Positions 1 through 64,000 of a DNA stretch of 64,000 nt are shown piece by piece (positions within the stretch are counted from its first letter, which is position 1; each line of letters starts with the position of its first letter). Location of the stretch: NCBI GenBank assembly GCA_964019335.1, contig OZ025657.1:744001-808000 (forward strand), written 5' to 3'. The position numbers were made by a program, and so were the translations under genes. The DNA is from Diplonema japonicum. Its lineage: Eukaryota; Protista; Euglenozoa: Diplonemea. The notes beneath the pieces were generated by a model. The model was given only the letters and a program-made list of their open reading frames with translations, was not told where the DNA came from and ran no database searches.

Positions 1-596
1 CGAAGATGCCGGAAGGGGCGTGGGAGAAAGTGAAGTTCATCACACTGTTCCCGATAAACGTGCTATTGTGGCTGACGGTGCCCAACTGCGCGATAGAAGA
101 GAAGAAGCGATACTTCGTTGTGGCGTTCCTGCTGTCGATCCTGTGGATCGCCGTGTACTCCTACTTCATGGTGTGGTGGGCAGAGGTCCTGGGTCGGGCA
201 CTAGAGATCCCCATTGAAGTGATGGGCTACACACTGCTAGCAGCAGGTACAAGTGTACCGGACTTGATAACAAGTGTCCTTGTGGCACGGCTGGGGCGTG
301 GCGACATGGCAGTCTCTTCATCCATAGGGTCCAACATCTTTGACATCACACTGGGCCTCCCTCTGCCTTGGTTCTTGCGGAGTATAACGTCTTCAGGAAG
401 CCCAGTTCACGTTGAGTCCACGTCCTTGGGCCCCTCTGTGGGTATGCTCATATTGATGCTTATTAGCGTGATTGCCTCTATTGCTGTATTTGGGTGGCGG
501 CTTGATAAAAGGCTGGGTATCATTTGCTTTGGGCTGTATGTGGTGTTCGTGACCCTCTCGCTGCTCTTGGAATATGAAGTTATTACTGTGTTTTAG
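1..596 (+). CDS. K+-dependent Na+/Ca2+ exchanger (NCKX/SLC24 family), C-terminal TM bundle; 5'-truncated by window edge
   Basis: Alpha-2 repeat motif [44 protein letters not shown] typical of SLC24/NCKX; several hydrophobic helices; the frame is open to the window start. Confidence 0.93.
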
Positions 597-925
597 CAGT
601 GCAAACAGAACACGAGAAAGAAAGAGAAAAAAAAGAGAAAAAAAAGAAGAAGAAGAAGAAGAAAAAGGTGGTGCGTCGTGCCTTCATTTCCCCTTAGCTG
701 GGTGTCCCTCTCCTTTTGATACCGCCTTTTTCAAAAGAATGGAAGAAGAAGAAGAAAAAAAAAATATACAAAAGTTAAAAAAAAAGAAGAAACAGATAAC
801 AACCTTTTTTTTTTCTTTTTTTTTTAAATCAAAGGTGAAGAGAAACAAAAAAAATGGCCTTTTGTATTTGATGTGCAAAAAGCTATCATCACGGTCCTTT
901 TTTTTTTTAATTTACTATTATTGAT

Positions 926-978
926 CATAGTATCGGGGGTTAACCCGCGTGGGTGATCGGTTAACCCTGGATGCTATG
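926..978. repeat. Short inverted-repeat (hairpin/MITE-like) element, copy 1
   Basis: 926-945 CATAGTATCGGGGGTTAACC vs reverse complement of 959-978 CATAGCATCCAGGGTTAACC: 17/20 identical, 13-nt loop; same termini as the element at 57027-57092. Confidence 0.7.
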
Positions 979-1449
979 TATTATTATTATTATGGTTTGT
1001 TGTCACCGAAGAATCATCTTTTGAAAGGGTTTTCGGCTTCAGTCAAGGTGGTGGGAAAAAATGGCATGGAGTGGGGTGGTGGCAAAAAAAAAAAAAGAAA
1101 AAGCCATCTAGGTGAGTTTTTTTATTCTTTCTTTTCTCCTTTGTTGATGTAGTTCCCCCTGCCCTCCCCGCCCCCTTCGTTAATTCGGCCATTCTTCTCA
1201 TTAACCCTTGCCAACCTTTACTTGATATCACTTTAAAGCCTATTCTTTTTTTTTCTTTTTTTTTCCCCTGCTAGACCATCTCTCCTTTTTTTTTTGTTTT
1301 TGTTTTTTTACCTAGTCAGCGGGGTTTTTTCAAATAGAAAACTGTGTTTTTAGCACACTGAGTTATTTAGTTTCTTTTTTTTCTTCTTCTTTATTTTACC
1401 TCCTTTCCCCCTTATTTATTTGTCTGCCGCAGTTGGCACTCTTTAGCAA

Positions 1450-1483
<34 letters not shown>

Positions 1484-3040
1484 GGCACGGAAGAAGCGAC
1501 GCCCCTTCCCAGCGGACGAGAGAAAAAGAGTGAAGTCCCTCATCGCCATTGGAGGAAAGGCAGCTATTGGTTTCTCCAGGAGGCCTATTTTCGCCACCCG
1601 CTCCACGCACGACAAGCTAATGGAATTGAAAGCCGACTACAAGCGGGACCGCATCACACGACTCCGCAAGACGCTCACGGCCTCAATCGGAATGAAAGCA
1701 ATGCTCCAGAAGGGGAGTATTAACAGATAGACCCCCCCTCCCATAGGGCGGCCCTCTAGCGGGGGGCTTGTCCTGTACTTTGAGTTTTTTTTTCTTTTTT
1801 TTTTTTTTTTTTCAGGTGGTGGGGATAACATGAAAATATAAGAAAAACATCAGATGTGTTGTTCGCTGTTGACCTCCTCGTCGGTCATCACCGGTAGCAC
1901 CCGAGTGGAAGAACGTAACGCAGATGCTCAGGGTGACGAACAGGCAGCAAACTGCACGAGCGCAGAATCTTGGTTACCCGGGACGCCCCGGCTGGGGTTG
2001 AGCTATACACCGCACGCATTAAGGACACGACGCGGAACGCAGAAGAAGCTACAACTCGGCCGCGGTGCGCCCCCTGTAATCAAGTAGACAGTTCTTGTGC
2101 AGGGCGCCGCCAACACCGGCCTCCTTTAACTCATATATTTTTTTTGCGTGGAAAGGGGAAAAAAAGAGTCGGTTGATTGTTGTTTGTGCACAGCCGGGGT
2201 TAACCTGTAGAAGGATAAGCCCAACATGCTACCACTACTCTTTTTAGCACTAGCAATTCATTATCAATATATTGTTTTTCTTGTTCATGCATTTAAAAAA
2301 AAAAAAAAAAAAGATGCCCCCCACCCTACCGCGAGGAAACAGGGACCAGGCACGCCACGTCTGAGAGGTGACGCCACACATGTTGGAAGCTCACTCCAAT
2401 GTGCCGTTAGGCGACAAACCCCCCCACCCCATGTACTTTAGGGAAAAGTTGGAGCCGACTGTGGTGGTTGGGCTGAGCGCCGTTTTTTGACTTGACTGTG
2501 TCACTTCGACGTTGAAAGATCGAGTTTTGTTTTTTGTTTTTTGTTTTAAAACGATGTGTCACCCTGTTAGTAATTGTGAAAAAGACACTTTGCCACTCCC
2601 CCCCTTGAGTTGGGACAATGTTTTAAACCCTTACCTCTGTGATGCCGTTGCACTGTGGTTAGGCCGTGGTATTTAATCCATGCCCGTGTCACGTGGTGAC
2701 TGATTGCATCTACAAAGGAAAGCTTGCGATAAAAAAATAATAATAATAAAAAGGTGGCCTCGACCCAGGAGGGTTCGAAAGGCACCATATACCACACAGA
2801 CACTATCCGATGGGTGGGGAAAGAAGTGAATCCAAAAAAAAAAAGGAAATCTATGAAGAATAAATAAACAACTAAAACAAAAAAAAAAACTACACTTTTT
2901 TAACTTGTTGAAAAAGACACATTATAGAATACAAAGGGGGGGGGGGGGGGGGGAACGCGGCCCCAAGAAGAAATAAAGAAAAGAAGAAAAAAAACAAAGG
3001 TAAAGGGCGCCAGTCTTGAAGAAGAAAAAAAAAGGGGCTC

Positions 3041-3123
3041 AGTTGTCTTTTTCTTTCTCTTCTTCTTCTTTCCGTTGCTATTTCATTCCAATGCAACTTG
3101 TATCCTTTCACGACCGACCACAG
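3041..3123 (+). promoter_or_regulatory. Polypyrimidine tract plus putative spliced-leader trans-splice acceptor (AG 3122-3123)
   Basis: Long T/C tract, then ...CGACCACAG|AAGGCAATG with the ATG at 3130. Confidence 0.5.
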
Positions 3124-3129
3124 AAGGCA

Positions 3130-4341
3130 ATGCCTGGGAGCTTCGGCGATGGTATCGTGCCTTACAAGCGTGTGAGGACCGATGGCACTGTTAGCCTATG
3201 TGGGTTGTTCTTTACAGGCAATGCTGCTAAGGAGGGAGGCATCAACGGTGCTGTCAAGAAGCAGGTCGCAGAGAGCACGGGGGCTGCAAAGGCACAAGGG
3301 GGGTGGCCCGCACACTGCGGCGATGATGTCATTGAAACCGTTCGGAGCCTGACCAAAACGGCAGTGAAGCAATGTGAAAAAATGGACGGGATGGAGCTCA
3401 TCACCAGCAGCCTGAACCAGCTGCTCACCGAATACAACGGTGCTGTGGAGCAGGCAAGGCACTACTACACCCTCTGCAGTGCCGAGTCTGCAGAGGTAAA
3501 GCGGTATCAAAACGAGGCAGCGCTTGTCCCCACGATGATGCGGAAGCTATTCAACCAGGCAGATGCAGAGAAGAGCGAGTTGCGGAAGAGGATGAAGGAG
3601 TTGGAGGAAGCACTCGAACAACGAGAATGCGAAGCCCTCCCTCCCACACCATCGCCCACCAACAAGAAAGTGCACACCGCGCAAGGTTCATTGAGGGGGA
3701 CGGGTATCACTGAGGCCGCGGAACCCGAGAGCCCTACACGTCCTTCCAATGCGCCTTGCAGGCCTCAGTCGCCGCCTGGGTCACCACCCTTGCCATCGAG
3801 GCAGAGGCCACACTCCACCATCGGGTGGATACGAGGCTCTCGTCAAACACCTGTGACACTCCCCAAACGGCCATATTCGTCGATGGACGCACGTTATGCA
3901 CACAGTAGTATACCTGCAGACTACAATCTAGCACCCCAGAAACCTTACACAGCGCGCATCACGCGTGCTTTCACATCCTCTGCCGACATCCGCAGGGTGT
4001 TCGACGAGCTCGACACCACCCGTTCGGGCTGCCTCTCTCATGACGTTGTGAGGTCGTTCTACAAGAGCATAGACGACTTCGGTGTTCCTAAAAGTGAAGC
4101 ACAGGTACCACTACACTACACTACACTACACTACACTACACTACACTACACTACACTACACTACACTACACTACACTACACTACACTACACTACACTACA
4201 CTACAGATCACCGACCTTTTGTACAGGTGTTCCATCAGAGGTGCGCATGATACGAAGATGACCTTCCCAGGTATCAGTAAACACAGGGTGGGAAACCATA
4301 CAGAATTCGAACTCCTCTGCCTTGGTGTGACGAGGAGGTGA
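3130..4341 (+). CDS. Coiled-coil / Pro-rich protein with C-terminal EF-hand pair; exons 3130-4104, 4207-4270, 4304-4341 (~358 aa)
   Basis: EF loop VFDELDTTRSGCLSHD; removing two GT-AG introns restores a second helix-loop-helix (ITDLLYRCSIRGAHDTKMTFPEFELL) and deletes the artefactual HYTTL repeats; an alternative start at ATG 3091 is possible. Confidence 0.75.
   Translation: MPGSFGDGIVPYKRVRTDGTVSLCGLFFTGNAAKEGGINGAVKKQVAESTGAAKAQGGWPAHCGDDVIETVRSLTKTAVKQCEKMDGMELITSSLNQLLTEYNGAVEQARHYYTLCSAESAEVKRYQNEAALVPTMMRKLFNQADAEKSELRKRMKELEEALEQRECEALPPTPSPTNKKVHTAQGSLRGTGITEAAEPESPTRPSNAPCRPQSPPGSPPLPSRQRPHSTIGWIRGSRQTPVTLPKRPYSSMDARYAHSSIPADYNLAPQKPYTARITRAFTSSADIRRVFDELDTTRSGCLSHDVVRSFYKSIDDFGVPKSEAQVPLHYTTLHYTTLHYTTLHYTTLHYTTLHYTTLQITDLLYRCSIRGAHDTKMTFPGISKHRVGNHTEFELLCLGVTRR
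4105..4206 (+). repeat. Intron composed of a (CTACA)19 pentanucleotide microsatellite
   Basis: CAG|GTACCA(CTACA)19G|ATC; 102 nt, phase 0, in frame, no stop codon. Confidence 0.88.
4271..4303 (+). other. 33-nt spliceosomal intron
   Basis: CAG|GTATCAG...CCATACAG|AATTC; removal restores the EF-hand 'TFPEF' motif. Confidence 0.75.
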
Positions 4342-4667
4342 TCAACCCTGTCCCCAGCTCACAGTATCAGTTGCGTGTTGGCTTGCCCTTGGGTGTGTAC
4401 ATAGTAGCGAGTACAGTGGGCATCGCTTTTTGGCATGCGGAGTATCACTTAGTTATCAGTGCAGGGGCGTTGTGCCCTGCGAAGGGACATCTCTGGCAAA
4501 GATTGTCAAAGCAAATGTGTGAAAAGGTGTAGGTGACTACTCCCTCGCCTTTGGCTTAAGAGATGGCACCCACGGTATAGTCAGTTGTACGTCTTTCCTG
4601 TTTCAATATGTTTAGTCTTGGGAAGCTTTGCACCTTATCTCACCACCCGCTTAGCACGACATAAAAA

Positions 4668-6849
4668 ATGGTGTTCACAGTTCTTGCTGCAGCCGACATT
4701 TTTTCCACTAAGCTCAACTATGAATTTGATTTTCCTGTCCAACCGACACTTGCGGAGTTCCAGTCTAGAGTGGACTCCGTGTTCGGCATGGAAGCGGTCA
4801 TCAGGAAACCCGCAAACGTGCCAAGCGCCGCGTTCCTCATTCATAGAATGCAAATATTTGACGACAAAACAGACAGGTGGAACGATCTTGTGAGTGGTAC
4901 GCAGCTGCTGGACTACTGCCAAGTGTACATCTTCCAGAAGGAGACAGCTTGGCACAAAGAAGTGCAGAGCAAGATCCCACCAGCAGTGAAGGCACCCTCC
5001 GTCCCGCAGGTAAGCCTTGCCGTTCCTGTTGCAGCAGCACCTCCCCCTGCCACCTTCCCACCTCTGCCTGCTGTCATTTCTGCTCAACCTTTGCCAGCGA
5101 CTGCGACATACACCTCATTGAGTGCCGGCTCCTTGGGGGCAGGCACTTCCCTTGGTGCTGCTGGTACATCTGGTTTCCTACCTTCAGCAGCATTGCACGC
5201 TCTTCCTGCCGCTGCCCCTGTTCCTGCTTCAGTGGCGTCAGCAACAGTGGCTGCTGCGGCATTGAACCCAGTACCTGTTGCATCGGCACTTGCTCCTTCA
5301 CTCGCATCTCTTGCGGCTCCCGCGCCGGTTCTCGAGAACTTGGTCCCTCAAGTCGTGCACTCGCTACCCATGCCTGAGGCCATGCCCGAGGAGTGTACCT
5401 TTGACAGCAAAGTGCGTGCGACCTTCGATGCCTTTGGCCACGTTATCGATTATGAGGCGTTCGCCACCACTTTGGCTAAAGTGAGGGTAGACTTGCTTGA
5501 CGAAACTGTGCGCGACATCTTCTCGAAAGCCGATGCCGATATGAATGGACTATTATCCTTCGGCGAGTACCAGAGGTTCGCAGAGGGTTATCCCACGCTC
5601 TTGGATTCCTTGTTCTACCGCATCAACGACCATACCATTGACATCCAGCAGCAGGATTCCGTGGCTGCCGCAAAGCGCATGGTCAGCACGCTGCGCGAGA
5701 GGGAGTCTGATGCACGCGTTGCTGCGGTGCAGTGCCAACGCGAAGCCGAAGAGCAAGTGCACAGGCTTCGCCAGCAAGAAGCGGAAGTCCTTGCTTGTGA
5801 GGCAAGAGAGGCTGATGGGAAGGCTGTCTTGGAGGCCTCTGTGCATGAAGTTGAACGGGCACAGACGGATGTGGCCACAGGAAGACATGAGGTGGTGAAA
5901 GCCAAAGAGAACGAACAACTCAAGCAGGTATACATACCTAGACTAAGTTACAACATCCCAGATGGCGCACCTGGACACTCAGAGGAACGTGGAGCTGGCA
6001 AGCAACAAGCTTCGCACACTTGAGAACGACACGCTACGGGCAGAGGAAAGGAAATGCGAGGTATGTTCACAAAGCGGGAAACAGTAACAACAATAACAAC
6101 AACAGATCGAAAGGCTGTTGCTAGAGCAACAGAAAGAAGTCGACAGGCACAGAGATCTTAGTTTGCAAGCCAGAACTGAGCTGGTGGCAAGACAGACTGC
6201 TGAACAGCAGGCAGCTGACGCAGTGCGAAATGCTGAGATGGGATCCAAGCTAGCAACAGAGACGTTGCAGCAGCTCGAAAGCGGTCTGTCAACTGCGCAG
6301 GCTCGCGAGAGGGACTGTAGTCAGCTGCTGATTGCAGTTCGCGAAGAACTGGCCAGAAACATGGTGGCCAGGGACAACGAAGAACTTGAGCTGCAGGCAT
6401 GCAAGGAGAGAGAGGCTGTCAAGGTTGCCCTCGAGGGAGAAGCTTCACGGGCATGCGACGCTCAACATGAGCACGCGCAAATGCTCGAAAAAGAGAACCT
6501 AGAACACAATGTACGAAGGAGGCAGACTGAAGAGAAGGAAAGACCATTGCTTGAACAGGAGGTCAGATTAAGGCTGCAGAGGCAGAACCTTGAAGCGGAG
6601 GAGGCACGTCTTCGCGATGACCATAGATCCTTTCACTCAACCATGGGCAGGGCAGGCCCTCCTGCACCCACTGCTTCAGGCCTTAGCTATGCCGTAGCCC
6701 CCTCGCTTCGCACTGAACACGTTTCCCCAATCCGTGAACGTTCGCACATGACACCAATGGTCCCCGCCTCACTGGCAGGTAGCCCTGCCAGGAGAGGCCT
6801 CTCACCCCACATCAGGAGAGCGTCGCCTCCTACCTCTCCACGTGTTTAG
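4668..6849 (+). CDS. BILBO1: BILBO1-like flagellar pocket collar protein; exons 4668-5927, 5962-6060, 6106-6849 (~700 aa)
   Basis: N-terminus MVFTVLAAADIFSTKLNYEFDFP...WNDL...QLLDYCQVYIFQ...WHKEVQSKIPPA matches the Trypanosoma BILBO1 ubiquitin-like NTD as I recall it (F12, K15, W71, Y87, F89 at the same positions); EF loop DADMNGLLSFGE; long coiled coil ending LLEQEVRLRLQRQNLEAEEARLR. Introns 5928-5961 and 6061-6105 join the listed ORFs 4668..6023 and 6118..6849. Confidence 0.88.
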
Positions 6850-7222
6850 ACTTCACGAACGTATCCTGTCACAATGGCAGCTCAGCACAGATGCCAAACT
6901 CTGTACTACTTGTAAATATACATGCCTCAGATTTTCTAAAAGTGCCCCACTAGGTGGGGCCAAAACTCGAAACCGATCAGGTGTTGAATGCTTCAATGCA
7001 TTTTTGAATGTAATGCCTTAACCGGCCTTCCCAGGTTATCCTCCCCAGTGAAACACTTTAGAAATTTGAGACGTTAGTTTGTGCTGCTAAATGTTTGTAC
7101 CAATAGCAAACGAGCCTTTAGAACTGTTGTAACATTCCTCCCCCCGAGCTTTTGTTTTTCTTTGTAAGAATATGGCGACACCATACCTGTTCCATTGCCA
7201 CACAGGACTAAAATGAAGGTGA

Positions 7223-10200
7223 ATGGCTGACAGGAGTACACCACCGTTATTAAGTCGAAAGGACGACACGAGCACGCCTAGGCAATGTAGCAGAGGTCAT
7301 AACTTGAGTGTTATTGATAATAAACAGCGAACGCGGTGCACCTGTTGCATAAACACCTTCAAAAGCTCCTTCGGGTACTGCCATGCATGCGACTACGTTG
7401 CCTGTCCTGCCTGCATGGGTGTTGACCTGCTCAGCATCCCTTCGCCAACTTCTACCCATATGTCACCACGGGGTCTCACAAGCAAGAAGAGCTCATCTTC
7501 CTCTAGTGTGTCCTCTAGGTTCACATCTCCTAAAACAGCCTCTCCTAAGCATGTCTCCCCTGCACCAGTGCCACCCAGACTCCAGGCGCTGCACGGTTTC
7601 TCCCCCGTGGGTACTCCAGTTTTTTCTGATCCGGGAAACCCTGAAGTCTCATTGACCGTTGCACAACTGCAGCGATCTAACAGCAGGGAATCTCCTGATG
7701 AGAAACACCCGCAACCAGTATCATCTCCCTCTTCCTCGTCGCTTTCTCAGCCTAACCCGTCCGTAGCTTGCCAGACATCTGCCGCTTCTGCTGCGTTGAA
7801 TAAAACACCTCAACACCCTCAGCCCCTGTTGCCTGCTGCCCTCTCCACCACCATGAACCCTTACGGCCTGCCCCCTCCACCTGACAGACAAGCTCTCCAG
7901 CACTTGAATCCCCCACCAGTCCCTTCTTACGCCCCGCCGCAGTTTGCCGGAGCTAATCCAACAAAGGCTCCTGTCGCAGGCAAAATAGAGAGTTCAACCT
8001 CTAGCTCCAGTAGCGAGAGCGTTGAGCAAATAATAGATCCTAAAACAAAGAGTAAAGAAACTCCGAGAGGAAAAGATCCATCGCAGCAGGCACATCATAT
8101 AGCCGGGGGCAGCGTGCCACATCATCTGCAAGGTCTGCAAGTGAAGGTTTCATCAACACCAGGAACGCAACCCATTCACAGAGAGAGAGAGAAGAAAAAG
8201 GCTTCAGTTCGTGACTCGGATAGCTCTGATAGCTCAAGCAGCTCCAGTGAAAAACAACATTCTCAGTCCGGTGCAGTCAGCACGGGTGTAAAACAGGAAG
8301 AGAAAAGCCCCAGTCGATCCACAGCCCCGAAACAAGTTAATGAGGACGCACCCCAGCAGCAAGTATCTGGTGCTTTACTGCCATACCACTTGCAGGACTT
8401 GCTTGGAGCCACTTCTGTCCCGCCAGAGAAAAAAAGTGGCTCAAGCACCTCTGACTCAAGCTGTTCCGGTAACGAAAAAGACAAGCCGAAGAAGCAGTCA
8501 GGTCAGCATGAGACACGTCCGGATTGTGGCGAACAAGGAAAAGGGAAGCCCGGTGCAGACATGGATCCAAAGCATTCTGGTTCCAAGGTACCGCAGCCTT
8601 CTGGTGAAGAGCACGAAAGTAAGAGAGAACAGGAGGCCCAAGACACTTCCTCCGACAACTCTGATTCAAGCAGTTCGGGAAGCGACAGGGAGTGGTTGTG
8701 GCGGCAGCCCCATGAAACACCTGACAAGCAGAAAGAGAAGCCAAGCGGGCCCATGCAGCCCCTGTCTGGTCCTTCAGTGCCCCACCACCTGCAAGGCTTG
8801 CAGCGCGCTGTCTTATCGCGACCTGCAAGTGAAGAGGAGGAAGAGGAGGAAGGGGAAGACACATCGTCAAGCAGCAGTAACAGCGAGAGGGAAGTCAGAC
8901 AAAGGCGGCGGTCTAAAAAAAAGAAGGAAGCAAGGAAGTCGTCAAAGAAGCACGATTCTAGCAACCCCGACTCAAGCAGCTCTGGCAATAGCAAAAGGCG
9001 AGAACGGCATACCCGTCACCTTCTCAAGGCGCGTAAGCAGTCATCGAGTGACACCGAATCGAGCAATCAAAAGAAAAAAGAAAAAGCGAATCCAAGACGT
9101 AAAACAGACACCTCCAGTGAAGAGGTAAGGCGTGAATCTAACCAGGATGAGACCTCTGACAGACAGTCCAAGCACAGCAGCTCTTCGGGTTCTTCTAATG
9201 CACAAACGAGGGAAAAGGACTATAAAAGAAACAAGAGTAGCTCAAGTTCGAACACTGACTCAAGCAACTCCAACAGAAAGCAACAGCCTTCTCAGCACGC
9301 AGCAGTTAGTACAGGTGGGAAGCAGAAAAGGGAACACCCAACACCGAAACTAGTTAATGAGGACGCACCCCAGCAGCAAGTATCTGGTGCTTTACTGCCA
9401 CACCACTTGCAGGACTTGCTTGGAGCTACTTCTGCCCCGCCAGAAAAAAAAAAGAAAAAGCAGAAGAAGGAGAAGAGAATGACAGTTGCCTCGAGCAATT
9501 CCGGTGTACATGCAGACAGTGGTGAACACGGAAAAGGGAAGTCCCGTGCAGACATGCAGGTATCGCAGCCTTCTGGTGAAGAACACGAAAGTAAGAGAGA
9601 ACAGGGGTTGTGGCGGCAGCAGCATGAAACACCTGACACAGGTCGCAAGCAGAAGGAGAGGCCAAGCGGGCCCATGCGGCCCCTGTCTGGTCCTTCAGTG
9701 CCCCACCACCTGCAAGGCTTGCAGCGCGCTGTCTTATCGCGACCTGCAAGTGAAGCGAAGGAAGAGGAAGGGGAAGACACATCGTCAAGCAGCAGTAACA
9801 GCGAGAGGGAAGTCAGACAAAGGCGGCGGTCTAAAGAAGAGCACACTTCTGGCAACGCCAGTGCACATCCGGACAGCGGTGAACACGGAAAAGGGAAGCC
9901 CGGTGCAGACATGGATCCAAAGCATTCTGGTTCCAAGGTACCGCAGCCTTCTGGTGAAGAGCACGAAAGTAAGAGAGAACAGGAGGCCCAAGACACTTCC
10001 TCCGACAACTCTGATTCAAGCAGTTCGGGAAGCGACAGGGAGTGGTTGTGGCGGCAGCCCCATGAAACACCTGACAAGCAGAAAGAGAAGCCAAGCGGGC
10101 CCATGCAGCCCCTGTCTGGTCCTTCAGTGCCCCACCACCTGCAAGGCTTGCAGCGCGCTGTCTTATCGCGACCTGCAAGTGAAGCGAAGGAAGGGGAGGA

Positions 10201-13200
10201 AGGGGAAAGGACATCGTCGAGAAGCGATTCAAGCAACAGTACGAACGGGCGAAGAAAGTACCGGCATCAAGCACCTACGAGCAAAAGCGAAGAAGCAAAA
10301 CCCAGTGCAGACGCAGATCTTAAGCATTCTGGTGAAGAGGAATGCAGCACAATACCCACGAAAAATGCAGAGGGGAAACCCAAGAGCTGCTCAAGCTCCG
10401 ACAGTGGAATAAAACGACTTTCTAAGCACGAAACAGCTGCTGGTAAGCAGAAAAGTAAGCACGCAACCTCAAATGAAGACACACTCCAGCACTTGTCTGG
10501 GGCTTCGCTGCCGCACCACTTGCAAGGCTTGCAAGGAACTCTTGCCCCGTCGGAGATGCTCAGGAGGAAGAAAACAAGACATGCCTCAGGCTCCGACTCT
10601 AGTAGTAGTACCATCAGTGAACAGCAGGAGCAGGGGCATAAAAAGCACTTTAAGAGAAATAAAAACCTCGAAGAGCATGCGACCTCTAAACGTGACAGCG
10701 AAGTGGCGCTGCCTGGTCTTCAGGAAACTGAAGATACACGGCATATCTCAGACTCCGATTCAAGTACTTCGCAGCTACCTGGCATCATGAGTGGGAACAA
10801 GGACCTAGGAGCACAAAGCACTCAATCAAGTGGCGGTACACCTCCACATCACGTACAAGGCTTACAACCTAGGGCTAAGGATGGAACATCCAAGAAGAAA
10901 AAGAATGAAAAAGACAAAAAACGAGACAGTAGTTCCAGCAGCCATTCAAGCAGCTCAGAATGTGACATCGTGAACAAGCAGAGTTCACAAAGAGTATCAA
11001 TGAAGAGCCCCGAACAAAGCGGCCCTAGTTCAGATACTTGTACCGAGCGAGAGGCTCAGACAGAGGACAGCAGCTCCATCAGTTCTGACAACGCTAAAAA
11101 GTGGTCGCAAGCATTGGGCGAGCTTCGTGTCTCACAGCGAGAAGTACCGCAACCTGATGCAAAGAAGACGAAAGCACACGTACCCAAAGAACAAACGTCA
11201 GTACCGACTACCCGCAGTTCAACTACAGGCCATTCGGAACCTGTTGGTATCTTGGCATATGAGGATGATGCACCGAGTATGGAGGATGCAGTAGTTGCCC
11301 ACAACAGCGGAACACGCACTCCTGGGATAATTACTGGCTATGAATCTAGCAATAGTGCTGGTTCTGGGAGAGAAGACCCTGCCTACCGGCAGCCGGTGCA
11401 GAAGAGGCTCAATCCTGAACACAACGAATCAACCAAAGCAAGCAGCTCAACTTCGGGTTCTAGTAGCGACCGGAAGTCTCAGGAATCTCGGAGAAAGTTT
11501 AGCAAGCAGGGGGAGTCAAAACCATGGCAGGATTATAGCACGTCAAAACAAAGTACTTCTGGTCCGCAGCTACCAAAAGCGCAGGAATCGGCGCATGTAC
11601 TGCAGTCTGATCAGAGGAAGGATGATGCAAACGTCTCGCAAAGCTCTGATTCAAGCAGTTCCAGCAGCACTAAAGAAAGGTTACAACCGTCTCGGCTAAA
11701 CGAGCAGGCACCCGGCACGGGGGGAGAAAGGTCAAGCAAAAGAACAGACCCTAGGCTTGCTGATGAGGACACACCACAGCAGCATTTATCAAGTGCTTCA
11801 CTGCCACACCATCTCCAGGGCTTGCAAGGATCTCATGGAAGTGCTCCTACTGCTTTACTGAAGGCAAAAAAAAAGAAAAGAAAGAAGCAAAAAACGACAA
11901 AAAACTACGCCTCGAACAGTGAAAAGACTTCTCAGCCAGACGAAGCACTCGATCACACAAATCCAAAGCGTGCTAGGGACGCGCCCCAATCAGGCAGATT
12001 GCAGAGAACTACTTCGCTGCGGAGGCACGCAACGGATACAGGTAACAGCACTGACAGCTCTGCCTCAAGCAGCTCAAGCAGTGATGATGCACAGTCGTGG
12101 CAGCCTGTTGAGCAACAGCACGGGGTACCAAGCACGGGTGACAAGCGTAAAAAAATGCCAAGCAAACTCACTTCGCCAATCGATGCAGAGCCTGCCCAAG
12201 AGGGGGGAACCATTCACGGTTCAGGTGGACACAAACTGGCAGAACGCAGCGCAAGGAACCCTCTTCAATCTGATGCTCGCGTGTTGCAACAGGGCTTCAA
12301 GACACCAATCGAGAATTCAAGCAGTTTTTCTCCAGCAATGGTGGAGTCTACAAAACAGAAGACTGCCAAAGATGATAGCCTCAGGGTGCGGAAACAGACA
12401 GGGAAGCCTTCGGTAAACCCCAGTGAGAGTTGTCCCGAAGAAGAGCTTGTGGACTTCAGCAACCCCAGTGGCACCGTACAGAGAGGTGAGACTGACCTCG
12501 TTGCCACACCAGGCATTATGCACGCCTCTTCCAGTACTAGTAGTTCCAGCAGCCCCGAGAAGTCGGATGTTTACGGGAGACAGAGCTTTGTCACGGTGAA
12601 GCAAAAGCGAGTCCGTTCCCAAACACCGCAAGACGGTTTGGTCTACAGTGCTTCAAACATCAGTGAAGGCTTTGTTGATCCTGAGGCGTGTGAAGAAGTC
12701 TTGGCAGGCAACCGCAGGGACCCAGAGCAATTAGTCTCCTCCACGACTTTTGCTGATGTGCAGGCCTCAAGCCCGTCAGCATCCAGCAGCACGAGTCATA
12801 CAAGTACACATATTACGCCGGTGTTGAGACAGTCCCAGAGGAGCACTACAGAGGTGTCGAAGGAGGTTTCTTGGCAGGATATGCAGGACATATCGATGAA
12901 GCTTCCTGACGAAGCACATATTTCAGCATCGACCTTTGACCAGCGTTCAAGCCACAGCACAGCCAGTGATTTCTGGACAGTCCCGCAACGCAGGAGATCC
13001 AAGAGTAAGAAGAACCTCGAGAATGAGGTGCGTGCTGTGCTGAACGGTACAGTGACCTCTCTTCCGAGGCGGAGCATGTCGCGTACTTCGAGTGGTTTCA
13101 CAGATTCTGACAATGGAGCAAAGAACGCTAGTTCCGAAAAAGTATCTGCTCCAAGCATGCCTTCAAGTTACCCAAGTGTTGAAGAGCCCACACCTAGAAC

Positions 13201-16200
13201 ACAGGGTTTGCACGCTGCCATTGATCGAATTGGGTTTGGCTTAGACCCTGGCGAGGTGCCCCCCGATATTGATCTGACGTGGAAAGGGATATGGAAGCGC
13301 CCGCATAGCTTTAACATTCCTAAAAATGACAGTGGCCCACGTGGCCGTATCATGCGGAAGACACGGTCGGAGCCCAGTGTTGCATCTGTGCGAGAAACTA
13401 GGGCTGACAAACAGAGCCCCCAAAGGACTCAAGAAGAAGAAGAAGCAGAAACCCTTCGACAACAACTGGAGAGCCTGAAGCTTGATGACCTGGTACGTGA
13501 TGTCGGCGACACAGGGTCCTCTGATGAGCAAGCACCGCCACACCAAACAAAACGGCGGTATAAACCAAGGAAGAAGAACAAGGACTTGCTAATACTCGCC
13601 CGGGCTGTGCAGGGGTTGCAGCGAGCGATAGCTAAGAAACCTGTAATGCAAGATGAGTCCATGTCACGTGATGAGCGGGCTTATGCCAGAAACGAGACGA
13701 GAATCGACCTTGACGAGCTCCGCAAGCAGTCCCACGAGGCTGCCGACGCCCTCGAGACCAGGTTACTCTCGTATATCGAAACGGAGCTCCACCCTAGTGA
13801 GGTCGACAAGATTGAGCTCACCATCCGAGAGGCCTTCAACTACCACCACACGGACTTCTCTGGTTTGTTCAAGCGCTTGAGCACTGTCGTTGATGGTAAC
13901 AAGAGCGCTGCGCACATCCAAGGCCTGTCCATGATGTTGAAGTTCATGAACGGTTTAGACTACCAGAACAAGAACAAACGAGCGGGCGAGCTTTTTCTTC
14001 ACCTCACAGCGATGCTTGCGAAGCACAAGTCAGCGCTCCCGTACGGCTTTACGTTGGAGAATATCTGCTTCGATCACCACTATATGAAAAACCTGAGCAA
14101 GATATCTGAGTACCCCCTACACATGCTGATGATCATCATTAAGTATGGCGGCGAGAGGAGCCGACACAATGCATCTGTCTTGCTAACAAAAGTTGTGGCG
14201 TACATCAACCAGGCTTGTGCTGACGCTGCAAATAGCTACGACAAAGATAGAAGAGAAGATGAAGAGTCTGAGCTGGATAGGGAGCGGTACTGCGGTGCGT
14301 GGGTGTTTGGAGAAGGCACCGAGTCAGTGTTCGTGAATGATAGGTCTTCCACTCCAAGGGACATCGCCAGAAGAATCCCTGATGATACAGGTGGGGAACA
14401 GTTGCAGTCCTTTATGACTTCGGTGATTATCGAAGAGCAAGCCAGCAACCAGATGTCGGAGGTCGAAGAGCAACCCGTCAGCACAGAGCCCGGCAAAGCA
14501 CGTCAGCGGTCTAAGTCCACTGTGTTCGGCATAGCTGCCAACGCCATCACGCAGTTCCAAATTGCTAGTTTCTGGAGCTCGAAAGCTCGCTCACGCAAGC
14601 TGACCACTCCAGCTTTGCAACCAGAGGAGGCAAGACCACCGCCCAGGGAAATATGCCGGAAGTGCGGTGCTGAGGAAGCTAGCGAAGAGTGCATTGAGGA
14701 TGGTGTGTTGGGCAGGGGACCACATGCTTTTGAGTCGCTGGTGCGGTGCACCCCTCTTGAATTTGCAACACGGCTTAGGTTGCCTCATGTTGTAAAGGCA
14801 ATTTTAGGGATCGGGCAGAGATGGAAGGGTGTGGTAACGCGCGAGGACGATTGGGCAACAGGCGTGTCTCGCGATGGCGACGATTTCTCCTGCGAGCGCT
14901 ACGTCGACGTATGGAAGGCAGCTGGTACTGAGGATCTAAGCTTCCTAAACAATTTCCCAACACGTGAGCATCAGGAACGTGTGCCAGTCTTACACTTTAT
15001 TTTACGTTCCATGAAGTATCTCCATGAACCTCTGCTCTCCCAGTTCGTGAAGCAAGACAAACCTCAAGACGTGAAGCCGAATTCTCGTTTCTGGCCTGCC
15101 AGCTATTCCCCCGGATCTGGCAAGGACCTTGACGAAGGATCCTTCTCGCTCTCCGCTGAAGACGAAGCGGGCTTCGAGATAGTGCAGCACCTCCTTGCCT
15201 CTTGCGAGTTCGACAGACGAATGGAAACAAGAGACAGCACTAATCACCAAATTATCGTTAAGGAGTCTGATCAAACCTTCGCTTCGTCCCAGCGAGGGGT
15301 TGTGATACAGCCAAAGAAGTACCGCAGAATTACACAGCTGTACGACAGGTGTGGCTTGTTTGAGAAAGCGAACCACATGATGGGTCTAGCGCTGCTCATG
15401 CAGAAGGCGCCCACAGAGGTCGGGTTTGTGTTCGATGAAGGTTTGCTGCAAAGTGCACCGTACTCAATTGTTGAGCTCAACCAGCGTATCAGCGATCATC
15501 ATAACGCAACACCTTCACTTCTACTGCAGTGCAGACATCTTTGGAGGTGCACACGTACGGGTGTCGAGATATTAGTTTATGACACAGAGCTTACCCTGCT
15601 GCACTGGCTGTGCTTAATCGGCGATACAAATCTGCTGACGGTATTCCTCAGAGCAACAGAAGCTGCTGACAAGGAGCAGCTCCTTGACTTTCTTTTCACG
15701 CGCACCTGCAAACTGGGTTGGACACCCGCGCACTATGCCGTGTACAGCGACAGCATAGAATGCCTGAATATACTTATGGACACAGCAAGGAGAGCTTTTG
15801 GGACATCGACACTCAACCTCGTTGCCGACGCACCTGCACACATAGGGCACACTATCAAAGGTTCTGCACGACAGATGGCGGCAGCTAGTGTTGCCATAGA
15901 GACGCTTACCGCGGAGCACGTTGAAAACATCGCAAACATACTACTGCATGATCCCACAACAGACCCAAGTCTTAAGTCACACTCTCCCAAAGGGTTTGCC
16001 CTCTACGGCTCAACAAGCAGTACAGGCACAACACCTCTGCACTTGGCCACGTTGTTCTGCCACCAAGGTTGCCTCCACAACTTACTTGATGCAGGAGCAG
16101 ACCCCGTGCTTAAGACCCCCGTTGAGGAGATGGACCCGCATGACACTGCAGTGGCACTGTATAGCAGGATGCAACTTCAGGATGAGCTGAAGCGAAGGGG

Positions 16201-18631
16201 TGGCATGGGGTTAAACGAGACGAAGGAACGCGAGAATATGGAAAGTGCCTTGGCAGCGACCATCAACCGATTGCACCAAGAAAAGGGTGTGCAGAAGAAG
16301 CTACGGGGTATGGCCGCGCGGTACGCCATCTCGCAGATCCTCCCGCACTTGATCTTCGTTGTGCTGTTAGGCATTTTCGCCACCTCACTCCGCAGCAGCG
16401 ATGATTACCTTGCCGTGAACGCAATGAACGAAGGCATCCTGCGAGAGGAGTTCATTCATGAGCGAAACGTGTCGCTGCAGGTCTTCAGCGAGATTGCTGA
16501 GTTTGAAGACCTGCATCTGTGGCTGCAGGGACCGTTTCTTGGGCAGTTGTTTCCTGGGGCGAGCACAGGGCTGTTCCTTGGGTACTGGGAGTTGGTCGGG
16601 AGCATAAGACTGTCACAGGTTAGAGGAGAGCAAGGCAACTGCAACCTGCCGTCATGGTGGTTCGCGGAGGGTGCGTCTGAGGCTGTGCGGACTAAGTTCA
16701 GAGAGAAATGCTACACAAGCGCATCTGGGAGCATCGATGCAAGCCTCACGGACGTGACATACTTCTCAAGGAAGACTGGGAGGGAATGGTCTTTGGTGCC
16801 TAACCATGCACCGGATGGAAACTACACCTTCGATATCCCTAACAACGGAGTAGAAGCAGAGCGCATCATTAAGAGCTTGCAGACAGATAACATCATCGAC
16901 GCTTTCACGCGTGCAGTGTTCATCTGGATGGTGGTCTATAACCCGTCCACAAACACCTTCGCCACTGTTACCGCTCTGGTTGAGATCCCCCTTGAGGGCA
17001 CACTCTACCCTTATTGGGATGTTTCGGTTGTTCCATCCCGTACCTTCTCTCTTTCGGGGGCTGAGGTCTTCTTCTACGTTGTCTTTGTCATCTACTTGCT
17101 CTGCTACACGCTGTACAACACTGTGGTGGAACTAGCTGACCTGTACGCAGCATACCTTCTCTTTAAAAAAGAGAGAGAGAGAAGAAGGAGGCAAGGCGGC
17201 GGAGATCAAAAGTTGAATTCACCAACAAAGCAACAGCTAGACCCCACACCGCCCAGTGCCAATCCCCTGGCTGACACAAGCAATGACATGTCGCACCCTT
17301 TGCTCCCTGAAGGGACGAAGGGCTCCCCTCCAGGGTCGCCACTTGCATCTACCAAAACAAAGATGCCGAAGACGAAGGTGAAGAGGAGGATCAGCAAAAG
17401 AGAACAAGAGATGGCAGTGCGTTCTAGGGCAACAATAGAGCGGCAGCCAACGCCTGTGGTAATTGCACAGCTGTCGGGTCTCATTAAAATATTTTACAAG
17501 TATTTCACAGAAGACTGGAATTTCTTAGACATCGTGTGCCTTGTGACTATCTACTTAGGGATAGTGACGCACGTGACACTCCTACAAAAACGGACAGAGA
17601 TGCTAGACGAGGTGAACCAGTTCCCCCCTTTTGACGCTAGTGGCGTAGAGACGACACACTTCTACACTGCGATATCGCCGGTGAAGGACTGGACGGTGCG
17701 ACAGAATGCAATTGTTGCAATTGCGTTCATCGTGCATACGATGAAGCTGTTGAAGTATGTGACGCTGGTGCCTGTTGTGGGGCCTGTGGTGAGCGCCATT
17801 GTCAACACATCGACATCGTTGAACGTGGCGGTGTTCCTCTTCGTGTGGCAATTCCTTACAGTGGTCTTTGCCTTTGGGCTGAACATTATATTGGGAGAGA
17901 ATGTAGACGGCTACAAGTCTCTCTACGACACGTTCTACACAGTGCAGCGACATGTCTTGTCGGACTTCGACGACTTTGAACTATACTACAGCACGCACAC
18001 CCGCCTCGGCCCATTCATGTGGCTGGCCGTAACTTACATCTGCCACCTGCTCCTTCTCAACCTCTTCATAGCTGTTATTTCTGTCGATTACACCATCAAC
18101 CTTGCCACTGCTACTGACGACTGGGCATGGACCCTCCTAGAGACTTATAAGGTACGAGGCCTTAACCTCATTGACCTCACGGGCTCACTTGGCGGTGCAG
18201 GCATGTGGTACCACCTAGGGAAGCTGATCAATTCTTCGTTCCTCATGAAACGGGGCTACCCGTTTAACAGGTTAGTCATGGCGAAAGTCAAACTGGATAT
18301 AGAAAACGGTAAAAACCCTGCCGAGCAGGACGTCAAGTATTTTGAACGGCACCGACACCTCAACGACTGGCACGTGGTGTGGCCCAGAGTGATGCAAGAG
18401 CAAAGAAAGGTGGAAGAGCACTCTGTTTCTGCGGCGAAAATGGTGAATTCACCGGAGTACGACAATAAGCCCAGGCATAGAAACCACACAGACGACTTTA
18501 ACGACGAACCTTCACAGAGCATTGCACAGATGAGCTTGCACTCGCCGAGACGCCACCGACCCCAAGCAAGTCAGCCTTCTTCAAGGGCTAGCAGCTTCTC
18601 CAGGGCCAATTCCAGTGTGCCCAATAGATAA
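7223..18631 (+). CDS. 3802-aa ankyrin-repeat + polycystin-2 (TRPP/PKD2)-like cation channel with a huge disordered N-terminus
   Basis: TOP/polycystin domain motifs (WLQGPFL..LF, LVGSIRLSQVR, IDAFTRAVFIWMVVYNPSTNTF); S3 'EDWNFLD'; S4 'KLLKY'; pore 'VQRHVLSDFD'; S6 'LLNLFIAVI'. Ankyrin repeats TLLHWLC, GWTPAHYAV, GTTPLHLA..GADP (15590-16110). N-terminal Cys/His knuckle CSRGH..CTCC..CHACDYVACPAC. Confidence 0.88.
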   Translation: MADRSTPPLLSRKDDTSTPRQCSRGHNLSVIDNKQRTRCTCCINTFKSSFGYCHACDYVACPACMGVDLLSIPSPTSTHMSPRGLTSKKSSSSSSVSSRFTSPKTASPKHVSPAPVPPRLQALHGFSPVGTPVFSDPGNPEVSLTVAQLQRSNSRESPDEKHPQPVSSPSSSSLSQPNPSVACQTSAASAALNKTPQHPQPLLPAALSTTMNPYGLPPPPDRQALQHLNPPPVPSYAPPQFAGANPTKAPVAGKIESSTSSSSSESVEQIIDPKTKSKETPRGKDPSQQAHHIAGGSVPHHLQGLQVKVSSTPGTQPIHREREKKKASVRDSDSSDSSSSSSEKQHSQSGAVSTGVKQEEKSPSRSTAPKQVNEDAPQQQVSGALLPYHLQDLLGATSVPPEKKSGSSTSDSSCSGNEKDKPKKQSGQHETRPDCGEQGKGKPGADMDPKHSGSKVPQPSGEEHESKREQEAQDTSSDNSDSSSSGSDREWLWRQPHETPDKQKEKPSGPMQPLSGPSVPHHLQGLQRAVLSRPASEEEEEEEGEDTSSSSSNSEREVRQRRRSKKKKEARKSSKKHDSSNPDSSSSGNSKRRERHTRHLLKARKQSSSDTESSNQKKKEKANPRRKTDTSSEEVRRESNQDETSDRQSKHSSSSGSSNAQTREKDYKRNKSSSSSNTDSSNSNRKQQPSQHAAVSTGGKQKREHPTPKLVNEDAPQQQVSGALLPHHLQDLLGATSAPPEKKKKKQKKEKRMTVASSNSGVHADSGEHGKGKSRADMQVSQPSGEEHESKREQGLWRQQHETPDTGRKQKERPSGPMRPLSGPSVPHHLQGLQRAVLSRPASEAKEEEGEDTSSSSSNSEREVRQRRRSKEEHTSGNASAHPDSGEHGKGKPGADMDPKHSGSKVPQPSGEEHESKREQEAQDTSSDNSDSSSSGSDREWLWRQPHETPDKQKEKPSGPMQPLSGPSVPHHLQGLQRAVLSRPASEAKEGEEGERTSSRSDSSNSTNGRRKYRHQAPTSKSEEAKPSADADLKHSGEEECSTIPTKNAEGKPKSCSSSDSGIKRLSKHETAAGKQKSKHATSNEDTLQHLSGASLPHHLQGLQGTLAPSEMLRRKKTRHASGSDSSSSTISEQQEQGHKKHFKRNKNLEEHATSKRDSEVALPGLQETEDTRHISDSDSSTSQLPGIMSGNKDLGAQSTQSSGGTPPHHVQGLQPRAKDGTSKKKKNEKDKKRDSSSSSHSSSSECDIVNKQSSQRVSMKSPEQSGPSSDTCTEREAQTEDSSSISSDNAKKWSQALGELRVSQREVPQPDAKKTKAHVPKEQTSVPTTRSSTTGHSEPVGILAYEDDAPSMEDAVVAHNSGTRTPGIITGYESSNSAGSGREDPAYRQPVQKRLNPEHNESTKASSSTSGSSSDRKSQESRRKFSKQGESKPWQDYSTSKQSTSGPQLPKAQESAHVLQSDQRKDDANVSQSSDSSSSSSTKERLQPSRLNEQAPGTGGERSSKRTDPRLADEDTPQQHLSSASLPHHLQGLQGSHGSAPTALLKAKKKKRKKQKTTKNYASNSEKTSQPDEALDHTNPKRARDAPQSGRLQRTTSLRRHATDTGNSTDSSASSSSSSDDAQSWQPVEQQHGVPSTGDKRKKMPSKLTSPIDAEPAQEGGTIHGSGGHKLAERSARNPLQSDARVLQQGFKTPIENSSSFSPAMVESTKQKTAKDDSLRVRKQTGKPSVNPSESCPEEELVDFSNPSGTVQRGETDLVATPGIMHASSSTSSSSSPEKSDVYGRQSFVTVKQKRVRSQTPQDGLVYSASNISEGFVDPEACEEVLAGNRRDPEQLVSSTTFADVQASSPSASSSTSHTSTHITPVLRQSQRSTTEVSKEVSWQDMQDISMKLPDEAHISASTFDQRSSHSTASDFWTVPQRRRSKSKKNLENEVRAVLNGTVTSLPRRSMSRTSSGFTDSDNGAKNASSEKVSAPSMPSSYPSVEEPTPRTQGLHAAIDRIGFGLDPGEVPPDIDLTWKGIWKRPHSFNIPKNDSGPRGRIMRKTRSEPSVASVRETRADKQSPQRTQEEEEAETLRQQLESLKLDDLVRDVGDTGSSDEQAPPHQTKRRYKPRKKNKDLLILARAVQGLQRAIAKKPVMQDESMSRDERAYARNETRIDLDELRKQSHEAADALETRLLSYIETELHPSEVDKIELTIREAFNYHHTDFSGLFKRLSTVVDGNKSAAHIQGLSMMLKFMNGLDYQNKNKRAGELFLHLTAMLAKHKSALPYGFTLENICFDHHYMKNLSKISEYPLHMLMIIIKYGGERSRHNASVLLTKVVAYINQACADAANSYDKDRREDEESELDRERYCGAWVFGEGTESVFVNDRSSTPRDIARRIPDDTGGEQLQSFMTSVIIEEQASNQMSEVEEQPVSTEPGKARQRSKSTVFGIAANAITQFQIASFWSSKARSRKLTTPALQPEEARPPPREICRKCGAEEASEECIEDGVLGRGPHAFESLVRCTPLEFATRLRLPHVVKAILGIGQRWKGVVTREDDWATGVSRDGDDFSCERYVDVWKAAGTEDLSFLNNFPTREHQERVPVLHFILRSMKYLHEPLLSQFVKQDKPQDVKPNSRFWPASYSPGSGKDLDEGSFSLSAEDEAGFEIVQHLLASCEFDRRMETRDSTNHQIIVKESDQTFASSQRGVVIQPKKYRRITQLYDRCGLFEKANHMMGLALLMQKAPTEVGFVFDEGLLQSAPYSIVELNQRISDHHNATPSLLLQCRHLWRCTRTGVEILVYDTELTLLHWLCLIGDTNLLTVFLRATEAADKEQLLDFLFTRTCKLGWTPAHYAVYSDSIECLNILMDTARRAFGTSTLNLVADAPAHIGHTIKGSARQMAAASVAIETLTAEHVENIANILLHDPTTDPSLKSHSPKGFALYGSTSSTGTTPLHLATLFCHQGCLHNLLDAGADPVLKTPVEEMDPHDTAVALYSRMQLQDELKRRGGMGLNETKERENMESALAATINRLHQEKGVQKKLRGMAARYAISQILPHLIFVVLLGIFATSLRSSDDYLAVNAMNEGILREEFIHERNVSLQVFSEIAEFEDLHLWLQGPFLGQLFPGASTGLFLGYWELVGSIRLSQVRGEQGNCNLPSWWFAEGASEAVRTKFREKCYTSASGSIDASLTDVTYFSRKTGREWSLVPNHAPDGNYTFDIPNNGVEAERIIKSLQTDNIIDAFTRAVFIWMVVYNPSTNTFATVTALVEIPLEGTLYPYWDVSVVPSRTFSLSGAEVFFYVVFVIYLLCYTLYNTVVELADLYAAYLLFKKERERRRRQGGGDQKLNSPTKQQLDPTPPSANPLADTSNDMSHPLLPEGTKGSPPGSPLASTKTKMPKTKVKRRISKREQEMAVRSRATIERQPTPVVIAQLSGLIKIFYKYFTEDWNFLDIVCLVTIYLGIVTHVTLLQKRTEMLDEVNQFPPFDASGVETTHFYTAISPVKDWTVRQNAIVAIAFIVHTMKLLKYVTLVPVVGPVVSAIVNTSTSLNVAVFLFVWQFLTVVFAFGLNIILGENVDGYKSLYDTFYTVQRHVLSDFDDFELYYSTHTRLGPFMWLAVTYICHLLLLNLFIAVISVDYTINLATATDDWAWTLLETYKVRGLNLIDLTGSLGGAGMWYHLGKLINSSFLMKRGYPFNRLVMAKVKLDIENGKNPAEQDVKYFERHRHLNDWHVVWPRVMQEQRKVEEHSVSAAKMVNSPEYDNKPRHRNHTDDFNDEPSQSIAQMSLHSPRRHRPQASQPSSRASSFSRANSSVPNR
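8537..10184 (+). repeat. Recent intragenic segmental duplications in the channel N-terminus
   Basis: ~8537-8834 is repeated essentially identically at ~9887-10184 (offset 1350); ~8336-8430 recurs at ~9353-9447; ~8741-8915 recurs near 9661-9835. Confidence 0.9.
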
Positions 18632-19290
18632 TTCCTTTTTTTGTTTTTGTTTTTGTTTAGAACGCGAGCATCTTGACCTGTTCCAAGGTGGAAAAAAAAG
18701 AAAAGCGGTATTTTTTCTTTCTTTCTTCTTCTTGTTCTTTCTTCTTATGTAGTTGGTATTATTGCTATTATTCTTTTTGTTTACACCACAAGCGGCAAGA
18801 TCCTGTCGAAGGCATCGCTTTGTGAAGGATTCTTGACATCAAAGCCTGTGGCCTTCAAAGAGTTTGATCGCTACACAGTGTAAACCGATACCCGGAAGGC
18901 TGACGCGTTCTGTTCGCCATGAAAAAAAAGAAAGCAGGCAAATTATTCAAAGCTATCAGATCACGGAAGTGCCTTGCTCAACGACACAGTCGAGGCCCAC
19001 CTCCGGTTTCCAAATTGGGTTTGAGTGCTGCCTCTTGGCCTCTTGGATTTCTCGAAACACGTTCGTGAATCACCCGGATGTGGCTACTAAATGTTGTTCA
19101 ACTGATGTTCTGCACTGGCAGGCTCTTGTGAGCTCTTTTTTTGAAACCAAACTACTCAGTTAACAACTTACACTTACACGAACACAAAAGAAAATAAATA
19201 AAACGCAAGCGCTTCTGCGCAACAAAAAACATACGCAGACCAAGAACTAAGACAGAAATACAAGCGCAACAAAAGAAAGGGGTGGGCAGG

Positions 19291-22200
19291 ATGCGGTCCA
19301 GCACGTGCGCGCAGCGCAATGCGCTGCCTACACAGCTGCTGCTGATAGCAGCAATGATGGTAACGCTTCTGCCGCAAGGAGCAGGAGCGGACCAATGCGG
19401 CCCGAAAGGGCTGCGTACGGCAACGGGAGCCGTGTTGCATACCGACATAAAGCACCTGGCGGCCAGCGTGTTCCAAAAGACGGACGCGGAGATGAGTGCG
19501 AGGAAAGCAGCTGTGCTGTGTTCAAGCGGATGCACGCACACGGCACCCGACCTGACGAAGCACACTCCCATCAAGATCCAAGTGGTGAACTTGCTGGACG
19601 ACGCGAAATACGCGTGCCAAGCCGAAGGGGCAACGATTGTGTCCGCGGTAGACCCCAACGACGGGTCAAGTGGAACGGTCACGTGCACAGCGGCGATGGT
19701 GATGAGCAAACTGCAGAAGGAGGCGCTGCTGGCGGCGGTGAACAAAGCCGTGATACGAGTGAAGAACGCAATCATGCCTATCCGGTACAGTGATGACGAG
19801 AAGACCGTGGCGCTGAGTGGGGATGTGGCGAATTGCGCAGCGAAGGGAACAAGGGACCCGCTGAGCAGCATCCCTCTGCAGGCTGTGACAGCCGACTTGG
19901 TTCTGTTCGTTGCGGCCAACCCTGTGAAGCGAGTGACGGGGCAAGGGACAGCAATCGACATTAACGCTGCGGGCTGGCCCTGTCATTTCGTGGAGAAGAC
20001 GAACCGACCAAATGTGGGATACCTCACTTTCAACGCAGAGCAGGTGTTCGTTGAGGCAGATGAGGCAGGGTACATGTCGTCAGTGGCACTGCACGAGTTG
20101 GTACAGATCTTGGGATGGACACCTGAGCTTGTGTCAAAGTGGGTGAAATGGGATTCTGGATACTCGACACCTACGCCTTTGGCAGCGAGCGAAATCGTGA
20201 CTGAAGCAGATCGCCCGAACAAAGCAAGTTATAACTCGGATGCCGTTCGCTTGCGCCTGTGGTACCTCAGCAACCCGTCATACCACAACTGGCCAGGAGT
20301 CGAACCTGGAATGGAAGGGTTTTTGTCGTGGCAGCAGACGAGCCCTGTGGGAACAACACCGAAAGCGACGTTAATGAAGCTCCCAACGGTTCTAGCGAAG
20401 GGGCGGGAACACTTCGGGTGTGCAACTCTGCAGGGGGTAGAGGTGGAGGATTATACGTTTGACGCGATGGGGTCTGGTACCGCTTTCACCGAGTTCCCTC
20501 AGATGTTCACTATGTTCTGGGAGAAGCGTATTCTGAACGGGGAGGTGATGAACATGAAGGTGGAAGTAGGGTCCGTACTATCGCCGCTCACGATCGCGCT
20601 GCTGCAGGACACTGGGTTCTACAAAGCAGATTTCGCAGCGTCTGAATCGCTCTCTTACGGGAAAAACGCAGGGTGCTGGATGCCAGAACAGCACTGTTCG
20701 AAATGGCCGACTTCGCACCAGTGTTTTTTTCATAACAGCTACTCAACACCGGCAAGCAGCAGCACGCAGTGTCTTCCGGACCGGAAGGCTATCGGACAGT
20801 GCAACGGGGTTCTCCCAACATCGCTGTTTGATCCCCCGCGTGTGCCGAGGGAGTACATCCACGCCGACACCTGGCAGTACCTCACGGAGTACCCGATCCC
20901 CGTGTACGCGACAGGGAGTCTGGACCCGTACTTTTGGGAGCACATGGCAAGGGCCTCCGGAGGTTGTGACGCGATGATGGACTACTGTGTGGTGTGGAAG
21001 CAGGCAGAAAGGCGCGAGGGGTGCCTCAGTGTCGCGAATGGAAACAACAACAACGAAGACTGCAACACGGGCTTTTGTAGTGTGTACGGAGAGTCCGGAG
21101 AGTCGTCGAGGTGCTTCGTAGGGGACGTAACGTTAGAGTCGTCGCTGGCGAGGCCACGCGGAAGGTGCCTCCGCAGTGCGTGTACAGCAGTGTCTCCTGG
21201 AAAATTCGAGCTGGAAGTGTCGGTTGGTAATACGATAGTTAAGTGCACGCAGGCTGGGAAGCTGACAGTTTCAGGGGCGACTACGCCGCTTGGTGCGCTT
21301 CAGGGTTCGATCGTGTGCCCGAACCCGGACACCTTCTGCGCAAACGAAGTAGAGAAGCCGAGGCCAGTGGAACTAGAGCTGCTGTCTGCACCATTGGTGA
21401 CGCGGGCGGGTGAGGAACGCGACTTCTGGATCAAAGGGATGCAGGGGGGCGAAACTTATCGCGGCCACGTAGAAGTAGTGATGTGCGTGGTGAGCGGGGA
21501 CCCATCACTGATCGACGTGTCGACGAAGGGGGCGACTTGCCAGCGCCTCGCTGACTATGACCTCACTGGGAAAGACTGCCCGGGGCTGAGCATCGACGCA
21601 GGACCGACGACAGCAGCGGAGTGCCACGCAGCGTGCTGCGCAGACTCGGGATGCGGGGCCTGGCAGTGGAAGACTAATCGGGTATGCGTCCGCGGAGCAA
21701 ACGGGGCGAGTTGCACGGCCGGAGGTGCGACAATAGAGGTCGGAGCGAAAATCTCACACACGGTGACGGCAACACCTCCCGAGGGGGCGCTCGGGTCGGG
21801 CGAAACGTGTCTTGTGCAATACGTGACACGGTTCGGGTTTGACCTAGGAAGCTCTTTGTTCACGGTAGGTTACGCGCGTTTTGCGGCAACTTTCCGCACT
21901 CTTGGTGCAAAGCTCCTGTTCTATGGAAAAGGCGAAGGATTCTCGAACTACGTGACGAAAGTGCTATCAGTGGTACCAGGACTCCCGGCACGTGTGCGCT
22001 TCAGCGAGCCAGCGGAGAACTCTATGATTGGAAGCGGGCGCCCTTTCACAGTAACTCTGGACGTTGTGGACAGCCTGGGTAACCCGTCGAATGGAAGGTT
22101 GCGAGGTGCAACGTGTCCGTGGGGGTCGATGGCTGACGTCACAGACTCAGACCTCGGGGCAGACTTCACGCTGTCCATGGCAGGCAACTGCTACAAGTAC

Positions 22201-25200
22201 TTTGCTGAGCCCCTGTCTAGAGCACAGGCTACTGCGGCGTGTGCGGCGGAAGGGGCAACCTTGGCTGGAGTCCCGTCGATGGAGGTGCAAGAGCTTCTGC
22301 GGGGGCGTGCTGCTGTGGAGTGGTGGACGGGGCTGCAGGTTGCATCAACAACGGCGCGCCCGTTCACAGTGGAATGGGACTCTGGGACGGACAACACATG
22401 GTGGAACAGCGTGTACGGGGACAGCTCCTCGTCAGACTACGCATCAGACAGTTTCGACAAGGGGTGCTGTGCAGGACTGTGGAAGGAAGGGGTCACTACT
22501 TACCAGAAGACCTCGGCGTACCTTGCAAACCCGACAATCGACCGATGCATCAAGTTCCGAAACAGCGGGGGTGCATACCGCTACGCTGCAGAGGACTGTG
22601 AAACAGCGCTCCCATTCTTTTGCCAGTACCGCCCGCATGTGGAGGTGACATTGGCGAGTGAAGACTCGAACATCGTGACGGCAGCTCCTGCAGCAATCAC
22701 AGGGTCACGCTTGACGGTGTCGCTTACTGTGACGCGGAACGCTCCGACATCAGCGATGCAGTCGCCACCGAACGTTTATCTCAGCGTTGGCACATCGTCT
22801 TCTTTCATCGAGGGGGATAGACGTAACTTGTGGTTCGAAACACAGACAGCATCGAGCTTGCGCACGGTGGTACTGGACCAAGGGAGCCCAGCAAGCTTCC
22901 GGACAGTGACGGCAGGAGAGACCTTCCGCATCGTGGTGAACTCGATGGACGGTGACACGTTCGTACCGTGGTCAGAGTCAATCATGCTGAACGCGCGCTA
23001 TGAGAACGGAGAGGCAACCACGACGGCATCGTTTGTGTGCACCAGCCAGGTGCAGGACCAGTGCACATGGACGGTGAGCGGATTCACGAAGGTGGGGAGG
23101 GTCATAATAACGGCCTCGTCTGGGGAACTGGACCCAATCCCGACGGCTGTGCACGTGAAGGTAGTAGCAGGGCCGCCGACGCAGATCAAGCCGCTAGAAT
23201 GCCCAGTTTCCGGGAAGTTTGGAGTGGTCCTCGGGACCGCAAAATTCCAGATCTGCGACATGTATGGAAACAAAGTGTGCAACAGTGCAGGGATGGAAGT
23301 GTTCCTGTCAGGAAGTGCAAAGCAGCCGCTGACAAGCTCGTTCGTGACGAGATGCAACGGGGCAGCTACGCCAACAGACTGCTGCCGTGGGCTGACGGGA
23401 CAAGGGGTGGATGTTTGCCAGGAGGCTGGATGCTTGTGGGGGACCGAGCAGAACGACCAGAAAGTGTGCCCTGCGGGAACGTGCTGCTACTCGAGGAACG
23501 GACAGGACCTGGCACCGCGGGAGGGTGGAACTGGGGTAGTCGGAGTGTCGTGGCCAGAGCCGGAGAAGCTGTGCTTCCCTAACAAGTACGGTGTACTGTA
23601 CAAGAGCAGGGAACACGCGAACCCAGGGCTCGGGAACTGCAACTTTAACTTAGAGGAACACTCCGACTATGAAGACTGGTTCTACTTTACCCCGACGCGG
23701 ACGGGGGTGCTCACCCTTGAAACGGAGGGGCGCGACGTCACAGTGCAAAAGCCGAACGAGTATGCAGCGATTGGTGAGATGTGTTCGCCAGTTGCAAAGG
23801 AAACAGGGTCGCTGACGCAGCACGACACATACGTGTGGGCAAACGCGCAGTACTGCGACCTGACAGGTGTATTGTCGCACCAGTGGGACGCTGTGAAGTG
23901 TATGAGTACCGCAATGACAGAAAGCGCTTGTGAATCACGATGTACAAGTGCGGGTGCTGTGTCTGGATCCAGCCCATGCATCGGTTATCAGTACTCCGCT
24001 CTGTCGAAGGAGGAGAAAGGCAGGAGTTTAGAGAGAGAGTTGACGGTGAACGCGCAGCGCATCGGTTGTACGAACCCTGGAGTGAACTGGGATACGACAG
24101 TGCTGAGCACAGTGTCCCAAGCGACAAGGATAGCGCTGCTGTTCGAGGCGTGCAAGGCGGTGCGAGACAACAGCGGAGCGACAGCACAACAGACGGAAAT
24201 GTGTTGTGGGAAAGATGCTTCAGGGGCACCGCTCCCGTGCACAGTGACACAATGTCAACCGCTGACACAGTGGGCGAAGACGTCATGCCCGGCAACACAC
24301 CCCTTCGCCTATGTTGACGGGTCAACGGGAGATCACCAGTGCTGCTCTGATTCAACGTTGACAGGCACAAACGTGCAGGGGAGGAGCTGCACGCCTGGAA
24401 ACTCCGTGAAATGCCCTGCCCTGCAAGCAGAAGACGCAGGGGGTAGCTACACAGTGAGCGTGACCTCAGCGATCCCGGGGAAGGCCGCAATCACAGCTAT
24501 CTTCTGGGGAACGAAGGGAAGGGTTCCAGGAACTCACTGGGTGGCTCTCGCAAGCGCCTCGGCGTCGGACTGTCCCACTGAACAAGCATGGGTACTAAGT
24601 GATCCACAGGGAGACGGGGATATCGTGGCTTGGCTGGCGTGCACGGTATCCGGTGGGGCAGCCGATCAGGTGCAAGTAACTGGGCAGCAGTTCCGTTCGC
24701 AGTCTGTGCGTCCAGAGAGGATGTTCTTGGGGTGCTACGCGAGCGGGTCCTCAGTGGCGTGGACGAGCCCAGTGATCCGTGCGACAGTTGATGCATGTGC
24801 TGAGTCATGCCTCGGGTTCGACTTCTGGTCCATGGGGTGTGCAAAGGCTGCAGGAACGTTTGAGTGCCGTTGTGGATCAGGGTCACTTTCAAACCCCCTG
24901 GAGCCGTACCTGTGCTGGGGGGGGAACTCCTCCGCAACATGCGACGGAGGCACAGAGCAAGGGTCGCACGGAGACGTTACCTACGGGACAGGGGGAGACG
25001 CGACGATCGCAGTGTACGGAGCAAACACAAACACCACCCTCCAGGGACAGGTTCCGTGCACAGACTTCTACTCCTTCGATGAGAGGCGCTGCGAGTTGTT
25101 CATGGAGGGGCGAGACGTGGCGGATCAGATCCTGTATGCATCTGGCTACGAGGACTTCCAGCGCGGGCAGCGCGGGAATGACAACGGGCTGACGAATCAG

Positions 25201-28200
25201 TTGCTCACGGCAACAGCTGCAGTTGCGGGGTCCGGAACCACAATCTGTAAGAAAAGGGGTGCTACTTACAGGATGGGGAAGAAAGGTGATTACAGTATGC
25301 AGGTGTTTGGGCCTGTGCAGACACAAGCGGAGCTAAAATCGCCATGGCTGTTCCTCTCGAGCCTCTGGACATGTGCACCATTCAACGTAGCCCCAGTAAA
25401 CCGCACAGCCGCGCAGCAGTGGAGTGGTAACGTGGAGGTTGGGCAGTGGTACGTTGCGAAGGTGAACGCTCTGGAGAAGCGCTCGTCGTGGCCGTCTGCA
25501 CCCCCGATGTTCACGGTGATTCAGAGGTACTCGGGGATGAACGGTGCCATCGCTCCGACGGACGCTCTGCTCGGATGCGGGGCGTCGTCTCCCGACGATG
25601 GTGAGGACTCGGATGCGGAGTGCACACCTGGGAAACCGTGCAACCCTACATGCGGTGTGGTAGAGTTCAACGGAGCACTCCTGGAAGGTGAAGCAGGCCA
25701 GTGCTCGAGTCAAACGCTGCAGCTCTCAGCTACGTCACCAACGATCGCAGAACCCGGGGTGTGCAGAGTTGCCATGGGATGCGTTGAGTTCCAGCTCACG
25801 GTACCTGCGGAGATCACCTCAGGAGATATTGTCCCTGCTGGGGCAGTTTTCTTTAAAGTAGTGTCGTCGGGGATCCCAAGTGGCTCAGGGACAGACCCAT
25901 TGGACCAGATGACGACGCAAGGGGAGGAGGTGGAGTGGATGTTAACGGTAAGGGACTGCAACGGGATGGTGGTGAGAATCTGGTCCTCATCATCAGGTTC
26001 TGGTTCGGGGGCCCTCACGGGCACGTTGATGCCTGTGTGGAGCTCGAATGGGCTGTCATCACAACCCGAGTGGGCACCGAAGGGGTACCTTGGTGTATGT
26101 GATGAGTTGCAGTTCACGCTCTCGTCGCCGTCGCACCCTGTGAAGACGGTGCGTGCCCGCACAACTGTGATCCCAGCGAACCCTCACGAAGTGTCGATCG
26201 TACAGAACATCCCTGCATGCTTTGAGGCGTGCGATCCGGCGGTGGTGTTCGGCTGCTCGCGCCTCACCTGGTCGGTAGAGCTTCTCACGCAGGCGGGGAC
26301 ACGGGCGACGACAGCCGCCGGAGACAACGTACGCTGCATGGCATCCGTAGCGAGGCAGGACCCTGGTACTGGTGTGTGGAGTCCATCGCAGTTTGCTGTC
26401 GGGGCATCGATCGAAGCGACAACCACGAACGGATTTGCTTCATTCGAAGCTGCGTACACTGTACCAGGAAACATCAAGATCACAACTGTGTGTGAATGCT
26501 CGACATGTGCGATGGACGGGCGGTCAGTAGTGCTGGCTGGGGGAGCAGCAGGATCGACTGAAGTGCTTCCTGCGGCCCCATCTCAGCTTGCATGCACGCG
26601 GAGCCCGGATGCAGAAGCCGGTGTACTGGCAACAGCACCATTTCCAGTAGCAGTTGCTGTTCGCGATGCTTACGGAAACTCTGTCGGAGAACGAGTGGAA
26701 GGAATGAACCTCATGGTGACGGCATCAGGCCCTTCTGGTATACTTTCTGGGACCGCTCGTTCTTATGCAGGGAGCTCGGGCGAGGCGCTGTGGCATGGAT
26801 TGAGTTACAACAAAGCGGTGTCAATCTCGCTTCGCGTATCTGTGATGCGCCCTTTCCTCGGGGGGTCAAACGAGTGGAAATATGACGGGTGCTTCAACGA
26901 TATGGATACAAACCCTCTCATCGGAGGGGCCTCGTGCGATAAGAGAGTGGTGCTCCCTGGGATGACACCGGAGATCTGTGCGAAGGAGTGCAGCATGTAC
27001 CCCACCATGGCGATGACGTCCGCGAACCCGGGGGCTCCTGCCACGATTTGCATGTGCTCGCGAGCGAAAACCCTCGTAGCATCGTATGGACGTGCGTCGC
27101 GATCGTACTGCGCGAACCCAGGGTGCGCAGGAGACACAAGCAAGCCATGCGGGGCAAAAGTGAACACCGATGGACGCTACGTTGCGGTGTACTACAGGGA
27201 CACTCTGTACCCGCATCCGATCCCCCCCGTGCAGTGTCCAGGGTTCGATGTGCACCCAAATCGCCCTCACTCACTGCGCCTGGTAGGGCAACCTTGCTCA
27301 GACAGCGGGGAAGAAACCTATGAAGGGAGGTGCGGTCAATCGGACATGCCCGGGGCGTGCAAACAGGCGGCAGTTGGTCAGTCTCTAATTTTCAATGTAG
27401 ATGTGCTAGACGCAGGAGGCAACCTTGCGGACACAGCAGGGCAGTACCAGCACCTTGCAGCGAGTGACGGCAAGTGCCACTCCGTAGTGAGTGTGACTGA
27501 GGGCACAAAGGGCGGACTCACACCGACAGAGACGGCATGCAACGCAGCAAACCCTCGGGATCCTCGCGTATCGCTGACGATTGCAGCAGCCGGAGACCCT
27601 GGGAGCTTCTCAAATGGGGGTCCGCGTTCCTACCGCTCGCTTGGATCTCACCTGAGGTTTGTGGCAGCGTATACCAAGGCAGACTGCTTGGTAGTGAAAG
27701 CTGTGGCGGATGGGCTGCTGAGCACGAAAGTGTCGAACGAGTTGTGCTTCCACGCAGGGCCCGTGACTACGATCGAGGTGACCGGAACACCAACAGAAGT
27801 GGCAGCGTTCGCACCGTTCCCCCCTTCACGGGCGACAGTGACAGACGCACTCGGGAACGTGGTGCGCTGGAGTAACGAAAGGGTACACATTTCGCCTCAT
27901 GACGACGGGACGGAAGCCGGGGCGGACTCAGAGTGCTTGGATGCCGGACTTACTCGATCGCTAAACAGTTTAAGCCTTCCAGGGAGAGTTGCACCCGACG
28001 GGTCGCAGTCGACAGAACCGTACCAGCCAACCGCTTTCCTCACAGCAGGGGAAACTACCTTTGGAGGGTTCACTTACCACGCACTGGAGGACGGGTTTTC
28101 GACGGAGTGCTTCCGTCTCATGGTGAGGTTGAAGAGGGACTCAGCGGTACCACAAGTATACGGATGCTCACCTAGCGACTCGCTAGATCTGATCTCGAAG

Positions 28201-31200
28201 CTCTCTATCACTGAAGATGAATACAGCACGGTCGAAGGGTTGTCTGATAGGATTGTGATCACAGGACCCAAGCTGGTACTACTGCAGCCGCAGTCAAACC
28301 CGCTAAAGGTGCGAGCTGGAGAGTTCTTCAACGTGCGGGTGTCAGTGACACTTGGAGACGGGCGAAAATGTTGGGAAGGAGGAGTCGTGTGTGACATCAA
28401 CTTCTCAGTGCGACTGGAGCAACTGAGCGGCCCAAGCAGAGTGTGCCAGAAGTGCAACAAGGACGTGGCAGCGAGCAGCGGTGACGTTGCTTCAATCAAC
28501 TACTTAGACCGTAAAGTAGCGGGGACATACACTTATGCAATCTGGGCAAAGGCGGCAAGTGGGGGGAGCTTTGCCCCGATCTACCTCACGGTGATCGTGG
28601 TGCCAGACCAGCCGTACGCGCTGGAGTTCCTGTCCTGTCCAAAGAACAGCTTTCAGATGGAGACGCATATCGCAGGGAAGACCTTCGAGAGGAAGGTACA
28701 GGTGCAAGACAAGTATCGAAACCCGACAACTGGGTGGGAAAACCCAATTGTGCTCGCTGCAGAGTACCGCAGGGGGTCACTGAAGCTGCGGGAGTGGCAG
28801 TCGGCACCACCGACGGCAACAGCAACAACGTCTCCGACCGCGCTTTTCCAGGTTTCCATCACGCAGGCGCTGTTGGGAGACATGTATACAGTCGTTGCAA
28901 CGTCGAGAGGGCTGTATACCCCGAAAGCAATCCAGCAGAGCGGGTCGCAGATTGCACAGCTGGGTGGAAACACTGGGTCATCAGCGGTAGCTGCACCAGC
29001 GCCGAAACAGCTGGAACTCGCGCTCGCGCTGTGCCCGTACATCGCGGTGAAGCCAGACCGACCGGTGAAATGCAGGGCACGCATCGATGTTGGTAGCAAG
29101 GACCGCTCGATGCTGAAGGCAGGGTCAGACTTCATTGTGAAGGTGCAGTTTTTTGACCAGTATGACAATCTTATAACGCAGCAGCTGTCGCAGGCGGGGA
29201 GGGAGGCAACAGTTTCGCTACACGCACCTCCTAGCGGTGTGCAACCTAAGGGAAGGCTGCAAGGAATAACGAGGAGAGTCGTGACAGGGGCACAACTGGT
29301 GTTCCCGGGACTGTCTTACGAGAAGGCACCGGACACGATCACAGTTGCAGTTGCGGTTCCTGGAGTAGAAGAGATCGCTGCGTGCATGACCGAGCCCCTG
29401 CGCATCATCCCTGACGACCCAAGTGAGCTGAAGATTGTGGAAATCAAGGAGAAGACCGGGGGGAACGTAGCCAAACCAGCACTCGCAGCAATTGTTGGGC
29501 CCTCTGGTGGGGTAAGCGGCTCTCCGCTCTTTGCAGGGGAAAAGTTCTGCGTGGGGGTCGAGGTGCGTGATCGCTTTGGAAATGTGGTAGACGAAACGGA
29601 CCCTGAGGTGAGGAAGCGCTACAGGGCAGCGACTTCGCAGGGACCTACGGGGATGATCCCGCCGTTTGTGCCGCGCCCTTTCGGCGGACTTGGGGGACCA
29701 CCGGGATCCTTCAGTCCGGGAGTGGTCGAGCCGACCCCACCTGGAATACCGTCGCCTCCCGGCCTCAGTCTGCTGCAACTGTTGGGTGGGGGTCCACCTC
29801 CGAACCTTGTGCCGCCAGGTGGGCCTCCTGGGATTGGTGGTATCAGACCACCACTTCCGCTTGGAGGAAGTGGCCCCCCGACGCCGCAACTGGTGCCGTC
29901 GAAACCCGCTATGCGTATAGTGAGACTGACGAGGAAGCAGTGCACACCAGACGCTTGCAAGAGCGGGTCTGAAACGCTTAAGGGAACGACGAGCCTGTCG
30001 AGGCGGGACGGGAGATACAAGTTCTGTGAGATGTGGTACGAGCACTCTGAGTGTATCATTGTGAAAGCGTCGTCAGAAGGGCTGCGTCCGGACACAACAC
30101 AAAAGATCTGTGTAGACCATGCAATCTGGGCCTCGCTGCAGTGCGATTCAGAAGTGAGAAGGGTACCGCAGTACCGTCCGATGGGCCAGTTCCTGGGTAC
30201 GCTGAGGGACAGATATGGGAACTTAGTGACGAACTGCGCACGTGACTTTGCCGGGGGGTGCTCAATAAAAATACAAGAGATGGAGGAGGGTGACGGGTAC
30301 ACCCCGGGTGGCGCACTGACAAACCCCGGACTGCCATCGGGCCAGCTTGTTGCAACAACAACACCTCAGGGGAACCTCGAGGCGACAGCAGCGTCCGGAA
30401 GTCCATATGTCACTTTCAATAACCTCTACTACACAAGAGGACGTCCTCAGTCAGACCCACTCCGTCTAGAGCTAGCAGGGTCAGCCTCTGTGAGGGCAGC
30501 TTGTAGCGGTCCGGAAGCTTACCCGATTGTAGTTGTGGGACTGCGCATCTTGTGCGTTGACTCACCTGCGGAGGTGACAGCGGGAGAGGAGTTCATGGTG
30601 TCAGGAGAGGTAAGCTATTGGAATGCGACAACGGACTCATTTAAAAAGGTGACATGTCCCGGAAACAGACAATGCGAAACGAAATCGTTCCTCTCGGCAA
30701 CGGGATCATCGAGCCCAAAAGAAGAGCAGCGCTTCAACCTGCGCAACGGGGCGAGCGGTGTGCCAACGGCAGTTCCGGGCTGCTCTGCGTTCGGAACGGA
30801 GGCAACGTGCACGGCATCAGGCTTCCCTGAGTGCAGCTGGGCGACGCGCATGAAGTACCCGTTTGACATGAACACGGGAGCGGCATGTCAAAGCTCAAGT
30901 TTGACAGGTGTGATGGCATCGGCTGGTGAAGTGGAATTCCTGAACTTGCGCTTCCACCGCACAGGGACTGTGACGCCTGTTATCACACCGCGCTCACCGA
31001 CGGTGAGCACGCAAGCGTGGATCGCAGGGCTGCCAGTCCCTACTTCAGACGAAGAGGATGAAGCTCCGCCAGGAGAGTGCCCACCGCTGAAAGTGGTGGC
31101 TGATACGGCCTATGAGCTCTGCATGGGATCGACGATTGGGGTAGGGAATGCTCCAGCTCCCGCGGCAGGAACAGGGTTGCTGCTCGCAGTAGGGTTCCAG

Positions 31201-34200
31201 AGTGCTCCGTTCTCCATTGTACAAGGGCTTCTGTCGAGGCAACTGTGTTCTGCGGAGTGTAAGACGCGCGTGAGGTGCAGGCGATGGACGTACACTCAAG
31301 ACGAAAATTGCGAACTCAGGGATGCAACATCTGATACTGCAACGGTGGCACCAGGAGCGGTTAGCGGCTGCAGTGTTAACTACGTGGCAGATGCAGTGTG
31401 TGCAAGCGCAGTCCCCGCTGGTGGGTGTGAGAAATGCGTTGCGAACCCAGTTGGGTCGTGCGGAACTTGCCCTCCGTCAACGGTGCTGGCAGGGCAGCCA
31501 CTCACTTTCGCAGCACGCGTGCACGATATGTTTGGGAACCTCCTGGACGAGCGACACACAAAGAAGGTTGAAGTAACGTGTCGCGCAACGTCAGGGCCGA
31601 GGCGCAACCCCATGTACGAGGCGCGGCTGTATCCATGGGGCACAATGAAGTTGCTCTCAGCACAGTTCGAGGATGGGACCCTTGGGATTGCTTCAACTGT
31701 GACACCAAAGATCAAGGTAACGGGGACCTACGGAATTACTTGTTGGGCAGATGTGTGGGAAACAGATGGGACGATCCGCTCCGGGTTGCCTGCAGAGACA
31801 AACCCTGAAGAGGAAGGTGGAGTGGTGTGGACACCCGTTCTGAACAGGCAGTCGTACGATGTGGGGGAGAGCACCTTTGATCGTCTCTTGGAGTCAGCCC
31901 CGAACAACATTCTGAAGAGGGCATGCCCAGGGTGCCCTGGGCGCTTGCATCGTGAGATCTACATGCGCCGCTACACGGCACCCGCGGAGGGGACTACCTC
32001 CGTCTACGAGATGGTGAAGAGCCGCTGGACCGGGGGTGCAGACCCAGTCCCCAGAAATGTACTTGGGGTAGACTTCAAGCTCTACTCCACCTACGAGGAC
32101 GCCCTAGCGGGGACAAACGATTGGACCTACTGCACGTCGGGGGAAGAGGCGATTTGCCAGGCTTTCAGCGGGAGCGAGACTGCGTGCAACGGTGCGCGCT
32201 TCTGCTCGTACAACACAACGACAACGGAATGCAGTTCTATCGAAGTAGGGTTCCCCGGGTGGTGTGACGTGTTCCAGTCGGACAATGACGGGAACTGGAA
32301 TTCATGGGAGTCGGAGGCTTCCGATGCCACGGTTGCAGGGGATGTGACTTTCTACATAGAGACGGCACCCGGGTGCTCCGAGGTAGACGGGAAACCGCTG
32401 GGAACAAGAAGGGAAACCGTGGGTCCCGCAGGCTCGCTCATGGAGTGTGTCGCGATGGTGAAGCAAATGTACCACGGGTTAAGCCAAGAGGAAGCGGCTG
32501 GGGCGTCGTGGGTAGACAACAAATGCTTTGCAGAGTTCATTGTGTCGTCAGGCTCGAGGACGGCAGGGTGGGCCACGGATACGGCAACCCCGTCGGCATG
32601 GAGGTCGTGCCAGTTCATCCAGGTGGAAGAGGCAACGTACTACCCAGGGACAGGAAACTGCCATTGTGAAGACGAGCGCTTGCAGACAAGGTTAAGGTGC
32701 CCGTGCTTTGCACCGCCGCCCAGCGACCCGAGGCTGCGCAAAGAATGCGGAGTGGAAGTGCTGCCGGCAGCAGCGGACCACCTAGAGTGCTTGGTGCGCT
32801 CGCCCGACGTATTCGCAGGAGAAGATATGTCTGTCGTGGTGTCGGTGAGGGACCGCTTCTCGAATAGGAAGACTGGTCTCTTCGGAAACTCAGTGTGGGT
32901 CACCACAGAGGGGCCAGCGGAGAATGGTGGTTTAGTGCCGATTATGCCGAATGCACCTTTGGAAGCCGGTGTTGCGGACATTACACTGCAGTACCACACT
33001 GCCGGAACCGTGACTATCCGGGTGGCAACAGACTTGACAGGTTTGGCAGGGAGGCCGTTTTCTTGCCCCGCAAAAGTGTTAAACATCGGGATATGTCCGC
33101 CGTGGAAGGTGTCGTGTGGGGGCATCCGTCCGCTGTGCTGCGCAGAAAAGCGACCTTGCCCTGGTGCGAACATGATGGCTACTTGTCCCGGAGACATGAC
33201 ACGCCTTGCGTTCCTATCGGAGCCGAAAGAAGTGCCTTGCGAAGATGATGGACACATCACGTCGGAGAGGCGCTTCCCAACGATCAAAATCGGAGTGTTT
33301 GACGGCCACAACAACCTGAAGAAGCTGACGGCAGTGAATGTGACGCTGGCAGTCGCAACTGACGGGCCTGAGGGTGTTCTCCCGACAGGAAAACTGAGTG
33401 GGACACTTTCAAAGCTGACAGTGGGTGGTGTCGCAACTTTCGACGACATTTCATATGATGTAGCAGAGGTGATCCGATTGAAGGCCGGAGCGATCGAGAA
33501 GGATGCGGTGGTGTCAGGAGCCACACTGCGTCTGCAGATGAGGTCCGCGAACATCGTGCGAGTGTGTCCTGGTGATATTTGCCGCCTTGTAGTGGAGCAG
33601 GCCCCCGCAACGTGCACGTTTGATGTTGTCAGCGCAGACCCCGTCGTAGTGAGGGCAGAGGACCGCGCAGGAAATTCCCTCCTTCCTTTCCAAACAGAGG
33701 ACTGTCAGATCACCCTGTCGGTTGCTAGGTCAAACAAGGTCACGCAGTCGTCTCAGGTGAACGACCCATCGAGCATCCAGGACGACCCGCTTCAATGGCA
33801 GCGCCTAGCAGATGCTGTACCCACGGCGCAAAATGACGAACAGTTACTCCAAGAAGAGCTTTTAGAGAGGGCTCTGTACATGCACTCCGTTTCTCGCGAA
33901 TCGGACGAGTCATTCGTGGTGTACGGGGGTGCTACGGTGCTTCCTGGCCTGGGGAAGACAGTAACGACAGAAGTGCTCGCAGCAAGGCCATCGTTCCTCC
34001 CGAACGGTGCACCCAGTCTGCGTGGGACTGCGTGGAGATTCAACATGCGCGAGCGGAAGTGGATGAAACTATGGAGCCCACCAACGGATTCGAGCGGCGC
34101 AGGCACGGAATACCCTGCAGCGAGGTTCGCACATGTTTCCGTGGCAGTGAGCTCAAGCACTGGGTCCAGGGAAACCTATTTGTTTGTATTCGGGGGAAGG

Positions 34201-37200
34201 ACTGAGTCGGCTACATGCTGCAGCAACGAGCTCTGGAGGTTCGGCCCTCTCTACAACGGGAGCAGCGAGATGCTGTCCGACTCGCCGATGTGGGAGAAGC
34301 TGGACGTGTCTGGAGGGCCAGTTGGAGCAATCCATATGGCCCACTCCACGGGGGTTGCGCATGGGCAGAAGTTGTACGTATTCAGCGGGATTGGTGGGGA
34401 CAACACAGTTGACATGGCGAACGCGCCGGTCGCAGGCGGTGGTCTCGGGAGCAACCAGCTATTCTCAGTAGACCTGCAAGCAGCGCTCGGGACGAGCGTG
34501 GCGGGGGTAAAGCTTAACTGGCAGAGAGTGAAGCTTTCGACATCGTCGCCTCTTCCGCGTGGTCGTGTACAGGCCTCATCGGTCCTCCACGAAGGGAAAT
34601 GGTACGTGGTGGGCGGGGCGTTCTGGCCTAGCTCAACATCGAGGGCAACACCGACTGGTGAGGTGTGGTCGCTCGACCTGGAGGAGATTACGTCGTCCGG
34701 AATTGGGATGTGGAGACTGGAGAACGGAGTCGGGCCTGCGATGGCAGGCGGGGCAGTCGCGCTTGATCCTCTCCGTGGTCAGATCCTGGTCTTCGGGGGC
34801 TCAAGCTCAGTGACCGGCCAGTTTGGGGCAAAGGTAGCAGCGAAGTCGTCGGCGGATGTGCAACGCTTCGATCTGGAGAAGCAACGCTGGTTGACAGCAC
34901 CTGACAACGGACTAACAGTTGGGATGGCGGGGTGCACATCACGCGCAGGACTTGTGTGGAGTGGTTGGAATGTAACGACAACCGGCGAGTCGGACGATGG
35001 CACACCAAACTTCCTGACCCGGTGCGGCATGAAGGATGAAACGGGCTGCAAGGTAGGAGCAGCAACATGCTCAGCGCAGTCCACTCAGGTGGCATGCCTA
35101 GCTGCGGCAAATGCCACAGATGGGTGGCTGTGCGGCTGGGACGCGATGCTGGAAACGTGCGTTGAGGGGTGCGTTTGGAAAGTAGGTGGAGACACGGACA
35201 CAGGCGTGGTCCCTGCAAAGCGCACCTTTGCAGCTCAGGCTACCGGTCAAGTGTACATGGATCCTGCTGATGGACAGACCAAAGTCTACTTCTTCGGTGG
35301 AGCAGCTGCCCCCTCACCTGAGTCGTCGATTCTGTGCCGAGACTACACGGTGACGAACATCCGAACAAACACCGAGGTGGCGATCTACTGTGCTGGAGAC
35401 TCGGAAGTGTGGACGCTTGGTCCGCTGGCACGTGCGAACAGCGACCCTTACAAGAGACACGCTTGGGATACGTTGCCGTTTGGCCAAGCCTGCAAAGACC
35501 CGGATGCAATGGCAACCGGAAGCAACTGCGGAAAGGTCGGTTGGAGATCCAGAAGGAAATGCGAACGAACGACGGCTGCGGATGGAATCGCTGTATGTGT
35601 GTGGACGGGTCAGACCGGGTTCGCCGAGGAGCAGTGTGATGCCGTAGACGGGGCTGGGTGTGCAACTCTCAGTGGGGCAAGGTCGAGGATCGAAGACTCG
35701 ACGGCAGAGTTTGACCAGGTGGCGGTGAGTTCTGTACGAGCCCTCCCTGGGGATTACCAGTACTGTGCTGGAAAGGACGCTGCCAACACAGACAAGTGCG
35801 ACGCGCTGGCAACGGAGGCGCAATGCATCGCTGACGCTGACTGCCACTGGCAGGTGAGTTCGTTAACGAGGCAAATGGCAGTGCAGCTGCAAGCGACAGT
35901 GAAGTGCTCGAGGCCTCGCCCTCGAAGCCCATGCCCGACTGTGCAGCCCGTGTTGCTTCCGCTGGTTAGGTGTGCAAGGTGCCAACTTACAGTGATGCCT
36001 GGAGCGACTCCGCGGACAGGTCCAAGGTCTGCTCTTGCAGGGAAGCATTTCATCGGAGGCACCGGCAACGATGCATCACCATTTGGTAACTTACACGGAA
36101 CTGGTCCGGTCGAGGTGGGGGTGACCGGTCCGCTTGGAAGGAAACTGAATGCGGACGACTTGACGGAGGTCATTGGGGGCACAGGGATCAGGTTGAGGAT
36201 GGTGCGATTCTCGCCACCGACTGCATCTGTATCGGCAGATCCGCTGCCACCCCTGGACGTGGTTGACGACAGTGTGACTCTCGGGGACGGTGTTACGAAG
36301 GTGCCTGGAGCAATCTTCAACTCGGTGAACTGGAGCATTAGCAATGCGCCGTCAGCTGCGTGGATCCTCGCAGAACACGACAATGGGGTGTGCCAGGACA
36401 GTCAACCGTGGCCGTTGAATGTGGTTCCTGACGAAGCGTGCGACTGGATAATCTCACAGAGAAGGACAGTGAGGGCGGGAGAAGCATTTTCTGTGAACGT
36501 ACTGCTGCAGGACACTCTTGGAAACATTGCCTACTGTGGCGTGCAACAGGATGCATGGAGGAAGCCGGTGAAAGGCGGGCGCGTTCTAAGGTCGTCTTCG
36601 CTGGTCCCAGACTGGGAAGGGTGCAAAAAGCTCTGTGATGACAACGCTAGGTGCATAATGTGGAACTACGCGGCAGATGACGTAGAGGTGTCCGTTGCAG
36701 CAGGGAAAGAGCTTGTACCCGCAAAGACATGCAAGCTATACCGCGGGGTCGGGAAGATCGAGCTGAACGGATGGATGCGCGTCGAAGGAGCGGTGACTGG
36801 TGTCCCCGGAACTATCCCGTGCCCGGAGGGGGCTTACCTGAAGATGGAAGCAGCAGCTTCATCGTCGATAAAAACAGGAGAAGTGACGCCACCACAGGGC
36901 CAGCTCTTCTCGGAGAAGCATGGGCTAGGGGAGTCTGTGTGTTACTTGTCAGAAACCTTGGAGGGGCTGGAGGCAAATACCAAGGAACAGTGCCTGCAGT
37001 GCTGCCGAAAGAATGGGCAGCCGTACCTCGTGGAACACTGGAACCCAGCGGACGAGACGTACGTGTGCGGGTGCTCAGGGGCAGGTACAAGTGGAGACTG
37101 GACAGAAGCAACAAAGTGCTTCGGCGAAGCAGCTGAGGGACTTGGACGCTACATCACCGTGTCAGAAGTAATCAAAGAATTCCGAGAGAAGATAGACAAC

Positions 37201-40200
37201 CACGCACTAACTTACGACACGTTGTGGCACAACCGAGCCGAGTCAATAGTACTGCTGTTCGAACACACTGTGAGAATTGACTGTCCTGTGCGTTTCTCGC
37301 AGGAGATCGTGGTTACGCCGGGAGATCCGCACCACCTGAACCGTGTGGAGGCTCCAACAAAAGTGTACGCTAGCCTTTGCGGGCCCGACGAGGCATTTGA
37401 AATATCATTTGAGATCGTGGACTTCTGGAACAACCGCGTGAAGGTTGGCCACAACATGGTGCTCCAGCTGCACGAAGGAACGGGCTACCTGGATGGCGAG
37501 GTGGTACAGTCCGTTGCGGGGCTAGTGAAGTTCACAGTAGAGTACTCTGTGGCAGAGAGCATTGTGCTGCAAGCGGTAGATCTGGATATCTCAGGGGGTG
37601 GGGAGGAAGAAGAAGAACAGGAAGAAGCGGCGGAGGCGCTGGAGCTCAGTGCAAATGCACCGAAGTGTTTGGAGAATTGCTATGGAAACAGCTGCAAGAA
37701 TCCAACCCCAAGCAGGTGCTGCAAACTAAGCGCACGGATTGAAGTGCTCTCCGGGCCAGCCTCGAAATTGGTGACGACAAAGCAGCCGCCACCTAAAGCC
37801 AGGAGTTACGCAGGCGGTGAATGCTCTTCGTTCTGGTATGAAGTGGAGCTGCAGGACATGTGCGGGAACCCGGTGACGGCAAAGACAAGCGGAAAATACG
37901 CACCAGCCTACGCAGATGCTGAGCTGGAGATCTCGGTCGGAACGCAGAATCCAGAGCTGTACGACGTGGAGGAGGGAGAGGGACCACGTGACGTGCACGG
38001 CATATTGAGTGATCTCGTTCTTAGGGATGGTAAAGCAAAGATCGAGGCGACGCACTCGCGTGCAGATTGCGGGGTCTCGATGACGGTGTCCGTGGGTGGT
38101 GCCGCAGGGGCAACTATTCAGCCTGCTATGCCAAACGAGGTGTGTGTAAGACACTGCGTACCAGACCGTCTGCGCATCGTGGAGCCAGCATCGTGCCACG
38201 ATACGACACTTGAAGCGCTGGCAGTGACTGGGGCAGCTTACACCATGTCGCCTATCGAGGTGGTGGTGTTGGATGGTGATGACAACTTGTGTGACACAGA
38301 GAACCCCATACTAAGTCGCAGGATCGGATGTTACAAGGACCAAGCTGGGACGGCGATGCCGAACCCCATGCTGATCCCAGAGGCGGACTTCTCGATTGAG
38401 GCGTGCATGAAGGCATGCTCGAGTGGCGGCTTTGACCACTTTGGTTTGCAACAGGGGAGCCTTTGCTACTGCGGGAGCGGTACCGAGTACGCAAAGTATG
38501 GAGAAAACGAGGAAACTGATTGTGGGACACCGTGTTCAGGTGGGATGGACCACAACTGCGGGGGAGAGAACGCAAACGCGGTGTACCAGATCATGACTTC
38601 ATACGCTGTAGTGCAACTGAACGCCCGTGATTACCGTCTGTACGGTGGTGGGGTACTGGACCCACGTGCAACAGAAGACTCGACGGCAGGGAACGGTGGC
38701 GAGCTCGTTGGGGAGCTTACATCGCCGACAGTGGCAGGAGAGGCGGTTCTGGATAACGCAGTGTGGGTTCCGGATGCTGGAGCGACGAGGCGCGCATGCA
38801 AGCAGAACCCGCTTGGAAACGAGAACTGCACAGGTCAGATCACGATTCAGGCGGTAGACGCAAGCGGGCAGGTAACGGGAGACTCGTGTAACATGGAAGT
38901 GAAGGCGGACCAGGTTACATGCAAGGCAGGAGTACTGGAGACTAGGGTCGGAGAGCGCTTTGACCTGTGGTCGTGGATTAACCCCGTGTCAGGGCAGACG
39001 TTGCAGAGCGATATCAACATCACAGTGTTTGATGAGAGTGGCGACCTAGTTGCAGATCCGCAGGATGGGGTGAACGGCGTGATGCGCGGAAACTTCACGC
39101 GTTTCGTGATGCCGATCGATAAAATGGCGGTCCCGAACACGCGGGATGAGGCTGTGTGGTTCAACGGTCTCTACTACCAGAGCAACATCCCGCGGACAAA
39201 GGGGTCTGTGACGCGTAGGATCAAGATCCAGTCGACCTACGCGCAAGAGTGCACGGTGACGGTGAAGGTGTGGCCAGGAAGGTCAAAGACCTGCGCTCTG
39301 ACACCTCCGCAGAGGTCATGCTTCTCAGCAGGCGAGCCTTTCAACGCAAAGATAGAGGTGCGGGACGAGGTTGGGAACCCAGTGGCGAAAGACCGCGTGA
39401 GGTGCCTGGTGCGCCATGCTGGAGCGTCATGCCCTGCACCGTTGAAGCTTGTAGGAGCGGTTCCCCAGAGCGCGGGCGAACTGGCGTCGTTGAAGAGGCT
39501 GTTCAACGAAAATGAACGCTCCGAGATGCTGCGTCTTGGGGTGATGACAAGAAGGAGGAGCGGTGTGCTGGAGCTGTTTGCCGAAGACACGCTGCAATAC
39601 ATCGGCGACCTGAGCCCGTTTGGAGCCGGCGGGATTGCCTGGTCTGGTGGAGTGCCACCTGCAGATATGGCGGTGCTGGCACAGCAGGTGCAGAACGGAG
39701 AGATGTGTATCGCATTGAGCAAATCGGTGCAGTTTACGCCGAGCCCGTCAGCGGCAGTGACTTTCAAATACGAATGGAAGGTTGTGGATTGCGGCACTCT
39801 CACAGAGAGCGTCTGCTCGGACGTTGCGGCGGGTGCTGATTGCAATGGAGCGGCCTCCACAATGTCTGTGGCGAGAATGTCGCTTGTCGGCTCTGTGATC
39901 GGAGAAGGCGGGGAGGACGAGATCGATGGAGAGACGATGATCCCTGCTGACTCCGGTCTCATGGAGTTTGTTGGGCTGTCGTACACTCGCGCAGCCAGGA
40001 GCAGACAGTTCTCCGTGACGGTGGCAGGGCCAACCGGGGAAGATTTGCCAGAGTGTTCAGACGTGCAGTTCATCTTAGACGTGTCACCGGCACTGCCACG
40101 CGAGCTCTCGTCAGAGATCTGGGCAGATGAGGAAGTTGCCCCAGGGGTAGTATGCATGAGCTGCAGCCCGCACGATGAGTTCACCATCAGAGTACGAGCT

Positions 40201-43200
40201 CTCGATGAGTACGGGAACCATGCTGGTAGCTGGGAGTGTCCGGCACCACACAATCTGGATGTGAGGCGGAAGGTCGGGAGGCTGAACCTGCAGGTTGTGG
40301 AAGGGACTGGCAGGTTGGTAACGAGGAACGGGAGGAGGCACCGTGGAGCGTGGCCCGGGTACAAGTTGCACCAGGGAACTGTCGAATTCCGTGGGTTGCG
40401 CTACACGAGGGCCGAGGTGGCGACCTTCCACGTAAATCCGAGGCAATGGGCCTCTAGTTTGGGAGATGCCCCGAGCGGACCAACGGAAAGCTTGCGCTTC
40501 CACGCATGCTATCCTTGGAGGGTAGAGTATACCCAGGTTCCAGACCTTGTGGTTGCTGGGAAGCCTTTCCGTGTAGACCTTGAGATCAAAGACAGGTACG
40601 GAAACGTGCTGACGTTTGACCCTTATGGGCTGGTGTCGAGCCGCAACCCGGTGTTCGACTTCACGTACTTACACACGATGCATAAGAACTCGCCAAGCCG
40701 CGAGGAGCTCGAGCTGGTGGATGCGTACCCCGGGGATCCAGGGCGCCACGCATATTTGATCACACAGACGAGAATTCTGTGGGTGGTGCGTAAGGTCTTC
40801 ATGGACGGCTTCGGCGACTCAGTATTGGTACTGGTACGCGTCGACCCGCGAATGTATGCGGTCTTCAACCTGAAGCGCTCCACGATTAGGGAGAGTGGGC
40901 TGATGTGCCGCCGTTCGCGATTCAGGAACCTGCGTGACAGGGTGACCCTGAACCTTTACCACAACGAACCGACTCAGTTGCTGCCGCCCGAGCACGACCT
41001 GCAGGTGCAATTCGACCAGCCATTTGACTTTGGGGTGCGCACTATCCAACTTGACCGATTCGACAATTTCGCCTGGGATAAGGGGTCGAGATACGGGGTC
41101 ATAGGCTGCAAGATCGAAAGAAACTACATGCGTTTCGGAGACCTGACGGACACATTGTACGACGCACCGACCGACGACAACGCCGCGCAAGTGGAGCTAC
41201 GTGTGGCAGGGACCTTGGCTACTTTCGATCCAACTTCTTTCATTGACGATTTTGCTGCTGTTGCTGGGATCGACCCTTCGGTTGTCACCATAGTCAGTGT
41301 GCAAGAAGTGACTGGTGACCCGAACGCCGTAGCATCGACGTCGTCGGGAAGGAAGCTTCAAGCAAGCCTGACGTTCCTGATCATCATTGTTGAGTGTCGT
41401 GTTCCTGGAGCGTCCAAGGTCATTTCGAACTATGTTGCCTTCACGATTGCTGTACTGGCGAAATGCGATGTGGTTACTGGGTCAGCAGAGGACTGCTGTA
41501 CTCTCGGAAGAAACGGGAGGCGAGTGTGCATGGGTGGAGTGGCATGCGTACGCAACTGTATCGTTGCAGCGCCGAAGGTGAAGCAAATTCCAGGGGTCCC
41601 AATCAACTTCCCTCCCGAGGCAACACCTGTGACTCCCCCTGTGGAACCTAAAGTTCCTTTGGACCCGCCAAGTGTGGTCCCTGAAGGGAAAGCGAACCCT
41701 CCAGTTGGTAGTCCTCCCGTCGGCGGCCCTCCAGTTGGTGGTCCCCCAGTTGGTGAACCCCCAGTTGGTGGTCCCCCAGTTGGTAGTCCCCCAGTTGGTG
41801 GTCCACCAGTTGGTGGTCCGCCAGTTGGTAGTCCCCCGGTCGGCAGTCCCCCAGTTGGTAGTCCCCCGGTTAGTCCACCAGTTAACCCCCCTGTGACTGC
41901 CCCCCAGAGTCCCCCTGTGAGTCCTCCAATAAGTCCTCCTGCAGATGCACCTTTCAGCCCCCCCGTGGAGTCGCCTCTCGATGCCGTAGTGGGTAATCCG
42001 GTGGACAACAGTTCGGTGCCAGAAGGTCCCGAAAGTGTACCTGTGATGACACCAGAGGCGACGCCTGTTACAGCACCGGTGGAAAATAACGATACAACAC
42101 CTTACACCCCTCCTGTGGAACCACCAACACCGCAGGAGTCTCCTGCAGACCAAGCCATCGGTGCACCTGATGAAAATGCAACGTCACCCGACGCGTCACC
42201 GCTGATGGACAACGCAACGTCACCTGATGATAATACCACTGCATCCAGCTCGGCAGCGAGGAAGCTGATGCAGTTCCAGTCACCGGCAGACATCTACTTC
42301 GCAGAGCATGAGCTTGAGCGGGGGCTGACGAACGCACTGCTGTCACCTGACCCGGTATCCGGGGAGTACCCTGAGAAGCAGTACTTTGTGCCGCAGCTGC
42401 TCATGGGTACAAGAACTGATTTGTCAACTGCAACAGGTGCTTCACCCTATTATGGTGGTCACGTGTGGTTCCGTGAATCCTTCACGAGAATGATGCGCGG
42501 GACATTCACATTGATGTTGACGTGCGAACGTTTGACGCCGTCGAAAGTGCGTGTGGACGACCCCGCAGCGCCAGACACGTACCGTGTGGAGACGGGGCTA
42601 ATCGAAGTGGCACAGAACAAGATGGACGTGGTGAAGGCACCAGTGGAAAATCTGTGTCGCAGGGCTGGGGATGAGTTTTCTCATACTGTCAGGCTGTTGC
42701 TCCCTTCTGGAGAGACTCCTACATCGGCACCGTTCAACGTGCATCTCATGATTTTCTTGAGCAGCCAGTCTACGAAGATTGGGCCGTTTATGTGCGACGG
42801 GATCGTGGCGCCTGTACGTGGCGAGTTTGAGGGGACGTGCAGCATGAACACGGCTGCAGTTCCGAACCAGCCGAGAATTGATGGTATCGCAGCAAACTAC
42901 ACCCCTTCAGGAGGTGGGACCGGGATGGAGCGTGCGGAAAGGTGGACCATTCCGGAAACAATCACGGAAGTAGTGATCCAGCAAGACTCAGACCCTGCCT
43001 CGGAAGGGTACACTGCCGCGACAAGCACAGTGTCGGTTACATTCATCCCTGCATGTGCCTCAGAGCTCGTAGTGTTCGACCCGCCGCCCGAAGAGATTGT
43101 GGTGCACCAGCCGTTCACGGTAGGTGTAGATCTGTACGACAAGTACGGAAATCTGGGTGGTGACTTCACGGTGAGGATCCTTGCGTACGACGCAAGCCCC

Positions 43201-46200
43201 GTCGACCCCACAACCGGTCAGCTGAACACGGCAGCGAAATCCGTTCTGTTGCGTTCATCGCTCTTGGATGGCGGAAACACGTACAATGAAGCACCAACGT
43301 CTCAAGGAGTGCTGCAGTTCACAGACTTGTTTGTGGATGCAAGCTTCCTTCAGGAGTTACTCAGCAAGAGCCCCACGTCGCAAGGATACGTATGGCTTGT
43401 GGCACACGTTGTGCGCAACTCCGGCCGCGGCTGTGATGGTGCTTGCGACCCCTTCGACGGTGCTGGGGTGGCTTGCACTGCAGGAAGTGCTGTACTGTCG
43501 CAGGAGTTTGGATGCTTGTACAACGTAATGGAGCCGGTTCTAGTGACACCTGATGTGCCAGCGAACTGCGAGTTCTTAGAATTCCCAACTTTTATCGACG
43601 GAGGAATGGTGGCGGGCCCGCTGTTCGGCGAGAAGTTACGTGCACGAATCGTTGACAAGTATGGGCTGCCGATTCACGAGTCGAGCCCGCCTTTGACAGC
43701 GAACTTGGTACTCTTGCAGGGGAACTCGTTCCTAAGGAAGGGCTACAACTTTGAAGACTATGATGAGTCGAGGCAGATCACCTCATTCGAGACAGATGAT
43801 GAACTCGTGCTAGAAGGCCCTTCGTCCGTGAACATACAGGGACCTGGGATGTCAGTGTTGATCTGGGCCAGGCTCACAGCGCAAGGTCGGGTAGATCAGC
43901 CGCTCTTGGTACTGGAGGGGGACGTCTCCCTGTCAGTATCGTTAGAATGGCTGACAGTGAGTGCGACAGGTTCACAGAAGTTGCAGCAGACACTGGTGGT
44001 GAGGGCAGCAGGGGTTGATGTGGTGAATGTGCCTCTGGATGCTGACAGCATCCCAGACGATTGGGGCTTGTGGTCCACTTCGCTGACAAGGACAGGTAAC
44101 TTCGGACTGGAAATTGAGATCCTTTTGAACGACTTCCCTATCTTAAAGACTACAGTACAGTGCGGGTTTACAGACTGCTCTGGCGTTGCGGATCCGAAGC
44201 CACTGGCTTCTCTGACGAGGGTGAGGGTTGGAGCGGGCATTCGAGTCTTCGCGCTCCTGGTGACAGATCTACCAGCATTCAACCTAGTCTTTTTCGCACT
44301 CGGTGAGCACCTGCCCTTCGGAAGTGAAGGCAAGATCATGACTACTCCTACCGGGTGGTATTCAGGGATGCCGATGGAGCTGAGTTTCGACAACCCGATC
44401 AATGCTGCAAACCGATTCACTAAGAAGTACGGCGTGGCGGAAGAATGTGACCCCTCGTCTGAAGATGTTGTTGGCAGCACACTTGAGACAGAGCCTGTTA
44501 ACTGCATCCGACAGGGGCTTGCATACGAGCTGGTATGGGAGAACGTGTGGTATGGATTAGCGGAGACGATCGTGATTGGGATGGAAGTGCCCGGGCTTCC
44601 GACATGCATGACCCCGCCTATCATAGTGCGAGCTGGGCCACCGTACCAGCTCGCATGTAAGGATGTCGCCGAAGAAGCCACGTCTGGTGGCCCGTGGCCA
44701 AGCAGCGTGACAGTGCAGGACAGGATGGGGAACCAAGCCATGTGCTTCGGAGAGTTCACGGAATCGGATGGAACCGTGCGCGTGGTGGATTGCACACAAG
44801 GGGATGTGAAAGTGAAGGTGGCCGGATGGAACGAGTCGAAAGTACCACTGCTGCAACCACGATCGAAGACAACGGAAACCTTTGGGACAGACTCGGTGGC
44901 GTCGTTCGTAGTGAGGTACAACCAACCGCCACTGAACGCATTCCCATTGGGTGGTGCAAACGAGCTGACCGGAGCAGATGATGTCCCGCTGAACGGTGAC
45001 GCGGGTTTCGGTGAAGACTTCTCGAGTGCAAGTGCAGACGTTGAGGGATGGGACAAAACACCAGAGACGCCCTTGGCGCCTGCGAGCTACCGAGGAGATT
45101 GGATAGCCGTGGCTGGCGGCGGGGCGACTGGTGGGCGCTATTTCACCGTGTCTGCAGCGACGGCAGATGAACCGAACCCGTTGTTCATGCGCTACCTCAC
45201 AGATGGGAGAACAGACGCCAGCACGCAGTGTGCCCAAGGAGTACCCGAGTGCACACCGAAACAGGATCCAGAAACGGACGGCTGTTGTCAACTGAACGTT
45301 CCAGGGAGAGTCGTTGGCTCTGCACCGTACTCGTTGCAGTTCCGAGTGAGAGCAGAGGTAGCGGCCGACGGGGGCACTACGTCCGACAGCGCACGCGTGG
45401 AAGTAACGTACTGGAAGGGAGGATTGAGCCCCAGAGCGCTCCACACGGTCCGGCAGGTGTTGCAGGGGCCGAAATTGAGCGCGACATGGAAACAGTTCTC
45501 TGTCCCGCACACCTCGCCTGCGGGTGCTGTGTATGCATCTGTGCGGCTGTTGTGCTGGAAGAGAGACCCAAAGACAAACAAGGCAGGCAGTTTCGATGGA
45601 AAGTGTCGCATCGACTTCGACGAGGTAAACCTTGTGCGCTTGGAAGGAGAGGCTGTTTTCTTGAAGTACTCTAGCGACTTACCGAGGGACGCAGCGGGGA
45701 CAGAGCAGGTGAACTCTGTGGTGTGTGGTGCAACGATGGTGGTACCGGCAGTGATACCTGTGCCTCCCCCTGGTACTCCGTGTGATCCGTCGACATGCAA
45801 CAACCACGGGAGGTGCGACTCATCGTGGGTGTGTCCGCCAGACCTGACAGACAAGTTCCCGCCATACTGCTGCTCGCGAGCGCTATCGTTCTGTTGTGGC
45901 GGTCTGATGCGCGACACAGCCGACACAGAGTTTAGAACAAAGTGTGGGAACTTCTTCTGTAGCGGGATGGACGGCGAGGTTGAGGTTCCAAGAGCCTGCA
46001 CAGACTGCCACGATGACGAGGAACGTGGCCACTGGACTGGACCGAACTGTGAGAAATGCAAAGAGGACTTCTACGGCACTCAGTGCACTGAAAGGATCTG
46101 CCCGACAAACCCGAAGAATGGGAGGGAGTGTTCAGGACACGGTCTGTGCAGAAGCGATGGGCAATGTGTGTGCTTCGGTGAGTCTGCGACAGTACCTGGG

Positions 46201-49200
46201 GCAGTACCCGCTCTTAGTGTGAGGGACGACTACCTTGAGCTGTCCAAGATCAGCGAAGGTCCAACAATCATTGAGCGTAACTTCGACTCGTGCGGTGCTG
46301 TGTTGGAGTACTACAGAGACCCGGTGAGGAGCTGGGGGCTTCCTGGCGACGGTGTCTTTAACTTGCTGAAGCAAGGGAGCATGTCAGCAGAGCCTTACTT
46401 CTGCCGCTTTGTGCAGGACAAAAAGTTTAATTACCACGGGGTGGCGCTGGTGGGGGGTGTCTGGAAGGGCAAAGGTAAGCTTGCTGGAAACGTTGCAGGT
46501 GCCTTAGGGTCGACGACAAGCCCTTACTCACCGCTGACTTTCTTGGGTCAAGCGTCTGGTGCTGGCTCGCGAATGTTCGAGTTCCCGGGAGTAGCCCAGG
46601 AGGGTGACGAGGTGGGCAGGAAATGGCTGCACTTCACGTTACAGGACGGAAGTGAGGCCGGTGGGGCGTTCGCTAGATTCCCACCTGGCGACTGGAACAC
46701 AGTGGTGATCTCAACGAACCCGACTTTCCTCCCAGCATCCGAATGGGTCATGCTGGACAAGAGCGAATTGACTTCAGCACTGGCTCAAGTGCTTAGTTTT
46801 GGAAACTCGATGTTGGAGGCCCGTATGATATTGAAGACTAAGGCAGGTAATGGGCACCGCACTAATTTGAAGAGTATATGTGTGTATGCACACAGAACCT
46901 GTGCAACGTGCTCTGCAGATTTCGTTGGATTGTTCTCCAAATGTGGGCAAGGTGACTTCAGATTCTGGAAGTTGTGGTTCGGTGAGGGCGTGACACGTGT
47001 AGGACAGAAGCTCGTCGGGTCGTCCGTCCGCGTTTTCATGGGGGATAACCAACTGGGTACGGAATTCCCGACGGACCAACAGGACTGGTCGCGCGCGGCT
47101 GCTGGAGTGCTTCCGTTGCAGGTGGGGGCTCGAGCCGGAGCAAGCATATTGACGACAACGTCTGGGAGCTTGTCTGCACCGCGTGTCTTGGACTGGAAGG
47201 CGTGGAGCGGGAGATCCATCCTCCTTGCCGATGAGACGAGCACAGGGCCGGCCTTAGGACAAGTGGTGTTCAACACAGAAGCGACCTTCCAGGCTCTCCC
47301 GTCACCGCTTGTTGAGATCCAGGGGGTGAGAGTGCGGTTCTTTGTGGAGAACCGTGGTGGAGTCGGCAATGATGTCCCGTTTGAGGTATCATTAAAGACA
47401 GCAGCAGGGCGTGTTATACGAGCAACGAATAATCAGAAGGGTACTGTTCTAGGTCAAGATCCGGCTACAGCATCTGTGATGACGCACGAGGTGCGGTGGG
47501 ATGTAGGGTCCTCGGGGGTAACAGTAGCGGATCTGGCGGGGCTCACTGCAAAAGTTCTCTTCAGGCAGACAGCGTTCCGTGGGGGATTGGACTTCAACGG
47601 GGCAATCTTGGAAACGGAATACCAGCGCATCCCGCCGCTCGAAGTCTTCGGGTTCTCTGCTTACATGAAGATTCGGCGAGCAGATGAAACGTCGCAAATG
47701 AATGTCTTCCGAGCAAGGCACTCGACGGGCGGAGAGGTTCGCGTAGACCTGAACACCGGGGCAGACGGTGGCCCGCTCGCGTCATCCGTGCGCGTGAGGC
47801 TGGTTGACTCTACCGGGAACCAGCTGGTTGGAGTTGCATCCGGTCTCCAGAACCTGTTCTCGAACAGATGGGTACGCCTCTCCGTGAACGCATCGCTTAC
47901 AGATGCAACAGTGCAAGTCTTCCTTGGGAAGTCGAAACTGGAGAATGGAAAGCCAGGTCTGTCAGAACTGCCTGTGACAATGTCGCAGCAGCAGAGCCTC
48001 TTGTTGAGATCCTTCGCATGGATGGACAAGCCAATTACGTTCGGTTCCGAAAAGGAGAGGTTCACAGGGTTCTTCCGTGATCTCGTGTTGACAGTTGGGC
48101 GCGAGGAAGAGAAGCAAGTGGAGGTGAAACTCCCTCTCAACGAGGCGAACACCTGGTCTACTCCTGAGAACTCTGTGACAAGGCAGGCAGGGGAATGGAC
48201 TCTTGTATCAGTCCCACCAGAAGGAACGAGTTACGACGGAGTATCCGTGAAGGTTGTTCCTACGAACCTCGGGTTCTGGGCGGGCGACCTGTGTGAATCA
48301 TGTTCACCGGGGTACCACGGTGGCTCGTGTATGGATCCTGACTGCCAGAGCAACGACGACTGCGGGATGGGATACTGCGAGCTTACAAACTCGTCGCTCT
48401 TCTACGGTCAGTGCCGCTGCCACACGAACTACGATGGTGAGTACTGCGACAGGTGCGAACCACCCCCTGTGAAGCCCGCAAGATTCGAAAACGGAACGCT
48501 CGCATGCGTCACAACAAACGGGACATGCCCCACGGTGGATCTTGTAGGGATGACAAATGTAGGGACGCTGGACGGTGCGTGGTGCGCCCCAGGTGGAAAG
48601 TTCGAGACGGGGACATACTTCGACCCTGAGGCAGCACCGCAGGAAGTGGATTGCACTGTGAACGGGGTGAGGATGTGCGTTCCTCCGTCAACCGTGAAGT
48701 ACGACGAGTGTGGTTGCCCGACTAGCATGGCGACTGTGTGCCGAACAGGCACTGAAGCGGAGACTTGCTGCGATCCCACACAGAAGGCGTTTGACCCTGC
48801 GGTGTCGTATGACTGCAAGGGGTACTCGAACCTGTACGTGACCTGCCCGAAGAGGAACTGCTCGGCAATGAGCGGTGCCGGACAGGAAGGGGCACCGAGG
48901 CCTACCTGCCTGCCAGCAACAGAGGGAGCACGTCAGTACCCGAAATTCTGTTTGGATCGTGCGAGTGATGGGTGTGATGGGTCTAGGATGCGCGGACACG
49001 ACGAGCTGAGTGGTGCGCTATTGTTTTCCCCGGAAGCGAAGCTGATGCGCTTCTACGCAGACTGTTCCGGGGTGTGCGTAGCGACGCTAGGCGGGACGGA
49101 GATCCCGTCATCCGGTGGGAAATGCGGGCCGTGTCCCACTGTTACTCCACGAACCGGTGAGCAGGTGATGATTGACTGTAACATGACAGTACTGTCCATC

Positions 49201-52200
49201 CACACCCCCACGCAGCTAGTGAAGGAAGACTTCTGTGGTTGCATGTCCCCTGTTGTGCCAGTGTGCGATCCTAGGACAACTGTTGCCTGGAACACGACGA
49301 GGGACGGAACGGTGCAGTGCTTAGAACCGAATGGTCCCGATGGAGACAACTGTCCTGACTGGGTGAAGTTGTACAGACAATCGGGATACGTGGTCGATGT
49401 CGAGGCACAGGAGATCGAGATCAACTGCGGGAATTGGCCCGCGCCAGAGTTTATGGAACTCCCGTGCTCTGAAGAGGGCTATGACCCATGCCAGTGCCAA
49501 CTCCCTAAATTCAAGTGTGCACCAGATACCGAGGGGTCGTGTCAAGGACTGGTGTGCCCATCGTGGGGAACGCTTCAAGAGATTGACTGCAAGGGAGGCC
49601 TCCCGCCTGTAGTGAACAAGGTTGCACCACACGTGTGCGGGTGCGAATGGCCGCCTGACGCAGTCTGCAAACCGGGCACATCGGCGAAAGAGAAGAGTCT
49701 GTGCCCAGAAGACAGTGAAATTGGTGGTGTGGATGTTGTGGACTGCATGGGCAAGCCATTAGTGGATTCTGCACAGTGGAAACCGGGGATGAGCAGGTGG
49801 TCTCTTACAAGAGGATGCAAAACTTGTGACACAGATGCGAGGCCCTCAAAGCAGTGCATGGAGGGGACGCAGTGCCCGCTTGTGAGGTCCTGTCCGCCTG
49901 GGACAGACAAGGCCCCTGGCAGCGAGATCACTTGTGCACCTGTGCAGTGGGAGGACATCGAGTGTGGGGACCAAGGGCTACCTCCGATGCAGAAACCAGA
50001 CCGCGAGGAGTGCTGGTGCGAGCCGACTCCGCAGTATCGCTGCATCGGATTAACCGGCTGCTACGGAAACGCTACGAGATGTCACCCCTATGTTTGCGGG
50101 CGGGCGCGTCTTGTTTCTCCCGTCCCTACGGATGAGTGCAGAACATCGTGCTTCTCCGACAGCCACTGCTCTGAAGGGTATGTGTGTTTGGACAAGGTCT
50201 GCAAGCCGGAAGGGACATCAGCACCTCCTCTTGGAGGGTGCAAGGCTGACCCAACAATCTGCGAACCATACGCGTGCGACTTGGTAACCTCAACGTGCGT
50301 CACAGAGTGCTGGACGGACAAACATTGTCTTGGAGGAGACCAGAGCAAGAAGCAGAGCGCCTACCGCTGCTCGTTCCCGACTCTGAGCGGGCTTCCACAG
50401 ATCCCGAAGTACCAGCTCCTCGGTGGCGGTGAGGCTGTAGGTAGAGAAATGCCTGGGAACCTATGTGGTTCGACAGGAACCGGGAGCGGAGGTGGTCAAG
50501 CAGAGCCCGGGAGGTGCGTGTGGGTAGAGTACGATCCCTCGCAGTGCTACGACCAGCAATCCTGTTTCCCCTATGCATGCGGGAAAAACAACACACAAGT
50601 ACTGTTTTCACATGCAGTATGCAGGATTTCTTGCGGGAATGACGCACACTGCCATCACAAAGCGCACTGTGACAAGACGGGGCAATGTGTGGCCGGTGCT
50701 CCTAGCGCCCCTGTCAGTTGCAGTACAAAGGACTACGACTACTGCAACCCATACGTGTGCGGGAAGCACATTGCGTTGGCGCCCCTGCCAACGGCGACCT
50801 GCCGTAAGGACTGCGAGTCAGATGGTCACTGTCAGCACTTCCACACGTGCCAAGACTACAAGTGTGTCCCAGGGCAAGTAGTGCAGCAGTCTTTCCAGCC
50901 CGAGGTAGCGATCCCAGCGGAGTGTTACGCGGGCAACAAGCGCTTCATTGGCGAGCCTTTTAAGTGTCTGCGTGTGCCTGTTGCAGTGAGGGGAAATCCA
51001 CTTGGTAGAATTGCCTATGCACCAGCTCCAGAGGCACCACGCCCGTCCACGCCGTCTGACAAGAATTGCTCGTTGCACTCAGACTGCAGCCCTTACCGCT
51101 GTGGTAAGAAGCGTGGTGTGCCCTCGAAAGACATTGACACGGGGTCGAAGTGCCAGGTGACATGCGAGGTGTTCGACGACTGTGCGGAGGGGTTCTCGTG
51201 TGTGAAGAAAGCATGTGTACAGTTCCGAGCCACCGCTGCAGCCTGCTCGGCTGACAAGCAGTGCGCCAGTGGTCACTGTGTGGACGGAGTGTGCTGCAAC
51301 TCTGCGTGCAATCTCCCGTGCCAGAAGTGCACCAGCATGGGGATCTGTGACTGGGTTGGTGTCGGCACCGACTTCAGGAATGATTGCGGCAGCTGCATGA
51401 CGTGCAGGGAGGCGGACGATCCGGCAGTTCCGAGGTCCTGCGGACCTGAGGATGAAGACAAGGATCCGAAGCGGAACTGCGGCGACCACGGGAAGTGCAA
51501 CGGCGGTGGTGGGTGCGTGTGCCACACCTCGAACGAAGCCGGAAACTGGGGTGGTGACCTTTGCGACCGTTGTGCTGCAGGCTTCACTGGTGACATGTGC
51601 ACCGTGGCGACAACTGTTCCTGTCCCACCCGAAGTTTCAGAAGTTGCAGGTGGCCCGCCTGGCCCTGTTCCTAGATCAGCGTACCAGCTTGAACCAATGC
51701 CGATCCAGTTCGCGACCAAGGTTCTGGACTTCACGACGCAGTCGCTACCAAAGAATGTTCACAACATCCTTGGGAGACCCGACGCCGTTGAGAGATACTA
51801 TGAAGCTGACGCACCGAACAGAGGAGCCGCTTGGGAGCCTGTTCAGGTATAGCAACATCATAGAACAAACAACAACCTAAACCTAAACAACAGTATTTCT
51901 GCGACAGAAGGATGCACAAAACAAACTGCCCAAGCAGATTAAGAAAAAGGCAAGAATGGCAAGGTGAACTGCAGTACATCACTCTAGAGTTCTCAGAGGC
52001 AGTCTATTTGTCAAAGGTATAGATATAACCACTCGCAAAACATGACCGCAGGTATTCGTCTATGAAAACTCGAACCCCGGTTCTGTGATTGGGATCTGGG
52101 CGCAACCAGCACCCTCGGGTGCCGATGCATCGCCAGGAGGTGGCGCCCCACCAAACCAAGTGTCCGGTAGTGGTGCCATCACGTCAAGCGCCGTTGTCAA

Positions 52201-53426
52201 GAAGCCAACAACGGTTCCCGACCAGTCAAGGGAGAACGTGTTGCCTGAGGACTCGACAATCCTTGCTTTGAGCAACGGCACCGGCACAAGAGTAAACATC
52301 AACACCAACCCGGAACCCTTCTTCCAAGTGTGGAACAGATCAGAACCGGTATGGCACACCGCACGAAAGCAGCACCACAGATCTTCTACTCAAAACCCAC
52401 GTCACGTATCTATGCCCCGAAGAATTTCATCCACCACACGAGGCCCGTGTCCCTGCAGGCAGGTGGGCTCGACGTGGTTGAGGTGGAATGGAAAACGAAG
52501 GTTATCAGGCTTGTGATCGCACCGGACAACGACAGGCTGACGCAGGTATGGCTATGAGCTGCATCCACGCTCACTCACAACAGATCGACGCAGTGGGTGT
52601 CCTCGGCTTCTCAGTGTCGAGCCTGAATCGCACAGGGACGTGCCCTGGGTCGATGATGATTCCTGCTGATCCTGTGGGTACGCTCGTACCCTCTGGCAGG
52701 ATGAGAGAAGTGTCGTGCAGCGGGAACGGCGAGTGTGAGCCGAAGGGGTGCAAGTGCCTTGGGAACTGGGACGGTGCAGAATGCGCGAACTGCAAGTTCG
52801 GGTGGACTGGGGAGTTCTGTGACGAGCTGGCAGTGACTGAGGTCGATGGGCCGGAGCTGTGCGCTGTTGCGATGTTCGAGGACCTCATGGATTTCGAGGG
52901 GACTGCGCTGGAGCTGAGGTGGAGCATCCAGGACTACACGTTTAGAACGACTAGAGTGTTCCTGGCGAGGCACTTCGGTACGAAGTTCGTGTCGCCGCTC
53001 ATCACACTCGGGTCACACACGCACGTCAGGGTGCAGGCAGGGTTCTTCATCATGGACATGCCGAAGCATGACGACTCTGGTGTGCTGGTGAAGGCTGCAC
53101 ACACGAGGGCAGTGAACCCATCGACGGACAGGTCCGCTCAGGACCGCATCTCCGACGGCGAGAGGATCATCTTCATTAAGAACGTTCCGTATACTACAGG
53201 AGTGAACATCATCGGGACAGGCAAGGGTGACTCCTCCGATCAGATGGACGTCACTACGTCATGGAAGCCGGCAACCATCAGTGTGGAGTTTGAGATCTGG
53301 TCTCCCGACATCAAGTCCAAGGCTAACAAGGGCGACCACAGGATGACCCTTACGTACTTCGTGATCCACTCCTGCGCTTACCCGTCCCAAGCAGGTGCCG
53401 ACTCCCCCGACAGGAATGTGAACTAA
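19291..53426 (+). CDS. Giant secreted multidomain protein (~11,327 aa); exons 19291-51846, 51894-52016, 52052-52348, 52381-52545, 52584-53426
   Basis: Signal peptide MRSS...LLLIAAMMVTLLPQGAGA|DQC; a 32.5-kb open frame. Four phase-0 GT-AG introns (51847-51893, 52017-52051, 52349-52380, 52546-52583) stitch the listed 3' ORFs into one coherent domain (ILGRPD..AAWEP..YITLEFSEAVYLSKVFVYENSNPGSV..IDAVGVLG). No C-terminal TM helix or GPI-like tail is visible. Confidence 0.88.
19390..21345 (+). other. Leishmanolysin/GP63 (peptidase M8)-like domain, zinc ligands degenerate
   Basis: ADLVLFV, AAGWPC..RPNVGYLTFN, VALHELVQILGW, GREHFGCATLQGVEVED, FWEKRILNGEVM, LSPLTIALLQDTGFYKADF..ESLSYGKNAGC, MDYC, SRCF, IVCP..FC: the colinear M8 motif series. 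Confidence 0.9.
22110..22630 (+). other. C-type lectin-like domain within the giant protein
   Basis: GNCYKYFAEPLSRAQATAACAAEGATLA...WWTGL...C...EDCETALPFFCQ. Confidence 0.85.
26870..27200 (+). other. WSC domain (further copies at ~24720-25020 and ~38310-38600)
   Basis: WKYDGCFND...MTPEICAKEC...CMC...CAGDTSKPCG...VAVY; third copy IGCYKD...SIEACMKAC...FGLQQGSLCYCG...CGTPCSG...CGGENANAVY. Confidence 0.85.
33860..35420 (+). other. Kelch/galactose-oxidase-type beta-propeller within the giant protein
   Basis: Blades: FVVYGG, PAARFAHVSV..LFVFGG..NELWRF, KLYVFSG, PRGRVQASSV..WYVVGG, ILVFGG..VQRFDL..RW, PAKRTFAA..VYFFGG..EVW. Confidence 0.85.
41698..41940 (+). repeat. Coding tandem repeat (PPVG[G/S/E])11 followed by SPP-rich repeats
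   Basis: 15-nt unit CCN CCA GTT GGT RGT-like, translated as PPVGSPPVGGPPVGG...PPVSPPVNPPVT. Confidence 0.95.
50070..51610 (+). repeat. Cys-rich repeats (CxPYxCG...CxxxCxxDxHC) and a CASGHCVDGVCC module, then EGF
   Basis: At least five units (CHPYVCG, CEPYACD, CFPYACG, CNPYVCG, CSPYRCG), each followed by C-x3-C-x2-D-x2-C. Confidence 0.85.
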
Positions 53427-53939
53427 AGTTACACTGATTTTTTAAACTGATTTGCAAATATGTAGCGTGTTTGTCAGATCTTACGGGTTAAAAAATTCTC
53501 CAGGTTTTTACCCGGCGTACAAAACAAGCAGCCAGTTCTTCCCCCCCCCCCCCCCCTTCTTTTTTCGCCAACGGTTTGGCTTAATTCCTCGGCTTCTGCT
53601 TTTGGCATTTTATTTTTCTTTTCCCCCTCTTCTAAATTTGTTGAGCAATGTCATTTGCTCTCGTCTTCTCCTCACTTCTCCAACCCTCTACTCCAACCCT
53701 GTTCTAGCCGAGAACTCATGTTTGCTTCACCCAAACAGCTAACGTATCTATTGTCTATCACAGGGGATCCACATGTGCAAGCACCGGGGGACACAGTTAG
53801 TAGCGTGGATTCGTAGCCATGCGAACTAGCAGTATGTTCACTGGAAACAAATGCTTGCTCAAGCCATGTTGGGATTCGTAGCCCCATGCCTCCCTCTTCA
53901 ATTTTTCATGGTGAAAGTTAACTTTGAGAATCGGCAACA

Positions 53940-53982
<43 letters not shown>

Positions 53983-54129
53983 ACACATTCAATATATTTT
54001 CCTTTTCCTTTTTTCTTTTTTGTAGCACTCCTCCTAATCTCTTCTATTGCTGCCACGGTGTACCCCTTTGCGATATCTCGAGGGTAATAATGACCCTCGT
54101 CATGCTGTCTAAGGCCACCGTTTGGCTGA

Positions 54130-54385
54130 CACTTCTTCCTCTCTCAAAATTTGTTGTTCTGTCTCCTTTTTTCTTTCTTTGTAATTACACAAATCCTACA
54201 GCCCCACCCCTTTACAATTCTGGGATTTACTTATCCCTACTTAACCCTATTGGTTCCTTTCTATTTTACACTTCCTCTCCTTCTTATTATTTCCCCTTTT
54301 TTTCTTTTCCCTTTCTTAACACCCCTTCGACCCTTCCCCAGCTTTACTATTTCTCATCATATCTTGAACGCCTCTAACTCACCAG
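54130..54385 (+). promoter_or_regulatory. Long polypyrimidine tract and putative trans-splice acceptor upstream of the kinase gene
   Basis: ~230 nt that are T/C-rich, then CTCTAACTCACCAG|GAATG (ATG 54388). Confidence 0.55.
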
Positions 54386-54387
54386 GA

Positions 54388-55356
54388 ATGTTGACTCTCG
54401 GGAATCCTATGGTGGACTTCATGGTCGATGTCACAGAGGAGGAGATGACACGGGATGGTCTTGATGGTGGCACAGAGTGCATAGCAAGATTCAGGCAGGA
54501 TGTCAGTCTTGTTGAGGAGATGATAAAGAAGTACGAGCAGAGGTGTGTAAGGACCGGTGGGGGTGCAGCATTGAATACAGCAAGGACGGCAGGAAAGATT
54601 TTGCAAGGGCTGGACATCTCTGTAGGGAGCATAGGGGGTGTTGGTGTCGATGCAGATGCAGAGTACTTGAAACAGCTTTGTGGTGAGGCGGACGTGGTGC
54701 CCTTGTTCATTGAAACGCCTAAGGTAACAGGCAGGTCATTGGTCATGATTCCCCCCAACAAGAACCGCACTATCCTGGGACACCCGTCTGCAGGAAGAGA
54801 GCTTCGTGCTGAAGGAGTTCTTCGAGTAGCCGGTGAACGGCTCCGAACAGCAAAACTCCTATACGTGACCACATTCTGCATGACCACAGCACCACGATGG
54901 AGTGCTGTCAAGGAAGCCTTTGCTGTGTGCGGTGAAGAGTGCAGGCTAGCCGTCAACCTGTCGTCGTGTGGTCTGCAGACAAACGAATCTGTTCGAGAAG
55001 CTCATTCGTATTTGCTGCCAAAAGCTCACTACATTTTCGGTACAAGTGAAGAGTGGCAGGCACACCTTGCAGCCCACGGCCAACTACCTATAGCCAACCC
55101 TTACCCCTCGGCATCAATCTTCATTACTGACGGGCCCAATCCCATCACCTTTATGAATGCTGCCAGTACAACAACGCACCCTGTCACCCAAGTGCAGGAC
55201 ATCGTAGACACGAACGGTTGTGGCGATGCCTTTGCCGGTGGTGTCCTGGCTGCAACCCTTCTGGGTGCATCTGTCAAGGATTCCATTAGAAAAGGTGTGG
55301 CGTGCTCCACAGCAGTTATCAGAGAGAGAGGGTTTGTTGTGCCCGATCGTTTGTAG
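54388..55356 (+). CDS. PfkB-family carbohydrate kinase, adenosine-kinase-like (322 aa)
   Basis: LGNPMVD, GGAALNTAR, IGGVGVD, TGRSLV..NRT, and the C-terminal PfkB signature IVDTNGCGDAFAGG. Confidence 0.88.
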   Translation: MLTLGNPMVDFMVDVTEEEMTRDGLDGGTECIARFRQDVSLVEEMIKKYEQRCVRTGGGAALNTARTAGKILQGLDISVGSIGGVGVDADAEYLKQLCGEADVVPLFIETPKVTGRSLVMIPPNKNRTILGHPSAGRELRAEGVLRVAGERLRTAKLLYVTTFCMTTAPRWSAVKEAFAVCGEECRLAVNLSSCGLQTNESVREAHSYLLPKAHYIFGTSEEWQAHLAAHGQLPIANPYPSASIFITDGPNPITFMNAASTTTHPVTQVQDIVDTNGCGDAFAGGVLAATLLGASVKDSIRKGVACSTAVIRERGFVVPDRL

Positions 55357-55427
55357 TCAAACAACAGGATAGTTCTTATTTTGCTATCCAGGGTAGTATT
55401 TACTAGCAAAGGCCCACACGCCACAAA

Positions 55428-56165
55428 ATGTATTCCGGCGACCCATGGAAGTCAGGCCTAACGAGAGACGAGTACGCAGCCATAGGGGATGAGTACTTGA
55501 GACGGAAGATGGCTGAGTACTACCTCGATCTGGACCGTCCGCGGGATGGGGGAACTCTTTACACCGACAGCATGTATGCAGAGGATGAGAGGGCGTACCC
55601 AGGAGGTGATATTCTGCACGGAGGAAGGGGCTACGATCATAACCGAGAGGGCTGGCGTACTGCCACTCCAAGTTATAGCGGAGATTTGAACAGGGAAAGT
55701 GCTGAGGTACATGAGAGTAAAGCATACAACCAGCAGTACTATGAGAGCATTAAACGACGCTTTGAGGAGCCAGTGGACAAAGTGGCCCTTGGAGATGATG
55801 GCATCGACTGGTTCCAGCAGGAGTTCTGGGATGCTTATAATGCAACTATCAAGGAAACTGTAGACCGTCGCGTGGGCCCTCCGGCCGTTCCACGGCACTT
55901 AACCCGTCCGTGGCCTGATCCTTGGGCCCATCCTGTTCCTGAACACATCCGTCGCACAGAGAGGCTCAAAGCAGAAGGAAGGCGGCGTGCCCAAGCGAAC
56001 CCAATCGCCCACCCTGACGCACCCTTGCCGCCGCCTACAGCTACTTTTTACAAAGCCTTCGAAGACAGCAACAACCACAACATGCAAGGTAGGTCCGATC
56101 ACACCGACAGGCATTACAGCAAGCAAGGTAGATCCGAGGACCCTCAGCGCTATTCTTTACTTTAG
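55428..56165 (+). CDS. Hypothetical hydrophilic protein (245 aa)
   Basis: AAAATG start, coding-like composition, fills the gap between neighbouring genes; no recognisable domain. Confidence 0.7.
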   Translation: MYSGDPWKSGLTRDEYAAIGDEYLRRKMAEYYLDLDRPRDGGTLYTDSMYAEDERAYPGGDILHGGRGYDHNREGWRTATPSYSGDLNRESAEVHESKAYNQQYYESIKRRFEEPVDKVALGDDGIDWFQQEFWDAYNATIKETVDRRVGPPAVPRHLTRPWPDPWAHPVPEHIRRTERLKAEGRRRAQANPIAHPDAPLPPPTATFYKAFEDSNNHNMQGRSDHTDRHYSKQGRSEDPQRYSLL

Positions 56166-56232
56166 ATGTTCTAATTTTTGTTCTGGAACGTAAATAGCCT
56201 CCTTATTCAACACAGGACACAAAATACGCATT

Positions 56233-56883
56233 ATGAAGGTTGTGCTTCTTCTCGCATTGCTGTGGGGTGTGGCGAGTGCCGAGGAAGGGACCGGGAAGCC
56301 CGAGACAACGTGGCTCAAAGCAGACCTGCTTGAAAAGTGGGTCAGAGAGTTCGGTTACAAAGTGGAGAACTCTGATGAGAACAGAATCCTGATGAGGCTG
56401 CAGGTGGAGTCAGGGAACTTAGTGTTTGTTGAGTTCAGCGACAATGACTCTCTGAAGATGATGACGTCGTGGGACTCTGACCAGACGGGGCTGGGCGACG
56501 GACCCATTGTCAACGGGTATGAAAAATTATGCAACACACAATGCCTAGGTGGAACAACGAGCGTCGCTTCTGCAAAGTTTCGATCTCTGACAAGCCCGAG
56601 GAGCAGAAGGGAACCCTAATGGTGATGCATCTTGACCAGGTATGCAGCAGCGCCAGTTATACAAAACCACACCAGCTGCTCCCCACGAAAGCAGGTGCCG
56701 AGTCTACGCGCCTCATGACGAAGAAAACCCTTGAGCTCTTTGAGGTATGTACACATCAGCACCACAATACGAACACAGACCGGCGTCGTTGAGTTTGACC
56801 AGTTCTCGAAGGACACATACAAGCAGTGGCAGCGCCAGCAGAAGCCTGCAGATGACAAGGAGGTCGAGTCGTCGCAGTACTAG
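56233..56883 (+). CDS. Secreted YbjN / T3SS-chaperone-like fold protein; exons 56233-56516, 56549-56639, 56676-56744, 56779-56883 (~182 aa)
   Basis: Signal peptide MKVVLLLALLWGVASA; splicing three GTATG..AG introns (32, 36, 34 nt) yields IVNGWNNERRFCKVSI, resembling the YbjN NxWNxxxRFxK motif. Confidence 0.65.
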
Positions 56884-57026
56884 GATGTGATAAATATCTT
56901 CTAATTCTTTTTTAAGTTTTTAAAACACATATTTTATGTCTTTTGTACCAAACTGGTTGTACACACAGAAGGCACTTTGATTAATTTTTATTTTGTTGAT
57001 TTTTTTAATTTTTTAACTCTTATTAC

Positions 57027-57092
57027 CATAGTATCCAGAGCGAGCCGGGGTCGGAGTTCAAACTGAGTGATGGGTCCACTCTGTATACTATG
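57027..57092. repeat. Short inverted-repeat (hairpin/MITE-like) element, copy 2
   Basis: 57027-57040 CATAGTATCCAGAG vs reverse complement of 57079-57092 CATAGTATACAGAG: 13/14 identical; termini shared with 926-978. Confidence 0.7.
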
Positions 57093-57137
57093 CATTATTG
57101 TTTACCCTTCGTAATCGACTACTCACTCAGCTTGTAA

Positions 57138-57749
57138 ATGGAGCGCAGAAGTGGCGTGTTGGCGTTGTACCGGGCGACTTTGAAGCAAGCGTCTCTGCTG
57201 CCCGTCGAGACTCGGAAAGATACTCTGCAGAAGATAAGAGAAACATATAAGGCAAATGTGAACGAGCAAGCAGACGACAAGGTGAAGGAGCTGATTAAGG
57301 ACGGGTTCGGGCGGCTGGGGTATCTCCGCACAGTAACACCCAGGATCGACAAGCGGGGAAGGGATAAGCAGATGCGGAGCCAAAAATATATTGTGAAAGG
57401 AAAGGAAGGGTCATTTGTGAGGGGTAAGGGTGATAAGAGGAAGTCGCAGCAGAACGTGAAGTACGAAGGAGCCTCAAGTGACCCAGAGGTGAACTCGAGG
57501 CTGAAGTACGAAATGGACAAGCATCACATGACAGGGCACTATTGGAAAGACGAGAAGGCATTTGTGCCTTCTTATGCAAGGAATTTTGAAAATGTTATTA
57601 TGGAAGCGGCGGCAGTGCACAAAGGTCACAGCGACACGGCAGACGAGCACAAGTTGGCAAGGAACAGCTACAGCGAGAGGGGTGTTCTTTACGAACGTGT
57701 GCGATACCCGCATGCCCCGTGGGACACACCGGTCAAAGGTGGACATTGA
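57138..57749 (+). CDS. LYR-motif (Complex1_LYR) protein, probably mitochondrial (203 aa)
   Basis: VLALYRATLKQA...IRETYKAN...VKELIKDG...LGYL three-helix LYRM pattern at the N-terminus. Confidence 0.8.
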   Translation: MERRSGVLALYRATLKQASLLPVETRKDTLQKIRETYKANVNEQADDKVKELIKDGFGRLGYLRTVTPRIDKRGRDKQMRSQKYIVKGKEGSFVRGKGDKRKSQQNVKYEGASSDPEVNSRLKYEMDKHHMTGHYWKDEKAFVPSYARNFENVIMEAAAVHKGHSDTADEHKLARNSYSERGVLYERVRYPHAPWDTPVKGGH

Positions 57750-57816
57750 GTTTTCCTACCCCCCCCCCCCCCATTCTTGTTCCGCTTTCAATACAAATAA
57801 TTTAAAGGAAAGTAAA

Positions 57817-59018
57817 ATGGGGATGCACATCATGCTCAGCACCCTTGAAGGGAACAGTCACTGCTTGGAGGTAGAAGATTCGTGGTGCGTTTCCGACCTA
57901 AAACGCAGAGTGGAAAAGCTAATGAATGTTGAGAAGGGAGAAGTGTCGCTGTCGCTGGAAGGTGAGGTACTGACCAACGACGCAGAAGAGATATCTGAAA
58001 TAGGGCTGCTGTCGGACGATGTCATCGAAGTAGGCAAGTCGCACGAGGCAGTGGCAAAGAGGGATCTGTTCAGGAGGGGCATTGAGTGCACCGAGAAGTC
58101 ATTAGTTCTGTCTGCAAAGTACGGGTCTCTGGAAGTTGTGCAGCTGTTGCTCTCCTCAGGAATCGATGTGGACTGCGGCTCCGCTGTGGATGAGTCATCC
58201 TTGCAGCGCACAGCGCTGATGACAGCCGCTCACGAATGCAGATACGACATTGTTGAGGCATTACTCAAGTCAGGCGCTGATATCACTCTGCGTGATGCAG
58301 CAGGGGAGACAGCTCTCACCCTGGGCGTAGAGTCCCCCGATATCACCCGCTTGTTGTTGAAGCACGGCATCGACGTGAACTGCAAGGACTGGTACGGGAT
58401 GACGGCCCTCATGTACGCCATTGTAAATAGCAACCTCGAGACGACACAGATCCTGCTCGACTACGGCGCCCACATTAATGACAAGGACAACGATGGCATC
58501 ACACCGCTGATGCACGCTGTCGAGTCGGGGCGCGTTGAGGACGTGGCCTTTGCTTTGTCTAAAGGTGCCCTCCCAGACGAGGAAGACAACAACGGCGTCA
58601 CTGCTTTGATGCGCGCAGCAAAAGCGAGCAGCTTAGCGATCACGAGGTTGTTACTAAAGCAGAATGTGGATGTGAACGCTACCAGCGTCACGGGCAAGAC
58701 AGCACTCACGCATGCTGTAAGCGAGAACACCTGCAACATTAAAGTGGTGCAACTCCTCCTTGATCAGGGGTGTGGTCCTAATACCAAAGAGTGCTTCACT
58801 GGCACTACTCCGTTAATGCACGCTGTCCAGCGTGGGCACATAGAAACTGTAGAATGTCTCGCGAAAGCCGGTTCAGATGTAACTGCGAGAGACATCGTGT
58901 GCAGTATGTCACTCAAAGATAACAAACAAACAAACGAACAGGGAAGACGCCACTGATGTTCGCGTCTCCTTTTTACTACGATGCAATGCGGTGTGCACTC
59001 GGACTGGCAGAATCATAA
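57817..59018 (+). CDS. Ubiquitin-like domain + ankyrin repeat protein; exons 57817-58903, 58942-59018 (~387 aa)
   Basis: MHIMLSTLEG..LEVE..VSDLKRRVE..L..EGEVL (UBL); ~8 ankyrin repeats (TALM, GETAL, GMTALM, GITPLM, GVTALM, GKTAL, GTTPLM); intron 58904-58941 restores a last RKTPLMFA repeat. Confidence 0.9.
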
Positions 59019-59675
59019 GGGCTTCAGTTAGATCATCACCTGTAGGAGTGCTTCACTCCTGTACAGTTCGTTATCCGTTTTGTTATGTTCTGTTTGGTTA
59101 AGCGATAGCCGCTTATCTATTTAAATCTATTTTATGGGTGTTGAACTTGAGAAGACCTCCTCAATTGGCCTGGTCTGCTGGAAGGTCAACTTCTAGTTCA
59201 AGTAGTCATTGTAGCATAGTTGGTGCCTTGATGGCGCTGCTTGTTGCTTCGGCGGCTCAGCTGGTTCCAACCAAGGTTCACCAGCATGTGATGCCTTGCA
59301 TCGCATCGGCAGAACCTGTTAAGTGTCGTGATCCTCCGTTGGGCACTAAATGTATCAATCAAGGCTGAACGTGTTTTACACAGGGGGTTCATCCACCTAA
59401 ATCTGCACGGGGCTTGCCTGACACAGCACCTATCCAATCTAGACTATATATACGCCCCCCTCCCTCCCCTCGACCCCTCTAGCTAGTTCTAGGCATGTGC
59501 CAAAATGGACCGCAACGTTTCCCTCGTATCTTTACTCCTTTCCACTTGTCTTTTTAGTTCTGTCTACCTCCCAAGTGATCAAGAACGAAATGAAGCAAAA
59601 GCTTAGCATCACTTCTACCTTCATTGCTACTCGTCTTCTCGTATATTTACTTTTCATTCAGTGCAACACTGCAAG

Positions 59676-60893
59676 ATGAAGAAGCTGACCGTAGCGTTGG
59701 GCCTCATCGTCACTATGGCAGTTGCAATGACGAGCACTATGTGGTGGGAGGTAAGGGGTGAGGTGGTACCTGAAGAAAAATCTGTGCTAAAAGTAGCGCC
59801 GGTCTTAGAGCATACAACCGTTCCAGTTCCAATGACACAGCCGGAGCGCTCGAAAGATCCCTGCGGGATAGTTGTAGGAGATGTTGCGAAGTTTAAATCC
59901 TTGCACCATGGCATATACCTTGTCAAGATCGCTGGCGGTGCAAAGTACGTAATAAAACCCGAATGCCGACCGGCAGCCAAGTGGCATGGACAACAGGGTT
60001 GGTCTGAGATTGCAGTGCACCAGTTGTCAAAGCTCATTTTTGGTGAGAACAACACGGTGCCTTGCGCAAAAGGCATTACATTAGACCTCCCCGAGAGGTT
60101 CCGGTCAGAGGTGCACTCCGATCGCTGCGGCATGGTCGAAGAAGGAAGAATCGAAGGAGTTGCCATGTCGTTTACGCCGCACGAGGAGAAAGCGCTGGAC
60201 GCCATTAAAGCAATGAAGAAGTCGTTTCTGAAGTACCTAGAACCCCATAACACAGTCCCTGCCCGGGATCTCGTCTTTGTGCGAGACATAAGCAACGTCC
60301 TTGTTCTCGACTACGTTGTGCTCAACCCGGACCGGGAAGATAAGAACTGGTTCTTTAGCCCTTCACGGAGAGTTATTTCTATGGATAACGGCTGGGCTTT
60401 TGTGGGAAATGGCTATGGTGAGTCTGTGTGCGGAAGCTACGATGGTTACTTGACCTGCCCCCCTCTTTTGCGGCATCTGACAAATAAGGATTGCAATAAA
60501 AAAACCCTGAAGTTCTGTTTGTTCAGTTCTAAAACACGCGATGCGTTACAGGCCTTGCTCTCTTCATGGCACACCTCGGGGCCTGCATGGTCAGAGCATC
60601 TGCTTGCCGATCCTGTCGTTTCACATCTCTTCCGAGACCATGCTGGCTGGGCAGCGAAGGCCCCGAAACACAAGCAACAGCCCAATGCCCTGTACAACAC
60701 AGCCTTGGCAAGGTTCTTTCAAAATTGTGACGGTGTGGGAAACGGTGAAGGTGCAACACCGAGAGATATAGTTAAGTGGATGCAGGATGGTGTAGAGCAC
60801 AGAGTACGAGAGTTGCTACAACACATCGACAGGTGTGTTGTGGACTACGGTGCAGACTACGTGTTCCAGGTGAGCAATGCTGAGAGTAAGTAG
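59676..60893 (+). CDS. Signal-anchored atypical kinase of the Fam20/four-jointed/PI4K-II-like fold (405 aa)
   Basis: N-terminal signal anchor MKKLTVALGLIVTMAVAM; VIKPE, SEIAVHQLSKL..VP, catalytic LDYVVLNPDR..NW, metal-binding MDNGWAF; Cys-rich C-lobe. Confidence 0.72.
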   Translation: MKKLTVALGLIVTMAVAMTSTMWWEVRGEVVPEEKSVLKVAPVLEHTTVPVPMTQPERSKDPCGIVVGDVAKFKSLHHGIYLVKIAGGAKYVIKPECRPAAKWHGQQGWSEIAVHQLSKLIFGENNTVPCAKGITLDLPERFRSEVHSDRCGMVEEGRIEGVAMSFTPHEEKALDAIKAMKKSFLKYLEPHNTVPARDLVFVRDISNVLVLDYVVLNPDREDKNWFFSPSRRVISMDNGWAFVGNGYGESVCGSYDGYLTCPPLLRHLTNKDCNKKTLKFCLFSSKTRDALQALLSSWHTSGPAWSEHLLADPVVSHLFRDHAGWAAKAPKHKQQPNALYNTALARFFQNCDGVGNGEGATPRDIVKWMQDGVEHRVRELLQHIDRCVVDYGADYVFQVSNAESK

Positions 60894-60959
60894 TAACAAA
60901 TGAGAATAATAAAAACCAATTTCATTTTCAAAACGCCAACAAGCACCACAGGTGGCGAC

Positions 60960-61772
60960 ATGGAAACGCCGACTACTAGTTGCGGCGCTTGCGGGAGTGT
61001 GATCCCCGCGGTGTCTTTATATTGTTTAGTGTGCGGTGCTGAGCAGACCCAGGCACGAGGGACATCGCACGATCCTCGTGCATTGCTGTACTGGGCTGCT
61101 AAAGAGCTGAAGCTACCGGGCGAAGTATTAAGAGAGATTACAGAGTGGGCACCAAGAGGGCTGAAGGGAAAGAGTTCTAGGTGGTCGCCGCACCATATCA
61201 AACTGCTAGCAACGAAAGAGCACACCAAGCTTCTGTTCCCAGAAACGCATCAGGGGGAGGACGACGACGACGATGCTTGTGAGGAATTTGGGGGCTACGC
61301 TGCTATGTGGAACAGGAGCGTGCCCCCTATGTGGGGGATGTCGATATTTTCTGTTCTTTTGAAAACCTCTTGTGCGTCTCTCTTGGAGAACATTTATCTA
61401 TTCGGGATCTGTAAACCTACCGATTTCAGCCACAGCCGGCATCGTGCCCATGATGAGTCGCACGGCCCTCTGCGTTCGTACCCCACCTCGTGCTATGCGC
61501 TGCTGATAGGAGGAGGAAAGGGTGGTGTCCACCTCACACACGACGGCCTTGGGATGAACACTGCCCGTCTCAACGACACTTTCCTCAAGGAGTCCGACCG
61601 CGTACTCATCACGCTGGCTGTGGACACCTTACAGGGGACGGCCCTGTTCTCACTGAATGGTGTTTCCATCACTTCGTCACCTCTTGTCTTGCCTGAAGAG
61701 TACGTCACCACAGCATCTTACCCCTTTGTTGTTCTCAACACGGCAGGTGACAGCGTTGAATGGATACAGTGA
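60960..61772 (+). CDS. Zinc-ribbon + SPRY/B30.2-like protein (270 aa)
   Basis: CGACG..x..CLVCG; C-terminal FGIC...DRVLITLAVDTLQGTALFSLNG...YPFVVL...GDSVE, a SPRY-like end; CCACAG acceptor 9 nt before the ATG. Confidence 0.7.
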   Translation: METPTTSCGACGSVIPAVSLYCLVCGAEQTQARGTSHDPRALLYWAAKELKLPGEVLREITEWAPRGLKGKSSRWSPHHIKLLATKEHTKLLFPETHQGEDDDDDACEEFGGYAAMWNRSVPPMWGMSIFSVLLKTSCASLLENIYLFGICKPTDFSHSRHRAHDESHGPLRSYPTSCYALLIGGGKGGVHLTHDGLGMNTARLNDTFLKESDRVLITLAVDTLQGTALFSLNGVSITSSPLVLPEEYVTTASYPFVVLNTAGDSVEWIQ

Positions 61773-61843
61773 GGAGGTTGTTTATTATGTGAATACATTA
61801 CACAGTACCATGTAACACCACACCACAGGAGTCTATCAATAGT

Positions 61844-64000
61844 ATGGAGGCGGAAAAGATAACAGCCCTTGAGGCGGAGCTCCGAACATGGAAAGAGAAG
61901 GCCGGTGAGCTGGAGTCACAAAAAGCTGAGCTGGAGAGCAGAGAGATACGATTGGGAAAGAGGGTGATGAAGGAAATCGAGGAAAAGGAAGGAATGTCCA
62001 AGAGCGTGATAGAAGCCGAAAGAAGAGAGCATGCCAGCGAGGTGCTGAAATTCAAGAGTCAGATAGAAAGTTTGAAAGCAGCGGAAGTATCCGCTAAAGC
62101 GAAGTTGAGCCACGTGGAGACTGTTGAGGTGAAGAGGTTGGAGGCGAAAATCGAGTCTATCGACACAGAACTCAAGCTGGCGAAGAACGGCTACACAGAC
62201 TTACAGGAGAGGCTTCAGCAGGATACAGCTGAAAAGAATACGGAATTGGCGAAAGCGCTGGAGGAGAAGCGTTTTGCAAACACGGAGAAAATCACAGCTA
62301 TCTCGTCGAAGGAGGTGATGGAAAAGCGCCTGCAGCACCTAATGGAATCCGTCACATCGCATGAAGGGAGCCTGCAAGAGATGAAGGAGATGTCAAAAAA
62401 GCTCAAAAAAGAAACAAGTGAACGCGAGAGCTCGCTGCGAAGGGAAGTCAGACAACTGAAGTCGGCAACACGCTCTTTCGAAAACGAAATTGCCACTCTT
62501 AAGAAACAGCACGAAGTGTCAAAAGAAGAGGCAACGCAAGCCGAGGACAAAGTGCAACGTCTCAAGATCAAGCTGCAAGAGATGGGCATTGCTCACGCCA
62601 AGGATACAGAGGCAATGGAAAAGGAGAGGAGGTTTGCTGAGAATGAGGTTGAGAGAATGCGCCTCTTCGCTCAGAGGTTGGAGGAAGGCAAGACGGATAC
62701 CGAAATAGTTAAGAGACTCCTCGGTGACTCATGCCACCTTGATGAGACAGCCTTGCAAAAGTTAGCCACAGCACAGCGTCTTGTTGCAGACGAGCTTGAC
62801 TTAAACATGACGAACGCCTACAGCAAGTGGCTGGAGATGCGGCAGAGGCTTCAGGCGACCGAGAGCGAGAACAGCAGGCTGATTGACAACCACGCGGCCA
62901 CAGTCGAAGCGTGCGAGACCATGGCACCCGCTATCTTTAACCAACACCGTGAATGCCAGCAACTGATTAAGCAGCAGTACAAGCTCCAATCAAGCAACAC
63001 CCAGTTGTCGAAATCCTACTATGAGGCGCAGAGCGCTCTGTGTGCAGAGAGGAAGAAGTCAACTGAGAGCGAAAAACAAGTGAAAATACTCGAAGAGCAG
63101 TTGAAGGAAATTCAAGGCCAGTTGCGGAAGTGGGTGCAAGAGCCGATCGAAACCGAAAATAAAACCAAGGAAGCAACTTCGAGAGCTGACCTGGTTCACA
63201 AGCGGAACGTGGAGCTCGAGGAGAAGAATGCCACGTTGAGGGCAAGAATTAAACACGACACAGACAGGGGCACCAGGGAGAGGGAGATTGAAGAGAGGGC
63301 TCGGGAGAAGGTTGAAGCAATCAAACAGGAGTTTGACTATGTGTGCAACGAAAAGGCTCTGTTTTCTGAGCAGCTGGAAGACGTTAGGCAGCAGCGTGAC
63401 AAGGTGTTCAAGCTGCTTAGCGACTACGCCAGCGTGTCTTCTGATGTAGATCTGCAGACGAAGCTCGGCGATGCACAGAAGGAGGGCGGCTTCTCGGTGG
63501 GAGACGTGTCTAGCGAGGTAGGCACCACACTAGGTGCCTTGCAATCCGCGCTTAATGCGGAAGCACTCCAGTGCAAGCCGATCCAGGTGGGTGAGCTGAA
63601 GACGAAGGTAACCGACCTGGAGCTTAAGCTGCAGAACGCCACCGAAAAATTAGAAGATGTGACATCGAGGTACACCGAAGCTGAGGCAGCGCTGCTGAGG
63701 GAGAACGACTACAAAGAGGAACTGCACTGTAAGCTGCAGGAATGCATCGAAGTCTCGACAAAGAGAGCAGAGGACGAAGTCAAAAAGCAGGAAGAAGTTA
63801 CAGAGCTGCACAGAGAGAGGGAGACAGCTCTCTTGGAACTCAGGAGTCTTAAATCTTCTGTCGTGCAGGAGCAGGAAATAGTATGTCTATAGTCATAATA
63901 CAAGTTTTCACAGCGCGGGCTTGCCGAACAGGATATGGCACACTTGAAGGCAGTTAACCAGAATCTCGAAAAGCTTTACAGTCAAGCCGTCGAGGACAAC
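61844..64000 (+). CDS. Long coiled-coil protein, TPR/Mlp1/NUA nuclear-basket-like; exons 61844-63880, 63914->64000 (3'-truncated)
   Basis: Continuous heptads; NMTNAYSKWLEMRQRL..ENSRL..VEACETMAPAIFNQHRE resembles the conserved TPR/Mlp segment (LTELY..Y..L..ENKR..V..VE.KAP.L..QREE); VRQQRDKVFKLL resembles VRQRDMYRILL; 33-nt intron 63881-63913. Confidence 0.65.

Follow-up and report, generated by a model that had tools for sequence, protein, structure and literature searches.

A five-exon gene for an 11,327-residue mosaic protein with a leishmanolysin-type head in Diplonema japonicum

Results

Gene structure and expression

The window analysed here is a 64,000-nt stretch of Diplonema japonicum DNA, and all of the features described below lie on its forward strand. 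Its open-reading-frame listing contains a frame of 10,856 aa at 19282–51852, counted from a GTG codon, with a gene for a 3,802-aa ankyrin and polycystin-type channel directly upstream (7223–18631; Pfam Polycystin_dom and PKD_channel). Translation from the first ATG (19291) gave 10,852 codons with no stop up to position 51846 (exon 1, 19291–51846). The TAG closing the listed frame (51850–51852) falls within CAG/GTATAG and hence inside an intron, as the earlier note had proposed. Four phase-0 micro-introns, namely intron 1 (47 nt, GTATAG..ACAG, 51847–51893), intron 2 (35 nt, 52017–52051), intron 3 (32 nt, 52349–52380) and intron 4 (38 nt, 52546–52583), separate exon 1 from exon 2 (41 aa, 51894–52016), exon 3 (99 aa, 52052–52348), exon 4 (55 aa, 52381–52545) and exon 5 (280 aa plus TAA, 52584–53426), with the final stop at 53424–53426. 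The full product is therefore 10852+41+99+55+280 = 11,327 aa with a computed mass of 1.209 MDa, so that the length, stop and size of ~1.2 MDa given previously were all reproduced. Introns of D. japonicum have a median length of 41 nt, a G/GTATG start, an A-rich tract and a CAG end (PMC13598402, PMC12621601), and four micro-introns near the 3′ end are ordinary for this organism.

Joined contigs from three public runs showed removal of all four introns at the predicted GT..AG junctions. Runs X1 and X8 covered and skipped every intron (4/4 junctions), and X2 skipped introns 1, 3 and 4 (3/4), with no coverage at the second. The X8 contigs did not differ from the window sequence, and one of them, 4,400 nt in length, runs from exon 1, of which it covers at least 3.6 kb, into exons 2–5. 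A further run, X5, was identical with the window but retained the introns, indicating that it is genomic DNA. The transcript evidence covers the 3′ part of the gene (5.5 kb of contigs), in which no SL-like loose ends were seen; transcription and splicing were observed directly for this part. Paralogue C2 has introns at the same four positions, with lengths that differ by non-multiples of three (36, 37 and 33 nt for introns 1, 3 and 4 respectively). Exons 2, 3 and 4 are supported by the spliced contigs and by collinearity with homologues (P0004, P0005 and P0007 for exon 2), and exon 5 is 54–56% identical with the hemistasiid sequences P0004 and P0005, with which it shares its end point.

Comparison with C2 gave a Ka of 0.051, a Ks of 0.72 and a Ka/Ks of 0.07, the last also obtained for exon 1, and Ka/Ks was 0.04–0.10 in every block of 1,000 codons. 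Against contigs of related strains, 34 synonymous and six conservative differences were counted. Since a frame of this length is beyond chance at the local base composition of 57% G+C, and since every block shows such a low ratio, the whole frame is coding, and it is under strong purifying selection over the full length of the gene. The gene for the 11,327-aa protein is thus confirmed as real. A single 34-kb mRNA probably spans it, because the frame is open, selection acts along it and relatives have long transcripts.

These relatives were found in diplonemid transcriptomes and assemblies. Six lie in the D. japonicum genome itself: two giants of ~10.7k aa, one protein of ~9.3k aa that keeps an intact protease site, and three shorter ones. 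The sequence flanking C2 is unrelated to that flanking the gene described here. In Diplonema ambulator, Namystynia and Artemidia, transcripts encoding up to 6,827 aa run collinear with the gene. The D. ambulator frame (6,823 aa) corresponds in the same order to aa 3030–9925, the Namystynia frame (6,827 aa) joins the M8 (leishmanolysin) head and the C-terminus in one frame, and the hemistasiid transcripts are collinear across exons 1–5, ending at the same C-terminus. Domain order is collinear throughout the family, and the Cys-rich tail and terminal jelly roll (see below) are 40–58% identical with distant homologues, compared with ~30% elsewhere. The M8-headed giants of Diplonemidae and Hemistasiidae constitute an undescribed family. 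The earlier claim that no described protein has this architecture holds in the literature searched, but unnamed homologues are present in public diplonemid transcriptomes and assemblies, in addition to the six paralogues.

The leishmanolysin-type head

The N-terminus reads as a signal peptide of ~33 aa (19291–19389), with a basic n-region, the core LLLIAAMMVTLL and the putative cleavage site GAGA/DQ. The same methionine opens C2 and C60, two paralogues that also have a similar hydrophobic leader. A signal peptide had been listed in the earlier note. It is followed by a leishmanolysin (peptidase M8) homology domain (19396–21360), identified by Pfam PF01457 (E 6.2e-36; 124.6 bits against a cut-off of 21) and by PDB 1lml (E 1.7e-10). 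The M8-like head had been noted before, with nothing said of its zinc site. HELVQ replaces the HExxH zinc motif (aa 268–272, 20092–20106), as seen in the sequence and the family alignment, and a search of the whole of exon 1 for H[ED]xxH gave no match. The third zinc-binding histidine is replaced by phenylalanine (TMFWEKR) in a column that is histidine (xxHWEKR) in C50, C63, P0006, P0008 and P0010. These five sequences also have HExxH intact, and it is missing from C2 and C60. The Met-turn (GEVM) is retained. With HELVQ and a phenylalanine in place of the third histidine, the head is very unlikely to catalyse and is predicted to be a dead protease.

The central region

Dispersed over aa 888–8546 (21952–44928) are 22–23 highly diverged Ig-like modules of the bacterial Big type, with a DxxGN signature, detected with a purpose-built HMM. 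A profile built from 22 of them (A1) matched the SbsC-type Ig domains of the Geobacillus S-layer (E 2.8e-6 to 4.4e-4) and, more weakly, the Ig repeats of RTX adhesins (E 0.008–0.09). The Pfam families Big_1 (14.2 bits against 34.9) and Invasin_D3 (20.9 against 33) stayed below their gathering scores. The Ig modules of the Ig rod proposed earlier are real, but they are dispersed, make up ~20% of the chain and need not form a continuous rod. A self-BLAST of the protein found almost no repeats and no repetitive self-similar rod.

Two other modules in this region are firmly identified, as the earlier note had anticipated. The first is a Kelch β-propeller of the attractin/KLHDC2 type (aa 4913–5210, 34027–34920; Pfam PF24681, E 2.6e-25, 89.4 bits against a cut-off of 50), for which Kelch_1, Kelch_2 and Kelch_6 also exceeded their cut-offs. 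The second is a WSC domain (aa 6345–6425, 38323–38565; PF01822, E 1e-12, 48.5 bits against 27.8), which covers profile positions 2–82 of 82 and matches the WSC domain of Kremen-1 (E 7.8e-10). A C-type-lectin-like segment (aa 964–1061, 22180–22473) gave weak matches to NKG2-D in the PDB (E 3.8e-4, over just 55 aa) and to Pfam Lectin_C (E 0.033, 15.4 bits against 22.6); the short paralogue C51 scored 22.5 bits with Lectin_C, marginally below the same cut-off. PAN_1 and PAN_4 matched weakly at three sites (17–20 bits against cut-offs of 21–27). Two linkers are directly visible in the sequence, one rich in proline and glycine (aa ~3450–3540, 29638–29910) and one proline-rich, with ~16 of the PPVG repeats already described (aa ~7440–7600, 41608–42090).

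The C-terminal third and the absence of an anchor

The C-terminal third was examined with two AF2 models, both of which have a mean pLDDT of just ~60. A jelly roll resembling carbohydrate-binding modules (CBMs) and the sugar-binding domain of Fbs1 lies at aa 8564–8785 (44980–45645; pLDDT 72–88), where a CBM-like domain had been placed before. VIA gave a Z of 11.3 to CBM16 and 11.4 to the FBG3 sugar-binding domain, and Atlas gave a lead to CBM_4_9. It is followed by an EGF-type Cys module (aa 8890–8962, 45958–46176), which matches the short EGF-bearing proteins P0012–P0017. A fibrinogen-C-like domain, suggested previously to start at ~46280, is not supported at aa ~8997–9300: Pfam gave nothing at E<0.1, profile A4 nothing in the PDB at E<1, and no fibrinogen chain was among the top fold matches to a model of low confidence in that region.

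Two tandem LamG/pentraxin-like jelly rolls (aa 9305–9447 and 9448–9640, 47203–48210) were assigned by fold using VIA, with no match at the sequence level in Pfam or sequence searches. The second gave a Z of 13.6 to SAP (rmsd 3.1 over 145 residues) and 13.1 to laminin α2 LG5 (rmsd 2.4 over 139), and LG4–5 pairs span both domains (model residues 746–1081), which bears out the LamG-like assignment of the earlier note. Beyond them, sequence and homologue alignment revealed a Cys-rich tail with laminin/teneurin-type EGF modules and five C-x-PY-x-CG repeats (48211–51600). This tail and exon 5 are the most conserved part of the protein. Exon 5 encodes an EGF module (exon residues 43–80, 52710–52823) with an invariant Cys pattern in alignment A3 and an under-cut-off match to Pfam EGF_Teneurin (E 5.8e-4), in keeping with the EGF-type modules predicted. 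It ends in a β jelly roll (exon residues 91–265, 52854–53378; core pLDDT 70–89), which gives the predicted terminal β domain a fold. Foldseek matched it to the Eph ligand-binding domain (E 2e-5) and to a reelin repeat, and VIA to a sialidase CBM (Z 10.2), reelin (9.5) and CBM4/22 (8–9). The same domain was present in the six relatives from this genome that were searched (all but C63). About 60% of the whole chain is without an assigned fold. Jelly-roll, LamG and Ig folds also have roles in binding proteins, and thus the fold alone is no proof of glycan binding.

A sequence scan of the protein found no convincing transmembrane segment and no hydrophobic C-terminal anchor. The sole hydrophobic 19-mer, at aa 8319, has aspartate and proline inside, and the C-terminus (...YPSQAGADSPDRNVN) is polar and conserved. 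With neither a transmembrane nor a GPI anchor, the protein would either leave the cell or stay on its surface through binding.

Discussion

We favour the reading, at a probability of roughly 0.6, that this single five-exon diplonemid gene encodes a secreted, long, adhesive scaffold that binds glycans or other ligands. Its secretion, extended shape, glycan binding and adhesive role are what the modules suggest. The signal peptide would direct the 1.21-MDa protein to the secretory pathway. The leishmanolysin-type head, in which two of the three zinc ligands are missing, most likely acts as a binder and not as a protease. Over the following ~7,700 residues the Ig modules alternate with the Kelch and WSC domains, the weak C-type-lectin and PAN matches and two proline-rich hinges, and in the C-terminal third the CBM-like, two LamG-like and terminal jelly rolls are spaced by EGF-type and other Cys-rich modules. 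Such a protein may form a long disulfide-stabilized extracellular scaffold displaying many different binding modules, which would adhere in a multivalent way to prey, to particles, to the substratum or to the coat of the cell itself.

Several known systems share parts of this design. For most of the length of the M8 profile, the N-terminal 650 residues are homologous with leishmanolysin/GP63 of kinetoplastids and with invadolysin. They retain the Met-turn and the Cys-rich C-terminal lobe, and the protein, like GP63, is presumably a surface or secreted protein of a euglenozoan. However, GP63 is a GPI-anchored protein of ~600 aa, whereas here more than 10,600 residues follow the head, no anchor is present and the zinc site is lost, the full site being retained in C50 and C63. 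The paralogue C50 of the same genome (9,312 aa) likewise has the M8 head, the DxxGN Ig modules (23 compared with 22) and the terminal jelly roll (48% identity), and its C-terminal modules follow in the same order. C50 is ~30–36% identical, is shorter, contains larger or more numerous introns towards its 3′ end and, with HELIH and the third histidine in place, is probably an active protease. Giant bacterial RTX adhesins (Marinomonas MpIBP of 1.5 MDa, LapA/LapF and SiiE) are similar in their megadalton size, likely adhesive role, bacterial-type Ig stalk (our profile weakly matches MpAFP RII and Lap repeats) and ligand- or sugar-binding modules near one end. They differ from the present protein, which has a eukaryotic signal peptide, introns, Cys-rich EGF modules, Ig modules too diverged for self-BLAST and, in Pfam, no RTX-type calcium-binding repeat family. 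Among metazoan mosaics, attractin combines the same type of Kelch propeller with C-lectin and laminin-type EGF modules, laminin, agrin and neurexin have LamG pairs flanked by EGF, and the order jelly roll–EGF–jelly roll is that of a reelin repeat. Sequence homology to such mosaics (attractin, laminin/agrin/perlecan and reelin) is, however, limited to Kelch and WSC, and the diplonemid-restricted protein has another order, an M8 head and a size three to ten times larger. The resemblance is convergent domain use, not orthology.

An alternative is that the protein is mainly structural and belongs to the surface coat, the extracellular matrix or mucilage fibres, the feeding apparatus or the extrusomes. 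Its lectin-like modules would then mediate self-assembly and not the capture of foreign ligands. The superior conservation of the Cys-rich tail and terminal jelly roll is as expected for an assembly or anchoring end, and the reelin-like order fits too. This reading is nevertheless unlikely, given that the chain is not a self-similar rod, that Pfam found no known polymerisation domain (vWD, ZP and collagen are all absent) and that such varied binding modules suit recognition of heterogeneous ligands. It is also improbable, and slightly more so, that the long frame is expressed and its product then cut, by internal trans-splicing or polyadenylation of the RNA or by proteolysis, into separate smaller secreted proteins. 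In diplonemids, polycistronic transcripts are indeed resolved by SL trans-splicing (PMC10161547), the two long proline-rich linkers could serve as cleavage-prone hinges, and X1 depth was higher in the last 2 kb than upstream, although such contig-based depth is unreliable. Against this stand 32.6 kb without a stop, a uniform Ka/Ks with no relaxed ‘intergenic’ block, frames of 6.8k aa in relatives' transcripts that span many domain borders, the lack of SL-like ends in the 5.5 kb of contigs, and the family-wide domain order. Finally, the upstream channel gene on the same strand, and the WSC, C-lectin and Ig-like repeats that polycystin-1 ectodomains also carry, might suggest a detached ectodomain in a ‘split polycystin’ sensory pair, but we consider this very improbable, as the contigs of C2, C60 and C50 have no polycystin-channel homologue and the flanks of C2 are unrelated, same-strand neighbours are usual in polycistronic diplonemid arrays, and Pfam found no REJ, GPS or PLAT in a protein devoid of any convincing counterpart to an 11-TM region.

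The gene for the secreted adhesive scaffold that we favour is among the largest protein-coding genes of a protist for which splicing has been seen directly. Its product is no tandem-repeat protein: the 11,327 residues are made up of modules that hardly repeat, and purifying selection acts on all of them. The gene is also a warning for annotation, as open-reading-frame tracks and standard pipelines truncate or split such giants. Members of the family join a leishmanolysin head to a very long Ig/lectin/EGF chain, and this head is probably active in some of them but dead in others. This natural active/dead pair offers a way to ask what a pseudo-M8 domain does, and the family provides targets for work on the secretome, on glycan arrays and, by gene knockout, in Paradiplonema papillatum, which is tractable.

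Cell walls and polysaccharides serve diplonemids as food (PMC10161547). As a speculative extension, to which we attach a low probability, the M8-headed giants may be a diplonemid-specific extracellular capture system of sub-micrometre, non-repetitive filaments. The front end would be either an active leishmanolysin (as in C50) or a dead, substrate-trapping binder (as in the protein described here, C2 and C60), and the lectin-type modules would hold on to the walls of prey cells or to particles of marine polysaccharide while these are digested outside the cell. If true, the family would be a eukaryotic analogue of the bacterial megadalton adhesins and would give a molecular handle on feeding in one of the most abundant groups of ocean heterotrophs.

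Gene structure and splicing of the giant gene

The window carries an ORF at 19282–51852 (+ strand) whose first ATG, at 19291, opens exon 1 of the giant gene, with 10,852 sense codons up to 51846; the G+C content of the ORF is 0.55–0.59 compared with 0.49–0.52 for the flanks. The earlier note held that this ORF ends inside an intron, and its TAG (51850–51852) indeed lies three bases into the sequence GTATAG. The four phase-0 micro-introns proposed there were re-derived by hand from the sequence at 51847–51893 (47 nt), 52017–52051 (35 nt), 52349–52380 (32 nt) and 52546–52583 (38 nt), all on the + strand. Their removal leaves exons 2–5 with 41, 99, 55 and 280 codons, the last of them followed by the stop codon TAA at 53424–53426. 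The length of 11,327 aa and the mass of approximately 1.2 MDa were thereby reproduced (1.209 MDa, masses summed per exon). Similarity searches were run exon by exon. Introns of Diplonema japonicum have a median length of 41 nt, a 5′ site G/GTATG, an unusual A-rich tract and a 3′ end CAG (PMC12621601). Those of the giant gene read G/GTATAG or G/GTATGG followed by an A-rich stretch and then CAG, and thus the micro-introns are ordinary for this species and no finding per se.

Ten public sequencing runs contain the stretch, and four of them were aligned over 49001–54500 (5,500 nt). Run X5 was identical to the window with the introns retained, indicating that it is genomic DNA. Run X8 was also identical, with one 4,400-nt contig that extended from upstream of 49001 via exon 1 into exon 5 and omitted exactly the four predicted introns, each GT..AG. 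Runs X1 and X2, from related strains in different studies, had 95–99% identity to the window; spliced contigs confirmed all four junctions in X1 as in X8, and three of four in X2, where the second was without cover. The differences listed between strains and window (n=40) were synonymous in 34 cases and conservative in six, read in the spliced frame with exons 3–5 included. Since the reads cover the 3′ part of the gene and not its first 30 kb, a single 34-kb mRNA is strongly inferred rather than observed.

In every run the contigs break at a homopolymer of 17 C in the 3′ UTR (53540–53556). X5 (DNA) and X8 also share a variant form with 34 other letters in place of 53554–54161, so that the intergenic region 3′ of the giant gene is either polymorphic for an indel or present as an alternative haplotype. 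The giant gene is overlapped on the minus strand (19152–51734) by over 20 antisense ORFs, each 150–386 aa long; these are an expected by-product of a long G+C-rich frame and not genes.

Relatives in the same genome

The assembly (62.5 Mb, 132 contigs) contains six relatives, named here after their contigs. The closest, C2 (10.8k aa), has 91% identity to the giant protein and four introns at identical codons (36, 35, 37 and 33 nt), with its exons in frame. Over the whole coding frame the two genes differ by a Ka of 0.051 and a Ks of 0.72, and Ka/Ks was 0.04–0.10 in every one of 11 blocks of 1,000 codons. An allele was ruled out by the Ks value, by a nucleotide identity of approximately 82% over the 3′-terminal ~2 kb (51500–53426) and by the C2 flanks, which are unrelated to those of the giant gene; C2 is a true paralogue. 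The first C2 intron (36 nt) is in frame and stop-free, so an ORF track continues across it and gains 12 spurious residues.

The next relatives are C60, with a first exon of 10.6k aa, 53% identity and an additional intron in the last exon, and C50, with a first exon of 7.5k aa plus more exons and about 30–36% identity. The extra micro-intron of C60 (L010:3849–3894), absent from the giant gene, is almost entirely a series of A or T homopolymers, GTATAAAAAAAATTTTTTTTTGAAAAAAAAAAATTTTTTTTTTTAG. Three short M8-headed relatives were also found: C51 (ORF of 3,276 aa, terminal domain 39% identical), C64 (ORFs of 2,717 aa and 382 aa, terminal domain 37% identical) and C63 (ORF of 2,207 aa, head about 30% identical). 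Apart from C63, each relative in which the terminal jelly roll was sought has it. The C63 ORF (L018:831–7451, minus strand) has a C2-domain match at aa 1681–1767 (PF00168, E 1.2e-4), which is odd in a secreted protein. In the same assembly, contig C119 carries 18S rRNA genes every 6,825 bp, and partial 18S-like fragments of 110–590 nt are scattered over C37, C78, C80, C18, C34 and C22.

The leader and the M8 head

Residues 1–33 of the giant protein resemble a signal peptide, with a basic start, LLLIAAMMVTLL and then GAGA/DQ, as read from the sequence; the paralogue N-termini begin in a similar way. The M8-like head suggested earlier is a leishmanolysin domain directly following this leader (PF01457, E 6.2e-36; 1lml, E 1.7e-10). 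Its zinc site is broken, with HExxH changed to HELVQ and the third histidine to phenylalanine, and an active protease was rejected on these grounds. We compared the zinc-site loci across the family. The motif is intact in C50 (HELIH; L011–L013) and C63 (HELFH; L018), whereas it is destroyed in the giant gene, C2 (L003–L006) and C60 (L007), all three with HELVQ, and likewise in C51 (LQSLLQ; L014) and C64 (LQSMLH; L016). C50, C63 and the homologous proteins P0006, P0008 and P0010 retain both HELxH and the third histidine. No transmembrane or GPI-type segment was found in the giant protein.

A non-repetitive middle section

In the middle section (aa about 700–8550), an HMM built from the recurring motif V.P..P..L...G..F.V.V.D..GN detected 22–23 Ig modules of approximately 95 aa, irregularly spaced over aa 888–8546 and amounting to approximately 2,200 aa. 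This profile matched the Ig domains of a Geobacillus S-layer protein (E 2.8e-6) and, more weakly, RTX-adhesin Ig repeats. Self-BLAST of exon 1 revealed almost no internal repeats outside the Cys-rich tail. A tandem-repeat rod was rejected on this basis, and the chain is thus a mosaic of very diverged modules, about 60% of it without an assigned fold. Other modules are interspersed with the Ig modules. Among the cassettes listed in the earlier note, a Kelch propeller (aa 4913–5210, E 2.6e-25) and a WSC module (aa 6345–6425, E 1e-12) were recovered clearly, the C-lectin as a weak match (aa 964–1061) and PAN as three matches, all sub-threshold. The PPVG linker proved to be a hinge with approximately 16 PPVG repeats (aa about 7470–7545), and another Pro/Gly hinge lies at aa about 3450–3540. 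A PDB sequence search with three large pieces of the protein matched only leishmanolysin, NKG2-D (weakly) and the Kremen WSC domain.

Predicted folds in the C-terminal third

PDB searches with the sequence of aa 8501–10852, and with profiles A4 (aa 8990–9310) and A5 (the C-terminal 4.2k aa), gave no match. We predicted the structure of aa 8560–9640 from an alignment of nine family sequences (A2); the mean pLDDT was 59.7, with confident cores. The predicted folds agreed in position with two proposals made from the DNA, a CBM-like jelly roll at aa 8564–8785 (Z 11.3 to CBM16 and 11.4 to the FBG3 sugar-binding domain) and a LamG-like region, which was modelled as a LamG/pentraxin-like pair at aa 9305–9640 (Z 13.6 to SAP; Z 13.1 to laminin LG5, rmsd 2.4 over 139). 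The fibrinogen-C-like start proposed between them was without support in Pfam, PDB profile or fold searches, and the predicted model is poor in that stretch. The Cys-rich region that follows (aa 9641–10770) contains five C-x-PY-x-CG repeats alongside EGF modules of the teneurin/laminin type. For exon 5, a prediction from alignment A3 (core pLDDT 70–89) gave an EGF module and then a jelly roll. This jelly roll comes closest in fold to CBMs, to reelin sub-repeats and to the Eph ligand-binding domain (Z 8–10.2; Foldseek E 2e-5).

Homologues outside the genome

The best homologues of the giant protein are diplonemid. HMMER with aa 8560–9640 against 1.84 billion representative proteins gave 17 matches in total; 11 were members of the giant family, all of those with a recorded source organism being diplonemid, and the others were short and mostly to the EGF module. 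In D. ambulator, P0001 (a Trinity ORF of 6,823 aa) is collinear with aa 3030–9925 at 57–76% identity. The transcript-derived P0004 (Namystynia karyoxenos), P0005 and P0007 (both Artemidia motanka) are collinear from the end of exon 1 through exons 2, 3, 4 and 5 and end within a few residues of the giant-protein stop. A single Namystynia transcript thus joins the M8 head (from aa 518) to the C-terminus, although its ORF has no equivalent of aa 1600–6140. P0006, P0008 and P0010 (gene calls from ENA assemblies, 7.2–8.0k aa) begin at aa 30–100 and are collinear to aa 9100–9800. Across homologues the Cys-rich tail and exon 5 are best conserved. The N-terminal 3,030 aa found no match within the length band searched, the M8 head alone found two distant matches only, and Pfam searches with P0005 and P0007 gave no useful match for the intron-split C-terminal domain.

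Possible function

The giant protein starts with a secretory-type leader and a catalytically dead M8 head, and it lacks an anchor. Its chain contains many Ig modules as well as six or more modules with carbohydrate-binding fold types. We infer that it would form an extended, disulfide-rich extracellular chain, which may bind several ligands simultaneously and so act as an adhesin or scaffold. We also considered that the giant may be processed into smaller products, and that its role may be mainly structural, in a coat or matrix. A further possibility is that it partners the neighbouring channel as a split polycystin. Directly upstream (7223–18631, + strand) lies a 3,802-aa ORF with ankyrin repeats followed by Polycystin_dom and a PKD_channel/ion-transport region (Pfam E 1e-14 and 1e-11); no Pfam family matched the first 1,800 aa of this ORF. 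However, this adjacency is not conserved, and the split-polycystin reading loses weight, since the contigs of the paralogues C2, C60 and C50 carry no homologue of the channel.

The recognised modules are all of known types, and giant modular adhesins are already a known kind of protein. In the papers searched, this M8-headed giant family is not described. New within that known kind is the M8-headed, non-repetitive architecture of 11k aa, together with the split of the heads into active and dead forms, and a role as an adhesin or scaffold would fit the predatory, polysaccharide-degrading lifestyle of diplonemids (PMC10161547).
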